NCBI GenBank assembly: GCA_963701965.1
Contig: OY969695.1
Location: forward strand, 4,384,001-4,448,000
Direction: 5' to 3'
Origin: an uncultured Gemmatimonadales bacterium
GTDB taxonomy: Bacteria; Gemmatimonadota; Gemmatimonadetes; Gemmatimonadales; Gemmatimonadaceae
DNA length: 64,000 nucleotides
The translations under genes were made by a program, and so were the position numbers. The stretch's first letter is position 1, and each line of letters begins with the position of its first letter. Shown one piece after another: positions 1 through 64,000 of the stretch. The notes beneath the pieces were generated by a model, which ran no database searches, was not told the origin of the DNA, and saw nothing but the letters and a program-made list of their open reading frames with translations.

Positions 1-1
1 C

Positions 2-1805
2 TGGTCGATCGAAGAGCCGGCGCGTTTCTGGGATGCCGTGTGGCGATTCCACGGGGTGATCGGTGAGCGGCAGGCGCGCGTCGTCGCGGGCCTCGATCGC
101 ATGGCGCCGCCCGATCCCGATCTCGGCCCCCAATGGTTTCCGGGAGCCCGTCTCAATTTCGCCGAGAATCTCCTCCGGTACGACGACGCCCTTCCCGCGT
201 TGATCGCGTGGACGGAGGCCGGCCGCCGCTCGGTGATCTCCCATGCGGAACTGCGCGCCGAGGTCGCGGCCTGCGCCGCCGCGCTGCGCGCCGCCGGCGT
301 CGCGCCCGGCGATCGCGTCGCGGGCTTCCTGACGAATTGCCCCGAAGCGGTCATCGCCATGCTGGCGACGACGAGTCTCGGCGCGATCTGGTCGAGTTGT
401 TCTCCGGATTTCGGCGTCGCCGGTGTCATCGACCGCTTCGGACAGATCGAACCCGTCATCCTGTTCGCCATCGCCGAGTATCGCTACAACGGCAAGACCG
501 TCGACGCGCGGGCGCGCGTCGCCGAGTTGCGCGGCCAGCTGCCGAGCGTGCGCGAAACCGTCATGATCGAGACGTGGGACGCTTTTCTGGGGAAATATCG
601 CGGCCAGCCGCTCGGCCGCGAGCGGTGGGAGTTCGACCGTCCGGCGCTCATTCTCTACTCCTCGGGGACGACCGGACTCCCCAAGGGCATCGTGCACGGC
701 GCCGGTGGCACGTTGCTGCAGCACCTGAAAGAGCTGTCGCTGCACGTCGACGTGCGGCGGGACGACCGCGTGTTCTACTACACGACCACTGGTTGGATGA
801 TGTGGAACTGGTTGGTGAGCGCCTTGTCACTCGGGGCGACGGTCGTGCTCTACGATGGTGCCGCATTGCCGGCGGCGCGGCCGGCGGTGCTCTGGGATCT
901 GGCGGAACAGGAGGGGGTGACGGTGTTCGGCACCAGCGCCAAGTATCTCGCGTTGGCCGAGAAGTCCGGGCTGTCGCCGGCGCGCACCCACGATCTCTCG
1001 GCGGTGGCGACCATCCTCTCCACCGGGAGTCCGCTGGCTGCGCACAGCTTCGACTACGTGTACGATCGCGTCGCGCCCAATGTGTCGTCTGAGCAGCATC
1101 AGCGGCGGCGCCGACATCGTGTCGTGTTTTGCCCTGCGCAATCCCCTTGGCCCCGTCTGGCGCGGCGAGTTGCAGGCCCTTGGGCTGGGCATGGCCGTGT
1201 CGGTCTTCGACGAGCAGGGCCGCCCGACCGACGCCGACGGCGAGCTCGTCTGCACGATGCCGTTCCCGAGCATGCCCGTCGCCTTTTGGAAGGACCCCGG
1301 CGGCGCCCGGTATCAAGCCGCCTACTTCGACATGTTCCCCGGCGTGTGGCGCCACGGGGACTGGGCGCGCCGCTCTCCGCACGGCGGACTCGTCATCGAA
1401 GGCCGGAGCGACACCACGCTCAACCCTGGCGGGGTGCGCATCGGTACCGCGGAGATCTATCGCCAGGTGGAGCGATTTCCCGAAGTGGCCGAGAGCGTCA
1501 TCGTGGGACAGGATGTGGACACGGAGTCCGGACGCGACGTGCAGACGGTCCTCTTTGTCCGGCTCACGCCGGGGGAGCGGCTCGACGACGCGCTGCGCGA
1601 CCGCATCAAGGCGGCGATTCGCCAGAACGTGAGTCCCCATCACGTCCCGCGCGTCATCCGCGCGGTGCCCGACATTCCCCGCACCGTGAGCGGAAAGATC
1701 GCTGAGCTGGCGGTGCGCGACGTGCTGCACGGGCGGGCCGTCAAGAATATCGACGCACTCGCCAACCCGGAGTCGCTGGCGCACTTTGGCCCGGGCGATC
1801 GTTAG
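2..1805 (+). CDS. Acetoacetate-CoA ligase (acetoacetyl-CoA synthetase), 5'-truncated by the window edge, with a +1 frameshift near 1085
   Basis: Frame open from base 2 ([14 protein letters not shown]). Motifs [35 protein letters not shown] in ORF 38..1705. They continue in ORF 1080..1805 with [48 protein letters not shown]. Adjacent to hppD/hmgA. Confidence 0.9.
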
Positions 1806-1815
1806 ATTTTCTTGA

Positions 1816-2958
<1,143 letters not shown>

Positions 2959-2970
2959 GGGACAATTTCG

Positions 2971-4164
2971 ATGCCGATCTACCATACGCTCGGCCAGGTG
3001 CCGCGCAAACGGCACACCGTCTTTCGGAAACCCGACGGCGGCTTGTACGCCGAGGAGTTGATGGGCCACGAAGGTTTCGTGGGCACGTCGTCGCTCCTCT
3101 ATCACACCCATCCGCCCACGACGGTCAAGTCGGTGCGCCGGTTACGGGAGGTCTCGTATGAGCCCGATCCCGATGCCACGCTCCGCCATTGGCACTTCCT
3201 GACCTCGCGCGTCAGCCGCGGCGGCAGTCCCACGATGGATCGCATCCCGCTGCTGTTCAATCGTGACGTCGCGATGCTGTACGTGGAGCCCGACGAGCAA
3301 GATGCGCATTTCTATCGCAACGCCCAGGGCGACGAGCTGGTGTACGTCAGCAAGGGCTCGGGCGTGTTGGAGTCGGTGTACGGCGACCTCCCGTATCACG
3401 AGGGCGATTATCTCGTGATTCACCGTGGCATCCTCCACCGCTACAAGATCGACCTGGCGGCGGGACCGACCAAATTCCTCGTCATCGAGTCGCGCGGGCA
3501 CATCCGCTGGCCCAAGCGATACCGGAATGACGTCGGGCAGCTCATTGAGGGGGCGCCCTACTCGGAGCGGGACATTCGCCAGCCCGAGGCGCTGCGGCCG
3601 CACGATGAGATGGGAGATTTCCGGCTGCTGGTCAAGCAGTACAATGGCATCAACGAGATGATCCTCGATCACCATCCGTTCGACGTCGTCGGCTGGGATG
3701 GATACTTCTATCCTTGGGCGTTCAACATCCACGATTTCGAGCCCATCGTCGGACGTGTGCACCAGCCGCCCCCGGTGCACCAGACCTTCCAAGGCGATGG
3801 ATTCGTCGTGTGCTCGTTCTGTCCGCGGCCCTTCGACTTCGACCCGAACGCGGTGCCGGCGCCGTACAATCACTCCAACGTCGATTCCGACGAAGTGTTG
3901 TACTACGCGTCGAGTGAGTTCATGAGCCGGAAAGGCATCGAGTTCGGCAGCATTACCCACCATCCCAATGGCATCCCCCACGGACCGCATCCGGGGCGCA
4001 CCGAAGCGAGCATCGGCGCCAAATTCACGAACGAGTTGGCGGTGATGATGGACTCCTTTCGGCCGCTCAAGGTCGCCAAGGCGGCCACGACGATCGAAGA
4101 TCCGAATTACCAGCGGTCCTGGATCGAGGCGCAGCACGCGCAATTCAACCCGCCGACCAGTTAA
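2971..4164 (+). CDS. hmgA: Homogentisate 1,2-dioxygenase
   Basis: PRKRH..YAEELMG.EGF.G.SSLLYH, RNAQGDE, HPFDVVGWDG, HQPPPVH, PYNHSNVDSDEVLYY, HP.GIPHGP; follows hppD. Confidence 0.95.
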   Translation: MPIYHTLGQVPRKRHTVFRKPDGGLYAEELMGHEGFVGTSSLLYHTHPPTTVKSVRRLREVSYEPDPDATLRHWHFLTSRVSRGGSPTMDRIPLLFNRDVAMLYVEPDEQDAHFYRNAQGDELVYVSKGSGVLESVYGDLPYHEGDYLVIHRGILHRYKIDLAAGPTKFLVIESRGHIRWPKRYRNDVGQLIEGAPYSERDIRQPEALRPHDEMGDFRLLVKQYNGINEMILDHHPFDVVGWDGYFYPWAFNIHDFEPIVGRVHQPPPVHQTFQGDGFVVCSFCPRPFDFDPNAVPAPYNHSNVDSDEVLYYASSEFMSRKGIEFGSITHHPNGIPHGPHPGRTEASIGAKFTNELAVMMDSFRPLKVAKAATTIEDPNYQRSWIEAQHAQFNPPTS

Positions 4165-4166
4165 CC

Positions 4167-6315
<2,149 letters not shown>

Positions 6316-6324
<9 letters not shown>

Positions 6325-7431
6325 TTTGATCTCCGTCCAGATCTGATCCCACTCCGCGGTTTCCCGTCCGAGATCGACCTGGAGCTCGAGGCGGGCCAGC
6401 TCCGCGGGGGTGGGGTAGGGCACGGGATGCTGCATGAGCGCGAGCGCCGCGGCGTTGGGCGTCCCGTAGCCGGTGAAGTCGGAGATGTCGGCTTGCACGC
6501 GGGGTCGCAGGACGTAGTCGAGAAATGCGTGCGCCGCGCGCTTGTGGGGCGCCGAGCGGGGAATGACGACGGAGTCTTCCCAGATCGTCGTTCCCTCCTT
6601 GGGAACGATACACTCGATCGCCGGCTGCTCGACTTTGGCTTGGCTGGCATCGCCGTTCCACAGCTGGGCGATCCACACGTCGCCGGAGATGAGCTGGCCC
6701 TTGACCGGCGCCGAGATGTACGCCTTGAGATTGGCCTTCGCGGCGATGGCATCGCGTTTGGCCTGTCTGAGCTCGCCGGGATCGCGGGAGTTGAGCGAAT
6801 GCCCGCGATAGCGCAGCCACGAGCCGATGACGTCGCGACCGTCGTCCATCTGCGTCATTTTCTCGCGATACCGTCCGTCGAGCAGGACGCCCCAGCTATC
6901 GGGACGGTCGACCTTGTCCGAGCGATAGGCGAGCCCGGTAACGCCCCACTGCCACGGTACCGAGTGGGCGTTGTGGGGATCGAATGGCGGGTCGAGGAAG
7001 AGCGGCGCGATGTTGCCGAAGTTGGGCAAGTATTGCCGGTGGAGCGGGGCCGCGAGTCCCACCGCGATGAGCACGGTCACGGCGTACGTCGATGGGAACA
7101 CGAGGTCGTAGCCCGTGGCGCCCGTCAGCAGCTTGGCCAGCATCTCCTCGTTGCTCTCGTACACATCGTAGGAGACCCGCACGCCGAATTCCTTCTCGAA
7201 ATTCGACACCGTGTCGGGCGCCACGTAGTCCGACCAGTTGTAGATCGACAGCCGCGGTTCGATCGGACCCAGGGGCCGCGCCGCTTCCGCGGCGTCGGCG
7301 GCGGCCCGCTCCGCGGGCGAGCGCCCGTCGTCGAGCCGGCGACAAGCCGCGAGCAAGGACGGAATGGCACTGGCCGTGAATCCCAGCGCCAGCGCCCGGC
7401 GGACCGCGTCGCGGCGCGTGAGATCAGACAC
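6316..7431 (-). CDS. potD: Spermidine/putrescine ABC transporter substrate-binding protein, Tat-like lipoprotein signal
   Basis: IYNWSDY, YESNEEMLAKL, GYDLV.PS, PWQWG.TGLAY, PKEG..IWED; N-terminal TRRDAV...LAAC. Confidence 0.88.
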
Positions 7432-8212
7432 GGGTCCTGGCGTCTCCGCGCGTCAATCGCTCGGCGCAATACAGCAGCACCGACGTCGCGGCGACGATCA
7501 CCGCGCTGATGGCGTTGATGCTGGGCTCGACGTTCCGGCGGACCATGCTGTAGATGATGAGCGGCAAGGTGCTCGAGCCCGACCCGGCGACGAACGACGT
7601 GATCACGAAATCGTCGAACGACAGAATGAACGTCAAGAGCGCCGCGGCGACGATGCCCGGCCACAGCAACGGCACGGTGATGCGACGAAACGCCGTGATC
7701 TCGTCGGCGCCGAGGGTCATCGCCGCCTCCTCCAACGTCTCGTCCATGCCCGCGAGTCGCGCCATGACCACCACGACCACGAACGGAATGGAGAACGCGA
7801 CGTGCGCGATCGTGATCGTCAGGAGACCAAGGGGGACGCGCAGGAACACGAACAGGATGAGCAACGAGATCCCGGTGACAATCTCCGGCGTCACGATGGG
7901 GACGTAGACGAGCCCCTCGTAGAGCGTCCGGCCCCGGAACCGGCGCCGGGCCAGGGCCAGGGCGATGAGCGTCCCACAGACCACCGCGATCACGGTCGCC
8001 GAAACCCCTACCAGGAGGCTGGCGCGGAGCGCGGCGAGAATGTCCTCGCGTTCGATGAGACGCTGGTACCAGTGCCAGGTGAACCCCGTCCACGCGACCG
8101 AGAATTTGGATGCGTTGAACGAGAAGATGATGAGCACCAGCACGGGCAGGTGCATGAGGAAGAGCACCACGGCCGTGAATGCCGTGAGCCACCAGGGGAG
8201 ACGCCGCGTCAT
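7424..8212 (-). CDS. potC: Polyamine ABC transporter permease
   Basis: Start MTRRLPWW at 8212 (ATGA overlap with potB stop); FSFN, PEIVTG, EEAAMTLGA, SFDDF motifs. Confidence 0.88.
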   Translation of the reverse strand: MTRRLPWWLTAFTAVVLFLMHLPVLVLIIFSFNASKFSVAWTGFTWHWYQRLIEREDILAALRASLLVGVSATVIAVVCGTLIALALARRRFRGRTLYEGLVYVPIVTPEIVTGISLLILFVFLRVPLGLLTITIAHVAFSIPFVVVVVMARLAGMDETLEEAAMTLGADEITAFRRITVPLLWPGIVAAALLTFILSFDDFVITSFVAGSGSSTLPLIIYSMVRRNVEPSINAISAVIVAATSVLLYCAERLTRGDARTRV

Positions 8213-9078
8213 GCGGTCACGGATCGGGCGCGCAAGCGCAGGTAGACGAGTACCGCGGCCAGCACCAGCACCATGAGCGCGAGCGAGGCCGCCGAGCCGA
8301 ACGGCCAGTTGCGGGCCGTCGAGAATTGGTTCTGAACCAGATTCCCGACCAAGAGACCCTTGGCCCCACCCAGCAAGTCCGACGTGAGGAACGAACCCAG
8401 CGCCGGGATGAAGACGAGCAAGGAGCCGGCGATGAGCCCGGGCGCGGACAGGGGAAGGGTCACCCGCCGAAATCGCGCCGCCGGGCGCGCGCCCAGCACG
8501 TCGGCGGCTTCCAGGAGCGACGGGTCGACTTTTTCCAGCGACGCATACACCGGCAGGATCATGAACGGGAGGTACCCGTACACCAACCCCACGAACACGG
8601 CGAAGGGCGTATACAGCATCGCGATGGGTTCGTGGATCACGCCGGCAGCCATCAGCCAACTGTTGATCAGTCCTGTGTCGCGCATGAGGAAGATCATGGC
8701 GAACGTCCGCACGAGAAAGCTCGTCCAAAACGGCAGGACGACGAGAAACAGCAAAAGCCCCCGCCACTTCCCACTGCGCGCGATCGCGTACGCCACCGGA
8801 TAGCCGGTCAGCGCGCACAGCGCCGTGCACGATACCGCGATCACGAGCGTGCGCTCGAGGACCGTGAGGTACACCGGATGCAGAAAGCGCGCGTACGCTT
8901 CCAGGGTGAAACCGGGCTCGACGCCACCGTAGGTGCCCCGTGGCATGGCGCTGTAGGCGCCCATCACCAGCACGGGAATCACGAAGAATACCAGCATCCA
9001 CACGGTACCCGGCGCCAACAGCGCCCACGCTTCCGCTTCCGGTCGGCGCGTGAACCAGCGCAGCAGTCGCCGCCTCAC
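8209..9078 (-). CDS. potB: Polyamine ABC transporter permease
   Basis: LPFWTSFLVRT, YLPFMILPVY, EAADVLGA, RNWPFGSA. Confidence 0.88.
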   Translation of the reverse strand: MRRRLLRWFTRRPEAEAWALLAPGTVWMLVFFVIPVLVMGAYSAMPRGTYGGVEPGFTLEAYARFLHPVYLTVLERTLVIAVSCTALCALTGYPVAYAIARSGKWRGLLLFLVVLPFWTSFLVRTFAMIFLMRDTGLINSWLMAAGVIHEPIAMLYTPFAVFVGLVYGYLPFMILPVYASLEKVDPSLLEAADVLGARPAARFRRVTLPLSAPGLIAGSLLVFIPALGSFLTSDLLGGAKGLLVGNLVQNQFSTARNWPFGSAASLALMVLVLAAVLVYLRLRARSVTA

Positions 9079-10184
9079 TCATCCTCCAGGATCTGGCAAT
9101 CCTCCGGCTTCCAGGCGACGACCGCGTCGTCGCCCCGGCGCCAGGGCAGGGGATTGATCAGCTGGCCTTCGTTGCGGAGCGCGACGGTGATGTCCGTGGC
9201 GTGGGGGAGCGCGACGACCACGTGCATCGTCTCACCCAGGTAAATGACGTCCCGCACGGATCCGGCCAGGGCATTCTCGCCCGGAGGCACGGCGCCGGGT
9301 CGCACGAGATCGAGCCACTCGGGGCGGACGGCGATGCGGATCGTCTGACCCTGCGCCAAGCCGTTCATCGCCGGGACACGAAATCGAGTCCCGCCGGACC
9401 GCTCGACGTCCCACCATGCCTCGCTGCGGTCGGTAATGCGACCATCCAGAAAATTGGACTCCCCGATGAACTTGGCGACGAACGCCGTGCGGGGATTCTC
9501 GTAGACCTCGGCGGGAGTGCCGAGCTGCGCGACGCGACCGTTGGACATGACGGCGATACGGTCCGACATCGTCAGGGCTTCTTCCTGATCGTGGGTCACG
9601 TAGATGAACGTCGTCCCCAGCTGCTTGTTGAGCCCCTTGAGCTCGAGCTGCATCTCCTTGCGCAGTTGCAAGTCGATGGCGCCGAGGGGCTCATCCAGCA
9701 ACAGGATCGCGGGTTCGAGCACCAGCGCGCGGGCCAGGGCGACGCGTTGGCGTTGGCCCCCCGACAGCTGGGTGGGATTGCGGCGGGCGAAGGTCTCGGG
9801 CGCGAGCCGCACCAGGGAGAGCGCGGCCCGCACCCGATCGCCGATCTCGCTCTTCGGCGTGTGGCGCTGCTCCAGGCCGAAGGACACGTTGCGCTCGACC
9901 GTCAGGTGCGGGAACAGGGCGTAGTTCTGGAACACCATCGCCAGGGGCCGATCGTAGGGGCGCCGGTCGTTGACCACGGCACCCATGATCCGCACCTCGC
10001 CGTCGCCGTCGGGCGTCTCGAACCCCGCGATCAAACGCAAGGTCGTCGTCTTGCCGCACCCCGACGGTCCGAGGAGCGAGAAGAATTCGCCGCGCTCGAT
10101 CGCGAACGAGACATCGTGCACGGCCCGCGTGCCGGCGGTAAAGCTCTTGGAGACGCGGCGCAGCTCGACAACGAATTGGGCCAT
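9075..10184 (-). CDS. potA: Polyamine ABC transporter ATP-binding subunit
   Basis: GPSGCGKTT, VFQNYALFPH, LSGGQRQR, LLDEP, VTHDQEEA, C-terminal TOBE-like domain. Confidence 0.9.
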   Translation of the reverse strand: MAQFVVELRRVSKSFTAGTRAVHDVSFAIERGEFFSLLGPSGCGKTTTLRLIAGFETPDGDGEVRIMGAVVNDRRPYDRPLAMVFQNYALFPHLTVERNVSFGLEQRHTPKSEIGDRVRAALSLVRLAPETFARRNPTQLSGGQRQRVALARALVLEPAILLLDEPLGAIDLQLRKEMQLELKGLNKQLGTTFIYVTHDQEEALTMSDRIAVMSNGRVAQLGTPAEVYENPRTAFVAKFIGESNFLDGRITDRSEAWWDVERSGGTRFRVPAMNGLAQGQTIRIAVRPEWLDLVRPGAVPPGENALAGSVRDVIYLGETMHVVVALPHATDITVALRNEGQLINPLPWRRGDDAVVAWKPEDCQILEDE

Positions 10185-10198
10185 CAGTATGGTATAAG
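10185..10198. promoter_or_regulatory. Putative bidirectional -10 element in a 14-bp divergent gap (TATGGT on +, TACCAT on -)
   Basis: Only 14 bp between the divergent start codons of potA and the ALDH gene; AT-rich; overlapping TANNNT hexamers on both strands; no SD. Confidence 0.45.
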
Positions 10199-11650
10199 AT
10201 GCGCGTCTATCACATGTACATAAATGGCGAATTCGTCGATGCCGCCGATGGCACGACGTTGAACGTGTACGAGCCGGCCACCGAGGAGGTGATCGCCACG
10301 GTGCCGGCCGGGAAAGCGGTCGACGTCGACCGGGCGGTTGGCGCGGCCAAAACGGCCTTCTATCGCGTGTGGCGCGGGACCACGGCGCAGGAGCGCGGGC
10401 GCGTGTTGTTGCGCCTCGCCGAGCGGGTGCGGGCCCGGCGGAGCGAGTTGGCGGAGCTGGAGACGCGGAACTCCGGCAAGCCGATCGTCGAGGCCGAGTT
10501 GGATATGGACGACTCGGCGTCCTGCTTCGAGTACTATGGCGGCCTGGCGACGAAAATCCACGGCAATGTCATCCCGGTGCCCGCGCCCGCCCTGACGCTC
10601 GCGCTGCGCGAGCCGATGGGGGTGGCGGGGCAGATCATCCCCTGGAACTACCCGCTGGCTATGGCCGCCTGGAAATTGGGGCCGGCCATCGCCGCCGGCT
10701 GCACGGCGGTTATCAAGCCCGCGGAGCAAACGCCGCTGTCGCTGTTGGCGCTCGCCGAGGACTTCGAGGGCGTGGGGATCCCGCCGGGCGTCATCAATGT
10801 GGTCACGGGCGACGGGCCTGGGGCGGGGGCGCCCATCGTCAGGCACCGGGACGTGCGCAAGATCGCCTTTACCGGGAGCGCCGAGGTGGGGCGCACCATC
10901 ATGCGCGAGGCGGCCGAGTCCCTCAAGCGGGTGTCACTGGAATTGGGCGGGAAGTCGCCCAACATTTTTTTCAGCGACGCGGACTTCGAGGGCGCGGTCA
11001 ATGGCGCGCTCTTTGGCGTCTTCATCAATCAAGGGGAAGTGTGCTCGGCCGGCAGCCGGGTGCTGGTGCAGCGCGACATTTACAAGAAGTTCATCGAGGC
11101 CATGGCGGAGAAAGCCAAGACGATCACCGTGGGCAACGGACTCGATCGCCGCAACAAGATGGGGCCGCTGGTCAGCGCCGAGCAGCGTGATCGCGTGCGC
11201 GAGTATCTGGCGATCGGGGCCCGTGAGGGCAAGATCGCGGTTGGTGGCGGCGTACCCAAGCACGGCAAAGGGTGGTACGTCGAGCCGACGATCTTCTACG
11301 ACGTCGACAACAGTGCGCGCATTGCGCAGGAGGAGATCTTCGGGCCGGTCATGTCCGTCATCCCGTTCGCCGACGAGGCCGAGGCCATCCGCCTGGCCAA
11401 TGCCACGGAGTATGGGCTCGCGGCCGCGGTGTGGACCCGGGACATCTACAAGGCGTTTCGGGTCGTCAAGGAGCTGGAGGCGGGCGTGGTCTGGGTCAAC
11501 CACATGCAACCCACCATGATCGAGGCGCCATGGGGTGGGTACAAAGCCTCGGGCTTCGGCCGCGAGCTCGGGCACTGGGGCGTCGAGGCATACCTCGAGA
11601 CCAAGCAGGTCTACATCAATCTCGACGAACGGCCCATCGGCTGGTATTGA
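10199..11650 (+). CDS. NAD-dependent aldehyde dehydrogenase (aminobutyraldehyde/betaine-aldehyde dehydrogenase-like)
   Basis: IIPWNYP, KPAEQTP, FTGS, LELGGKSP, catalytic GEVCSAG, EEIFGPV; next to polyamine transporter. Confidence 0.92.
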   Translation: MRVYHMYINGEFVDAADGTTLNVYEPATEEVIATVPAGKAVDVDRAVGAAKTAFYRVWRGTTAQERGRVLLRLAERVRARRSELAELETRNSGKPIVEAELDMDDSASCFEYYGGLATKIHGNVIPVPAPALTLALREPMGVAGQIIPWNYPLAMAAWKLGPAIAAGCTAVIKPAEQTPLSLLALAEDFEGVGIPPGVINVVTGDGPGAGAPIVRHRDVRKIAFTGSAEVGRTIMREAAESLKRVSLELGGKSPNIFFSDADFEGAVNGALFGVFINQGEVCSAGSRVLVQRDIYKKFIEAMAEKAKTITVGNGLDRRNKMGPLVSAEQRDRVREYLAIGAREGKIAVGGGVPKHGKGWYVEPTIFYDVDNSARIAQEEIFGPVMSVIPFADEAEAIRLANATEYGLAAAVWTRDIYKAFRVVKELEAGVVWVNHMQPTMIEAPWGGYKASGFGRELGHWGVEAYLETKQVYINLDERPIGWY

Positions 11651-11808
11651 ACTCGCGCTGCGCGCTCGTCAATAGCCAACGCGCGCTTCGGCACGGCCAG
11701 CGACTCGCGCGATCGAGAGTCGGTGACTTCAGCCGACGTGCAGGCCCGGCGATCACCGCGTGGCGATCCCAGGCGGGTGATTACAGGCTGGCGATCGCTG
11801 GCGGGCGA

Positions 11809-13209
11809 TCAAAGGCCCATAGATACGTACTTCGTCTCCAGGAACGCCTCCATGCCTTCGGTGCCGCCTTCGCGCCCGAGGCCGGATTCCTTGTACCCAC
11901 CAAACGGCGCCTGCGCCACCGCGGGGAGCGCGTCGTTGAGCCCCACGATGCCATACTGGAGCCGCTCGGCCACGCGCCACGCGCGCCCCAGGTCGCGCGT
12001 ATACGCATACGCCGCCAGCCCAAACGGCCCACGGTTGGCGCGTTCCAGCACTTCGTCCTCGGACTCGAACACCGCGATCGGCGCCACGGGCCCAAACGTC
12101 TCCTCACGCATGACCAGCATGTCGTCGGCGACGTCCGTGAGGATCGTCGGCTCGAAGAAATAGCCTTGGTCCCGCCCGGCCGGCCTCTTTCCGCCAACCC
12201 GCACCGTCGCCCCCCGCGAGACGGCGTCGCGCACATGCCGCTCGACCTTCTCCAGGCCAGCCCCGTCGATGAGGGGCCCAACCTGGACACCAGCAGTCAT
12301 GCCGTCTCCCACCGTCAGCGCCGCCACCAACGGCCGAAACGCGTCAACAAACCGGTCCGCCACGGACGCGTGAACGTAGATGCGGTTCGCACACACGCAC
12401 GTCTGCCCGGCATTCCGGAACTTGGACGCAATGGCGCCTTTGGCCGCCGCCTCGATGTCCGCATCGCCGAACACGATGAACGGCGCATGGCCGCCCAACT
12501 CCAGGGACACGCGCTTGACCGACGCCGCCGCTTCTCGCATGAGGTGCTTGCCGACCTCGGTCGATCCCGTGAACGTGATCTTTCGTACGCCTGGATGCTC
12601 CAGCATCTCGCTGCCCACCGCCGCCGGATCACTGGTGGCGACGAGCGTGAGTACGCCGTCCGGTAAGCCCGCCGCGGCCAGGACCTCGGCAATGGCGATG
12701 GCCGTCAACGGCGTCTGCTCGGCAGGCTTGAGGACCACGGTGCACCCGGCGGCGATCGCGGGGCCGACCTTCCGGGTGACCATCGCCGCGGGAAAATTCC
12801 ACGGCGTGATGGCCGCGACGACGCCGATCGGCTGTTTGATCACCAACAGCCGCTTCGCCGCGTGCGACGATGGGATGGTCCGGCCGTACACCCGCTCGGC
12901 CTCGCCAGCGAACCAACCGAAGAAGCTCGCGGCATACGCAATCTCGCCGCGGGCTTCGGCCAGCGGCTTGCCGCCCTCCCGCGTCAGCGTCCGCGCCAAC
13001 GCGTCCGTGCGTTCGAGCATGAGCGCCTCCGCCCGCCGGAGGACGCGGGCCCGCTCGGGCGCCGGCACCGCGGCCCACCCTGGCCCCGCGGCTTCCGCCG
13101 TCTCGATCGCGCGCCGTGCATCCTCCCGTGTGGCGTCCGGCACATTGGCGATGTGCTCCCCGGTCGCGGGATTGTACACCGGGAACGTTCCGGTCAGCGT
13201 CTGAGTCAT
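11809..13209 (-). CDS. gabD: NAD(P)-dependent succinate-semialdehyde dehydrogenase
   Basis: ITPWNFPAAM..RK, FTGSTEVG, LELGGHAP, KFRNAGQTCVC, EETFGP, PFGG.KESGLGREG. Confidence 0.9.
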   Translation of the reverse strand: MTQTLTGTFPVYNPATGEHIANVPDATREDARRAIETAEAAGPGWAAVPAPERARVLRRAEALMLERTDALARTLTREGGKPLAEARGEIAYAASFFGWFAGEAERVYGRTIPSSHAAKRLLVIKQPIGVVAAITPWNFPAAMVTRKVGPAIAAGCTVVLKPAEQTPLTAIAIAEVLAAAGLPDGVLTLVATSDPAAVGSEMLEHPGVRKITFTGSTEVGKHLMREAAASVKRVSLELGGHAPFIVFGDADIEAAAKGAIASKFRNAGQTCVCANRIYVHASVADRFVDAFRPLVAALTVGDGMTAGVQVGPLIDGAGLEKVERHVRDAVSRGATVRVGGKRPAGRDQGYFFEPTILTDVADDMLVMREETFGPVAPIAVFESEDEVLERANRGPFGLAAYAYTRDLGRAWRVAERLQYGIVGLNDALPAVAQAPFGGYKESGLGREGGTEGMEAFLETKYVSMGL

Positions 13210-13244
13210 GTCTGAAAGCTAACGACCATTGTATAGTTGTAGCC

Positions 13245-14798
13245 GTGACTGACTACGACCTGCTCGCGGAGTTCGGGCGGGTGGACGGACAGACGGTCTA
13301 CCTCGCGCGCGAGCGCGCCACCGGTGCGCTCGCCGTCGCCCGTAGACCGTCCGGTGCGTCCGCCTCTGCTCCGCTCACAGTGTCCCGCGTGCTGGATGGC
13401 ACCGTCCCCGCGGACGGCGCGGTGTGCCCGTCCTGCGTGGGTTCCCTCCGAACGTGGGGACGCTTCTGCCCATCATGCGGCCGGGAAGTCTTTGGCACGG
13501 CCCCGACGACTGGCGAGGCGCCCGGCGCCGCGGAGCTCTTGCAAGCCGTGCGCGATGCGGCCGCGGATCGGTTCGACGTTCTCGGCGCGCTCCCGCGGAG
13601 CGATGGCGGCGATACTATATATTTTGCCGTCGACCTGAATACGGCCGACGTGGTCGCCCTCCGGCTGGCGCGCGAAGGGGTCGAAGCGGATGGCACCCTC
13701 TCGTATTCGCTGGAGCTGCCGCTCACCCTGTCGCCCGTCGGCCCCACGGTCGCACCGCCGGCGCCGGCGCAGGCAGCGCCGCCGAAACCTCCGGCGCCCC
13801 CAGCTGCGCCGCCACCGGCGCCTCCTGCCGTCAACGACGACTCGTTCACGTCGATCTTCGCCGTCGATAGTCCTCGTTCCGCGCCGCCCCCCCGCTCCCC
13901 GTCGCCGCCACCGCCTCCCGTTCCCTCTGCGGCGTCGGCGACGGGGATGATGTTCGCACCCGCGGCCGCACCGCCGGCGCCACCGCCTCCGAAAGCCCCC
14001 GAGCCGGTGACGGTGCCCTCCCCCGACGTCCCACCCGCCGCGAAGCCGCGCTCGCCGGTCCCGCGCGCCGTCATCATCGGCGGTGGCCTCGTCATTGGCG
14101 TCATTGCCGCGGTACTCGTCGTTATGGCGCTCGAGCCCAAACGCGCGCCTTTGGTCGCGGTGGCCGATACCACCACGCCTCCTCCGGTGGTGCGCGACAC
14201 GACGACGCCCAAACCGGCTCCCGTCGTCGACACCACGCCGCGACCGCCCGTTGCTACGCCGGCGCCCGAGCCCAAGCGCCCCGAGCCCCCGAAACCGAAG
14301 CGTCGCGTCGCATCCGCCGACACCGCTGGCCTTGGCGACGCCATCGCGGTCTGTTCGTCCGCCTCCCTCCACAGTCAGTGGCAGACGGCGCGGCCGGCCT
14401 GCGAACGCGCCGCGGCTGCCGGCAACGCGGATGCCGAGCTCTCACTCGGCATGATGCTGTCCCAATCTGGCACCGGCGCACCGCGCAACATGCCGGAAGC
14501 GGTGACGTGGTTTCGCAAATCGGCGGAGCAGGGGAATGCCCGGGCCCGAAACTACCTTGGCTGGGCCTACGCCAATGGCGATGGCGTCGCGCGCGATGGC
14601 GCGCAGGCTTTGTTGCTCTTTCGTCAGAGCGCCGAAGCCGGCAACGCCCAGGGCGAATATGGTCTGGGGATGATGTACGCCAACGGCACCGGCACGATGC
14701 GGTCCGACAGCCTGGCGGTGCAGTGGTTCCGGCGCGCCGCCACCAACGGAGATGCCCTCGCCCGTGGTGAGCTTACCCGCCGCGGACTGACTCCCTGA
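13245..14798 (+). CDS. Membrane protein: kinase-N-lobe-like/zinc-ribbon N-terminal module, Pro-rich linker, one TM helix, C-terminal Sel1-like repeats
   Basis: GTG start at 13245 in frame with ORF 13116; CPSC..CPSC ribbon; TM AVIIGGGLVIGVIAAVLVVMAL; A...LG..Y..G.GV..D...A..WF..AA..G repeats. Confidence 0.8.
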   Translation: MTDYDLLAEFGRVDGQTVYLARERATGALAVARRPSGASASAPLTVSRVLDGTVPADGAVCPSCVGSLRTWGRFCPSCGREVFGTAPTTGEAPGAAELLQAVRDAAADRFDVLGALPRSDGGDTIYFAVDLNTADVVALRLAREGVEADGTLSYSLELPLTLSPVGPTVAPPAPAQAAPPKPPAPPAAPPPAPPAVNDDSFTSIFAVDSPRSAPPPRSPSPPPPPVPSAASATGMMFAPAAAPPAPPPPKAPEPVTVPSPDVPPAAKPRSPVPRAVIIGGGLVIGVIAAVLVVMALEPKRAPLVAVADTTTPPPVVRDTTTPKPAPVVDTTPRPPVATPAPEPKRPEPPKPKRRVASADTAGLGDAIAVCSSASLHSQWQTARPACERAAAAGNADAELSLGMMLSQSGTGAPRNMPEAVTWFRKSAEQGNARARNYLGWAYANGDGVARDGAQALLLFRQSAEAGNAQGEYGLGMMYANGTGTMRSDSLAVQWFRRAATNGDALARGELTRRGLTP

Positions 14799-15348
14799 CG
14801 CCTCCGATGGCCGTCACTCCGCCCGAGACGATAAACGCCATGACATCGGCGCTCGGCGTCGTCAGGTGGATCACATCCGCCGCCGGATAGATGTACAGCC
14901 GCCCGGACAGGCTGTACGAGAACGGCAAGTACACGGTGACGTGATCCGCCAATCCGAGCCCGGACAACGACTCCTGCGTGACGAACCCCAGCGCCCGCGC
15001 CGACAATGGGCCCTCCGGCGCCGGCACCAGCACGGGGGCATCGAACCGTCGCTTCTCGCCGACGAACGCGTTGAGCAGGTCTTTGGTCGACGTGTAGAGC
15101 AGCCGCACGAACGGCAGCCGCTCGATCGCCCCGTCGAGCGTATTGAGCAACCCCTTCGTCAGCAGCGTCGATCCCAGAAACCCGACCAGCGTGATCAGGG
15201 CCAGGGTGAGCACGAACCCCAGTCCCGGAATCGACAGCTGCAGCAGTCCGTCGATCGCCGTGAAGATACGAACGCACACGTAGACTGTGACCGCGATCGG
15301 GGCGACGAAGGCCAGCCCGCGCAGGAAGTACGAGACGAGTCGGCGCAT
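14773..15348 (-). CDS. DUF502-family membrane protein
   Basis: Start MRRLVSYFLRGL; PIAVTVY, RLPFVRLLY...K, LGFVT, VYLP, FIVSGG pattern. Confidence 0.8.
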   Translation of the reverse strand: MRRLVSYFLRGLAFVAPIAVTVYVCVRIFTAIDGLLQLSIPGLGFVLTLALITLVGFLGSTLLTKGLLNTLDGAIERLPFVRLLYTSTKDLLNAFVGEKRRFDAPVLVPAPEGPLSARALGFVTQESLSGLGLADHVTVYLPFSYSLSGRLYIYPAADVIHLTTPSADVMAFIVSGGVTAIGGVRESVRGG

Positions 15349-16444
15349 GCGTGAATCTAGCGAGCCGTCGGTCGGGTTTGCGATTGCGTTGATGTTGGCG
15401 GCGAGCCTCCTCGCCGCCTGCGCCCCCGGTCCGTTCCGGTACGTGGACGTCGTCCAGAGCTTTCCCGACATGAACAGCTATGGGGCCGCGATGGACGCGG
15501 TCCGCCACTGGCAGCTCGAACGCGCGGCCGCGCGCCAGTTCTGGGGATTCGCCTACGCCGGCGCGCTGGTCTCGCTCCTCCTGCCGTCGTCCGTCCCTTC
15601 CCTCATCGTGTTGATCGCCGTTTCGGCGGTCGCCGCCTGCATCGCCACGGCACTGGCCCACCACCTATGGGGCGGATGGATTGCCGCCGGCATGGCGGCC
15701 GTCGGCTGGCCCTGGATCCAACGCGTGGCCTTTGGCGGGGCCGAGCCACTCTTTCTCGCGCTGGTGCTGGCGGCATTGGCCGCCGCCCGGCGCGAGTGGT
15801 GGGTGCGCGCCGCGTTGGCCGCGGCGTTGGCGACGACCGTCCGCCCCGTCGGCGTGTTCGCGCTGGCCGCCGTACTCGCCGTCGCGGTACGGCGACATCC
15901 CCGGTCCGCCCTCGCCGGCGCCGGCGTCTCCCTGCTCGTTCTGGTCCTCTATTGCGTCCCCGTCGCCATCGGAACGGGTGATCCGCTGGCCAACGTGCAT
16001 TGGTACATGCCACAAATGACCAACGGGTTGCCAGTCGGGATACCGTTCGTCGGTCTCTGGCGCGGGACGCGAACGAACCAGGTGAGCGTGCTTCGCAATA
16101 TTGAGATGCTAACCGCGGTCGGCGTCGTCCTGGCACCGGTTGCCGTGTGGGTGCTCTCGGCGCGTTGCCGGGTCGCCGCCGCCCGGTACCCGGCCGAGAC
16201 GATCTTTGCGCTCGCCTATTCGGGATTTCTCGTCACGCTCAACTGCCCTCCCTGCGCGTGGTTCTTCCCCAGATTCGCCATCATCTCGCTCCCGTTCGCG
16301 TTGCTCACCGTCCGGCGCTGGTTGCCCCGGGACGACCGCGTGTTGGCCGGAGCGGCCGTCATTTCCGCGCTCATCGCCGCGGCGACGCAGATCAATATGC
16401 GCGATCCAGGTACGAGCCTTTTACACCTGTTCGTCCATTTATAG
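15347..16444 (+). CDS. Polytopic membrane protein, probable GT-C fold (mannosyltransferase-like) glycosyltransferase; start uncertain
   Basis: Many hydrophobic helices; AEPLFLAL, ALATTVRPVG and late PRF motifs resemble GT-C enzymes. Confidence 0.55.
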   Translation: MRESSEPSVGFAIALMLAASLLAACAPGPFRYVDVVQSFPDMNSYGAAMDAVRHWQLERAAARQFWGFAYAGALVSLLLPSSVPSLIVLIAVSAVAACIATALAHHLWGGWIAAGMAAVGWPWIQRVAFGGAEPLFLALVLAALAAARREWWVRAALAAALATTVRPVGVFALAAVLAVAVRRHPRSALAGAGVSLLVLVLYCVPVAIGTGDPLANVHWYMPQMTNGLPVGIPFVGLWRGTRTNQVSVLRNIEMLTAVGVVLAPVAVWVLSARCRVAAARYPAETIFALAYSGFLVTLNCPPCAWFFPRFAIISLPFALLTVRRWLPRDDRVLAGAAVISALIAAATQINMRDPGTSLLHLFVHL

Positions 16445-16472
16445 TTGACTTCGGTTTCAGGCCAGATACATT
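16445..16472 (+). promoter_or_regulatory. Putative sigma70 promoter (TTGACT-16 nt-TACATT) for the CsgG-like/beta-barrel/RCC1 operon
   Basis: Hexamers at 16445-16450 and 16467-16472; GGAGG at 16493-16497. Confidence 0.55.
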
Positions 16473-16502
16473 GCCGCGGGCTGTCCCATACGGGAGGCGT
16501 GT

Positions 16503-17435
16503 CTGAAGCACAGAGCTGGCTGGAGTGTCGCGTGCGTGGCGCTGGCCTGGGCTGCCGCTGCTTGTCACCCGACAACGAGTGCCGTACCTGCGCGTGCCGC
16601 GGCTGATAGCGCGGCGCGGCGGGCCATTGCCAACGAGCGTGGCATTGATGTCCGCGCGCTTCCCGAACGCTCGATCGGCGTCGCCCCGTTGGCCGCCGAT
16701 ACGAACGACCGGATCGTCGGGCCGCTCGCCTACGCGTTGCCCGATCTCCTGATGGCCGACCTGGCGCAGAGTCACCAGGTTGTCGTGGTCGATCGCATCC
16801 GGCTCGACGCGATGCTGCGCGAGTTGAAGCTCGTCTCCTCGGGGCGCGTCGATACCGCGACGGCGCCGCGGGTCGGGCGTCTCGTGCAGGCGCGCCGGCT
16901 CGTCGTCGGGCGCCTGACGTCGTCGGGCGAAGGGAAGCAAATCAACATGGACATTCGGGTGGCCGATGTCGCGTCGTCGCAGATGGCGGGCGGGGTGTCG
17001 GCGCGCGCGCCGGCCGCCGATGTGATTGCCGCCGAGAAGGCCCTCGCCTTCCGGCTGTTCGATGTCCTCGGGGTCACGTTGACGCCCGTCGAGCGCACCG
17101 CGGTCGAGCAGCGGCCGACGAAGCACCTGTCGGCGCTCCTGGCCTACGGGCGTGGCGTGCGCGATGAGGCGGCGGGGCAATACGGCGACGCCGAGCGCGA
17201 ATACGCCGCGGCCGCGAGCATCGACCCCTCCTTCTCGCAAGCGCGGACCCGGTTCAACGCCACGCGACAGGTCAATGGCAATCAAGGCTCGCTCATGAGG
17301 GCGTCCTTCACGGCGGCCGATGCCGTGAACCCGAATCTCACGGACCCCGCCAGCGTATCGCGCATCGGCGGGTCGGCCGATCCGTCGTTCCCCCAACCGG
17401 TGACCGTCATTCTGACGATCACCAACGTGCCGTGA
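16503..17435 (+). CDS. CsgG/HfaB (TolB-N-like) domain lipoprotein with TPR; start either CTG 16503 or GTG 16536
   Basis: Lipobox AAAC; SIGVAPL..DLL..DL...VVVVDR..LDA.L.EL.L...G.VD..TA.RVG.L..AR.LVVG; TPR-like ALLAY.RG....G.Y..A...Y..A..IDP.F..A. Confidence 0.72.
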   Translation: MKHRAGWSVACVALAWAAAACHPTTSAVPARAAADSAARRAIANERGIDVRALPERSIGVAPLAADTNDRIVGPLAYALPDLLMADLAQSHQVVVVDRIRLDAMLRELKLVSSGRVDTATAPRVGRLVQARRLVVGRLTSSGEGKQINMDIRVADVASSQMAGGVSARAPAADVIAAEKALAFRLFDVLGVTLTPVERTAVEQRPTKHLSALLAYGRGVRDEAAGQYGDAEREYAAAASIDPSFSQARTRFNATRQVNGNQGSLMRASFTAADAVNPNLTDPASVSRIGGSADPSFPQPVTVILTITNVP

Positions 17436-18634
17436 TGCGGCACCGGTCTCTGGTCCTCGCCCTGCTCACGGTTCCCGGCATCGCCCGGGCCCAGGAGCGG
17501 CTGACGGGCATCACGAACAGCGACCTCACGCCGACGTTCAGCTACTGGACCTTCGGCGCGGGCGCGGTCCAGCCGGACGCCCTGGGTGGCGACAGCGTGC
17601 GCGTCTCGCACGTCTGGCAGTTCGCGGTCCCCATCGCGGTCGCGGTGCCGATCGGCGATCGCATCGTCATTGACGCGAGTGGCGCTTGGCAGACCGGTGA
17701 GGTCGAACTGGCCGGTGCCGACACGGCCCTGCACACGACCCACTACACCCTGAGCGGGCTCACCGACATCAAGCTGCGCATGGTCGCCCGGCTCGCCGGC
17801 GACAATGTCCTGCTCACCCTCGGCGTCAATGCTCCGACGGGGACGACGTCCCTCAACGCCCAACAGTACAAAGCGCTCCGGGTTCTCGCCGCGCCAGCGC
17901 TCGAGCTTCCCAACTCCACTCTGGGCACGGGTGCGGGCGGGACAGCCGGGATCGTGTTCGCGCGCCACATCGCGGGATGGTCGTGGGCCGTCAGTGGCGG
18001 GTACGAGATCCACGGCAGCTACGTCCCGATCCAGGCATACGCCGCCTTTGCCCAGGCGCCCGACTACCAGCCGGGCAACACGGCGCACTTTCAGCTGGGC
18101 ACCGACGGCTATATCGGATCGAGCAACATGACGATCAGCGTGGCCGCCAACGTCTATGCGCACGACAAGCTGACCAGCGTGGATTCGTCCGGCGCCAAGT
18201 TTTTGACCAACGTCTATCTCGGCCCCAGCTTCGAGGCCAACTGGCAGTGGCAGTTCGCGGCGCCCGGATTCCGCGAGTTGAGCCTCTACGCCCTCGACCG
18301 CTATCGGACGCGCTACAACGAGGGTGGTCCCTCGATCGCCGGTACCGACGGCAACTATCTCGACGCCGGGATCCATGCCGCCGTGCCGCTGGGCGAGTCG
18401 ACGAGCGGCGTCGCGACGCTGGGTCTCGTCCAACAGACCGGACTCTCCATCGACCATTCGTTCGCGACCGCGGGCATCACCGCCGGGGCGCTGACCCTCG
18501 GGATCGCGCAGGACTTCGGGATGTATCGGCTGGAGCCGTTCGTCCGCGGCGAATTCGGCACCCTCGATCTCGGCACCCACTCGCCCTCGGCCGCTTCACT
18601 GGCCGCGGGTCTCACGTTCCGTCTTCGTATCTGA
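17432..18634 (+). CDS. Secreted protein, probable outer-membrane beta-barrel
   Basis: Signal peptide ending ARA-Q; alternating amphipathic strands rich in aromatic residues; GLTDIKLR and GVNAPTG motifs; C-terminal strand AGLTFRLRI; GTGA-coupled to the upstream gene. Confidence 0.65.
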   Translation: MMRHRSLVLALLTVPGIARAQERLTGITNSDLTPTFSYWTFGAGAVQPDALGGDSVRVSHVWQFAVPIAVAVPIGDRIVIDASGAWQTGEVELAGADTALHTTHYTLSGLTDIKLRMVARLAGDNVLLTLGVNAPTGTTSLNAQQYKALRVLAAPALELPNSTLGTGAGGTAGIVFARHIAGWSWAVSGGYEIHGSYVPIQAYAAFAQAPDYQPGNTAHFQLGTDGYIGSSNMTISVAANVYAHDKLTSVDSSGAKFLTNVYLGPSFEANWQWQFAAPGFRELSLYALDRYRTRYNEGGPSIAGTDGNYLDAGIHAAVPLGESTSGVATLGLVQQTGLSIDHSFATAGITAGALTLGIAQDFGMYRLEPFVRGEFGTLDLGTHSPSAASLAAGLTFRLRI

Positions 18635-18642
18635 GCGGATCG

Positions 18643-21600
18643 ATGCCCTCCCGATGGCGGGCACCGGCGGCGCTTTTAGCGCTGGCGCTCATGTTCGCCT
18701 GTCTCAAGGGACGGGGCCCCACGGACGCCGGGGCCAGCGACGTGCGGTTCTCATTGCACACGCAGGTGACGTCGACGGCGGGATCCGACCTGCACGTGCG
18801 GGTCGTGTATCTCGATCAGCCGGCCACGGGAGCCACGACGCCGGTGCCGGTGAATCTCGTGGACCAGCGGTTTCCGGTGACGACGGGCACGACGCGGCTG
18901 CCGCTGACGGTGGATTTGTCGCGATGCCTCGCCGATCCGCGCCGCTTGGTGCCGGGCACGCTGTGCCAGCTGATCGTGTCGATCGCGTTGGAGCAAAACG
19001 GGGTCGCGGTGGACAGCACGACGCTGCCGCCGGTCGCGGTGGTGCCGGGACAGGTGATCGACGACACGACGTCGGTCAGCGCGGTGGGCCAGGTGAAGGT
19101 GGTGCCCGCGGAGACGAGTGTCGCCGTGGGCGGGACCGTGCAGTTGTCGGACACGGTGTTCGACATCAACAACGTGGCGCTGCCGGGTCACGCGGTGACG
19201 TGGGCGAGCGCCGCCGACACGGTGGCGACGGTGAACGCGACGGGCCTGGTCACGGGGGTGCGGGCCGGCACGACGCAGATCACGGCCAGCGCCGGCGGAC
19301 AGGTGGGCACGGCGCTGCTGACGGTGACGCCGGGGGCGACCGGGGGCGGGGGACTGACGCTGCAGATCGGCACGGTCTCGTTCTCGGCGCCGGCCGGGGG
19401 CACGCTGCCAGCGAACGGGTTCATCGGGGTCACGTCGAGCGATACGACGACGGTGGGCGGTCTGACGGCGACCGTGACGTACGGCGCGGGGGCCACGGGG
19501 TGGCTGTCGGCCAATGTCAGCGATAGTGCGTTCGGGAGCGTGGCGACGAAGCCCAAGCCGGGCCTCGGCATGCCGGGCCTCGCTATGTCGGGCCTCGCCA
19601 TGTCGGGCCGGAGGGCGGCGACGACGCGGGCGCGGGGCGCGGTGCACGCGCTGGCCGGAAGTAACGTCACGACGCCGGCGACGCTGGACGTGGTGCCGAA
19701 CACGACGGGTCTCGCGGTGGGGACGTACACGGCGACGGTGACGGTGAGCGGGAGCGGCGGGCAAACGGCGACGCTCAATGTGTCCTACGCCATCAGCTCG
19801 GGCGCTGTCATTGCCGTGACTCCGAACGCGGTGGTGGACACCGCCGTGCAGGCCGGCGCGGCCGTCACCAAGAAGGTCGTCGTCACGAACATCGGCACCG
19901 GGTCGCTGAGCGGACTGTCGACGAGTGTGACGTACGGCGCGGGGGCGACGGGTTGGCTCGGCGTCGCGCAGAGCGGGACATCGGCGCCGGATACGCTCAC
20001 GCTGACGGCAACGCCCGGCACCAACGCGCCGGGCACATACTCGGCGCAAGTCACCGTGGCGTCGTCCGTGACGGGCGTCCCGCCCGTGAGCTTCGCCGTG
20101 CAGCTCCAGCTGACGCCAGGGACGAATCTCGGGCTCTCGCCCGCGGCTGTCACGTTCAATGTGTACTCGTTCGGCGGCACGCCGATCACGTCGCAAACCG
20201 TCACCGCGATCAACACCGGCATCGGTACGCTCGGCACGGTATCACAGGCTGACACCATCTCGTATGCGGGGAACACGGGCACCTTCGCGATTGGCTGGCT
20301 CGGTATCGGTGTCAGCGGCACGGCCATCACGCTCTCGATTCCGTCGACGACGCTGACGTTGGGGACGCTGACGGCGACGGTGCCCTTCGCGGCGACGAAC
20401 GCACTCAACAATCCGCAGACGCTGTCGGTTACCACCAACGTCTACGTCACCTTCACCAAGATCGCGGCGGGCTCCGAGTTCGCGTGCGGCCTCACCACAA
20501 TCGGGACGGTGCTGTGTTGGGGCGACAATACCTACGGACAGCTCGGGCAACAGAATCTGATATTGCCCAAGCTGTCGGTCGCCATTCAAACATTCCTACC
20601 GGTCGATTTCTCGAACCCGGTGGTCGACATTGAGACCGGTGGCTTCCACGCCTGCGCGCTCTTCCAATCGGGTGCCGTGTGGTGTTGGGGCAGGAACGAT
20701 CACGGTCAATTGGGCCTCGGGAACACGACGAGTCCCAATCCCGCGCCCACGCAGATCGCCGGGACCTGGTCGGCCATCGCCCTCGGCATGCAGCATACCT
20801 GCGCCATCCAGTCTGGGACGTTGCCGAACTACGTCGACTGCTGGGGTGACAACAGTGACGGACAACTCGGTCTCGGGGGCACGGTCAGCACGACGCCCGT
20901 GACCACGCCAACACAGACCACGGCCGGTCCGCTGGCGACGATAGCCGCCGGGGCGTTCCATACTTGTGGTGTCACCAGTACCACGGGTGGCAACATCGAG
21001 TGTTGGGGCGATAACACCTACGGCCAACTCGGTAACACGACGGTCGGCGGCAATTCGACGAATCCGGGTATCGCCATCCTGGACCCTCAAGGTATCCCGC
21101 CAAAGCAGGTGAGCGCCGGCACGTTCAATACGTGCGCCTTGGACGTGGCAGGCAACGGCTATTGCTGGGGTGACAATACGTACGGGCAGCTCGCCAATGG
21201 CACCACCGGTACGCCGGTCGGTCAGCCCGTGCTGCTGCCGGTGGCGAACTTCTCTTCCATCAGCAATGGATACGCGACCGTATGCGGCATCGCCGCGAAC
21301 GGGACGTATTGCTGGGGCAACGGCAGCAACGGACGCCTGGGCAACGGCACACTCGGCGTCAACGCGCTGGCGCCGACGTTGGTGACTGGAGGAACGGCTG
21401 GGAACTTCACCCAGATCGTCTCGTCGGCCACGGGATTTTATGGCTGCTTCATTAGCGGTGTCGTCGTGTCGTGCTTCGGATCCGACAATGCCGGGCAACT
21501 TGGCAACAACGACAACTCGGGAACGAGCTTCGCGACTCCTGTGCCGATGCTCGGTCAACCCGCGCCGGCCGGTGTCACGCCATCGCGCACGGGTCCCCGC

Positions 21601-21669
21601 ATCACGCCGCGCCGGACGCCGGTGCACGCCCAAGCCCGACCCCAGACACCTCTGGTAAAACGTCGATGA
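18643..21669 (+). CDS. Large lipoprotein A: N-terminal domain + Ig-like (Big_2) + 3 BACON-like repeats + 7 RCC1-like repeats
   Basis: Start MPSRW...LMFAC; VTWAS..TVATV...GLVTGV..GT..ITA (Big_2); TYGAGATGWL repeats; seven C(W/F)G.N..GQLG blades. Confidence 0.85.
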   Translation: MPSRWRAPAALLALALMFACLKGRGPTDAGASDVRFSLHTQVTSTAGSDLHVRVVYLDQPATGATTPVPVNLVDQRFPVTTGTTRLPLTVDLSRCLADPRRLVPGTLCQLIVSIALEQNGVAVDSTTLPPVAVVPGQVIDDTTSVSAVGQVKVVPAETSVAVGGTVQLSDTVFDINNVALPGHAVTWASAADTVATVNATGLVTGVRAGTTQITASAGGQVGTALLTVTPGATGGGGLTLQIGTVSFSAPAGGTLPANGFIGVTSSDTTTVGGLTATVTYGAGATGWLSANVSDSAFGSVATKPKPGLGMPGLAMSGLAMSGRRAATTRARGAVHALAGSNVTTPATLDVVPNTTGLAVGTYTATVTVSGSGGQTATLNVSYAISSGAVIAVTPNAVVDTAVQAGAAVTKKVVVTNIGTGSLSGLSTSVTYGAGATGWLGVAQSGTSAPDTLTLTATPGTNAPGTYSAQVTVASSVTGVPPVSFAVQLQLTPGTNLGLSPAAVTFNVYSFGGTPITSQTVTAINTGIGTLGTVSQADTISYAGNTGTFAIGWLGIGVSGTAITLSIPSTTLTLGTLTATVPFAATNALNNPQTLSVTTNVYVTFTKIAAGSEFACGLTTIGTVLCWGDNTYGQLGQQNLILPKLSVAIQTFLPVDFSNPVVDIETGGFHACALFQSGAVWCWGRNDHGQLGLGNTTSPNPAPTQIAGTWSAIALGMQHTCAIQSGTLPNYVDCWGDNSDGQLGLGGTVSTTPVTTPTQTTAGPLATIAAGAFHTCGVTSTTGGNIECWGDNTYGQLGNTTVGGNSTNPGIAILDPQGIPPKQVSAGTFNTCALDVAGNGYCWGDNTYGQLANGTTGTPVGQPVLLPVANFSSISNGYATVCGIAANGTYCWGNGSNGRLGNGTLGVNALAPTLVTGGTAGNFTQIVSSATGFYGCFISGVVVSCFGSDNAGQLGNNDNSGTSFATPVPMLGQPAPAGVTPSRTGPRITPRRTPVHAQARPQTPLVKRR
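18679..19796 (+). repeat. Copy 1 of a ~1.1 kb near-identical direct repeat (5' part of lipoprotein A)
   Basis: Matches 21705..22804 apart from scattered substitutions and one variable linker. Confidence 0.95.
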
Positions 21670-24647
21670 CAAGCCGTCGGTGGCTCGCGCCTGCGTCCTT
21701 GGTGGCGCTGGCGCTCATGTTCGCCTGTCTCAAGGGACGGGGCCCCACGGACGCCGGGGCCAGCGACGTGCGGTTCGCGTTGCACACGCAGGTGACGTCG
21801 ACGGCGGGATCCGACCTGCACGTGCGGGTCGTGTATCTCGATCAGCCGGCCACGGGAGACACCACGCCGGTGCCGGTGAATCTTGTGGACCAGCGGTTTC
21901 CGGTGACGACGGGCACGATCCGGCTGCCGCTGACGGTGGATCTGTCGCGATGCCTCGCCGATCCGCGCCGCTTGGTGCCGGGCACGCTGTGCCAGCTGAT
22001 CGTGTCGATCGCGTTGGAGCAAAACGGGGTCGCGGTGGACAGCACGACGCTGCCGCCGGTCGCGGTGGTGCCGGGACAGGTGATCGACGACACGACGTCG
22101 GTCAGCGCGGTGGGCCAGGTGAAGGTGGTGCCCGCGGAGACGAGTGTCGCCGTGGGCGGGACCGTGCAGTTGTCGGACACGGTGTTCGACATCAACAACG
22201 TGGCGCTGCCGGGTCACGCGGTGACGTGGGCGAGCGCCGCCGACACGGTGGCGACGGTGAACGCGACGGGCCTGGTCACGGGGGTGCGGGCCGGCACGAC
22301 GCAGATCACGGCCAGCGCCGGCGGACAGGTGGGCACGGCGCTGCTGACGGTGACGCCGGGGGCGGCCGGGGGCGGGGGACTGACGCTGCAGATCGGCACG
22401 GTCTCGTTCTCGGCGCCGGCCGGGGGCACGCTGCCAGCGAACGGGTTCATTGGGGTCACGTCGAGCGACACGACGACGGTGGGTGGTCTGACAGCGACCG
22501 TGACGTACGGCGCGGGGGCCACGGGGTGGCTGTCGGCCAATGTGAGCGACAGCTCGTTCGGGAGCGTAGCCACGAAGCCCAAGCCGGGCCTCGGCATGTC
22601 GGGCCTCGCCATGTCCGGTCTGCGGTCAAGGCTGCGGGCCCAGGGCAGTGTGCACGCGCTGGCCGGAAGTAACGTCACGACGCCGGCGACGCTGGACGTG
22701 GTGCCGAACACGACGGGTCTCGCGGTGGGGACGTACACGGCGACGGTGACGGTGAGCGGGAGCGGCGGGCAAACGGCGACGCTCAATGTGTCCTACGCCA
22801 TCAGTTCCGGCGCGCTCATCGAATCCAATCCACCGTCGATGCTCGACACGGCGAACGCCGGCGGCTCGCCCGTGACGAAGCCGATCGCGATCTTCAACGG
22901 CGGGACAGGGTCGCTCAGCGGCCTGTCGACCAGCATCACGTTCACCAACGGCACGGGATGGGCAACGGCGACGCTCAACTCGCCGACCGCACCCGACACC
23001 GTCTCGGTGACCATGAAGCCGGCCACGCTGGCCGCCGGCGACTACGCGGCCGTCCTGACGGTCTCGTCATCGCTCGCTGGAGTCCCGCCGCGCAACATCG
23101 CGCTGGAGTTCGAGGTCCTGACCGGCCCGACGCTCGGATTCTCGGCGCCGACATTGAACTTCAGCCAGTACAAGGACGGCAGCACGCTCGCCGGCGCCCA
23201 GACCACGACGGCGATCAACACGGGCACGGGCACGCTGGGACAGGTCTCGGAGGCCGGAGCGATCACCTATGGGTCCGGCGCCACCGGATGGCTGACGTTA
23301 TCCGTCAGCGGCACGACGATCACGGCGCAGCCAAACACGGCGGCCTTGCCGCTCGGCAACTTCACGTCGACCATCCCTTTCAACGCCGTCGGCGCCACCA
23401 ACAATCCGCAGCTCCTGACCGTGAACGTGGGCTCCGGGGTGACGTATACGAAAGTCGTGGTCGGCGAGACGTTCGCCTGCGGCCTCACCACCGCGGGCAC
23501 CGTCTACTGCTGGGGCACTGAGACCTTCGGCGAGCTTGGGAACGGCGTCACCAGTCTCGTCTCGGCCACGCCCCTCCAGGCGCAGATCCCCGGGCTGGGG
23601 GGCCCGAATCAGATCAAGGTCACCGACGTCTCAGCCGGCGAGAATCACGTCTGCGTGCTGCTCTCGACGAGCATCGTCGATTGTTGGGGCCGGAACGATC
23701 GCGGGCAGGCAGGAACCGGCACCGCGGGTGGCCCGGTGCTCACGCCGACCGCGGTCACGGGAACGTGGAAAGCCATCAGCGCCGGCGGGTTGTTCACGTG
23801 CGCCATCGAGACGGGCGCCACCGCCTACGTCGAATGCTGGGGTGACAACTCGAAGGGGCAGCTGGGATCAGGCACGACGGACGCGAATACGCACCCGGTG
23901 CCCACGAACTCGGGATTCTTCATGTACACGTCGGTCAGCGCCGGCTTCGATCACGCCTGCGGTATTCAGAGTGGCTCGGTCGAGTGCTGGGGCAGCAATG
24001 TTTCCGGCCAGGTCGGTAATGGGCAGTCGGCCGACACCGTGCCGTCGGCGCAGTTCGCGCCGCTCGCGAGCGGAGCCGTCAATGCCGTGAGCGTCAGTGC
24101 CGGCAACGGGTTTAGCTGCGCCACCGATACGAATGGGAATGCGTGGTGCTGGGGCGATAATCAGTTCGGGGAGTTGGGGCTCGGGACGACATCGACGACC
24201 CCGACGGTCACGCCCACCGAGATCACGAACGTCGGCGGATTCACCGTCTTGAGCGCGGGATTCGAGCACGCCTGTGGGGTGAGCAACGGGCTGGCCGTCT
24301 GCTGGGGCGACAACACGTCCGGTGAGCTGGGTACGGGGACCGCCGGCAGTCCCGCGACTTTGCCGACCACGGTTCTGACGGGCGGCGCGTCGTCCTTTCA
24401 GGTGGCGACGGCGGCGGGCGTCGGATCAGTGTCCTGCATCATTCTGGGAAGCTCGGACTCGGTCGGCTGCTTCGGCGACGCGACCAAGGGTCAGATGGGC
24501 AATGGCTCGACGACCGGGCAAGTCGCCCAGCCGGGCGCGGTCTCGTTCCAGCCCACGCCGCCGGGCGTGAACCCGTCGCACGTCGTACCGCGACGGCCGG
24601 GCCCGACCATCAAGGCGCGACAGTCGGTACGCACACGAAGCCGGTGA
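21666..24647 (+). CDS. Large lipoprotein B, paralog of A: same N-terminal/Ig/first BACON-like part, divergent distal stalk and 7 RCC1-like repeats
   Basis: Start MTSRRW at 21666 (ATGA overlap with the stop of A); LMFAC lipobox; seven C(W/F)G..N..G(Q/E)LG blades. Confidence 0.85.
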   Translation: MTSRRWLAPASLVALALMFACLKGRGPTDAGASDVRFALHTQVTSTAGSDLHVRVVYLDQPATGDTTPVPVNLVDQRFPVTTGTIRLPLTVDLSRCLADPRRLVPGTLCQLIVSIALEQNGVAVDSTTLPPVAVVPGQVIDDTTSVSAVGQVKVVPAETSVAVGGTVQLSDTVFDINNVALPGHAVTWASAADTVATVNATGLVTGVRAGTTQITASAGGQVGTALLTVTPGAAGGGGLTLQIGTVSFSAPAGGTLPANGFIGVTSSDTTTVGGLTATVTYGAGATGWLSANVSDSSFGSVATKPKPGLGMSGLAMSGLRSRLRAQGSVHALAGSNVTTPATLDVVPNTTGLAVGTYTATVTVSGSGGQTATLNVSYAISSGALIESNPPSMLDTANAGGSPVTKPIAIFNGGTGSLSGLSTSITFTNGTGWATATLNSPTAPDTVSVTMKPATLAAGDYAAVLTVSSSLAGVPPRNIALEFEVLTGPTLGFSAPTLNFSQYKDGSTLAGAQTTTAINTGTGTLGQVSEAGAITYGSGATGWLTLSVSGTTITAQPNTAALPLGNFTSTIPFNAVGATNNPQLLTVNVGSGVTYTKVVVGETFACGLTTAGTVYCWGTETFGELGNGVTSLVSATPLQAQIPGLGGPNQIKVTDVSAGENHVCVLLSTSIVDCWGRNDRGQAGTGTAGGPVLTPTAVTGTWKAISAGGLFTCAIETGATAYVECWGDNSKGQLGSGTTDANTHPVPTNSGFFMYTSVSAGFDHACGIQSGSVECWGSNVSGQVGNGQSADTVPSAQFAPLASGAVNAVSVSAGNGFSCATDTNGNAWCWGDNQFGELGLGTTSTTPTVTPTEITNVGGFTVLSAGFEHACGVSNGLAVCWGDNTSGELGTGTAGSPATLPTTVLTGGASSFQVATAAGVGSVSCIILGSSDSVGCFGDATKGQMGNGSTTGQVAQPGAVSFQPTPPGVNPSHVVPRRPGPTIKARQSVRTRSR
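21705..22804 (+). repeat. Copy 2 of the ~1.1 kb near-identical direct repeat
   Basis: Matches 18679..19796. Confidence 0.95.
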
Positions 24648-27600
24648 AGTAGCCCGGCTTCATGATCGCCGGCGCATCGCCGACGGTCAGCTCGAACGTG
24701 AATTTGATCGGAGTCCCGTTCGTCAACTGGGCCACGCCCGTGCCGCTGTGCATGCCCCAATCGAAGTTGGGGAGCGTGCCCGCCATGCGCCAGGCGTCGG
24801 CCTTCTGCAGGAGGTCGAACCCGGCCCACGGTCCGCTCGTCTGGAGCAGCGTGATCTCCTGATTGTTGACCGTCGCGGTCACGCTCGCGGTGTGTCCCGT
24901 GCCGGGGTTCCACACAAACGGCGACGGCCCTGGATTCCGCTTCGTGAATCGCACCGTCGTGTTGTCCATGATCACCGTCACCGCGGGCAGGAAATCGTTG
25001 ATGGCCACGGGACGCAGCGTCATGTCGATCTCCGGCGTCGGATTCGTGCCCCGGAACAAGGCCGCCGACACCGCGGCCGCTTTGTTGAAGAAGGCCACGA
25101 ACGCCGGCGAGATCGCCACCGCCGATGTGGGCGCCGCCGCGTAGTCCGCGCCCTGCTTGATCAACACCGCCTGCAGCTGGCTGTCGTACATCTTCCAGAG
25201 GGCGCCGGTCTGCGGCGCGAACACGGCCGTGACATCGGCGGCGGATGCCGGATCGGTCGCCGACGGATTGAACGGGTACTTCGCCAGCACCGGTTTGGCG
25301 ACGGCGCAGAAGCCCGATCCCGCGCCATTGAGCGGACCCTTGCCCACCACGCGGAGCAGGGCGTTGGTGTAGTCGATCGGGGATTGCATGAGACGCTGCA
25401 CCGTGCTGGCGATGCCCACGTCGCTGCCGACCCGAAATCCCTGCGCCACCTGCGTGGCCGCCAACAACGCGGGCTGCACGCTCTGGCGCGCCTGTTCCAC
25501 CGCCGGCCCATTGCCGCCCGGCGGCGCGATCGCCGCCGCCTGCACGGTCGTCTGCATCTGCGCCAGCGCGTTGATATAGGGCGCGTTCTTTTCGCCGACC
25601 AGCTTATCCGCCGTCCCCGGCGGGGTCACGAAGTGCACCGGCTGAAACACGTTGGCCGCCATCTGCGAGTCGACGGCCGTGTTTTGCGCGGCGACCTGCA
25701 GCAGCTCGAGCAGCGGCGACTGGTTGCCGCCCAGCAGGGCCAGTTTCTTGGCCGCGTCGCCGAGCCCGTCGAAGTGCAGCACGGTCGCCGACGATAGGTA
25801 GGTCCGCCACTGCTTCGCGTAGTCGGCCGCGTAGCGCGCCTTGAGATCGTTGCGCAGCTTCGCGCGATCGACCCGCGCGCTGGTGTCGCTGCCCAATACC
25901 CACGTCTCCCCCGCCAGGAGCTTATCGACGTTGGCGAACGAGTTCTGCACCGCGGCCCACCCCTGGGCCGTGAAGGCGCCGGGGACCTGATAGGCATCGA
26001 CGACGGCGGCGGACGACCCGGGGAACGCGCGATTGAACTGGACGGCGGGGATGACGCGCGACGCGTCCTGAATGCGGAACTGGTAGATCTGGTCGGCGAC
26101 GGCGAACTGCGACAAGAATCCGCGCGCGTGGGCCACCGCCGCCAGGTCGGCGCCAATCACGTACGGATTCGCCACGGCCAGCTCCGTCGCGTAGCGATCG
26201 AATTGCCGCTTGGCGAGATCGAGGCGCGTCGTGTCGACCGAGCGCCCGGACAGCCAGGTCGCCGTCAGCACCGGCGTCAGAAACTCGGGCGTGCTCTTGG
26301 CCCAGTCGCTGGTCGTGATGAGATAGGCCTTGAGGGCGTTGTACCACGCGCCGTAGTCGTCGGTGGGGCGCGGCGCCGCCGGCAGATTGCGGAGGTTGGC
26401 CGCGAGGTTCGTGCGCGTGCCCTCGAACATCGCGCGCGCGAATCCGTCGAAGTACGCCGCCCGCACGGCGGGATAGAGTGCGCCGCCCGTGTACAGGCCC
26501 CACTTGAGGTGGAGCGGGGCCCCGTCGTGCTCGTAGCCGCTGAGCAGCGTCAAGTAGCTCCCCAGCGAGTCGAGCCGGCGCAGCGCATCGACGTTGGCGA
26601 TGTTGGCGCCGGCCGGCGGAAGCACGGCGACCGCGCGTGCCGCTTCCTGCGCGCCGCTCTCAATGGCGCGGTTCCCGAGGAACGAGACCGTCCATCCGAC
26701 CGCCAGCACCAGGCAGGCCGCCGCGGCGATGGCCAGCGCCGTCCGCCGCAGCGCGTCGATGCGGGCCCCGGCGCGCGTGGCGGCCAGCGCGGCGTCATCG
26801 GCGAGGACGACCTCGCGCATGATGCGATCCAGAAACAACCACCGGGGCACACGCCGTGGACCGTGGACCGGTGCCGCGGCCAAGGCCGCCGCGGCGGCCG
26901 CTTGCCCCTTGAACACGTTCGTGGCGTTGGCGGCCAGGATCGGCGTCGGCGTCGCGGCGGAGACGGCGGCCGCGGGCGCGACGTCCTGCACGACGATGGC
27001 CTGCACGCCCGTGAAGTAGAACCCGCGGAGGAACGGATTGACCTGGAGCGCGCTCGGCTTGCACAGCTCCAGGAGAAACTCGACCACGAGCGGCGCCAGC
27101 TTGCGGAACTCGCGGGGAAACTCGTAGGCGCTGGGCTTGAACTCGTTGCCGTGCTCGCGGGGCAGAAGTTCCACCCGGCGCGTGGCGAGCGAATGAAACA
27201 GGGCGTGGAACTCGGCGTTGAGTCGCGGACCCGCCCGATCGGCATACGACCCTGTCGTGCCCGTGTCCGCGGGCAGCGTGACGCCCAGCGGCTCGCGAAC
27301 TTCTTCGGCCGAGAAGTTCCGCACGTAATCGGCGAAGTACGGAATGCGATCGGCTTTCGTGAACAGCACGTAGACCGGGAGCCGGACGCCGAGGTGTTTC
27401 GCCAGCGCTGCCAAACGCTCGGCCAGCGGCCGCGCCACCGCGGCGGCGGACTGTCCCGGCTTCACCAACTCATCGCACGCCACGCAGACGACCGCGGCGC
27501 GGGGGGCCTGCGCCCGCCCGGTGAACGCCGCGGCGAAGCGACGCGGCTGCACGTGTTCGATGACTTTGGCCCAGTCCGCGGCATCGGACGCCAGTGCCCC

Positions 27601-28071
27601 GCCGGTATCGAAGAACACGGCGCCCTGGCCGTACCACAGATTGGCCGACGCCGTCGGCGCGATCGCATCGCCGCGATAGACGGCGCCGGCCAGGAGCTCG
27701 GGCTCGAGTCCCGAACGCACGACGGTCGTCGTCTTCGCCGAGCCGGGAGGACCCAGCACGACGAGCATCGGGAGCCGGGTCATGTCCGTCTTCTTGCCCA
27801 CCGGCGACGCGGCAAAATGCGCGCGCGCCGCGGCCACCACGGCGTCGATGTCGTCCGCCCGTCCGTCGCCGGTCGTTGGCGCCCCCGCCTTGGGCAACAG
27901 GAACCAGAGGAGGAGGCCCGCGGCGGCGATCCCGAGCAGCGACAGGCCGCCGCCCAGCATCAAAAGGTCGGCGCCGTGGAGCTTGAGCAAAAAGCCCAGT
28001 CCCCAGGCGACGACGAGATAGATCAGGAGACCGACGAGGGTCCCGACCCAAAGCGTGCGTGGACGGATCAC
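24610..28071 (-). CDS. tssM: T6SS membrane subunit TssM (IcmF family)
   Basis: GTG start (VIRPRTLW) overlapping the tssL stop; N-terminal TMs, Walker A GPPGSAKTT, RLPVYVLFTKAD, FLRGFYFT, YNALKAYL, KYPF, GPWAGF. Confidence 0.88.
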   Translation of the reverse strand: MIRPRTLWVGTLVGLLIYLVVAWGLGFLLKLHGADLLMLGGGLSLLGIAAAGLLLWFLLPKAGAPTTGDGRADDIDAVVAAARAHFAASPVGKKTDMTRLPMLVVLGPPGSAKTTTVVRSGLEPELLAGAVYRGDAIAPTASANLWYGQGAVFFDTGGALASDAADWAKVIEHVQPRRFAAAFTGRAQAPRAAVVCVACDELVKPGQSAAAVARPLAERLAALAKHLGVRLPVYVLFTKADRIPYFADYVRNFSAEEVREPLGVTLPADTGTTGSYADRAGPRLNAEFHALFHSLATRRVELLPREHGNEFKPSAYEFPREFRKLAPLVVEFLLELCKPSALQVNPFLRGFYFTGVQAIVVQDVAPAAAVSAATPTPILAANATNVFKGQAAAAAALAAAPVHGPRRVPRWLFLDRIMREVVLADDAALAATRAGARIDALRRTALAIAAAACLVLAVGWTVSFLGNRAIESGAQEAARAVAVLPPAGANIANVDALRRLDSLGSYLTLLSGYEHDGAPLHLKWGLYTGGALYPAVRAAYFDGFARAMFEGTRTNLAANLRNLPAAPRPTDDYGAWYNALKAYLITTSDWAKSTPEFLTPVLTATWLSGRSVDTTRLDLAKRQFDRYATELAVANPYVIGADLAAVAHARGFLSQFAVADQIYQFRIQDASRVIPAVQFNRAFPGSSAAVVDAYQVPGAFTAQGWAAVQNSFANVDKLLAGETWVLGSDTSARVDRAKLRNDLKARYAADYAKQWRTYLSSATVLHFDGLGDAAKKLALLGGNQSPLLELLQVAAQNTAVDSQMAANVFQPVHFVTPPGTADKLVGEKNAPYINALAQMQTTVQAAAIAPPGGNGPAVEQARQSVQPALLAATQVAQGFRVGSDVGIASTVQRLMQSPIDYTNALLRVVGKGPLNGAGSGFCAVAKPVLAKYPFNPSATDPASAADVTAVFAPQTGALWKMYDSQLQAVLIKQGADYAAAPTSAVAISPAFVAFFNKAAAVSAALFRGTNPTPEIDMTLRPVAINDFLPAVTVIMDNTTVRFTKRNPGPSPFVWNPGTGHTASVTATVNNQEITLLQTSGPWAGFDLLQKADAWRMAGTLPNFDWGMHSGTGVAQLTNGTPIKFTFELTVGDAPAIMKPGYFTGFVCVPTVAP

Positions 28072-28763
28072 GCGTGGACTCCCGCTAGAGCCAAGCCCGA
28101 CTTCAGCACGACGACGTAGACGAGGAAGAGCGCGACGGCAATGACGGCGGTAACGCCGGCGACGACGCTCAAGCGTCGCACCCACGGATCGGTCGCCCGC
28201 GCCGGGATGACATCCTTGGGCGGGCGCCAGGAGCGGGAGAGCTCGTTGACGCCCTCTTTGCCGACCAGACCGCGCGCCCGGCGGATCTTGGAGCCGACCT
28301 GCGCGATCAGCGATTGGAGCTCGCCACTGTCACTGGCGCTGTAGCGGCCGTGGAAGCCGAGCAGCATGCCGAGTTGATAGACCTCGAGCAAGTCGGCCAA
28401 GGCTTCCGAATCCTGCCGCGTGAGCAACTGCCGCACTTGCTGAAAGAACGCTTCGCCGCCGACGTTGCCGCCGAACAGCTCGTCCTGCAGCGGCCGGCGC
28501 GGCCACTCGGCGAACATGGGATTGGACGAATTGAGGACCGACTCGTCGAGAAAGGCGACGGCGGCGAAGATCGCCAGCCGCACGTCGTCGCCCGAATACC
28601 CGGCGTCGAGGGCTTCGCGCTCGGCGATCCCGAGCAGATGCTTCACGTGCTCGCGGAAGGAGGCCGCGTCGGCGGCGACTTGCTTCTGGGCGCGCAGGCG
28701 GACGGTCGCCGTCAGCACCTCCTGCAGCGAGAGGGCCAACCGGCCGTGCTGCAGGGACGTCAT
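28068..28763 (-). CDS. tssL: T6SS TssL (DotU family), no OmpA domain
   Basis: AFLDESVL...W...PLQ..LF....GGE.FF, LEVY...LGF.GRY, C-terminal TM. Confidence 0.92.
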   Translation of the reverse strand: MTSLQHGRLALSLQEVLTATVRLRAQKQVAADAASFREHVKHLLGIAEREALDAGYSGDDVRLAIFAAVAFLDESVLNSSNPMFAEWPRRPLQDELFGGNVGGEAFFQQVRQLLTRQDSEALADLLEVYQLGMLLGFHGRYSASDSGELQSLIAQVGSKIRRARGLVGKEGVNELSRSWRPPKDVIPARATDPWVRRLSVVAGVTAVIAVALFLVYVVVLKSGLALAGVHA

Positions 28764-30088
28764 GACAGGATCACCGCCAACGCGATCGCGGCGTTGGGCA
28801 GGGCGTCGGGCACATAGACGCCGACCTCGCTGGTCTGCCGCAACGTTTCCCAACACGGACCGGAACGGGTCACGGCGAAATACTGCATATCGGAGTGGGC
28901 GACCAACGGCGAGGGCGGCACCGGCAGATGCGTGAGCGTCAGGCCGGGAAACTGTCGCTTCACGAGCTCCAGCGTGAACTTGGCCGAGCACATCTTCACG
29001 AGCCGGGGCACCCGGGTGATAGTCTCGGCCGCTCCGACGCTCGACGACACGCCCAGGATCCACGAGGCGTCGCCGAAACAACGGGCGTCGACGATCGGTC
29101 CCGTGTAGAGGGAAGACGCGCCGAGCGCGAGCGGCACGGCGACGAGCTTCGTGGGGACGATCAGTTCCAGGTGCTGCCGGATGTGATCGCGCAGGCGGCC
29201 GAGGCATCCGGCGAGATTGTCGTGATCGTACAGCGGCAGGTCGCGCGGGTGGGAGTCGAGCGCGAACGTGCACAGCGCCCCGGCGAGGCGGGACAGCTCC
29301 ACGTACAACTCCTCGGGATGGGCGCGGCGCGTGGCCAACTGGTGGCGTAAGACGGTGACCGCCGAGTCGATCGCGTGCAGCAGCCAGAAGTTCGCGACTT
29401 CGCGCGTCGCGAATTCCACGGGGGCCACCGCTCCGCGGTTGGCCGCGATCGCGTCGCCGCGGGCGTCGAGCGCGTCGATGATCTGCTGGAGGATCGCGGT
29501 GAGCGCGCGGCTGGCGCCGATCTGAAGGGACGGCGGGATGTAATCCGGATCGTACTGAAATCCGCCGGCGCCATCGCGGCGAATGACCGCCAGCGGCAGT
29601 GTGATCGCATCGGACGGCGCGTCAGTATCGAGCGACAGTTGGAAGTTCCGGCCGGCCAGGGTAACCGGGCGTTCATCGACCCCGGTCAGATCGTCGCGGC
29701 GCACGTCGGTGACGGCGCGATAGCGCGAGGCGTCGGCGCCGAGGTTGGCCGACGCGGGGCGATAGGGCGGCAGCGTCAGGAGCAGGCAATGGCTGTCGCG
29801 GGCCGGAGAGAACGTGTCACGGATGTCGCGGATCGAGGGCACGGGGTCGCCGTCCGGCATCTGGAACGGCGTCCCATCGGGCATCAGGCCACGGGCCAGC
29901 ACCACCGCGGCCGTGCCATTGCGCAGCGCATCGCGGTCCAGCTCACAGCCGGCGAGGCCCCAAGGGGCAAAAAACCCCTGTGACAGCGCGGTCGCGATGC
30001 AGTCTTCCACATACCGGCTCTGAGACTGAAAGTGGTGTTGAGCGAGGTGCATGCCCTCGCGCCACAAGACTTTCGCCAGGTCCCTCAT
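28760..30088 (-). CDS. tssK: T6SS baseplate subunit TssK (copy 1)
   Basis: KVLWREGMHL..HHFQ.Q, YIPPSL, FWLL, HPEELY..L..LAG.L, YDHDNL, GLTL.HLP.PP. Confidence 0.9.
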   Translation of the reverse strand: MRDLAKVLWREGMHLAQHHFQSQSRYVEDCIATALSQGFFAPWGLAGCELDRDALRNGTAAVVLARGLMPDGTPFQMPDGDPVPSIRDIRDTFSPARDSHCLLLTLPPYRPASANLGADASRYRAVTDVRRDDLTGVDERPVTLAGRNFQLSLDTDAPSDAITLPLAVIRRDGAGGFQYDPDYIPPSLQIGASRALTAILQQIIDALDARGDAIAANRGAVAPVEFATREVANFWLLHAIDSAVTVLRHQLATRRAHPEELYVELSRLAGALCTFALDSHPRDLPLYDHDNLAGCLGRLRDHIRQHLELIVPTKLVAVPLALGASSLYTGPIVDARCFGDASWILGVSSSVGAAETITRVPRLVKMCSAKFTLELVKRQFPGLTLTHLPVPPSPLVAHSDMQYFAVTRSGPCWETLRQTSEVGVYVPDALPNAAIALAVILS

Positions 30089-30120
30089 GGGGGTTATCGT
30101 GTCGAAGGAGAACGAAAACC

Positions 30121-31571
30121 ATGACGGGTGCTGAGTTCGCGTCAAAATACACCGTACTGAAGCCCCTCGACCAGCGGGGCATCAGGAGTTTCGTCGCCCA
30201 GGAGCAGGCGACGAGGCGTGCGGTGATGGTACACTGGCTGGATCAACTGGCGGATGCCGACCGTTCGGCGACGCTGGGCCGCCTGGAACGCCTCGGTGCC
30301 GAGGCGCGCGATCGCGTCCTCGCCGTCGAGACGGTCGACGGCGCGCCCGTGATCGTGACGCGCATGATCCTGGACTTCGATTCGCTCGCGAAATGGCTGG
30401 ATCGCGTGGCGCCGGCGCCCCAAGCGCCAGCCGCGCCGGCGTCCGGGGGCTTCACGGAAATGTTTCTTGCCGGGCGGCCCGCACCCGCTGCACCAGCCGC
30501 ACCCAAGGCACCCGCAGCGCCGGCCGCGCCGGCCGCGCCGGCGGCACTCGACTCGATGCCGACCATCGCCTGGCGACCGGGGGGCTCGGCGACGCCCGTC
30601 GCACCCCCTGCTGCCCCCCCACGCGGGCACCGGCGCCACCGGCGCCACCGGCGTCAACGGCGCCATCGCCACCGGCGTTCTCAGCGACGATGCCACCCAC
30701 GCCGGCGGCATCAGTGCCATCAGCACCCACGCCGATCGTGCCACCCGCGACGGCAACACCCGCCGCGCCGCCGCCGAAGGCGGCGCGAGGCCCAGCGATT
30801 TCGGTGAAGTTTCGCGAACCGGGCTCCGGCCCTCGTGTCGGCCAGGGTCCGGCAACGCCGCCCGCTCCACCGGCGGCGCCACTGCCGGCATCGGCCACGC
30901 CCGCGCCGGCTGCGCCCCCCGCGCCTCAAGCGCGGCCAACGCCGCCCAAGGCCGCCCCGGTCGACGCTCCAAAGCCGGCACCGGGCGAATTCACGCGGGT
31001 CTTCGGCGCGATTCACGGCGGCGATGCCGCGGCCCCGCCCGTGATCACTCCGTTGGCGACGCCTCAGGTATCACCGCCCAGCATGGGCGACGCTTCGTCG
31101 CGCCAGCCGTACCAGCTCCCCTCCTACGCGCCGCCACCCGCGGACCGTTCGACGCCAGGCGCCACGGCGGCCCTCGCCCGTCCGGTGATCCCTCCCGCGC
31201 CGCCGCCATCACCGGCGCCCGCGGCACCGCCGACGTCCTCGGCGTGGAGCGGTCCACCACCGGTGGTACCGCTGCCGCCGGCGCCGAGCATGACGCCGCC
31301 GGTTGCGCCGCCGATTCCGGGGATGAACGTGACGCCGGGTACGGTGGCACCCGCCCAACACGTGCCCAGCGATTTCACGCGCATCATCGGCGCCGCCAAC
31401 GCGGCCCCGGCGTCCCCTCGGGCCACCCCTGCGCCGAGTCCCCCTCCGACACCGGCGCCCGCCATTCCCTCGGCCGCGATGCCGCGCAAGATCATCGGGG
31501 TGATCGTCGCGCTGGCCAGCCTGGCGGTCGTCGGCCTCTCGCTCGTCCTACACTTTCTGTTCCGCCGCTAG
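30121..31571 (+). CDS. Pro/Ala-rich membrane-anchored protein with degenerate kinase N-lobe; -1 frameshift in a C7 run at 30614-30620
   Basis: AAGGAG RBS then MTGAEFASKYTVLKPL..RSFVAQE...RAVMVH (frame of ORF 29980). Pro-rich continuation and C-terminal TM IIGVIVALASLAVVGLSLVLHFLFRR in frame of ORF 30393. Confidence 0.65.
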
Positions 31572-32926
31572 GCCGACGACGCGGGCAACACCAGCACCAG
31601 CTCCAGCTCCGGATCCGGTAGATCCGCGGGCACGTAGACGGCCACATTCCGGGCCCGGACGACCGCATCCCATTCCGGGCCGCCCTTGGTGATCTGGAAG
31701 TATTGGAAGTTGACTTTGATGGAGATCGCGCCCGGCGGCGAGGGCGTGTGCGTCAGTGGGAGCCCTCCCAACGCCTGCCGCACCAGCAGATCAATGCGCT
31801 CCGCCGAGGCCACTTTCACGACCTGCGGCACGCGCCGAATGATGTCCGCTTGCGACGCCGTCGCCTTGACCGCCAGATAGAACTGCGGCGCCCCGACATA
31901 TTGCTCGCGGTCCAGCGCCGCCGCGTATACCGAGGGCTGGACCCGGCGCATGGGCAGGGACACGTAGCGCGCGGGTACGACCGTCTCCAGCAGCTCACGC
32001 AACATCGCGTCCAAACGCCCGAAGCACGCCGTGAGATCCTCGTGCGCGTACGTCGGCAGATCCCGCGGATGGATGGTATTCGAGAACGTCGTGAGCGCCC
32101 CGGTCAGCGCCAGCATCGCCGCGTACAATTCCGCCGGGTGCCCGCGCCGCACTTCCTGGATATGCCGCAGCGCGGGAAAATGCGTGTTGATCGTGTACAG
32201 GAGCCAAAAGCTCGCCACGTCCGAGATACTGAATTCGGCGAGACTCTGGTTTTTCTGGCGCCGGGCGCCGGCCAGCGTCGTACTCTTTGCCCCGAGGATC
32301 TCCACCACGCGCGCCAGGATCATCGCCAGATGCTCGCTGGCGGCGATGTCGAGGACCGGCGGCACGAAATGCGGATCGAGCGTGATCTCCCCGGTCGCCG
32401 ACTTGCGCAGGCGCGCGAGCGGCAGCACCAGGTTCCCTTCCGACGACTCCCCCTCGACGAGAAACCGCAGGTTCTTGCGGGCCACCTGAATGGGCTTCTC
32501 CGCCAGTCCCGTATTCTCGTCCCGCCGCAGGACGACCTCCGGCCGGAACCGGGTGAAGCCGTCGCCCAATGATCCCGAGACGTTGTGGCCCCCGGGCCGA
32601 TACTCGGGAACGGCCAGCGACACCAGCATGGTGTCCCGATCCTGCTCCCACAGTCCTTCCAGCGGTTTCGGCGGGGGTGGCGCGTCGGCGCCGGGCACAT
32701 CGAACGGCAGGCCGTCGGGAAACGTCCCTGTCGCCTCCGTGATCGAGAACACCCCGGCGGCCAGCGCCTCGCGATCGATCTGCAGCCGCTGGAAGCCCCA
32801 CGGGCTGAACGTGAGCGTGTTCAGCCGAAAGTCGATCAGATCCTCGTAGTACCGATCCTGGATCTGCAAGTGCTGTGGACTGAGCACCAGGCCTTTCGTC
32901 CACAGCACAGGCTGCATTTGTCTCAT
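31568..32926 (-). CDS. tssK: T6SS baseplate subunit TssK (copy 2)
   Basis: VLWTKGLVLSPQHLQIQDRY, WGF, FVPPVL, FWLL, HPAELY, YAHEDL, YFQI. Confidence 0.9.
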   Translation of the reverse strand: MRQMQPVLWTKGLVLSPQHLQIQDRYYEDLIDFRLNTLTFSPWGFQRLQIDREALAAGVFSITEATGTFPDGLPFDVPGADAPPPPKPLEGLWEQDRDTMLVSLAVPEYRPGGHNVSGSLGDGFTRFRPEVVLRRDENTGLAEKPIQVARKNLRFLVEGESSEGNLVLPLARLRKSATGEITLDPHFVPPVLDIAASEHLAMILARVVEILGAKSTTLAGARRQKNQSLAEFSISDVASFWLLYTINTHFPALRHIQEVRRGHPAELYAAMLALTGALTTFSNTIHPRDLPTYAHEDLTACFGRLDAMLRELLETVVPARYVSLPMRRVQPSVYAAALDREQYVGAPQFYLAVKATASQADIIRRVPQVVKVASAERIDLLVRQALGGLPLTHTPSPPGAISIKVNFQYFQITKGGPEWDAVVRARNVAVYVPADLPDPELELVLVLPASSA

Positions 32927-32973
32927 GGTGAGCCCGGGCAGCAATATTGAACGCCAATGGTTCGCCATAGTCT

Positions 32974-34446
32974 ATGACCAGCCCTCGGCCGCTGCCACGC
33001 CTCGATGGCGCCGAGCTCTCCGCGCTGCGCGACGGCCTGCTGGCCGCGGACTATACGGTGCCGTGCGTCGCCGAGCGCACCGGCTCGGACAATATTTACG
33101 AAGCGTGGAGCCGTCGGGTGGCCATTGGCGGCACAGCGCTCGTGAACGACAGTGTCGACGCCCTGATCCGGCTGTATCTCGAAGGGCGGCCGCTCGCCGC
33201 ATCGACCGGTCGCGCCCTGCTCGGCGAACGGCTCCGGCGCCAACTCGAAGCCTGCGGCCTCCTCCAGGTCGACGGCGATCAATACCGGCCGACGACGCTC
33301 CTCTACCCTACGGAAGCGTTGTACCTGGCGTCGGATCTTCCCGGGTTCGACGGCGCGCCGTTGCCCGTCGACGCGGTCTATCCGGCGATCACCCCCAACA
33401 CGCGGGCGTTCGTCGCGGGGCTCCCGACGACCCCTTGCGACCGGTTTCTCGAGCTCTGCGCCGGCACCGGGATCGCCGCGTTGCTCGCGGCGCCGCGCGC
33501 CTCCCATGCGTGGGCAGCCGATTTGACCGATCGGGCGACCCATTTCGCCCGCTTCAACGCCCAGCTCAACGGGTTGCCTAACGTCACGGCCGTCGCCGGC
33601 GATCTCTACCAACCGGTGGCCGGCGCCACATTCGACCGCATCGCGGCCCATCCGCCGTATGTGCCCAGCAGCGACAACGCCGTGATCTACCGCGATGGCG
33701 GCGCCGACGGCGAGTTCATCACGCGCGGCGTGATCGCCGGTCTCCCGTCGCACCTCGCTCCGGGCGGCGTGTGCTACTGTACGTGCGTGGCGACCGACCG
33801 GACCGACGCGCCACTGGAGACGCGGCTCCGGCAGTGGATCGGTCCGGTGGCGGACGCGTTCGATGTCGTGCTGGCCGTCATGCGGACGTCCGTGCCGTCG
33901 GAGCGCGTGTCGGAGTACGTGTCCGAAGGCATCATTGATTCCGCGGAGGCCGAACGCCGCATCGCGCCGTTGGAGGCGTTGGGCATCGAGCGCCAGGTCT
34001 ACGTCTCGATGGCCATTCGGCGCCACGCCGGTGGACGGCCGCCCGCGACCGTGCGTCGCGCCCTCGGGAAACGCGTGACCCCCGCGATGCTCCACCGGTT
34101 GGTGTACTGGGAATCGGCCATGGCCGATCCCGATCAACTCCTCACGCTCATGGGGATGCGGTTCCGCGTGGCGCCGGATACGGGCCGTCACACGGTAGAA
34201 TCGTGGGCCGATGGTCAGTGGCGGCCCGCGTCGCGGCAGCTCGCGCGGGAACGGCCGTTCACCGTCCGTGCCGATTACGATCCGGCGGTTGCCACGTTGT
34301 TGGGGCACATGGACGGCGCGCGGACGGTCCACGAACATTGGGAGGCAATGACCCGCGATGGGGCGGTGCCGGGCGACCTCGATGCATGGCGTTTTGCCAG
34401 TGTCGTGCGCTCGCTCGCGTCATCTGGCATCATTGTCAACACTTGA
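32974..34446 (+). CDS. Class I SAM-dependent methyltransferase (PrmC/MTS-like) with C-terminal winged-helix (PqqD-like) region
   Basis: Motif I LELCAGTG, D at end of strand 2 (WAADL), GDLY, FDRIAAHPPY, YRDGG.DG; C-terminal LL..MDG.RTV.E...L...GII. Confidence 0.8.
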   Translation: MTSPRPLPRLDGAELSALRDGLLAADYTVPCVAERTGSDNIYEAWSRRVAIGGTALVNDSVDALIRLYLEGRPLAASTGRALLGERLRRQLEACGLLQVDGDQYRPTTLLYPTEALYLASDLPGFDGAPLPVDAVYPAITPNTRAFVAGLPTTPCDRFLELCAGTGIAALLAAPRASHAWAADLTDRATHFARFNAQLNGLPNVTAVAGDLYQPVAGATFDRIAAHPPYVPSSDNAVIYRDGGADGEFITRGVIAGLPSHLAPGGVCYCTCVATDRTDAPLETRLRQWIGPVADAFDVVLAVMRTSVPSERVSEYVSEGIIDSAEAERRIAPLEALGIERQVYVSMAIRRHAGGRPPATVRRALGKRVTPAMLHRLVYWESAMADPDQLLTLMGMRFRVAPDTGRHTVESWADGQWRPASRQLARERPFTVRADYDPAVATLLGHMDGARTVHEHWEAMTRDGAVPGDLDAWRFASVVRSLASSGIIVNT

Positions 34447-34458
34447 CACCCCATTTGC

Positions 34459-34487
34459 TTGACACACGGGTCGATCGGCCGTAGCGT
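34459..34487 (+). promoter_or_regulatory. Sigma70-type promoter of the tssB operon (TTGACA-17 nt-TAGCGT)
   Basis: Consensus -35 at 34459-34464, 17-nt spacer, TANNNT at 34482-34487, AGGAG RBS before tssB. Confidence 0.7.
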
Positions 34488-34527
34488 GCCGGTCTGGCCC
34501 CGACCTCGACCCTGACAGGAGCGCGGC

Positions 34528-35049
34528 ATGGCGAAGGAGAGTACACAAAAGAAGCTCGAACGCGTGCGGCCCCCTCGCGTCAACATCACGTACGACGTGG
34601 AGTTGGGTGGCGCCATCGAGATGAAGGAGCTCCCCTTTGTCATGGGGGTGCTGGGCGATTTCACGGGGCAGCCCCAGGAGCCGCTCGCCCGGCTACAGGA
34701 TCGCAAGTTTGTCGATGTCACGCTCGACAACTTCGACGACGTCCTGTCGAGCATGAAGCCGCACCTCGCCTACGCCGTCGAGAACAAGCTGACGGGTGAG
34801 CCGAATGCCGGGAAGATCGGCGTCGATCTCACGTTCAAGAGTCTCGATGATTTCTCGCCGGAGGCGGTGGCGCGGCAAGTCGGCCCGCTACGCGAGCTCC
34901 TCGAGCTGCGGCAGAAGCTGGCGGATCTGCGCGGTTCGTTACAAGGCAACGTGAAGTTGGACGAGATTCTCCAATCCACTCTGGGCGACACAGAGAAAAT
35001 GAATCAGCTCAAAGCCGAGCTCGGTACGGGAGGCGGTGATGGCCAGTAA
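34528..35049 (+). CDS. tssB: T6SS contractile sheath small subunit
   Basis: RVRPPRVNITYDVE, ELPFVMGVLGDF, DDFSPEAV. Confidence 0.97.
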   Translation: MAKESTQKKLERVRPPRVNITYDVELGGAIEMKELPFVMGVLGDFTGQPQEPLARLQDRKFVDVTLDNFDDVLSSMKPHLAYAVENKLTGEPNAGKIGVDLTFKSLDDFSPEAVARQVGPLRELLELRQKLADLRGSLQGNVKLDEILQSTLGDTEKMNQLKAELGTGGGDGQ

Positions 35050-36533
35050 GGCGCAAGCGGAGGCGACGGCCGCTCAAGCCGAGGCGGCTCCGGCCGCCGA
35101 AGTCAGTCTCCTCGATCAGATCGTCGACAAGGGGCGGATGGGCCGCGACGCCGAGTCGAAGGCCCGCGGCAAGGACATCGATCAAGCAGTTCGTCGGCGA
35201 GGTGCTGCAGGGCCACATGACCATCTCCCCCGACACGGAGGTCATGCTCAACGCCCGCATCGCCCAGATCGACCGGCTGCTGTCGACGCAGCTCAACGAA
35301 GTGATGCACGCCCCGGAATTTCAGAAGCTGGAATCCAGCTGGCGGGGGCTGCACTACCTCCTGCAAAACACCGAGACGAGCGAGCAGCTCAAGATCAAGA
35401 TTTTCAACGTCTCCAAGAAGGACCTCCTCAAGGACTTCCAGCGCGCCACCGATTTCGACCAGAGCGCGTTGTTCAAGAAGGTCTACGAGGAGGAGTTCGG
35501 CATCTTCGGTGGCGCGCCATTCGGTGCCCTGGTGGGCGACTACGAGTTTGGGCGCACGGGTCCGGACATTGAGCTGCTGGAGAAGATCTCGAACGTCGCC
35601 GCCGCCGCGCACGCGCCATTCCTGACGGCCGCCGGCGCCGAGATGCTCAACCTCGAGGACTTCACCAAGCTCGATCAGCCGCGCGACATCGCCAAGATCT
35701 TCGATTCCGGCGAATACGCCCGGTGGAAGACGTTCCGCGCCAGTGACGATGCGCGGTACGTCGCGCTGACGATGCCCCGCATGTTGCTCCGCGAGCCGTT
35801 CGGCTCCAAGACGGTCCCGGTCGAGGCCTTTGGGTACGAGGAAGAGGTCGACGGCACGGACCACAACAAGTACCTGTGGGGCAACGCCGCTTGGGCGCTC
35901 GCCACGCGCGTGACCAATGCGTTCCAGTCCTATGGGTGGTGCGCCACGATCCGCGGCGTCGAGAGTGGCGGGTTGGTCGAGGGCCTCCCGGTCCATTCGT
36001 TCAAGACCGACGCCGGCGACGTGGCCATGAAGTGTCCGACCGAGATGCCGATCACCGACCGCCGCGAGAAGGAGTTGGCGGACCAAGGATTCGTTCCGCT
36101 GGTGCACTGCAAGGGCACGGCAAACGCCGCGTTCTTCAGCGTGCAGTCGGCGCAGAAGGCGAAGGTGTACAATACCGATGCAGCGACGGCCAACGCCCGC
36201 ATCTCGGCCCAGCTGCCGTACATCTTCGCGGTGTCCCGCTTCGCGCACTACCTGAAGGCGATGATGCGCGACAAGATCGGCGGCTATATGTCTCGTGGTG
36301 AGGTGCAGTCGTTCCTTAGCAACTGGATATCGAACTACGTGGTGGCCAACGACGACGCCCCAATGTCGGTGAAGGCCAAGAGACCGCTGAAGGAAGCCAG
36401 CATCGAAGTGCAGGAAGTGCCGGGCAAGCCCGGAGTCTACCGGGCCGTGACGTTCCTCCGCCCGCACTTCCAGCTCGACGAGCTGAGCGTCTCGATGCGC
36501 CTCGTCGCGGAATTGCCCGCGGCCGCGAAGTAG
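35039..36533 (+). CDS. tssC: T6SS contractile sheath large subunit, +1 frameshift near 35177-35180
   Basis: N-terminus SLLDQIV in ORF 35036; remainder IAQID..LS.QLNE.MH..EFQ.LES.WRGL, YLWGNAA, CPTE..ITDRRE, LRPHFQL in ORF 35202. Confidence 0.93.
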
Positions 36534-36591
36534 GTCCACCGCCCACGGCAGCGCCATCAATCACGCAGCACGAGCGAGAGGTCAGACGAAC

Positions 36592-37083
36592 ATGGCATTT
36601 GACGCGTATCTCAAACTGGTTGGCATCACCGGCGAAGCAACACGCGCGGGCTTCGAAGGTTGGATCGAAGTCGAGTCGTTCAGCTTCGGCGCCGCCAACC
36701 CGGTCAGCATCGGCACCGCCAGCACCGGCGCTGGTGCCGGCAAGGTGTCACTCAGCTCCTTCAACATCATGAAGATGACGGACTCGTCGAGTCCGACCCT
36801 CTTCCAGAAGTGCTGTGCGGGTCAACACTTCGCGACGGGCAACCTGGTGCTGAACAAGGCCGGCGGCGCCGCGGCCGTGAAGTTCCTGCAGTACGACTTC
36901 ACCGAGGTGTTCGTCGACAGCATCCAGTGGTCGGGTGCGTCGGGCGGCGGCGAGACGCCGTCGGAGTCCATCTCGTTCGCCTTCTCGTCGGTGAACGTGA
37001 CGTATACGCCGCAGAAGGTGGATGGCACTCCGGCAGCCGCCGTGGTGGCCGGGTGGAACATCAAGGCCAACGCCAAGCTCTGA
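36592..37083 (+). CDS. hcp: T6SS tube protein Hcp (TssD)
   Basis: AYLKL.GI.GE, WIEVESFSFG, K..D.SSP.L, E.ISFAF, GWNI. Confidence 0.95.
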   Translation: MAFDAYLKLVGITGEATRAGFEGWIEVESFSFGAANPVSIGTASTGAGAGKVSLSSFNIMKMTDSSSPTLFQKCCAGQHFATGNLVLNKAGGAAAVKFLQYDFTEVFVDSIQWSGASGGGETPSESISFAFSSVNVTYTPQKVDGTPAAAVVAGWNIKANAKL

Positions 37084-37093
37084 GCGAGACGCT

Positions 37094-37795
37094 ATGAAGG
37101 CCCGTGAGCTGCTGAAAGAGGCGCGGCTCACAGACGCGATCGAGTCGCTGGGCGTCGAGTTGCGGGAAGACCCGACCGACGCCCAGCGGCGCAGTTTGTT
37201 GTTCGAGCTGCTGGCATTTGCCGGCGATCTGAACCGCGCCGAGAAGCAACTGGATATCCTGGGGCAACGCGGTCCCGACGCCGGGATGGGGGCGCTGCTG
37301 TACCGGGCCGCCATCCATGCCGAGCGGACCAGGACCGACATGTTCCGGAAGGGCGAGACGCCGGCGCCGGGGAAGGGACCGGGCATCGCCGGCGCGTTGA
37401 ACGGCAACCCGTTCACGTCCATCCGCGACGCGGATCCCCGCATTGGGGATCGGCTCGAGGTGTTCGCCGCCGGCCAGTATATGTGGATTCCGTTCGAGCA
37501 TCTGGCGTCGGTGCGCATCGCGCCGCCGCGCCGGCTGCGCGACACGCTGTGGACGCCGGCCACGGTGCGTACGGGGCCGGGCTTCAAGGGCACCGAATTG
37601 GGCGAAGTATTGCTTCCCGTCCTGGCGCCGCTGTCGGCGGACAGCGACGACGACGCCGTGCGGTTGGGGCGGGTGACCGAGTGGGTCGCGGGTGACGCGG
37701 GCCTCGATGTCCCCATCGGGCAGAAGCTGTTGTTGATCGGCGATGAGGAAGTGCCCATCCTCGAAGTGCGTGAGTTGACGATCACGCCGGCGTAG
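37094..37795 (+). CDS. tagJ: T6SS accessory protein TagJ/ImpE (SciE family)
   Basis: LFELL..AGD..RA..QL, DADPRIG..LE, YMWIPF, LRD.LW, LGR.TEW, GQKLL. Confidence 0.88.
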   Translation: MKARELLKEARLTDAIESLGVELREDPTDAQRRSLLFELLAFAGDLNRAEKQLDILGQRGPDAGMGALLYRAAIHAERTRTDMFRKGETPAPGKGPGIAGALNGNPFTSIRDADPRIGDRLEVFAAGQYMWIPFEHLASVRIAPPRRLRDTLWTPATVRTGPGFKGTELGEVLLPVLAPLSADSDDDAVRLGRVTEWVAGDAGLDVPIGQKLLLIGDEEVPILEVRELTITPA

Positions 37796-37803
37796 GCGGT
37801 CTC

Positions 37804-39585
37804 GTGCCCCTTCCGGCCGCCGATCTGCTGGCCCCAATCCCCGGTGACGCTCCAGCCGGCGCCGACCTCCGCTACGCGCCCGTGTATGCGACGCTGACGG
37901 AGGCCCGGCGCGAGGACGACGACGCCCCGCAGGGGGATTGGAAGCGCGCGCGCAAAGTCGCCGAGTACGACGTCGTGGTGAAAGTCGCGACGGACGCGCT
38001 GGCGACCAAGTCGAAAGACCTCATGATCGCCGCGTGGCTCACCGAAGCCCTGACGCGCCGCGAAGGGTTCGCGGGTTTGGCCTACGGGCTCGATCTCATG
38101 CGCGGGCTCATCGACCGGTACTGGGAGCAGCTGTATCCGTCGATCGACGAAGGCGACCTGGCGATGCGCGCCAAGCCGCTCAATTGGTGCGGCGCCAACC
38201 TCGATACCAGCGCCAAGCGCGTCGCGCTGGCCCGCGGCGATGGTTTGGATTTCCTCGCGTACGGCGTCTCCCGGGCGCTGGGCTACGAGGCGGCGTGCGG
38301 CGGCGACCCGACGAAACTGGCCGTGCGCAAGCGGGAGATCGACGCCGGCAAGGTCCCGCCTGAAGACTTCGACAAAGCCGTCGAGGCCACGCCCAAAGCG
38401 TGGTACAAGCAGGTCGTCGCCGATCTGCGCCGCGCCACCGCCGCACTCGAGGCGCTGGATACCGACGCCACCGCCAAGTTCGGCGACGATGCGCCGAGTC
38501 TCAACAAACTGAAGGACGGCCTGGAGCAGGTCGCCCATCTCGCCGCGCAATTTCTCGAGAAGAAACTCCTCACGGACCCGGACCCTCCGGAAGCCGTCGC
38601 CGAGACCCCCGCCGCATCGGAGTCCACTGCCGCGAACGCGCCGGCTGCCGGCGGCGTGCCGCGGGGGCTCTCGCTGGAACCGGCGGATCTGGCGGACGCC
38701 ACGGCGCGCGTCGTCGGCGCGGCGCGATGGATGCGCAAGGCCGATCCCGGCAACCCGGCGTCGTATCTCATGCTGCGCGGCCTCCGGTGGGGTGAGCTGC
38801 GGGCGACAGGGAAGACGCCGAACCCGAAACTGCTCGAGGCGCCCAGCTCCGAGACCCGCGTCAAGCTCAAAACGCTCATGCTCGACGCGGCGTGGGACCA
38901 ACTGCTCGACGCGGGCGAGCAGGTGATGGGCACGCCGGCGGGCCGCGGGTGGCTCGACCTCCAGCGATACGTGCTGACGGCCTGCACGGGCCTGGGCGGG
39001 ACGTACGAGGCGCCGGGGACCGCCATCCGTGGCGCGTTGCGCGCGTTGCTCTCCGACATTCCCGAGCTGCCGTCGATGTCCCTGATGGACGATCTCCCGA
39101 CGGCGAATCACGAGACCCGGGCGTGGCTGCGCGAGCTGGTCGGCAGCGCCGAAGGCGCGCCGGCAAGCGACGGCGATGCCCCGACTCCCCTGCCGACGTT
39201 GTCCGTTGGCGCGGTCGACGCCAGTGTCCGTTCCGAGATCCAGGCGGGCCGCCCGGAGCGGGCGATCGACATCCTGATGCGGGAGTTGGATCGCGAGACC
39301 AGCCGGCGCGGCCGGTTTTTGCGGCAGACGCAGATGGCCCGCGTCATGGTCGACGCCGGTCTCGAGAACGTGGCCAAGCCGATTCTGGAGCAGATTCTCG
39401 TCGAGATCGAGTCCCACAAGCTGGAGGAGTGGGAGTCCGGCGAGCTCGTCGCCCAGCCGCTCGTCGCGTTGTATCGCGTGTTGGAGAAGACCGGCGGGGA
39501 CGCCTCGGCCAAGCAGAGTCTCTACCTGCGCATCTGCAAGCTGGACGCCCGTCAGGCGTTGGCGTTCGCCGGCCAGAAATCGTGA
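37804..39585 (+). CDS. tssA: T6SS TssA (ImpA N-terminal domain + VasJ-like C-terminal region)
   Basis: LLAPI.G..PAG.DLRY, SKDL.IAAWL.EAL, YW..LYP; later P..YL.LR..RW, WLDLQRY. Confidence 0.88.
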   Translation: MPLPAADLLAPIPGDAPAGADLRYAPVYATLTEARREDDDAPQGDWKRARKVAEYDVVVKVATDALATKSKDLMIAAWLTEALTRREGFAGLAYGLDLMRGLIDRYWEQLYPSIDEGDLAMRAKPLNWCGANLDTSAKRVALARGDGLDFLAYGVSRALGYEAACGGDPTKLAVRKREIDAGKVPPEDFDKAVEATPKAWYKQVVADLRRATAALEALDTDATAKFGDDAPSLNKLKDGLEQVAHLAAQFLEKKLLTDPDPPEAVAETPAASESTAANAPAAGGVPRGLSLEPADLADATARVVGAARWMRKADPGNPASYLMLRGLRWGELRATGKTPNPKLLEAPSSETRVKLKTLMLDAAWDQLLDAGEQVMGTPAGRGWLDLQRYVLTACTGLGGTYEAPGTAIRGALRALLSDIPELPSMSLMDDLPTANHETRAWLRELVGSAEGAPASDGDAPTPLPTLSVGAVDASVRSEIQAGRPERAIDILMRELDRETSRRGRFLRQTQMARVMVDAGLENVAKPILEQILVEIESHKLEEWESGELVAQPLVALYRVLEKTGGDASAKQSLYLRICKLDARQALAFAGQKS

Positions 39586-40100
39586 CCCGCAAGACCGACG
39601 CCGAGCGCGCCGTCCGCCCGTCAGTCCTCGATCGGCTGATGGACAACGATCCGGCGGCCGGCGTCGACGCGCCGATCTCGTGGGGACAGTCCGTGCGCCA
39701 GCTCAAGGCGTCGCTGTGTCGCGATCTCGAGTGGCTGCTCAACTCGCGGCGGTCCCTCATCGAGATTCCCGAGGCATACGAGCACCTGCGCGCGTCGCTG
39801 CTCAACTACGGCTTGGTCGACGTGACGTCCCTCACGCGCGACGACCCGCAGACCCGCTCCCGCATCATCCGCGAAGTCGAGCGCGCGATCACCACGTTCG
39901 AGCCCCGGCTCGCAGCCGTCAAAGTCTCGCTGGCCTCGGACGGCAATCCCGACGGTCCCGCCGGCGGGCCGCGGCGCGAGCTGCGGTTCGTGGTCGAGGG
40001 ACTGCTGCGCATCGATCCGCAGCCGGAGCAAGTCGTCTTCGACACCGTGCTCGAAGTCACCAGTGGAGACTATCAGGTCCGGAGCAGCGGCGGTGCGTGA
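39582..40100 (+). CDS. tssE: T6SS baseplate TssE (gp25-like)
   Basis: PSVLDRL.D, RDLEWLLN, SLLNYGL.D, FEPRL; GTGA overlap with tssA. Confidence 0.93.
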   Translation: MTRKTDAERAVRPSVLDRLMDNDPAAGVDAPISWGQSVRQLKASLCRDLEWLLNSRRSLIEIPEAYEHLRASLLNYGLVDVTSLTRDDPQTRSRIIREVERAITTFEPRLAAVKVSLASDGNPDGPAGGPRRELRFVVEGLLRIDPQPEQVVFDTVLEVTSGDYQVRSSGGA

Positions 40101-41940
40101 CGATCTTCTGGCCTACTACGAGCGCGAGTTGGCGTTTCTGCGGCGCATGGGGGCCGAATTCGCGACCTCCTATCCCAAGATCGCGTCCCGCCTCCAGCTC
40201 GAGCCCACCAAGTGCGAGGATCCGCACGTCGAGCGGCTGCTCGAGGCGTTCGCGTTCCTGGCGGCGCGCGTGCACCTCAAGGTCGACGACGACTTTCCCG
40301 AGATCAGCGAGGCGCTGCTCGACGTCGTCTACCCGCACTACGTGCGGCCCATCCCCTCGATGTCGCTGGTGCAGTTTCATCTCGATCCGGAAAAGGGCAA
40401 GCTGGCCAACGGGTACGTGATTCCCCGCGAGACGCCGCTCCTGTCCAAGGCGGTCGCGCGGATCCAGTGCCGGTTTCGCACCGTGACGCCGACCACGGTC
40501 TGGCCGCTGACGGTCGCCAGCGCGAAATGGTCGACGCCCGACCGCCTGCAGCCCGCGGTCCGCGCCCCCGACGCGGTGGCGGCGCTCCGCGTGGAGCTGC
40601 GCTGTCTGCCCGACATCACGTTCGCGAATCTGGAGCTGGAAACGCTGCGCCTGCATATCGATGGCGAGCGCAATCTCGTGTACACGCTCTACGAGCTGCT
40701 GTCCAACAACTGCCTGCGCATTCTGCTGCGCGATCCCCGGCCCGGCGGCGAGCGGCGCACCATCGCGTTGCCGGCGTCGGCGCTCACGCCCGCGGGATTC
40801 GGGCCCGAGGAGTCGATGCTGCCGGCCCCGCGCCGGGCCTTCGCGGGCTATCAGCTCTTGCAAGAGTATTTCACGTTTCCGGAGAAGTTCCTCTTCTTCG
40901 ACCTCTCCGGGTTCGCTGCCGCCCGCGCCGCGGGATTCGGCGATCGCATGGAAGTCGTCTTCTTGCTCTCGCCGTTCGAGCGGGGCGACCGCCGGCCGAT
41001 GCTCGAAGGCGGCGTGAACGAGCACACGATCCGCCTGGGCTGCGCGCCGGTCGTCAACTTGTTTCCGCAGACGTCCGAGCCAATCCAGCTCACGGAACGC
41101 CGACACGAATACGAGATCGATCCGGACGCCCGGCGCCGCCAGACGACCGAGGTCTTTTCCGTCGAGGATGTCGTCGGCCTCTCGTCCGGGTCCTCCGAAC
41201 CGGTGCGCTTTCAGCCGTTCTACTCGCACCGGCACGGCGTGGATACCGACGCGCCGCCGCGCTTCTACAGCGCCGTCCGCCGACCCAGCGCCTGGCGGCC
41301 GGACGGCGGGTCGGACGTGTTTCTGTCGTTCGTCGATCTCGGCGGATCGCCGTCCACGCCATCGACCAATGCGGTCTCCACCCGACTGTTGTGCTTCAAC
41401 GCGGATCTGCCGGGGCGGTTGCCATTCGGCGACGACAGCAGTGGGGGCGATTTCGAGATGCGCGGCGGCGGCCCGATCCAGCGGGTCGCCTGCCTCATCA
41501 AGCCGACGTCGGTGGTCCAGCCGCCCCTGGGACGCCCGCTCCTGTGGCGGCTCATCTCGATGTTGTCGCTCAACTATCTATCGCTCACGGACGACGGCGT
41601 CGACTCGCTGCGCGAGTTGCTCCGCCTGCACAACATGGGCGACAGCGCCGCCATGGAAAAGCAGATTCAGGGCTTGCTCGCCGTCCGCGGCGCGACGGCG
41701 TACTCCCGCGTGGCGTCGGAGCACGGATTGAGCTTCGCGCGCGGGCGGCGCGTGGAGATCGATCTCGACGAGGAGCAGTTCACGGGGGGCGGCGCCTACC
41801 TCTTCGCGGCGGTGTTGGAGCGGTTTCTCGGCCTCTACGCGTCGATGAACAGCTTCTGCGCCCTGACGGCGCGCACGCAACAACGCCGCGACCCGATGCG
41901 CGTCTGGCCGCCGCGCGCGGGCTGGCGGAGTCTCCTGTGA
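40093..41940 (+). CDS. tssF: T6SS baseplate TssF
   Basis: YYERELAFLR..EFA..YPKIA.RL, DPHVERLLEAFAFL, GYQLLQEYF.FPEKF, WRLIS.LSLNY. Confidence 0.96.
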   Translation: MRDDLLAYYERELAFLRRMGAEFATSYPKIASRLQLEPTKCEDPHVERLLEAFAFLAARVHLKVDDDFPEISEALLDVVYPHYVRPIPSMSLVQFHLDPEKGKLANGYVIPRETPLLSKAVARIQCRFRTVTPTTVWPLTVASAKWSTPDRLQPAVRAPDAVAALRVELRCLPDITFANLELETLRLHIDGERNLVYTLYELLSNNCLRILLRDPRPGGERRTIALPASALTPAGFGPEESMLPAPRRAFAGYQLLQEYFTFPEKFLFFDLSGFAAARAAGFGDRMEVVFLLSPFERGDRRPMLEGGVNEHTIRLGCAPVVNLFPQTSEPIQLTERRHEYEIDPDARRRQTTEVFSVEDVVGLSSGSSEPVRFQPFYSHRHGVDTDAPPRFYSAVRRPSAWRPDGGSDVFLSFVDLGGSPSTPSTNAVSTRLLCFNADLPGRLPFGDDSSGGDFEMRGGGPIQRVACLIKPTSVVQPPLGRPLLWRLISMLSLNYLSLTDDGVDSLRELLRLHNMGDSAAMEKQIQGLLAVRGATAYSRVASEHGLSFARGRRVEIDLDEEQFTGGGAYLFAAVLERFLGLYASMNSFCALTARTQQRRDPMRVWPPRAGWRSLL

Positions 41941-42956
41941 CGCGCGTCGGAGCCCCGCCGCTCGAAGTGCTCGCCGAGTCGCCGACGGCGTTCGAGTTCT
42001 TCCAGGCGGTGCGCCTCCTCATGGCCGCCGCGCCCGATCGCGCCGCTATCGGCGAATTCGGCGATCCGGCGGAGGAAGCGGTGCGGTTTACCGTGAATCC
42101 GGAGCTGGGATTCCCGGCCAGCGAGATCGCCGGCCTCGATATGCAGGAGAGCCCCCGGCGTCTCGCCGTGAACTTCATGGGCCTCACGGGGCCCCTCGGG
42201 GTCCTGCCGCTCAACTACTCGATGCACTTGGCCGAGCGCGTCCGGCAGCGGGACACGGCGATGCGGGACTTTCTGGACATCTTCAACCACCGCATGATCT
42301 CGCTGTTCTATCGCGCGTGGGAGAAGAGCCGGTTCGTCATCGGATACGGACGCCATCAACAGGATGGCCTGACGCGCCATCTGCTGGACTTGGTGGGCCT
42401 GGGCACGCCGGGACTCCAACGGCGGATGCCGGTGCACGACGAGGCGCTCCTGTACTACGCCGGCGCGCTCACGCCGCGCACCCGACCGGCGGCGGCGCTC
42501 GAGGGCATGCTGGCCGATTATTTCGGGGTGCCGGTCGCCGTCGAGCAGTTCGTCGGGGCCTGGTACGCGCTCGAAGGTTCCGCCTACTGCGTCCTGGGCG
42601 ATGAAGATGACGCCGGCGCGCTCGGCGGCGCCGTCATCGGTGAAGAGGTGTGGGACGCCCAGGCGCGGATCCGCGTCCGCATGGGTCCCCTCACCCGGAA
42701 ACAGTATGACGATCTGCTCCCCGCCGGTCGCGGCTGGAAGACGCTGGTAACGCTGGCGCGCTTCTTCGTCGGCGACCAGCTCGACGTCGACGTCCAACTC
42801 GTCCTGGCGCGCGACGAAGTCCGTCCTTGCGCGCTGGGCGCCGAGGACGCCGACGCGTTGCCCCTCGGATGGACCACGTGGCTGACGTCGGCGCCCATGA
42901 CCCGCGACCCCGACGACACTCTGCTCACCCTCTCCGCAGCACAGGAGGCCGCATGA
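41937..42956 (+). CDS. tssG: T6SS baseplate TssG
   Basis: FEFFQAVRLL, LGFPASEI, FMGLTGP.GVLP, FLDIFNHR...LFYRAW, LGWTTWL. Confidence 0.95.
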   Translation: MTRVGAPPLEVLAESPTAFEFFQAVRLLMAAAPDRAAIGEFGDPAEEAVRFTVNPELGFPASEIAGLDMQESPRRLAVNFMGLTGPLGVLPLNYSMHLAERVRQRDTAMRDFLDIFNHRMISLFYRAWEKSRFVIGYGRHQQDGLTRHLLDLVGLGTPGLQRRMPVHDEALLYYAGALTPRTRPAAALEGMLADYFGVPVAVEQFVGAWYALEGSAYCVLGDEDDAGALGGAVIGEEVWDAQARIRVRMGPLTRKQYDDLLPAGRGWKTLVTLARFFVGDQLDVDVQLVLARDEVRPCALGAEDADALPLGWTTWLTSAPMTRDPDDTLLTLSAAQEAA

Positions 42957-45631
42957 CCGTCGATTTGCGAGCCCTCATCGGCAAGCTCAATCCCGCCACC
43001 CGCGGCGCCCTCGAGGCCTCGGCTGGCCTCTGCTTGTCCCGCACGCACTACGACGTGGAGCTCGAGCACTATCTGCTCAAACTCCTCGATCGGAGCGACG
43101 GCGACTTCGTCGCCATCGCCAAGCACTACGAGATCGACCGGTCCAAGCTGGCCAAAGACTTGGCCGCGGGACTCGACAAGCTGAAATCCGGCAACGCACG
43201 CACGCCCAGCCTGAGCCCCTCGCTGGTCAAGGCCTTCACGGACGGCTGGACGCTGGGGTCGATCGAGTACGGCGCCACCAAGGTGCGCACGGGGCACACG
43301 ATCCTCGCCATCGCATCCTCCGACGAGCTGTCGCGGATGGCCCGCGATATCAGCCGCGAGCTGACCAAGATCAAGGCCGCGGATCTCCAACACGAATTCG
43401 CGAATGTGGTGGCCACCTCTTCGGAGGATGGCGGTGCCGCCGCGGCCAGCGACGACGGGTCGCCCGCGGAGCGGACGCGCGGCGGGTCGGGGCAGTCGCC
43501 GAATCTCGACCAGTTCACGATCGACCTGACCGAGAAAGCCCGCGCCGGGAAGATCGATCCGGTGCTGGGCCGCGATACCGAGGTGCGCCAGGTCGTCGAT
43601 ATCCTCACGCGGCGCCGCCAGAACAATCCGATCCTCGTGGGTGAGGCGGGCGTCGGCAAGACCGCGGTCGTCGAGGGCTTCGCCGTGCGCATCGCCGCGG
43701 GGGATGTGCCGCCGCCGCTTCGCGGCGTGACGCTGCGGACGCTCGACTTGGCCTTGCTCCAGGCGGGCGCGGGGGTCAAGGGCGAGTTCGAGAATCGCCT
43801 CAAGGGCTTGATCGAGGAAGTCAAGAACAGCGAGTCGCCGATCATCCTGTTCATCGACGAAGCGCACACCATGATTGGCGCCGGCGGCCAGGCGGGACAG
43901 AACGACGCGGCCAACCTGCTCAAGCCCGCGCTGGCTCGCGGCGAGCTGCGCACGATCGGCGCCACGACGTGGTCGGAGTACAAGAAGTACTTCGAGAAGG
44001 ATCCGGCGCTCTCGCGCCGGTTCCAGGTCGTGAAGGTCGACGAGCCGACCGAGGATGTCTGCAAGCTCATGATGCGGGGCGTCGGTCCGGCTCTCGAAAA
44101 GCACCACAAGGTCCGCATTCTCGACGCCGGTCTGGACGCCGCCGTGCGCCTGTCGCACCGCTATCTGCCCGACCGGCAACTGCCCGACAAGGCGGTGAGC
44201 GTGCTGGACACGGCCTGCGCGCGTCTGGCGCTGGAACAGAGCGCGACGCCGGCGGCCGTCGAAGACCTCGGCCGCCAGCTCGACGACGTCGCCGTGCAAA
44301 CGCGCATTCTCGAGCGCGAAGGCGCCACGGGCGCCGATGTCGCCGAGCGGCTGGCGGCGCTCGCCTCCCGGCGTGGGCAGCTGGAAAAAGAACGCGAAGC
44401 CGCCACGGCGCGCTGGAAGCGCGAGGTCGAGCTGGTCAAACAGCTTCTCGTCATCCGGGAGCGATTGGAGGCGGGGGCGACCGGCGGCGCACCCGCGGGC
44501 GATGGTGATCGGAAAGAACTGGCCCGGCTCGACGCCGAGCTGGAGACGCTCCAGGGCGAGGCGCCGCTGGTACGGGTCTGCGTGGACGCCGGCATCGTGG
44601 GCGACGTCATCTCGGGATGGACCGGGATTCCGGTCGGGAAGATGCTGCGGGACGACCTCGCCGCCGTGCTGGCCTTGGAAGGTCAGTTGGGAAGTCGCGT
44701 GATCGGTCAGAATCACGCCCTGGAGGTCATGAGCAAACGCGTGCGTACGTCGAAGGCCGGGATCGAGGACCCCAACAAACCGGTCGGCGTGTTCATGCTC
44801 GTGGGCCCCAGTGGCGTCGGCAAGACCGAGACGGCCCTCGCGCTCTCCGACCTCCTGTACGGCGGAGAGCGGAACCTGATCACGATCAACATGTCGGAGT
44901 TCCAGGAGCCGCACACCGTGTCGACCCTCAAGGGGTCGCCTCCCGGATACGTCGGCTACGGGGAGGGCGGGGTGCTCACCGAGGCCGTCCGCCGGCGCCC
45001 CTATTCAGTCGTTTTGCTCGACGAGGTCGAAAAAGCGCACCCGGACGTGCTGGAGCTGTTCTTCCAGGTCTTCGACAAGGGCCAGATGGAGGATGGTGAG
45101 GGTCGAAACATAGACTTCAAGAACACCATCATCATCCTGACCACGAACGCCGGGACCGAGACGATCATGAAGCTCTGCGCTGATCCCGAGACCATGCCGT
45201 CCATGGACGGTTTGGCCAAGGCGCTCAAACCCGAGTTGGACAAGGTGTTCAAGCCGGCGTTCCTCGGGCGCATGGTGATCGTGCCGTATTTCCCCATCCG
45301 CGACGAGGCCCTGGCCCGCATCATCCGGCTCAAGCTCGGCAAGATCGAGCGCCGGCTGGCCGAAGTGCACCGGGTGACGCTCAAGTGGGGCGACGATCTG
45401 GTGGCCACGGTGGCGAGCCGCTGCACGGAGGTCGAAAGCGGGGCCCGCAACGTCGACAACATTCTGACCAACGGGCTGCTGCCGGAAGTCTCGCGCATCC
45501 TGTTGGAGTCGATGGTTGGTGGCGATCGTCTCACGGCGGTCCGCATCGGCATCGGAGACAATGGGGCGTTCACGTATCACCCCGAGCGCGCGCCGGATGA
45601 TGCCGGCCGCCTCGCCTCCCTTCCGGCCTGA
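42953..45631 (+). CDS. clpV: T6SS AAA+ ATPase ClpV (TssH)
   Basis: RRRQNNPILVGEAGVGKT, LDLALLQAGAGVKGEFENRL, GPSGVGKTETA, NMSEFQE.HTVS, ESGARN. Confidence 0.96.
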   Translation: MTVDLRALIGKLNPATRGALEASAGLCLSRTHYDVELEHYLLKLLDRSDGDFVAIAKHYEIDRSKLAKDLAAGLDKLKSGNARTPSLSPSLVKAFTDGWTLGSIEYGATKVRTGHTILAIASSDELSRMARDISRELTKIKAADLQHEFANVVATSSEDGGAAAASDDGSPAERTRGGSGQSPNLDQFTIDLTEKARAGKIDPVLGRDTEVRQVVDILTRRRQNNPILVGEAGVGKTAVVEGFAVRIAAGDVPPPLRGVTLRTLDLALLQAGAGVKGEFENRLKGLIEEVKNSESPIILFIDEAHTMIGAGGQAGQNDAANLLKPALARGELRTIGATTWSEYKKYFEKDPALSRRFQVVKVDEPTEDVCKLMMRGVGPALEKHHKVRILDAGLDAAVRLSHRYLPDRQLPDKAVSVLDTACARLALEQSATPAAVEDLGRQLDDVAVQTRILEREGATGADVAERLAALASRRGQLEKEREAATARWKREVELVKQLLVIRERLEAGATGGAPAGDGDRKELARLDAELETLQGEAPLVRVCVDAGIVGDVISGWTGIPVGKMLRDDLAAVLALEGQLGSRVIGQNHALEVMSKRVRTSKAGIEDPNKPVGVFMLVGPSGVGKTETALALSDLLYGGERNLITINMSEFQEPHTVSTLKGSPPGYVGYGEGGVLTEAVRRRPYSVVLLDEVEKAHPDVLELFFQVFDKGQMEDGEGRNIDFKNTIIILTTNAGTETIMKLCADPETMPSMDGLAKALKPELDKVFKPAFLGRMVIVPYFPIRDEALARIIRLKLGKIERRLAEVHRVTLKWGDDLVATVASRCTEVESGARNVDNILTNGLLPEVSRILLESMVGGDRLTAVRIGIGDNGAFTYHPERAPDDAGRLASLPA

Positions 45632-45639
45632 GCGTTCGC

Positions 45640-47661
45640 ATGTCCGACATGACACAGAGCGGCCCCATGAAAGTCTCGACCTCGCTCGGCGGCGATGCGC
45701 TGCTGCTGAGCCGATTCGAGGGCGTGGAGGAGATCTCGACTCCGTTCGTGTTCACGGTCGACCTGCTGTCCGAGCAGGGGAAGGATATCAGCATCACCAG
45801 CATGCTCATGAAGCCCCTCGTGTTGGAGTTGGACACCGGGAGCGGCATGCGGTACATCCACGGCATCATCCGGCGTTTCATCCAACAAGACATCGACCCC
45901 CGCGGGCTGTACCGGTATCGGGCGGAGATCGTGCCCTCGCTGTGGTTCCTCTCGATGATCACGGATTGCCGCATCTATCAGCAGATGACGGCGCTCGACA
46001 TCGTCGAGGATGTGCTCAAGCGGAACGGCGTGACCGCGATCTCCGTCAAGACGAACAAGAGCTACACCACGCGGGACTACTGCGTCCAGTATCGCGAGAC
46101 CGATCTCCAGTTCGTGAGCCGGCTCATGGAGGAGGAAGGGATCTTCTACTTCTTCGAGCACAGCGACTCCGCGCACACGATGGTGATCGGCGATGATGGC
46201 AGCGCGTTCAAGCCGACGCCGGGACCGCAGACGATCAGCGCGGCCAGCAAGCGGGCGGGGGGGGTGTCCTACGAGGATGCCGTTCGCGGCATCCAGTGGA
46301 ATGGCCACGCGTGGACGGGCAACGTCACGCTGCGGGACATGAATTACCTCGATAGTCCCATCGCGCCCATGGAAACGACCGTGAGCGGCCGCACCGCCGA
46401 TCGGAATCTCTTCGACTATCCGGGCAAGTTCCTGGATCCGAGTGCCGGTCAGAAGTTGGCCGACGTGCGGATCCAATCCATTGAGGCCGGGCAGGCGCTG
46501 CTCGAGGCCACGAGCACGTGCCGGGGCTTCACGTCGGGGAGTCAGTTCACGTTGGCCGACCACTTCCGGGACTACAACGGCGCCTGGACGCTCGTGCGCG
46601 TACACCACAGTGGCGCGGTGGGATATGGGGCGGATTCGGCGATGGGCGCCTCGTACATGAACGAGTTCACGGCGATCGCCAAAGAGGCCGTCTATCGGGC
46701 GGCGCAAACCACCCCGCGGCCGATCATTGCCGGGACGCAGACGGCCCTCGTCGTCGGCGCCAGCGGCAGTGAGATCGACACCGACAAGTACGGACGGGTG
46801 AAAGTCCAGTTCCATTGGGATCGCCTGGGCCAGAAAAACGAAAGCAGTTCCTGTTGGGTGCGCGTGGCCAGCATCTGGGCCGGCAAGCAATGGGGCGCGG
46901 TGCACCTCCCGCGCGTCGGCCAAGAAGTCGTCGTCGCCTTTGAAGAAGGGGATCCCGATCGACCGATCATCATCGGCAGCGTGTACAACGCCGAGATGAT
47001 GCCGCCGTACGATCTGCCGGCCAACAAGACGCAGAGTGGCATCAAGTCGCGCAGCACGACCAATGGCGGCACCGCCGACTTCAACGAGTTCCGCTTCGAG
47101 GACAAGAAGGGGAGCGAGCAGATCCTGCTCCACGCCCAGAAGGACCTCGCCGTCGAAATCGAGAATAGTCGCAGCGAATCGATCGGCAATGCCGAGACGA
47201 AGGTCATCGACAAGGGCGACTACACGGAAACGCTCAAGCAGGGCAATTACAGCCTCGACGTCAAGCAGGGTAATCACTCGACGGCGATCGACACCGGCGA
47301 TTGTTCGCTCGCGGTCAAGCTGGGGAAATACGCCGTTGACGTGAAGTCGGGCGACGTGACCATCTCGCTCGACCAGGGGAACATGACGACGGCCTTGGAG
47401 ATGGGAAACTCGTCGCTGCAGTGCAAACTCGGGAACATCTCGATCAAGACCGACCTCGGTCAGATCTCGCTGGAAGCAATGCAAGGCATCGAGCTCAAGG
47501 TCGGCGCCAACAGCATCAAGATCGATCAGACGGGCGTCACGATCTCGGGTATGATGGTCAAGATCGACGGACAGGTGCAAACGCAGGTCTCGGGGCTGAT
47601 GGCGCAGGTGAGTGGATCGGCGATGACGCAGATCTCCGGTGGCATCACCATGATCGGATAA
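45640..47661 (+). CDS. vgrG: T6SS spike VgrG (TssI), gp5-like beta-helix C-terminus, no toxin extension
   Basis: YCVQYRETD..FVSRLMEEEGIFYFF, DKYGRVKVQFHWD, PRVGQEVVVAF..GDPDRP, FED.KG.EQI..HAQKD. Confidence 0.96.
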   Translation: MSDMTQSGPMKVSTSLGGDALLLSRFEGVEEISTPFVFTVDLLSEQGKDISITSMLMKPLVLELDTGSGMRYIHGIIRRFIQQDIDPRGLYRYRAEIVPSLWFLSMITDCRIYQQMTALDIVEDVLKRNGVTAISVKTNKSYTTRDYCVQYRETDLQFVSRLMEEEGIFYFFEHSDSAHTMVIGDDGSAFKPTPGPQTISAASKRAGGVSYEDAVRGIQWNGHAWTGNVTLRDMNYLDSPIAPMETTVSGRTADRNLFDYPGKFLDPSAGQKLADVRIQSIEAGQALLEATSTCRGFTSGSQFTLADHFRDYNGAWTLVRVHHSGAVGYGADSAMGASYMNEFTAIAKEAVYRAAQTTPRPIIAGTQTALVVGASGSEIDTDKYGRVKVQFHWDRLGQKNESSSCWVRVASIWAGKQWGAVHLPRVGQEVVVAFEEGDPDRPIIIGSVYNAEMMPPYDLPANKTQSGIKSRSTTNGGTADFNEFRFEDKKGSEQILLHAQKDLAVEIENSRSESIGNAETKVIDKGDYTETLKQGNYSLDVKQGNHSTAIDTGDCSLAVKLGKYAVDVKSGDVTISLDQGNMTTALEMGNSSLQCKLGNISIKTDLGQISLEAMQGIELKVGANSIKIDQTGVTISGMMVKIDGQVQTQVSGLMAQVSGSAMTQISGGITMIG

Positions 47662-47664
47662 CCG

Positions 47665-48258
47665 ATGACCGCGACCAAGACGGCGGCACCGCCGCCACCG
47701 ATGCCGGCCAATGTGGCCAGGGCCGCCCAGCTGGGAGACGACGCCGCGAAAGCGCTCCGTCCGGGTCTCGGTTCCCGCGAGTACGTCGCGGCGCTCCTCG
47801 CCGCGTCGCTTTTTCGCGATGCCGTGCGCTTCGTCGCGTTCGCGCTGCCGCGACGCGAAGCGGTGTGGTGGGCGTTGCTGTGCGCGCGCGAAGCCGCGGG
47901 CGACGCCCCGCCGCCCGCGGTGCGGGCCGCCCTCGACGCGACGGACACGTGGGTGCGCCATCCGGGCGACGAACAGCGTCGCGCGGCGATGGCCGCCGCC
48001 AAAACCGCGGAATTCTCGACATCGGCCGGATGCGCGGGCCTGGCCGCCTTTCTGAGCGGCGGAAGCCTGTCCGTGCCGGGACAACCGGATGTGCCGCCCG
48101 GGCCGTTCGAGTGCGCCAAGGCCGCGTTTGGGGCCGTGGCGGTGGCGGCGATCGGCACCGACGCCAAGACGGCGAACGACCGATATCGCCGCTATGTCGA
48201 GCAGGGTCTGCACATCGGCGAAGGCGCGGGTGCGTGGCACCCCGGTGGGAAGGTCTAG
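47665..48258 (+). CDS. DUF6931-like all-helical protein between vgrG and PAAR
   Basis: DAVRFVAFALPRREAVWW..LC, W...P....R.A, AAFLSGGS; recalled family assignment, not searched. Confidence 0.6.
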   Translation: MTATKTAAPPPPMPANVARAAQLGDDAAKALRPGLGSREYVAALLAASLFRDAVRFVAFALPRREAVWWALLCAREAAGDAPPPAVRAALDATDTWVRHPGDEQRRAAMAAAKTAEFSTSAGCAGLAAFLSGGSLSVPGQPDVPPGPFECAKAAFGAVAVAAIGTDAKTANDRYRRYVEQGLHIGEGAGAWHPGGKV

Positions 48259-48548
48259 TGGGACTACCGGCCGCCCGCCTCACCGACATGCACGTGTGCG
48301 CCATGGTGACAGGCATCGTGCCGCACGTCGGCGGCCCCGTTGTTGGCCCGGGATGTCCGACGGTCTTGATCGGCGGGCTGCCCGCCGCGCGGGTCGGCGA
48401 CATGGCCGTGTGCGTCGGACCGCCGGACGTGATCGCGATGGGCGCCTTCACGGTGCTCATCGGCGGAATGCCCGCCGCCCAGATGGGCAGCCTCACGGCC
48501 CACGGCGGCACCATCGTGCTGGGATGCCCCACGGTGTTGGTCGGATGA
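48258..48548 (+). CDS. PAAR-domain spike tip protein (96 aa, no C-terminal extension)
   Basis: PAARLTD.H.C, TVLIGGLPAARVGD, PAAQMG..TAHGG; GTG overlaps the upstream TAG. Confidence 0.93.
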   Translation: MGLPAARLTDMHVCAMVTGIVPHVGGPVVGPGCPTVLIGGLPAARVGDMAVCVGPPDVIAMGAFTVLIGGMPAAQMGSLTAHGGTIVLGCPTVLVG

Positions 48549-48615
48549 CTGTTGCCCGTTCTGCCGCAGTGATGCAATCGTAGGCTCGTCCATTCACCAT
48601 CGCCGAGGGATTCCC

Positions 48616-50574
48616 TTGCGCGTCTTGATCCTGAGATCGACCGGACTCCTGGTTGCCTCAGCACTGGTCGCCTGTTCCAGCGATTCCCATTCGACCAACC
48701 CTGGTCGGATGGCCATTACGCCGGACACGGCGGCACTGTTTCTCGGAGACTCGCTCCAGCTGACCGTGGCGAGCGCGCCGGGCTTCATTACATGGAGCTC
48801 CAGCGACAGCACGGTCGTCTCCGTCCTCCACGGCATGCTCACGGCGTTGAGCCGGGGCCACGCGACCATTTCCGCGCTCTCGGGGTCGTCGACCGCCTCG
48901 GCGTCGGTCGACGTCACGCTGCCGCCCACCATTGCGCTGGCCACGACCAGCGTCACGTTCGAGGCGCCGACCGGCGCCGCCGCGCCACCCGCGCAGAACG
49001 TCGGCGTCGCCAACGGCGGTGATGGACCGCTCACCAATCTTTCGGTGGGCCTCATTACCTACAGCCCTGGTGCCGCCGGCTGGCTGACCGCCACGCTGCC
49101 GTCGTCGGCCACCGCGCCCACCACCCTGACCGTGCAACCGACGACGGCCAAGCTGGCCGCGGGCACGTACTCGGCGACCGTCCCGGTCCTCTCGCCGGAA
49201 GCGACGAACTCGCCGCGGTCGCTCACGGTCACTTACGTCATCGATCCGCCGTCGATCATCGTCCTGTCGCGGAGCTCCGTCGCCATCGCCGCCCAGGCCA
49301 ACGGCGCGCTGCCATCGGTCCAGACGGTCAGCATCACGAATAACGGCGGCGGCTCGGTCCAAGGCCTGGCGCCAGGAACGATCACGTACTCGGCAGGTGC
49401 GACCGGGTGGCTCACCGCGACTCTGACGTCAACCGTCGCGCCGTCCACCCTGAGTCTGACGGCGACGACCACGGCGCTGGCGGTCGGCACCTACACCGCC
49501 ACCGTGCCGCTCACCTCGACGACGGCGGGTGTGAGCCCGCTGTCGCTGACCGTGACGTACAGCGTCACGTCCACCGCGGCACCGGCCGCGATCGCCCTCT
49601 CGTCGTCGACGGCGTCGTTCACCGCCAACACCGGCGGCGTGCTACCGGCGGCGCAACCGGTCTCCGTGTCCAACAGCGGCGGCGGCGCGTTGACGGGCCT
49701 GACGGCCAGTATCACCTACGGCGCCGGTGCGTCGGGCTGGCTCGGGGCCACGCTCAACAGCACGAGCGCGCCGGCCACATTGAGCGTGCGACCGTCGACG
49801 GTCCTCGCGGCCGGGACGTACACGGCCACTGTGAGCGTCGCATCGGCGACGGCGTCCAACACGCCGCAGAATGTCGGCGTCACCTACACGGTCACGACGG
49901 CGCCAATCATCACGGTGTCGGCCACCTCGGCGTCCTTCCTGTCGCAACAGGCGAACGTCGATCCGGCGAATCAGATCATCAATGTCTCGAACACGGGCGG
50001 GGGATCCCTGACCGGCCTTTCGACGGCGATCGTCTACAAGGGCGCCAACACGGGATGGCTCACCGCGACGGTGGCGGGCACCGCGCCGCTCAATCCGTCG
50101 ACGACGCCGCTCACGCTGCAAGTCACGACGGGAACGATCGTGCCCAGCACCGACACCGCGACGGTCACGCTCTCGTCGACGGTGTCTGGAGTGGCCCCGA
50201 AGGCCGTGACCGTGGTCTTCCTGCGACAGGCGACCCTGACGAACGACGTCATCCCGCAGGTGTTCGCGGGGGCCGGCGGCTGCACGTCGTGCCACTCCGG
50301 CAGCACGCCCGCGGATGGCCTCGACTTGTCGACGCCGAGCTCGGCGTTCGCCGGTCTCGTGGGCGCCACGCCGACGGCGACGGTGTCGCCGCCGATTCAG
50401 TTCCGTGTCGCGGCGGGTGACTCGACGAATAGTTGGCTCAATCTCGAGCTCAAAGGTCAAGCGGGTTCCGCCAACATGCCGTTCGGCTGCTCCACCGCCG
50501 GGACGCCGCCGTGCATTTCCTCCGCTCTGCAGAAACTCGTCGCGACGTGGATCCAACAAGGGGCGATTCAATGA
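48616..50574 (+). CDS. Lipoprotein: Ig-like (Big_2) + 4 BACON-like repeats + C-terminal mono-heme cytochrome c domain
   Basis: LVAC lipobox; ITWSSSD.TVVSV; four TY..GA.GWL repeats; CTSCH followed by GLDL, GDS..SWL, NMP, WIQQGA (planctomycete-cytochrome-like pattern). Confidence 0.8.
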   Translation: MRVLILRSTGLLVASALVACSSDSHSTNPGRMAITPDTAALFLGDSLQLTVASAPGFITWSSSDSTVVSVLHGMLTALSRGHATISALSGSSTASASVDVTLPPTIALATTSVTFEAPTGAAAPPAQNVGVANGGDGPLTNLSVGLITYSPGAAGWLTATLPSSATAPTTLTVQPTTAKLAAGTYSATVPVLSPEATNSPRSLTVTYVIDPPSIIVLSRSSVAIAAQANGALPSVQTVSITNNGGGSVQGLAPGTITYSAGATGWLTATLTSTVAPSTLSLTATTTALAVGTYTATVPLTSTTAGVSPLSLTVTYSVTSTAAPAAIALSSSTASFTANTGGVLPAAQPVSVSNSGGGALTGLTASITYGAGASGWLGATLNSTSAPATLSVRPSTVLAAGTYTATVSVASATASNTPQNVGVTYTVTTAPIITVSATSASFLSQQANVDPANQIINVSNTGGGSLTGLSTAIVYKGANTGWLTATVAGTAPLNPSTTPLTLQVTTGTIVPSTDTATVTLSSTVSGVAPKAVTVVFLRQATLTNDVIPQVFAGAGGCTSCHSGSTPADGLDLSTPSSAFAGLVGATPTATVSPPIQFRVAAGDSTNSWLNLELKGQAGSANMPFGCSTAGTPPCISSALQKLVATWIQQGAIQ

Positions 50575-51863
50575 TGCGTGCGTGGCCACGGTCCGCGATG
50601 GTCGCCGTCGTCCTCTTGGCGACTCGGTTGCCGGCGCAAGAGCCGAACATGAAGACGGATATCCGCAATCTGTTCCACTTCGGCACGTGCTCGGAGCTGA
50701 TCTGTCTCAGCTTGTCCGCGGGCCCACACGGGTCGCACTTCAACCCGGATGCCGATGCCAGCGGCCAGGAGTTGATCGACTTCCTGGATCAAGCGATCAC
50801 GACCAGCATCGGCGACGTGCCGATCGGCGGCACCAGCAGCGGCGCGGTCTTCTCGTTCGACGCGAACGGCGTCCCGATCGCCTCGTCGGGCTCGACCGGG
50901 CCGATATTCGGCGAACGCGCGCAGACGCTGGGGCGCGGGCACCTCGTCGTCGGTGTCAACGGCACCAGTGAGAATTTCGCGGCGATTCGCGGCGTGCCGC
51001 TGAGCGACATGTCCCTGGCCCTCACGCACCAGAACAACGATCCGCTCAGCGGCAACAAGCTGGGCGATCCGACGTTCGAATACGACTATATCCAGATCAA
51101 CACGTCGATGCGCCTGTCGCTGCAGACGTACGCGGCGTACATCACGTACGGCTTGGCGAACCACGTGGACTTGAGCGTGGCCGTGCCGCTCGTGCACCTG
51201 ACGTTCAACGGCACGAGTATCGCGAGGATCGTCACCAGCAACCCGGGCCCGGCCGATCACTACTTCAAGGGCACTGCGACGAACCCGCAGCTCGTGGATA
51301 CCACGCACAGCTCGGGCAACGTCACGGGCGTCGGCGACATGTCTATACGCCTCAAGGCCAATCTCTACCAGTCGGCCGGGGCCGGGTTCTCGCTGCTCGC
51401 CGACCTCCGTCTGCCGACGGGCGACCAGAACAACCTCCTGGGCACCGGGACGATCTCCTGGCGAGCCCTGGCGATCGCCTCTACGCGCTGGGGATTCGTT
51501 GAGCCCCACATCAATGTCGGATATGAGTATCAGAATGCGATTACCGAGACGGGAGCCGCGTTGACGACCGTCGGGCTCGATGCCCGGTTGGCGTCGCCGA
51601 TCACGTTCGCGGGCGAGGTCATCGGCCGCTGGGCCGTGGGTCCCAACGTGCCGTTGCCGGGGCCGGCGTCGTATATAGATGGTAGTGTCGTCCAGCGAAC
51701 GACGTTTCCGAATCAGCGCGACAACAATCTCGATGGGGCGGTGGGTCTCAAAATCGGCGTCGGGGCGGGGTTCACCTTGCTCGGCAATACGATCTTCCCG
51801 ATTCAGGACAACGGAGTCAAGTCGAACCTGATTTGGACTGTCGGACTCGAACGGAGCTTTTAA
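50571..51863 (+). CDS. Outer-membrane beta-barrel ('transporter', MetA-phenol-degradation-like)
   Basis: Signal peptide; ERAQTLGRG, YGL...VDLSVAVP, GVGDM.IRLK, RLPTG..NLLG.G; terminal GLERSF; ATGA-coupled to the cytochrome gene. Confidence 0.72.
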   Translation: MMRAWPRSAMVAVVLLATRLPAQEPNMKTDIRNLFHFGTCSELICLSLSAGPHGSHFNPDADASGQELIDFLDQAITTSIGDVPIGGTSSGAVFSFDANGVPIASSGSTGPIFGERAQTLGRGHLVVGVNGTSENFAAIRGVPLSDMSLALTHQNNDPLSGNKLGDPTFEYDYIQINTSMRLSLQTYAAYITYGLANHVDLSVAVPLVHLTFNGTSIARIVTSNPGPADHYFKGTATNPQLVDTTHSSGNVTGVGDMSIRLKANLYQSAGAGFSLLADLRLPTGDQNNLLGTGTISWRALAIASTRWGFVEPHINVGYEYQNAITETGAALTTVGLDARLASPITFAGEVIGRWAVGPNVPLPGPASYIDGSVVQRTTFPNQRDNNLDGAVGLKIGVGAGFTLLGNTIFPIQDNGVKSNLIWTVGLERSF

Positions 51864-51873
51864 TCTTCAGTCT

Positions 51874-54438
51874 GTGAACGCGACGCGCACTCTTCCCGCT
51901 ACCGCCTCCCTCCTCGACGCTGTCCGGGAGGCATCGGCATCGCGGTACGATGTGCTCGGGGAGCTGGGGCCGAGCGCGCGCAGTGTCATGGCCTACCTGG
52001 CGCAATTGCGCGCGGACGGGTCGCTCGGGATCCTGTTGCTGGAACGCGATCCGACGGCACCGGTCGGCGAGGATCGCTATGGGCTGACCGAGGCTCTGGA
52101 ACTGGACGACCGGGTGCCGACGCTCGGTCTCACCTGCGATGCCTGCCAGGCGCCGCTGGGCACGTGGGCCGCACGGTGCGGCGTATGTGGCGGCGACGTG
52201 GTGGGGACGCCCGACGATCCGACGGCGATCGCGACGCTGGCGGCGGGCCGCTACACGCTCCTGGGCTCGATGCGCCGCCCCGGGGGGGGCGCGGTCTATT
52301 TTGCCCGCGAACGCGAACGCGAACGCGAACGCGAACGCGAACGCGAACGCGACGCGCTCGTCGCGCTCCGCCTGATGCCGAGCGGCGAGACGGCGGCGCC
52401 CTACACGCTGGCGGTCACGCCGATCGATCCGGCGCGCGCGCCGCTCCTGCCGACACCCCCGGCGGCGCCGCGGACGCCGGACGTCACGGGGACCACCCGG
52501 CGCGTGCGCCCCACGGTGACCGCCCCGGCGACGAGCACGCGGGTGTGCGCCCAGTGCGGGGTCGAGTATCCGGCCGAGCAGCGATTCTGCCCGACGGATG
52601 GCTCGCCGCTCCGGGCGAAGACCGGCGGGTCGGGCCTCATCGGCGAGATCGTTGCCGACCGGTACCACGTCGTCCGGGCCCTCGGCGAAGGGGGGATGGG
52701 ACAGGTGTATCTCGCCGAACAGGTCAAGATGCGCCGCATGTGCGCCCTCAAGGTGATGCGGCCGGCGCTGGCCACCGATGCGGACGCGGTACGCCGCTTT
52801 GGCGCCGAGGCGGAAAACGCCAGCCGGATCGCGCATCCCAACGTCGCGGCGATCTACGATTTCGGTGAGACGACCGAGGGGCTCGTCTATCTGGCGATGG
52901 AGTTCGTCGACGGCGAGCCGCTGGCCGCGATCCTGGCGCGCGAGCGGACGCTGGCCCCGGGCCGCGCCGCGGCCCTGTCGCGCCAGGTCGCCGACGCATT
53001 GAGCGCCGCGCACGAGCTCGGGATCGTGCATCGCGATCTCAAGCCGGACAATGTCATGATCACGCGGGCCAAGGACGGCTCCGAGCGCGTGAAGGTGGTC
53101 GACTTTGGCATCGCCAAAGCGATGGCCGACGGACGCACGCAGATGACGCGGACCGGTTTCGTCCTGGGCACGCCGGCGTACATGAGTCCGGAGCAGATCT
53201 CCGGCGATGCGCTCGATGGCCGCACGGATCTCTATAGCCTGGGCTGCATGCTGTTCGAGATGCTGACCGGGCGCGCCGCGTTCAGTGGACCGTCGGGCGA
53301 GATCGTCCTGCACCGCCGGTTGACCGAGCCGGCCCCGCGCCCCCGGTCGATCAATCCGGACGTGCCGAAAGCGCTCGACCTGCTGGTGACCAAAGCGCTC
53401 GCCCGTCAGGCGAACGACCGCTATCAGTCCGCGGTCGAGATCAGCGCCGCGCTGGCCGAGTGCGACACCGGTGACGACGGCGCGGCGTCGATCGGAGCCC
53501 GCCTCTTTGGATGGGGCGCGCGGCCGTCGGCCGGTGGCACGCGCACGACGATCGTCGTCGGCCCCAAGGGCGCGACGACCGTGGTGCGCAGCAGCCCCAC
53601 GACGCGTGCGGTGTCCCCGAGTCGCGCCCGACCCTCCTCCCGGCGCCCCGCGCTCTGGGCCGGCGGCCTCGTCGTCCTCGTGGCCGCCGCGGCGGCCGTC
53701 GGCGTCCGGTATTTCAACCGCGCGCCGGCGCCGGTCGCGGCCGCGACACCGGCCCCGGCACCGACCGTGGCCGCCCCGTCGCCACCGACCGCTCCAGTCA
53801 CGGCCGCCGTACAGAGCGACACGTTGACCACGGCCGCCCAGACGGCGGGGACTACCGCGGAAAAGCCGGTCAAGTCGACGACCACGCTCAAGGCGCCGCC
53901 GGGTCCAAAACCCAAGCCCGCCGTCGCCACGCCGGCCGTGTCGGCGGTCCCGCCCGCGTCGTCGACGGCGACCGCTGTGGCGCCACCGCCGGTACCGGTG
54001 CCGACGCCGACTCCGGTCGCCGTGACGCCGGCACCGGCTCCCGCGACGCCCCCTCCCGCCGCGACGCCGGCGCCCGCGGCGGCTCCCGCCACGGACGTCG
54101 CGGCCGACGCGCAGCGGGCGAACGACGTGCTATCGGGCTACGTCAGCGCGCTCAACGCCAAGGACGTCGCCGGTATGAAGCAGCGCTATCCGACGATGCC
54201 GGGCGCCCTGGAGAACGGTCTCCGGCAGTTGATCGCGAACGCCACGGATTTCTCGGCGGCGCTGACCGACTACCCGTCCGCGGCCGTGCACGGGGATGTG
54301 GCCGACGCCGACTTCGGCTACCTGATGAATTTCTATCTCCCGTCCCAGGGTGCCGGACACACGAAGCTGCGCTACCACGCGGTCATGGCCCGGGACGCGT
54401 CCGGCTGGCACATCAAGTCCCTCACCGCGCTGCACTAG
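51874..54438 (+). CDS. Hanks-type Ser/Thr kinase with N-terminal kinase-fragment/zinc-ribbon module, TM helix, Pro-rich linker and NTF2-like C-terminal domain
   Basis: LGEGGMGQVY, ALK, HRDLKPDN, DFG, YMSPE; CDAC..CGVC and CAQC..CPTD ribbons; TM LWAGGLVVLVAAAAAVGV. Confidence 0.9.
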   Translation: MNATRTLPATASLLDAVREASASRYDVLGELGPSARSVMAYLAQLRADGSLGILLLERDPTAPVGEDRYGLTEALELDDRVPTLGLTCDACQAPLGTWAARCGVCGGDVVGTPDDPTAIATLAAGRYTLLGSMRRPGGGAVYFARERERERERERERERDALVALRLMPSGETAAPYTLAVTPIDPARAPLLPTPPAAPRTPDVTGTTRRVRPTVTAPATSTRVCAQCGVEYPAEQRFCPTDGSPLRAKTGGSGLIGEIVADRYHVVRALGEGGMGQVYLAEQVKMRRMCALKVMRPALATDADAVRRFGAEAENASRIAHPNVAAIYDFGETTEGLVYLAMEFVDGEPLAAILARERTLAPGRAAALSRQVADALSAAHELGIVHRDLKPDNVMITRAKDGSERVKVVDFGIAKAMADGRTQMTRTGFVLGTPAYMSPEQISGDALDGRTDLYSLGCMLFEMLTGRAAFSGPSGEIVLHRRLTEPAPRPRSINPDVPKALDLLVTKALARQANDRYQSAVEISAALAECDTGDDGAASIGARLFGWGARPSAGGTRTTIVVGPKGATTVVRSSPTTRAVSPSRARPSSRRPALWAGGLVVLVAAAAAVGVRYFNRAPAPVAAATPAPAPTVAAPSPPTAPVTAAVQSDTLTTAAQTAGTTAEKPVKSTTTLKAPPGPKPKPAVATPAVSAVPPASSTATAVAPPPVPVPTPTPVAVTPAPAPATPPPAATPAPAAAPATDVAADAQRANDVLSGYVSALNAKDVAGMKQRYPTMPGALENGLRQLIANATDFSAALTDYPSAAVHGDVADADFGYLMNFYLPSQGAGHTKLRYHAVMARDASGWHIKSLTALH
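52306..52352 (+). repeat. Hexanucleotide microsatellite (CGCGAA)x7 encoding (RE)7
   Basis: Directly visible, in frame. Confidence 0.95.
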
Positions 54439-56171
54439 CGCACGGTCACCCGGACCGTCGCCTCGCGTCCCGCCGCGCTGGCGCGGACATTGGCCGTGCC
54501 GGCGCCCCGGGCCGATAGCTCCCCGGTCGCCGGATCGATGGCGGCAATGACCGGGTTGTCCACGCTCCACGCCAGTCCGATGTTCGCCACCGGGCGGTGG
54601 TTCACGTCGTAACCCGCCCCGGCCAACTTGTACCGTCCGCCGACGCGCAGCGTCGGCGGTGGCTCGATCTGGATCCATCGCACGCCGTGCGCCGCCGCCG
54701 GGGCCACCGGGGGCGCGACGACGGGAACCAGCGCTGGCGGGGCCTCGGGCGGCGCGGGCCGTGACTGCCACCACTCGAACCCGCCCACGGCGCCCGCGCC
54801 GAGAACGGCGACCACCGCGACCACGGCGAGCCAGGGGCTCCGCTTCCCCGACGGCACCGGGGCGGCCACCGGCGGCGGCACGACGGGCACCGGCACCGGC
54901 GCCGGCACGACGGCGGCGGGCGGCGTGGTGAAGCCCGGAGGCCGGGTAACCGTCAGCGAGATCGCCGCCCGCGCCTCGCCGGCGGCCGCGCGCACGATGA
55001 CCGATCCCGGCGCGATCGCCCGCGCCAAACCTTGGCTCTCGACGCGCACAATGTCGGGCGCATCGGACGTCCAGGTCACGCTGGGCGCCGGAATCTCCGC
55101 ACCGCGCGCGCTCCACGCGGTGAGCTTGAGCGGCACCGTGTCCCCGACGCCGATCTCGCCAGGCGCGGTAATGGCGAGCCGGCTGGCCGCCACGGCCGTC
55201 GTGCGCGCGCCGCCGCGGGGGATGGGACTGGGCACGCCCTTCACGATGGCGGTGTCGAGTCCCGCGGTCGCCCACTGCGCCAGTTGGACGCGCGCCGGGT
55301 CGTCGTCACTGAGCTCCCGCGCCCCCGCCGCCGCTAGCGCCGCCGACATCGTGGGCCACCGCTCGGCGGCCGTCTTCGCCAACATGCGCCGCACCGCGGC
55401 GTCGAGGTCATCGGGGCAGTCCGGGCGCCGCTCGACGATCGGCGCCGGCGGCCGGTCCGTGTGCGCCTGCATGATCGCCAGCGCCGACCCGGTGAACGGC
55501 ACCGATCCCGTGAGCATCTCGTAGGCGACGACGCCGAGCGCGTATTGGTCCGAGGACCAGGTGACCTCGACGCCCCGGCACTGCTCGGGACTCATGTAGA
55601 TCGGCGTGCCCACGGCCGCGCCAGTCTGCGTGTGGGTCTGCGACTCGGCGACCTTGGCGATGCCGAAGTCCGTCACCATGGCCTCGCCGGTCGCGTCGAT
55701 CATGATGTTCGCCGGCTTGATGTCCCGGTGGATCACCTGCTGCCGGTGCGCGTACGTGAGGGCGCTGCCCACCTGGCAGAGGATGTGTCGCGCGATCGCC
55801 AGCGGCATGGTCCCCTGCGCCGCCAGGATCTCGGCCAACGGGCGGCCCACGACGAACTTCATGACGAAACAGTGCAGGTCGCCGATCTCCCGCACCGCAT
55901 GGATCGTGATGATGTTCGGATGACTCAAGTTGGCGACGGTGACCGCTTCCTGTCGAAACCGCTGCACCATGCTGGCGTCGGGCAGGAGCCCGGGCGACAT
56001 GACCTTGATCGCCACCCGCCGGTCGAGGGCCGGTTCATAGCCCAGGAAGACGGCGGCCATGCCGCCGCGTCCCAACTCGCGTTCGATGATGTAATCGCCC
56101 GCGAGCGCGTCGTTCAGCCGGTCCGCGATCGTCGACCAGCTCGAATCATTTCCGGGGATCGAGGCCGTCAC
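54435..56171 (-). CDS. Hanks-type Ser/Thr kinase with Ig-like (Big_2) domains on both sides of a TM helix
   Basis: [40 protein letters not shown] and WSVDNP.IA.ID Ig-like motifs. Confidence 0.9.
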
Positions 56172-56251
56172 GGGTCAACGATACGCCATCAACTCACCAA
56201 CGCAACAGCGACTCCCCGTATCCCGAGCCCCGGCCACGTCGTCCAGCGTTA

Positions 56252-57946
56252 GTGGAAGTGGATACCGAAGTCGAGGAGCGCCCGGCCGAGGCGCGTCCAC
56301 CCGAGGTCGATACCCTCGAGGGGATCGAGTTTCTGCAGATTCACGGCGGACTGGAGCGCCGTGGCCTCCGTCTCCGGACGAAGGTCATCCTCTGCGTCGT
56401 CGTCGCCTTCATCCCCATCTTCCTGACGCTGTCGTACTGGTTCCTGCCCCGGGAATTCTGGACGGTGCAGCTCATGGAATCGGCCGAGAGCGCGCGTACG
56501 GTGGCGGCCATGGTCGTCCGCCGTCCCACGCCGGAGACGGTCAACGACGCGTTCAGCACCGCCGTGGGCCGCCTGTTGTACCTGGGCGTGGTGGACGCCG
56601 ACGGACATGTGTTGTTCAACCGCTCCGAGCGCGACCGGCTCGTCGCCCCGTTGGAAGTCTTGCGGGCGCCAAGTCTGGAGGGCCACCGGATGCACGACCG
56701 GGAACTGTGGGTCGTGCGGCCGACGCGCGGCGGCGAGCGCGTGGTCCTCGCCTGGTCGCTCGACTCGGCCAGCGCCGCGTGGATGCGCATGCGCCGGATC
56801 TTCACGTTCGCTACGGTCCTGGCGATTGCCGTAGCGGCCTGCCTGGCCCTGGTCATATCCCGTCCCGTCACGCGGCCTTTGGAGTCGGTGACGGTCTCCC
56901 TCGACGCCCTGACGCGCCAGCCCGACTGGAACCTGCGCACCCGGGTCGCGGTGCGTACGCGCGATGAGATTGGCGACCTGGCCGTGTGCGTCAACCGTTT
57001 CATCGCCACGTTGGCGCGGCTGGTGTCGAGCACGCGCGACGCCGCCGAGAGCGTCGTGCGCAAGACCGAGGAACTGAGCGCGTCGACGGAGGAGCTCACG
57101 GCCTCCGGCGAGCAGCTCGCCGCGACCGTCAGTCAGGTAGCCGCCGACGCGGCGGCCCAGGCTGATGCCGCGGCGCGGACGCGGGAGGAAGCCGCGGCGG
57201 CCGGACAAGCCGCCGAGGCAGTCATGGAACGGGTGGGCGAAGCCAATGCCATCACCAGCGACACGCTCGCGGCGGCGCAGGCCGGTTTGAGCGGTGTCGC
57301 CGAGGCCGACGCGGCCATTGAACGGATCGTCGAGGCGGCCGCCACGGTGCGGCAGAGTTTCGCCGAAGTGGAGCAGCGCTTGCGGGCCATCGCCGGCGCC
57401 ACCGCGGGGATCGCCGGGATCGCGCAGACGACGAACCTGATCGCGCTCAACGCGGCGATCGAAGCGTCGCGCGCCGGCGAGCACGGGCGAGGATTCGCCG
57501 TCGTCGCCGACGAGGTGCGCAAACTCGCCCGCGCGTCCGGCACGCTGGTCGCCCAGATCCAGGCTGAGGTGGGGCGGATCCAACAGAGCACCCGGGCGAC
57601 GGGCGCGGATTTGTCACGAGCCAATGACGAAGTGCTCGCCGGCCGCAAGGTCATCGGCGCCACGGGCACCGCGATCCGGGACTCGGTGGCCCGCGTCGAA
57701 GCGGCGGCGGCGCTCGTGCGCGGCGTCGCCGTGCTCGCCGCGCAGCAGCGCGATGCGGTGCGCCGGATCGAAGCGCGGGCGGCCGAGGTGGCGGCGCTCT
57801 CCAGCAACCAAGCCTCCGCGGCCCATCAAATGGCGGCGTCGACTGCCGCTCAAGCCGGCGTCATTGGCGAAGCCGCGACCCAACTCGGGCTGCTGCGGAA
57901 CGTCGCCACCGAGGCCGTGGCCTCGGTGCACCGATTTCACATCTAG
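56252..57946 (+). CDS. Methyl-accepting chemotaxis protein
   Basis: Two TMs, HAMP (RPL...[11 protein letters not shown]), signalling hairpin [37 protein letters not shown]. Confidence 0.92.
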
Positions 57947-57976
57947 CGTCGCGTAATACCGATTAAGTTTTGCCGC

Positions 57977-58915
57977 GTGTCCGCGGCTATCGAAACCAGC
58001 GCCCTCCGAAAGGTCTATCCGGGCGACGTCATTGCGCTCCACGGTCTCGATCTCCACGTCGGCGAGGGCGAGTTCTTCGGCCTCCTCGGCCCCAACGGCG
58101 CCGGGAAGACGACGACGATCGGGATCCTGACGACGCGCGTCCGCGCGACGGCGGGGCGCGCCATCGTCGCGGGGGCCGATGCGCTGGCGGACCCGGTGGG
58201 CGTGCGCGAACGCATCGGCGTCGTGCCCCAACGGCCCAACCCGGACCGCAGCCTCAACACGTTCGAGAATCTCCTTTTTCACGCGGCCTATTTCGGGATC
58301 CCGCGCGCGCCGGCGACCGCCCGCGCCATGGCCCTGCTCGACCGGCTGGGGATTGGCGACAAGGCGTTGGCCAAGGTCGACGCGCTCTCGGGGGGGCAGC
58401 AGCAGCGGCTGATGATCGCCCGGGCGCTCATCCACGAGCCGCGCGTGCTCTTCCTCGACGAGCCCACGGTAGGTCTCGATCCCCAGGCCCGGCTCGCGCT
58501 CTGGGAGATCCTGCGCGAGCTGCATGGCGAGGGACGCACGATCGTGATGACGACGCACTACATGCGGGAGGCGGAGGAACTGTGCGAGCGCGTGGCCATC
58601 ATCGATCATGGGCAGTTGCTGGCGATCGACAAGCCCGCGGACCTGATCGCCCGCGCGCCGGGCGGCACCCTCGTCGAGCTGACGCTCAATGGCGATGCCG
58701 GGGTCGCCGCCGGCCGGGCCCGCGCCGTCCCCGGCGTGGCGTCGGTCGATGCCCCGGGCGTGCTCTTGCGCGCGTTCAGCGATCGGGGCGGGCAGATCAT
58801 CCCGGCCTTGATCGCGGCCGCCGAGGAGGCCGGGCGGACGGTGCAGAACATCTCCCTGTCACCGCCCAACCTGGAGACCTTGTTCATCTCTCTGACGGGG
58901 CGGAAACTCGATTGA
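57977..58915 (+). CDS. ABC-2 (DrrA/NodI-like) exporter ATP-binding protein
   Basis: GPNGAGKTT, LSGGQQQR, FLDEPT.GLDP, TTHYM.EA, LE.LF..LTG. Confidence 0.92.
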   Translation: MSAAIETSALRKVYPGDVIALHGLDLHVGEGEFFGLLGPNGAGKTTTIGILTTRVRATAGRAIVAGADALADPVGVRERIGVVPQRPNPDRSLNTFENLLFHAAYFGIPRAPATARAMALLDRLGIGDKALAKVDALSGGQQQRLMIARALIHEPRVLFLDEPTVGLDPQARLALWEILRELHGEGRTIVMTTHYMREAEELCERVAIIDHGQLLAIDKPADLIARAPGGTLVELTLNGDAGVAAGRARAVPGVASVDAPGVLLRAFSDRGGQIIPALIAAAEEAGRTVQNISLSPPNLETLFISLTGRKLD

Positions 58916-59700
58916 CACGGAGCACGGTCACTTCAACCACGGTCTTCCTGGCGTTACTGCGCCGTGACGTCCGGGTCGCGCGCCGCGAGCTGCCGTTTTT
59001 CCTCCTGCGCACCATCATGCAGCCGCTCATGTTCATCATCGTGTTCGGCTACCTGCTGCCCCGCATGGGATTCGTCCGCGGCACGTACACGACGGCGTTG
59101 CTGCCGGGCGTCCTCGCGCTCAGTCTGGCCTTATCCGCCATCCAATCCGTCGCGCTTCCAATGGTGCAGGATTTCGGCTGGTCCAAGGAGATCGAAGATC
59201 GCCTGCTGGCGCCGATCCCAGTGCCGCTGGTCGCCGTCGAAAAGATCGTGGTCGGCATCCTGCAGGGACTGGTCGCCGCCCTGGTCGTCCTGCCGGCGGC
59301 GCGCCTCATCATGGGACCGATTCCCGGGTTCACGCTGTCGCACTTCGGCGAGGTCATGGCCGTGACCCTGGTGGGCGCGGCGACGTTCTCGGCGCTGGGA
59401 TTGCTCATCGGCTCGACGATCAGCGCCCAGCAGATCGGCTTGATGTTCAGCATTCTGATCGCTCCAATGATTTTCTTCGGCTGTACCTACTATCCCTGGC
59501 GAGGGCTCGATGCCGTGCCCGCGGTCAAGTACATCGTGCTGATCAATCCTCTCGTGTACGTCTCCGAGGGCATGCGCGCATCGTTGACGCCCGATGTGCC
59601 GCACATGCCGTTGGGCATCGTACTGGTGGCGTTGCTCGTGCTGCTCGTGGCATTCTGGTTGGTGGCGGTGCGCAGCTTCCTCCGACGGGCGATCGGCTGA
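58912..59700 (+). CDS. ABC-2 exporter permease
   Basis: TTG start overlapping the ATPase stop; QPL.F..VFG, IEDRLLAP, NPLVY..E..R. Confidence 0.88.
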   Translation: MTRSTVTSTTVFLALLRRDVRVARRELPFFLLRTIMQPLMFIIVFGYLLPRMGFVRGTYTTALLPGVLALSLALSAIQSVALPMVQDFGWSKEIEDRLLAPIPVPLVAVEKIVVGILQGLVAALVVLPAARLIMGPIPGFTLSHFGEVMAVTLVGAATFSALGLLIGSTISAQQIGLMFSILIAPMIFFGCTYYPWRGLDAVPAVKYIVLINPLVYVSEGMRASLTPDVPHMPLGIVLVALLVLLVAFWLVAVRSFLRRAIG

Positions 59701-61622
59701 TGACGAAACCCTGGACGATCGAATCGGCGCGCGAGGTCTACAACATCGAGGGCTGGGGCGCCGGCTACTTCGACGTCAACGCCAAAGGGCACGTTGTGGT
59801 CCGCGCCGACCGGTCCCACCCCAACCACGAGCTGGACTTGTTCGAGCTGGGGCGCGACCTGCAGGAGCAGGGCGTGGGAATGCCGGTCCTCCTCCGCTTC
59901 TCCGACGTGCTCAAATCGCGCATCGAGGCGGTCGGCGCGGCGTTCGAGAACGCCATGCGGGAGTTCGACTACCGCGGCGGGTACACCACGGTCTACCCGA
60001 TCAAGGTCAACCAGATCCGCCGCGTCGTCGAGGAGATCGTGCAGTTCGGCGCGCCCTACGGTGTGGGTCTGGAGTGCGGGTCCAAGCCCGAGCTCCAAGC
60101 CGTACTGGCGCTGTCCGAGGCCGCCGATCACACGATCGTGTGCAATGGGTACAAGGACAAAGAGTTCATGCGCCTGGCCCTCATCGGTCAGAAGCTGGGC
60201 CACGAGGTCTTCATCGTCATCGAGCAACTGAGCGAGATCAATGTGCTCTTGCAGGCGGCCGACGAATTGGGCGTGATCCCGACGGCCGGGGTGCGCATCA
60301 AGTTGGCGTCAGCCGGATTCGGGCGGTGGGCCCAGAGCGGGGGAGAGAAGTCCAAGTTCGGGCTCACGACATCGCAGCTGGTGCGGGCCGTCGACATGCT
60401 GCGGGAACGGGGGCGACTGGACGTGCTCAAGCTCCTGCACTTCCACATCGGCAGCCAGATCTCGGACATCCGGTACATCAAGGCGGCGCTGCAGGAGGTC
60501 GTGCGGTACTACGCCGAACTGCGAGCAATGGGCGTCGACATCACGCACGTCGACGTTGGCGGCGGACTCGGCATCGACTACGACGGGACAAATTCGACGG
60601 CCCAGGGCAGCGTCAACTACAACGTGCAGGAATACGCCAACGACGTGATCTACATCCTGGGCGAGGCCTGTCGGGAACAGGACCTCCCGATGCCGCACGT
60701 CATCAGCGAGTCCGGCCGGGCGTTGACGGCGCATCATGCGCTGCTCTTGATCAACGTCATCGACGTCGAGTCCCAGGCCGAGCCCGAGTTGCCGGCGATC
60801 ACCGACGATGACCACGCGCTCCTCCACGACATGCTGGCCGACTACGAGGAAGTGAGCCGACCAAAAGTGCGCCACCGCCGCGTCATCGAGGCGTATCATG
60901 ATGCCCTGTTCGACCGCGGACGGGCCCAGGATCTGTTTCAGAGCGGAGTGCTCGCGCTCCGCGGCCGCGCGGCGGCCGAGCAGATCTATCTTCGCATCGT
61001 CAACGCGGTCGCCCGGCGGGCGCTGGAGAGTCCCGACGATTACGCGGACATCCTGAGCGACGTGGAGAGCGCGCTCGTCGACCGGTACTTCTGCAACTTC
61101 TCGTTGTTCCAGTCCGTGCCCGACAACTGGGCGATTGACCAGCTCTTCCCCATCATGCCCATTCATCGGTTGGAGGAGGAGCCGACGCGCCGGGGTACGC
61201 TGCAGGATGTGACCTGCGACTCGGACGGGAAGATCGACCGGTTCGTGGGCGGCAATGGCAAGTCGGGGCGGCCCAGTCTCGAGCTGCACGCCCTGCGGAC
61301 GGGCGAGGAGTACATCCTCGGGATCTTCTTGACGGGCGCCTATCAGGAGATCCTGGGCGATCTCCACAATTTGTTCGGCGATACCAACGCCGCGCACATC
61401 CGCTTGTCGCCCGGTGGACGCGGATACGAGATCACCGATCTCGTGCGCGGGAACACCGTCACCGACGTACTCAATTACGTAGAATACGGCGCCGGCAATC
61501 TCTTGACGACGTTTCGTCGCAAGGTCGCCGGCGCCGATAATCTCTCACGTCAGGAAGCGAACGGGTTTATCGCCGAGTATGTCGCCGGCCTGGAAGGGTA
61601 CACGTATTTGGAAGGAGAATAA
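59700..61622 (+). CDS. speA: Biosynthetic arginine decarboxylase
   Basis: YNI.GWG.GYF, VYPIKVNQ (PLP lysine), GLECGSKPEL, HFHIGSQI, DVGGGLG.DYDG, NFSLFQS.PD.W, TCDSDG, GAYQEILG..HNLFG. Confidence 0.97.
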   Translation: MTKPWTIESAREVYNIEGWGAGYFDVNAKGHVVVRADRSHPNHELDLFELGRDLQEQGVGMPVLLRFSDVLKSRIEAVGAAFENAMREFDYRGGYTTVYPIKVNQIRRVVEEIVQFGAPYGVGLECGSKPELQAVLALSEAADHTIVCNGYKDKEFMRLALIGQKLGHEVFIVIEQLSEINVLLQAADELGVIPTAGVRIKLASAGFGRWAQSGGEKSKFGLTTSQLVRAVDMLRERGRLDVLKLLHFHIGSQISDIRYIKAALQEVVRYYAELRAMGVDITHVDVGGGLGIDYDGTNSTAQGSVNYNVQEYANDVIYILGEACREQDLPMPHVISESGRALTAHHALLLINVIDVESQAEPELPAITDDDHALLHDMLADYEEVSRPKVRHRRVIEAYHDALFDRGRAQDLFQSGVLALRGRAAAEQIYLRIVNAVARRALESPDDYADILSDVESALVDRYFCNFSLFQSVPDNWAIDQLFPIMPIHRLEEEPTRRGTLQDVTCDSDGKIDRFVGGNGKSGRPSLELHALRTGEEYILGIFLTGAYQEILGDLHNLFGDTNAAHIRLSPGGRGYEITDLVRGNTVTDVLNYVEYGAGNLLTTFRRKVAGADNLSRQEANGFIAEYVAGLEGYTYLEGE

Positions 61623-61628
61623 GACTCC

Positions 61629-62246
61629 CTACTTGGCGGCGAACCGCTTCGAGACTTCCGCCCAATTGACGACGTTCCAGAACGCCGCGACGTAGTCGGG
61701 GCGGCGGTTCTGGTACTTGAGATAGTACGCGTGTTCCCACACGTCGAGGCCGAGGAGGATGTCGCCCGGCTTCATGCCGTCCATGATGGGGTTGTCCTGA
61801 TTCGGCGAGCTGGAGATCGCCAGCTTGGCGCCGGAGCGCGTCAGCCACGCCCAGCCTGATCCGAACCGCCCCGCGGCGGCGGCGGCGAACTGCTCCTTGA
61901 ACTTGGCGAAGTCGCCGAAGCTGGACTTGATCGCGTCACTGAGCGGGCCGGAAGGCTCGCCGCCCTTTTTGCTGGGGTCCAGCCAGAGCCAGAACTGCGA
62001 GTGGTTCCAGTGGCCGCCGCCGTTATTGCGCACCGCGGTACGGACGGCCTCGGGCACCGTGTTGATTCCGGCCAGCAGCTGTTCCAACGTCTTGTCCTTC
62101 AACTCGGGCGCTTTGTCGACGGCCGCGTTGAGATTGGTGACGTAGGCCGCGTGATGCTTGTCGTGGTGGATCTCCATCGTCTTGGCATCAATGTGCGGCT
62201 CCAGCGCGTCGAAGCCGTAGGGCAACGGTGGCAGCGTGAACGCCAT
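61629..62246 (-). CDS. sodA: Superoxide dismutase, Mn-type signature
   Basis: [47 protein letters not shown]. Confidence 0.93.
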
Positions 62247-62247
62247 G

Positions 62248-62907
62248 TCAGATCTCCGGTGTTCGTAGTGAAGATGTCGAGGTGGCGCGGGCCCGTCGTT
62301 GCCGCCACCACCCGATGATCCCCGGCAGGATCGACAGGAAGATAACCGCCAGGATGACGACCTCGATGTGCTTGGCGACGCCAGGCACGCGCGAGCCCAG
62401 GAAGTAGCCGAGCAGCAACATGCTCCAAATCCAGGCCGTGCCACCCAGGATGCTGTACGTCAAGAACACGCGATAATCCATCATGGCGACCCCGGCTACG
62501 AGCGGCGCGAATGTCCGGATGATGGGCATGAATCGCGCGAGGACGATCGTTTTGGGGCCGTTTTTCACGTAAAACTCGTGCGCCCGCTCGACGTGGCGGC
62601 GCCGGAAGAAGAGCGACTCCTCCCGGGTGAAAATGCGCGGGCCCGTCATGCGCCCGATCCAGTAATTCGTGTTGTCGCCGACAATGGCCGCGACGTTCAG
62701 CAGGGCGCCGAGGGCGTAGACGTTGAGCGGTAATCCCTGCGAGGCGAGGAGTCCAGCGGTGACCAACACCGAGTCGCCCGGCAGAAAGAATCCGAAGAAC
62801 AACCCCGTCTCCACAAAAACAATTGCCGCCATCCCGCCATAGCCCGCCCACGCGACGAGCGCGGGAAGGTCTCTCAAGCGATGGAAGAGGTCGTTCAAGG
62901 AGGGCAT
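62248..62907 (-). CDS. dedA: DedA/VTT family membrane protein
   Basis: [38 protein letters not shown]. Confidence 0.9.
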
Positions 62908-62967
62908 ATCCCAAGCTACCACGCGCCCCTCGCCTGCGCCCGTCACGGAGGCGTGATATGTTCCGTG

Positions 62968-63798
62968 ATGCTCGGTTCGGTCCTCGACCGGGTCGCGATC
63001 GTGCTCTACGAGCCGCAAGACCCTGTCAACATTGCCGCGACCGTGCGGGCGATGAAGAACATGGGAGTGTGCGATCTCCGGCTCGTCCGCCCCGTGACGT
63101 ACGATCCCCATCGGATCGAGGGCGTGGCCCACGACACCGCCGACCTGGTCGAGCGCATCCGGCACTATGACGATCTCGACGCCGCGTTGGCCGACTGCGT
63201 GCGCATCGCCGCCTTCACGCGGCGGCGGCGCGCCGCCAAGCGTTCGGCCGCCGACGTGCGGGACACCGCGCGGATCTTGCTCGACGCCCTGGAGCCGAGC
63301 CACGGCACGGTCGCCGCGCTCTTTGGTCGCGAGGACAGCGGCCTTCCCAATGAGGCCGTCGACCGGGCCCACCTCGTGGCCACGATTCCCACGACCGAGC
63401 ATGCCTCGCTCAACCTCGCGCAGGCCGTGCTCATCGCGCTGTACGAGTTGCACTTGGCGGCCGTGGCCCGTGGCGCGGCGACGCGGACGCTCGCGCCCCC
63501 GAAGCACGATGCCCCTCCCGCCACCGCCGCCGAGTTCGAGATGCTGTTCGCCGATGGCCAGCGGGCCTTGGCCCTGATCGACTTCTTCAAGACCCGGCAT
63601 CCCGAGCACGTCCTGCGGTCGCTCCGCTCGCTGGTGCACCGGGCCGCCCCGGATTCGCGCGAGATCGCGCTCCTGCGCGCCGCGGCGATCGAGGTGGCAC
63701 GCACGTTTGCGCGGGAAAACCGCCCGGAATCCAGCGGCGCCCTGACTTGCATTCGCGCGTCGGCCGGCGCATCATATCCGTCGTTGCGTGCCTTGTGA
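62968..63798 (+). CDS. TrmJ/LasT-family SPOUT RNA methyltransferase
   Basis: VL.EP..P.NI....RAMKNMG, LFGRED.GL.N, IPT....SLNLAQAV. Confidence 0.88.
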   Translation: MLGSVLDRVAIVLYEPQDPVNIAATVRAMKNMGVCDLRLVRPVTYDPHRIEGVAHDTADLVERIRHYDDLDAALADCVRIAAFTRRRRAAKRSAADVRDTARILLDALEPSHGTVAALFGREDSGLPNEAVDRAHLVATIPTTEHASLNLAQAVLIALYELHLAAVARGAATRTLAPPKHDAPPATAAEFEMLFADGQRALALIDFFKTRHPEHVLRSLRSLVHRAAPDSREIALLRAAAIEVARTFARENRPESSGALTCIRASAGASYPSLRAL

Positions 63799-63810
63799 AA
63801 AACTTCACAA
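63793..63810. promoter_or_regulatory. Perfect Rex-type operator TTGTGAA-N4-TTCACAA
   Basis: TTGTGAAAAACTTCACAA, 20 nt upstream of the ATG at 63831. Confidence 0.8.
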
Positions 63811-63830
63811 AGACTTGGGCGACGATATAG

Positions 63831-64000
63831 ATGACGACGGGTCGGAAGTCGTGGGCGGCAGTACCGGGTTTTATCGCGATCGCTGCGATCGCCGCGGTGT
63901 TGTCCGCGTATCAAGGCGCGACGTCGCAGGACACCGTGATCACGCACGATCCCGGTTCGCCGGGCTGGGGCTACCACGCCGGGTCATCCGCACAGGGTTA
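63831..64000 (+). CDS. 5' fragment of an exported or membrane-anchored protein (runs off the window)
   Basis: MTTGRKSWAAVPGFIAIAAIAAVLSAYQG..., basic N-region plus hydrophobic stretch; open to the window end. Confidence 0.55.
   Translation, partial: MTTGRKSWAAVPGFIAIAAIAAVLSAYQGATSQDTVITHDPGSPGWGYHAGSSAQG

Follow-up and report, generated by a model that had tools for sequence, protein, structure and literature searches.

We analysed a type VI secretion system (T6SS) locus at positions 13245..56171 of a 64,000-nt window, the whole stretch of DNA under study, from contig OY969695.1 of the Gemmatimonadales assembly GCA_963701965.1 (one contig, 95% complete). The phylum set comprised 401 Gemmatimonadota genomes, 39 of them TssM-positive and 362 TssM-negative. 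The features of the locus are:

13245..14798, + strand: bitopic protein with a split kinase-N-lobe/zinc-ribbon module, Pro-rich linker, TM helix and Sel1 repeats
16536..17435, +: predicted lipoprotein resembling CsgG/LpoB in the periplasmic domain only; opens a phylum-wide cassette
17432..18634, +: left barrel, a predicted outer-membrane beta-barrel of porin/FadL size (model), without a Pfam family
18691..21669, +: predicted lipoprotein 1, with Big_2, Ig-like stalk repeats and an RCC1 propeller
21699..24647, +: predicted lipoprotein 2, sharing 62% identity with lipoprotein 1
24610..28071, -: tssM, without C-terminal extension
28068..28763, -: tssL, in a short form that lacks an OmpA domain
28760..30088, -: tssK1, the faster-evolving paralogue, in the orientation of tssL-tssM
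30121..31571, +: gene X, with an N-lobe-like domain (30121-30414), Pro-rich linker and C-terminal TM helix; one frame break
31568..32929, -: tssK2, the more conserved paralogue
32974..34446, +: HemK-like methyltransferase, found in the equivalent slot in several relatives
34528..35049, +: tssB
35103..36533, +: tssC (start position tentative)
36592..37083, +: hcp, 163 aa
37094..37795, +: tagJ (ImpE)
37804..39585, +: tssA, long form (ImpA_N and VasJ)
39582..40100, +: tssE
40093..41940, +: tssF
41937..42956, +: tssG
42953..45631, +: clpV/tssH
45640..47661, +: vgrG, 673 aa, without extension; sole copy found in the genome
47665..48258, +: DUF6931 protein, with DUF6931 as its only Pfam match
48258..48548, +: PAAR protein, 96 aa, without extension
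48616..50574, +: predicted lipoprotein 3, with Big_2, four stalk repeats and a C-terminal CxxCH domain (predicted monoheme cytochrome c)
50574..51863, +: right barrel, matching PF13557 (Phenol_MetA_deg); phylum-wide
51874..54438, +: membrane Ser/Thr kinase 1, which has a zinc-ribbon N-terminus and a full set of catalytic motifs
54435..56171, -: membrane Ser/Thr kinase 2, which carries Big_2 domains and, like kinase 1, intact catalytic motifs

The core T6SS genes of the original prediction (tssA, B, C, hcp, E, F, G, clpV, vgrG, K, L and M, with PAAR and TagJ) were upheld, every one scoring above its Pfam cut-off in a profile search of the window. As in T6SS-i, the tail set (TssB, TssC, Hcp, VgrG, PAAR and ClpV) is complete, the baseplate proteins TssE, TssF, TssG and TssK are present together with TssA, with TssK in two copies, and the membrane complex is represented by TssL and TssM. 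The second tssK, gene X, the HemK-like methyltransferase, the DUF6931 protein, the CsgG-like lipoprotein and the CxxCH motif of the right lipoprotein had not figured in that prediction.

VgrG, PAAR and Hcp lack extensions, as had been proposed, and the description of the system as effector-less is true of the locus itself but not of its clade, in which relatives carry effector genes. A search of the genome for orphan effector islands returned one VgrG hub only; an orphan hcp adjoins DUF3891 elsewhere in the genome, the three long ones of four RHS-core matches contained no PAAR match when scanned, and no PAAR-linked toxin was found in the genome. We considered the DUF6931 protein, whose domain also occurs in proteobacterial T6SS loci, as the effector TseF and rejected it, since TseF is a MORN protein carrying MORN_2 motifs (PMC5379069) and the DUF6931 protein has no MORN_2 match in Pfam. 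PDB sequence searches with this protein, with the left barrel and with X returned nothing useful.

The claim that this T6SS is TssJ-less was borne out well beyond the locus. Profile searches with PF12790 found no TssJ in the whole genome (one contig, 95% complete), in any of 40 other T6SS-positive Gemmatimonadota genomes, or in the five acidobacterial genomes examined, with a model that does detect E. coli TssJ and one acidobacterial TssJ and that a very divergent TssJ might escape. Judged by sequence, the T6SSs of Gemmatimonadota are without a detectable TssJ outer-membrane anchor. We also considered a TssM extension as a substitute and rejected it: the TssM copies listed have nothing beyond the usual Cys motif at the C-terminus, excepting three truncated at a contig end or by a frame break. 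With neither an Acinetobacter-like extension on TssM nor an OmpA domain on TssL, the outer-membrane anchor is unexplained; X, which is cytoplasmic by prediction, likewise leaves the outer-membrane crossing unexplained.

It had been proposed that mirrored flanks of barrel, stalked lipoproteins and kinases make the whole 43 kb one system, in which both flanks detect a target and relay this to the T6SS. Parts of this description held. The stalk repeat TYGAGATGWL is shared, with exact copies on the left at 19477, 19930 and 22503, and variants at 23265 and at four places in the right lipoprotein, and elsewhere in the genome the motif hardly occurs (three of four frames belong to the locus). Similarly, the 13245 and 51874 proteins have the zinc-ribbon/kinase-fragment N-terminus in common (35% identity over 133 aa, E 2e-9). 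The mirror symmetry did not survive: homology between the two barrels was not detectable, so that we rejected them as duplicates (hhalign probability 0.4%), the lipoproteins end differently (an RCC1 propeller on the left, a CxxCH domain on the right), and a catalytic kinase domain is missing from the left zinc-ribbon protein. The latter, an accessory neighbour, has one S-F-T-x-x-F motif in its linker.

The distribution of the flanking genes bears on the same proposal. The left CsgG-barrel cassette is enriched near tssM, lying within 50 kb in 14 of 39 genomes from five genera, and is also present with a T6SS in G401 and G405, as the idea of a single system would have it; the right cassette adjoins the T6SS in G000, G243/G404, G117 and G401, but tssM has the right barrel nearby in no more than 3/39 genomes. 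The barrels are far commoner than the T6SS (left in 167 and right in 144 of the 401 genomes, compared to 39 with TssM). TssM-negative genomes contain the left barrel in 134/362 cases and the right in 119/362; the 20 kb read around the five-gene left cassette in G102 and G300 has no T6SS genes, in G343, G310, G045 and G282 the right barrel has kinase neighbours and no T6SS genes close by, and both flanks occur together only in G000 and its sister G401. We therefore regard one fixed 43-kb system as improbable, with cassettes that are phylum-wide and found far from any T6SS as well as in T6SS-free genomes. The surface-protein genes beside the T6SS are common neighbours, not fixed parts: the barrel-lipoprotein-kinase cassettes are general envelope modules, placed beside the cluster by different lineages. 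They are not core parts, although in some lineages they probably provide the input signal.

The unexplained anchor also raises the idea that the CsgG-like lipoprotein and its barrel stand in for TssJ, serving as the anchor or channel in the outer membrane. This would fit the presence of the left barrel in 33 of 39 TssM-positive genomes (compared to the 134/362 above), and in all nine T6SS genomes of family f7 against 6/61 others. However, the left barrel was not found in 6/39 T6SS genomes and is common without a T6SS, the CsgG profile is matched in its periplasmic part only, and the barrel is porin-sized, too narrow for the Hcp tube, all of which makes such a replacement very improbable.

The conserved novelty of the locus is a pair of ancient TssK paralogues flanking gene X. 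TssK1 and TssK2 are 36% identical and form separate clades that span two phyla (SH-aLRT 99 and 97, quick tree); the duplication is stable. X is single-copy and occurs in 41 of the 401 phylum genomes, comprising 39/39 TssM-positive and 2/362 TssM-negative genomes. It lies within about 3 kb of tssM in 38/39 genomes and adjoins tssK1 in 38/39; in G243, X adjoins the CsgG-barrel-kinase cassette and is not placed between the tssK genes. One TssM-negative carrier (G119) has tssL-K1-X-K2 on a 6-kb contig, and the other (G115) has no T6SS gene within the 38 kb read around X, which counts against the reading that we favor below. The X family, which has no Pfam entry, comprises 477 clusters at 50% identity (E up to 1e-10). 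The tssK-X-tssK layout is also found in some Acidobacteriota, and plasmid pACIX901 of Granulicella tundricola has the same layout as the window's locus. X appears to be a new, core-like protein family.

X combines a kinase N-lobe that is catalytically dead, Pro-rich linkers in which a G-E-F-T-x-x-F motif recurs, and a predicted C-terminal membrane anchor. The model of the N-domain (pLDDT 95.5) has N-lobe topology, and the Foldseek matches listed are without exception kinases or pseudokinases (best TMq 0.65), the best E-value among these matches being 1.4e-3, above the 1e-3 line; hhalign gave 76% for a kinase, and a kinase HMM was matched, weakly, by 2/150 X homologues. The catalytic Lys is replaced by an invariant His, and a C-lobe with HRD and DFG is missing. 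In 107 homologues retrieved by the N-domain alone we counted 371 motifs, compared to 1.5 expected after shuffling, and found a TM helix in 98; the window's X has three Thr-centred motifs in its linker. Granulicella X keeps the repeats and the anchor, and its N-lobe is not recognisable, so the N-lobe is dispensable there.

The window's X changes reading frame near a run of seven C (30614-30620). This switch, together with the single VgrG and the lack of a PAAR-linked toxin in our searches, would fit a system decaying in this genome, with X truly frameshifted and no effector left. We consider decay quite improbable: the switch sits at a homopolymer in an assembly with further split genes (a peptidase at 4167-6324 and an FHA-protease), X is intact in sister genomes, and the other core genes of the window are intact, with 62-94% identity to G401.

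The proposed link to Ser/Thr kinases was confirmed: a kinase lies within 8 kb of the T6SS cluster in 14 of 15 relatives (these being related genomes), compared to a 6-8% chance per 6-10 kb stretch of this genome, in which kinase neighbours are not rare because it has 42 kinases. In G343, no kinase was found within the 80 kb read. The neighbouring kinases belong to different subfamilies in different lineages. A cognate membrane Ser/Thr kinase adjoins the window's locus, as in the threonine phosphorylation pathway, and a profile search of the window found neither TagH/Fha nor PppA. The absence of Fha and PP2C, as originally described, is correct at the locus but not genome-wide, where profile searches gave nine FHA and three PP2C matches elsewhere. 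Because FHA and PP2C genes do sit elsewhere in the genome, the original argument, which took a conventional tssJ/fha/effector set outside the locus as evidence against it, is partly undercut. A kinase-PP2C-FHA trio occurs in this genome away from the T6SS locus and directly 3' of tssM in G248 and G390; a PP2C gene follows tssM in Granulicella.

We favor, at a probability of about one half, a TssJ-less T6SS with two TssK proteins and X in which X is likely an inner-membrane phospho-scaffold through which Ser/Thr kinases would control baseplate docking. In known systems, Fha/TagH or phospho-TssL recruits the baseplate to TssLM, and we infer that X fills the Fha/TagH role in this probably i4b-related T6SS. 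A membrane kinase, recruited perhaps through pairing of its N-lobe with that of X, would phosphorylate the invariant Thr of the X repeats; the repeats would then bind an FHA protein and/or TssK, and the TssK1/TssK2 baseplate would be brought to TssLM.

The repeats could also be plain hydrophobic docking motifs. On such an account, X would be a purely structural tether, its F-T-x-x-F repeats binding TssK trimers directly without phosphorylation, like Acinetobacter TsmK, and keeping the baseplate, with its two TssK paralogues, attached to a membrane complex that had become weaker when TssJ was lost. X matches the core genes in conservation, unlike any one kinase, FHA or PP2C gene, it sits beside tssK1, its motif has two conserved aromatics, and Granulicella X does without the N-lobe; moreover, tsmK is reported only from loci without tssJ (PMC13584744). 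Nonetheless, the motif is Thr-centred, a kinase-derived domain is kept in Gemmatimonadota, and kinase, PP2C and FHA genes are repeatedly adjacent, so we think a tether unlikely, though the most serious competitor to the phospho-scaffold. A broader form of the phospho-scaffold reading is tentative and less probable than not: a distinct T6SS lineage in Gemmatimonadota and some Acidobacteriota may have dropped TssJ and Fha and combined a baseplate of two TssK proteins with an undescribed outer-membrane route and a membrane-tethered half-kinase gate, whose multi-Thr tail would integrate dozens of receptor kinases.

Among known systems, the locus shares its divergent tssK-tssL/tssB-tssC layout with T6SS-i subtype i4b (Ralstonia, Acinetobacter and Burkholderia T6SS-1). 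For TssC of the plasmid set, the best match overall is a Gemmatirosa kalamazoonensis record and the best proteobacterial matches are from Ralstonia (62%); this similarity ranking, together with PMC9113992, in which Gemmatimonadetes and Acidobacteria plasmid systems form one branch of i4b, points to that branch. In Ralstonia wenshanensis, tssJ precedes a single tssK, whereas here the slot holds X and a second tssK. In single-TssK acidobacterial systems, an FHA protein adjoins tssK (L139 and L140) or TssJ is present (L138).

The PpkA/PppA/Fha systems (TagE/G/H, with TagQRST or RtkS) and Agrobacterium phospho-TssL resemble this one in having membrane kinases beside the cluster. As in the threonine phosphorylation pathway, PP2C and FHA genes are found in some loci here, with surface lipoproteins as possible inputs, but this locus has no TagH-type gene and X has no FHA domain. 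Among the Foldseek matches listed, the highest identity (24%, TMq 0.62) was to 3otv, the pseudokinase domain of Mycobacterium tuberculosis Rv3910 (MviN). PknB phosphorylates this domain on a Thr, and the modified residue recruits FhaA. In Rv3910 a lipid II flippase bears the complete pseudokinase, whereas X has the N-lobe only and is T6SS-linked.

In the openly accessible (non-subscription) literature we found no study on this system or on paired TssK paralogues, and TssJ-less anchoring and triggering of a T6SS are known mainly from Acinetobacter. The Acinetobacter complex (TsmK, TslA and a TssM linker) likewise lacks TssJ and has a dedicated accessory gene (PMC13584744). Here, in contrast, TssM has no C-terminal extension, there are two TssK proteins, and X joins a kinase N-lobe to repeats and is not a pseudo-ketoacyl synthase; ketoacyl-synthase Pfam matches occurred in 0/114 flanking proteins. 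A second, phylum-wide TssJ-less solution appears here, with a new core-like family and a stably duplicated TssK that would test whether, within a baseplate wedge, the two TssK trimers can specialise.

The 12 T6SS core genes of the original prediction, together with PAAR and TagJ, were all supported by Pfam and NCBIfam matches, and we found that tssK, in a duplication not recorded there, is present twice in the window, in copies that are 36% identical. The predicted absence of TssJ also held: PF12790 had no match anywhere in this genome (G000; one contig, C1, 5.1 Mb, completeness 95%), in 40/40 other TssM-positive Gemmatimonadota genomes or in 5/5 acidobacterial genomes reached via TssK2, and it detected both positive controls, E. 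coli TssJ and the TssJ of a single-TssK acidobacterial system. Acinetobacter makes up for its absent TssJ by TsmK and a TssM linker, according to an excerpt of PMC13584744; among the copies listed, there was neither a C-terminal extension on TssM nor an OmpA domain on TssL.

The tssK genes enclose a further gene, X, on the strand opposite to both, which is masked by a frame switch at a seven-C run and is intact in sister genomes.

24610..28071, minus strand: tssM
28760..30088, minus strand: tssK1
30121..31571, plus strand: gene X
31568..32929, minus strand: tssK2

We also note a discrepancy in tssC (35040-35200), whose open frame extends from 35040 and shows homology from about 35150, although no common start codon occurs in it before 35202; this is possibly another small assembly error.

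Gene X was detected as a single copy in 41 of 401 Gemmatimonadota genomes searched with a profile built on residues 1-97, namely in 39/39 with TssM, in G119 and in G115. It lies within ~3 kb of tssM in 38 of the 39 TssM genomes (G243 and G404, which share contig and coordinates, were counted once); in the exception, G243, it adjoins a CsgG-barrel-kinase cassette. Gene X is upstream of tssK1 in 14 of the 15 relatives first read, with a ~30 kb insertion setting tssK2 apart from it in G282, and the order tssK1-X-tssK2 recurs in 16 of 18 further genomes; one of the other two has a contig end within X, and in the 38 kb read of G115, also among the 18, T6SS genes are absent. A search of 1.84 billion representatives gave 477 matches to the N-domain with E up to 1e-10, and the ESM Atlas neighbours are unnamed clusters from Gemmatimonadota and Acidobacteriota.

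Among the best 150 homologues, 107 have at least 280 residues; 98 of these carry a TM helix, 77 of them with a tail of at most 13 residues. These 107 proteins, selected by N-domain, hold 371 Thr-centred motifs, compared to 1.5 after shuffling, with a pattern derived from the loci; the repeat consensus is P-G-E-F-T-[RQ]-[ML]-F. The N-domain has a confident predicted fold (pLDDT 95.5) that matches only kinases and one pseudokinase (best E 1.4e-3, TMq 0.65); in alignment to the kinase N-lobe, the catalytic Lys is replaced by His and no C-lobe is present.

Composition, co-occurrence and architecture of the system were observed. The repeats of X, in which a hydrophobic residue occupies position +3 from the Thr, fit FHA ligands. 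We suggest that X would sit on an inner-membrane anchor with its body in the cytoplasm, that receptor kinases would phosphorylate its repeats, and that it might then recruit FHA proteins and/or the TssK1/TssK2 baseplate as putative partners. Alternatively, the anchored X may be a tether acting without phosphorylation.

In 14 of 15 relatives examined, which are not independent, a kinase gene was located no more than 8 kb from the stop of tssM or the end of vgrG, and the background chance is 6-8% per 6-10 kb stretch of G000 (42 kinases genome-wide). Fha and PP2C, originally not seen, are indeed missing from the locus, but the genome holds nine FHA and three PP2C matches. The paralogue closest to kinase 1 (56% identical) belongs to a kinase-PP2C-FHA trio at C1 ~1,389,500-1,393,700, and such a trio directly follows tssM in G248 and G390. 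T6SS assembly is triggered when PpkA phosphorylates Fha or TssL, as stated in PMC13584744.

We then considered the flanks, which had been predicted to be mirrored and to form one 43 kb system with the core.

13245..14798: zinc-ribbon protein
16536..17435: CsgG-like lipoprotein
17432..18634: left barrel
18691..21669 and 21699..24647: left lipoproteins
48616..50574: right lipoprotein
50574..51863: right barrel
51874..54438 and 54435..56171: kinases 1 and 2

Sequence comparison confirmed that lipoproteins of both flanks have a common stalk repeat and that one protein per flank has a common kinase-fragment/zinc-ribbon N-terminus. The mirroring failed: we rejected the barrels as mirror copies (alignment probability 0.4%), and the lipoprotein C-termini differ, with RCC1 propellers on the left and, on the right, a CxxCH domain (residue 556) with Met-Pro downstream, kept in G401 and G404. 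The right lipoprotein is predicted to be a stalked monoheme cytochrome c; with the outer-membrane barrel and the two kinases next to it, it may form a redox-sensing cassette. The left barrel is predicted to be a porin-sized outer-membrane barrel (pLDDT 70). Three of the five zinc-ribbon-module proteins of G000 are distant from the T6SS, as is a second FHA-kinase-RCC1-Big_2-TPR cassette (L097:10050-17570; C1 ~1,225k). The interval between zinc-ribbon gene and left cassette (14773-16444) holds a DUF502 gene and one for a multi-pass membrane protein that may be a lipid-linked glycosyltransferase, both seen there elsewhere only in G401.

TssM is present in 39/401 genomes, the left barrel in 167 (33/39 with TssM, 134/362 without) and the right in 144 (25/39 and 119/362), tallies in which three genomes marked unpublished (G156, G181 and G056) are included. 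By the coordinates listed, to which a further 41 left-barrel and 16 right-barrel matches did not contribute, the expected proximity to tssM (within 50 kb) was borne out for the left barrel in at least 14/39 genomes (5 genera; 8 genomes are one genus), but for the right in at least 3/39, both being lower bounds because many contigs are short, and both barrels are common without TssM. Across the 20 left-barrel loci read, a CsgG-like gene comes before the barrel in every locus in which both genes were called. In G102 and G300, the complete cassette, which adds a kinase and a second CsgG-like gene, has no T6SS gene in the surrounding 20 kb examined, and in G343, G310, G045 and G282 the right barrel adjoins kinases distant from any T6SS. 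Thus, a single 43 kb system is not supported: the flank sets are general envelope cassettes, the left enriched near the T6SS cluster and neither obligatory. The CsgG-barrel cassette is also unlikely as a route across the outer membrane, because it was not found in 6/39 TssM genomes. Downstream of vgrG in Granulicella, after a single small gene, lies a gene for a 2,563-residue DUF11 protein (L123:33582-41273), one more large surface-type protein adjoining a T6SS cluster.

The cluster had been called effector-less, and we found no effector for G000, which has a single VgrG genome-wide, but effector-type genes flank the clusters of relatives. The 114 proteins examined in the flanks of 15 relatives included DUF2169 adaptors (G164, G197, G248, G301), a PAAR-like Tox-GHH2 protein (G301) and, in G197, a weak Imm11 match, which indicates that the clade is armed. 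An orphan hcp of G000 (L096:10353-10904; C1 ~4,757,350), 81% identical to the locus hcp, has a 20-residue C-terminal tail and, downstream, a DUF3891 gene. No PAAR match was found in three long, low-GC RHS genes (L125, L126, L127; C1 363k, 2,923k, 2,944k); two of them flank genes resembling a type II secretion cluster, and therefore may use another export route.

In a quick tree (82 rows, two long outgroups), TssK1 and TssK2 form separate clades (SH-aLRT 99 and 97), each with both phyla. Granulicella tundricola pACIX901 has the order PP2C-tssM-tssL-tssK-X-(amidohydrolase)-tssK, with tssJ not annotated, and its X lacks the N-lobe but retains the anchor and eight repeats. The two-TssK type is a minority within Acidobacteriota: TssK occurs in 16/151 genomes, and two TssK in the seed genome only. 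In other, single-TssK acidobacterial systems, tssK is adjoined by TssJ (L138) or an FHA protein (L139, L140), and for three acidobacterial TssK2 genes (L006, L008, L010), the 5-21 kb of surrounding sequence read contains no further T6SS gene. A HemK-like methyltransferase gene, single-copy in G000, lies between tssK2 and tssB (32974-34446), as it does in several other Gemmatimonadota/Acidobacteriota loci (L030, L034, L003, L122, L007, L011, L012, L014); an additional sheath-like gene, divergent (26-30% to TssC) and with a TssB-like N-terminus, occupies this slot in G343, G058, G218, G119, G235, G032 and G301.

An Azospirillum argentinense plasmid T6SS (L095; DUF6931-tagH-tssK-tssL-tssM, tssJ not annotated in the 24 kb shown) is a possible further TssJ-less system; DUF6931 is called a putative immunity protein in an excerpt of bioRxiv 10.64898/2026.06.19.733351. 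Excerpts of PMC9113992 and PMC13098142 record two plasmid T6SSs, one from Gemmatimonadota and one from Acidobacteriota, and PMC9113992 places both on a branch of i4b; neither a loss of TssJ nor a second TssK nor X is mentioned in these excerpts, and our literature search found no published study of this T6SS. The window system is a T6SS-i variant with a new core-like component, X.
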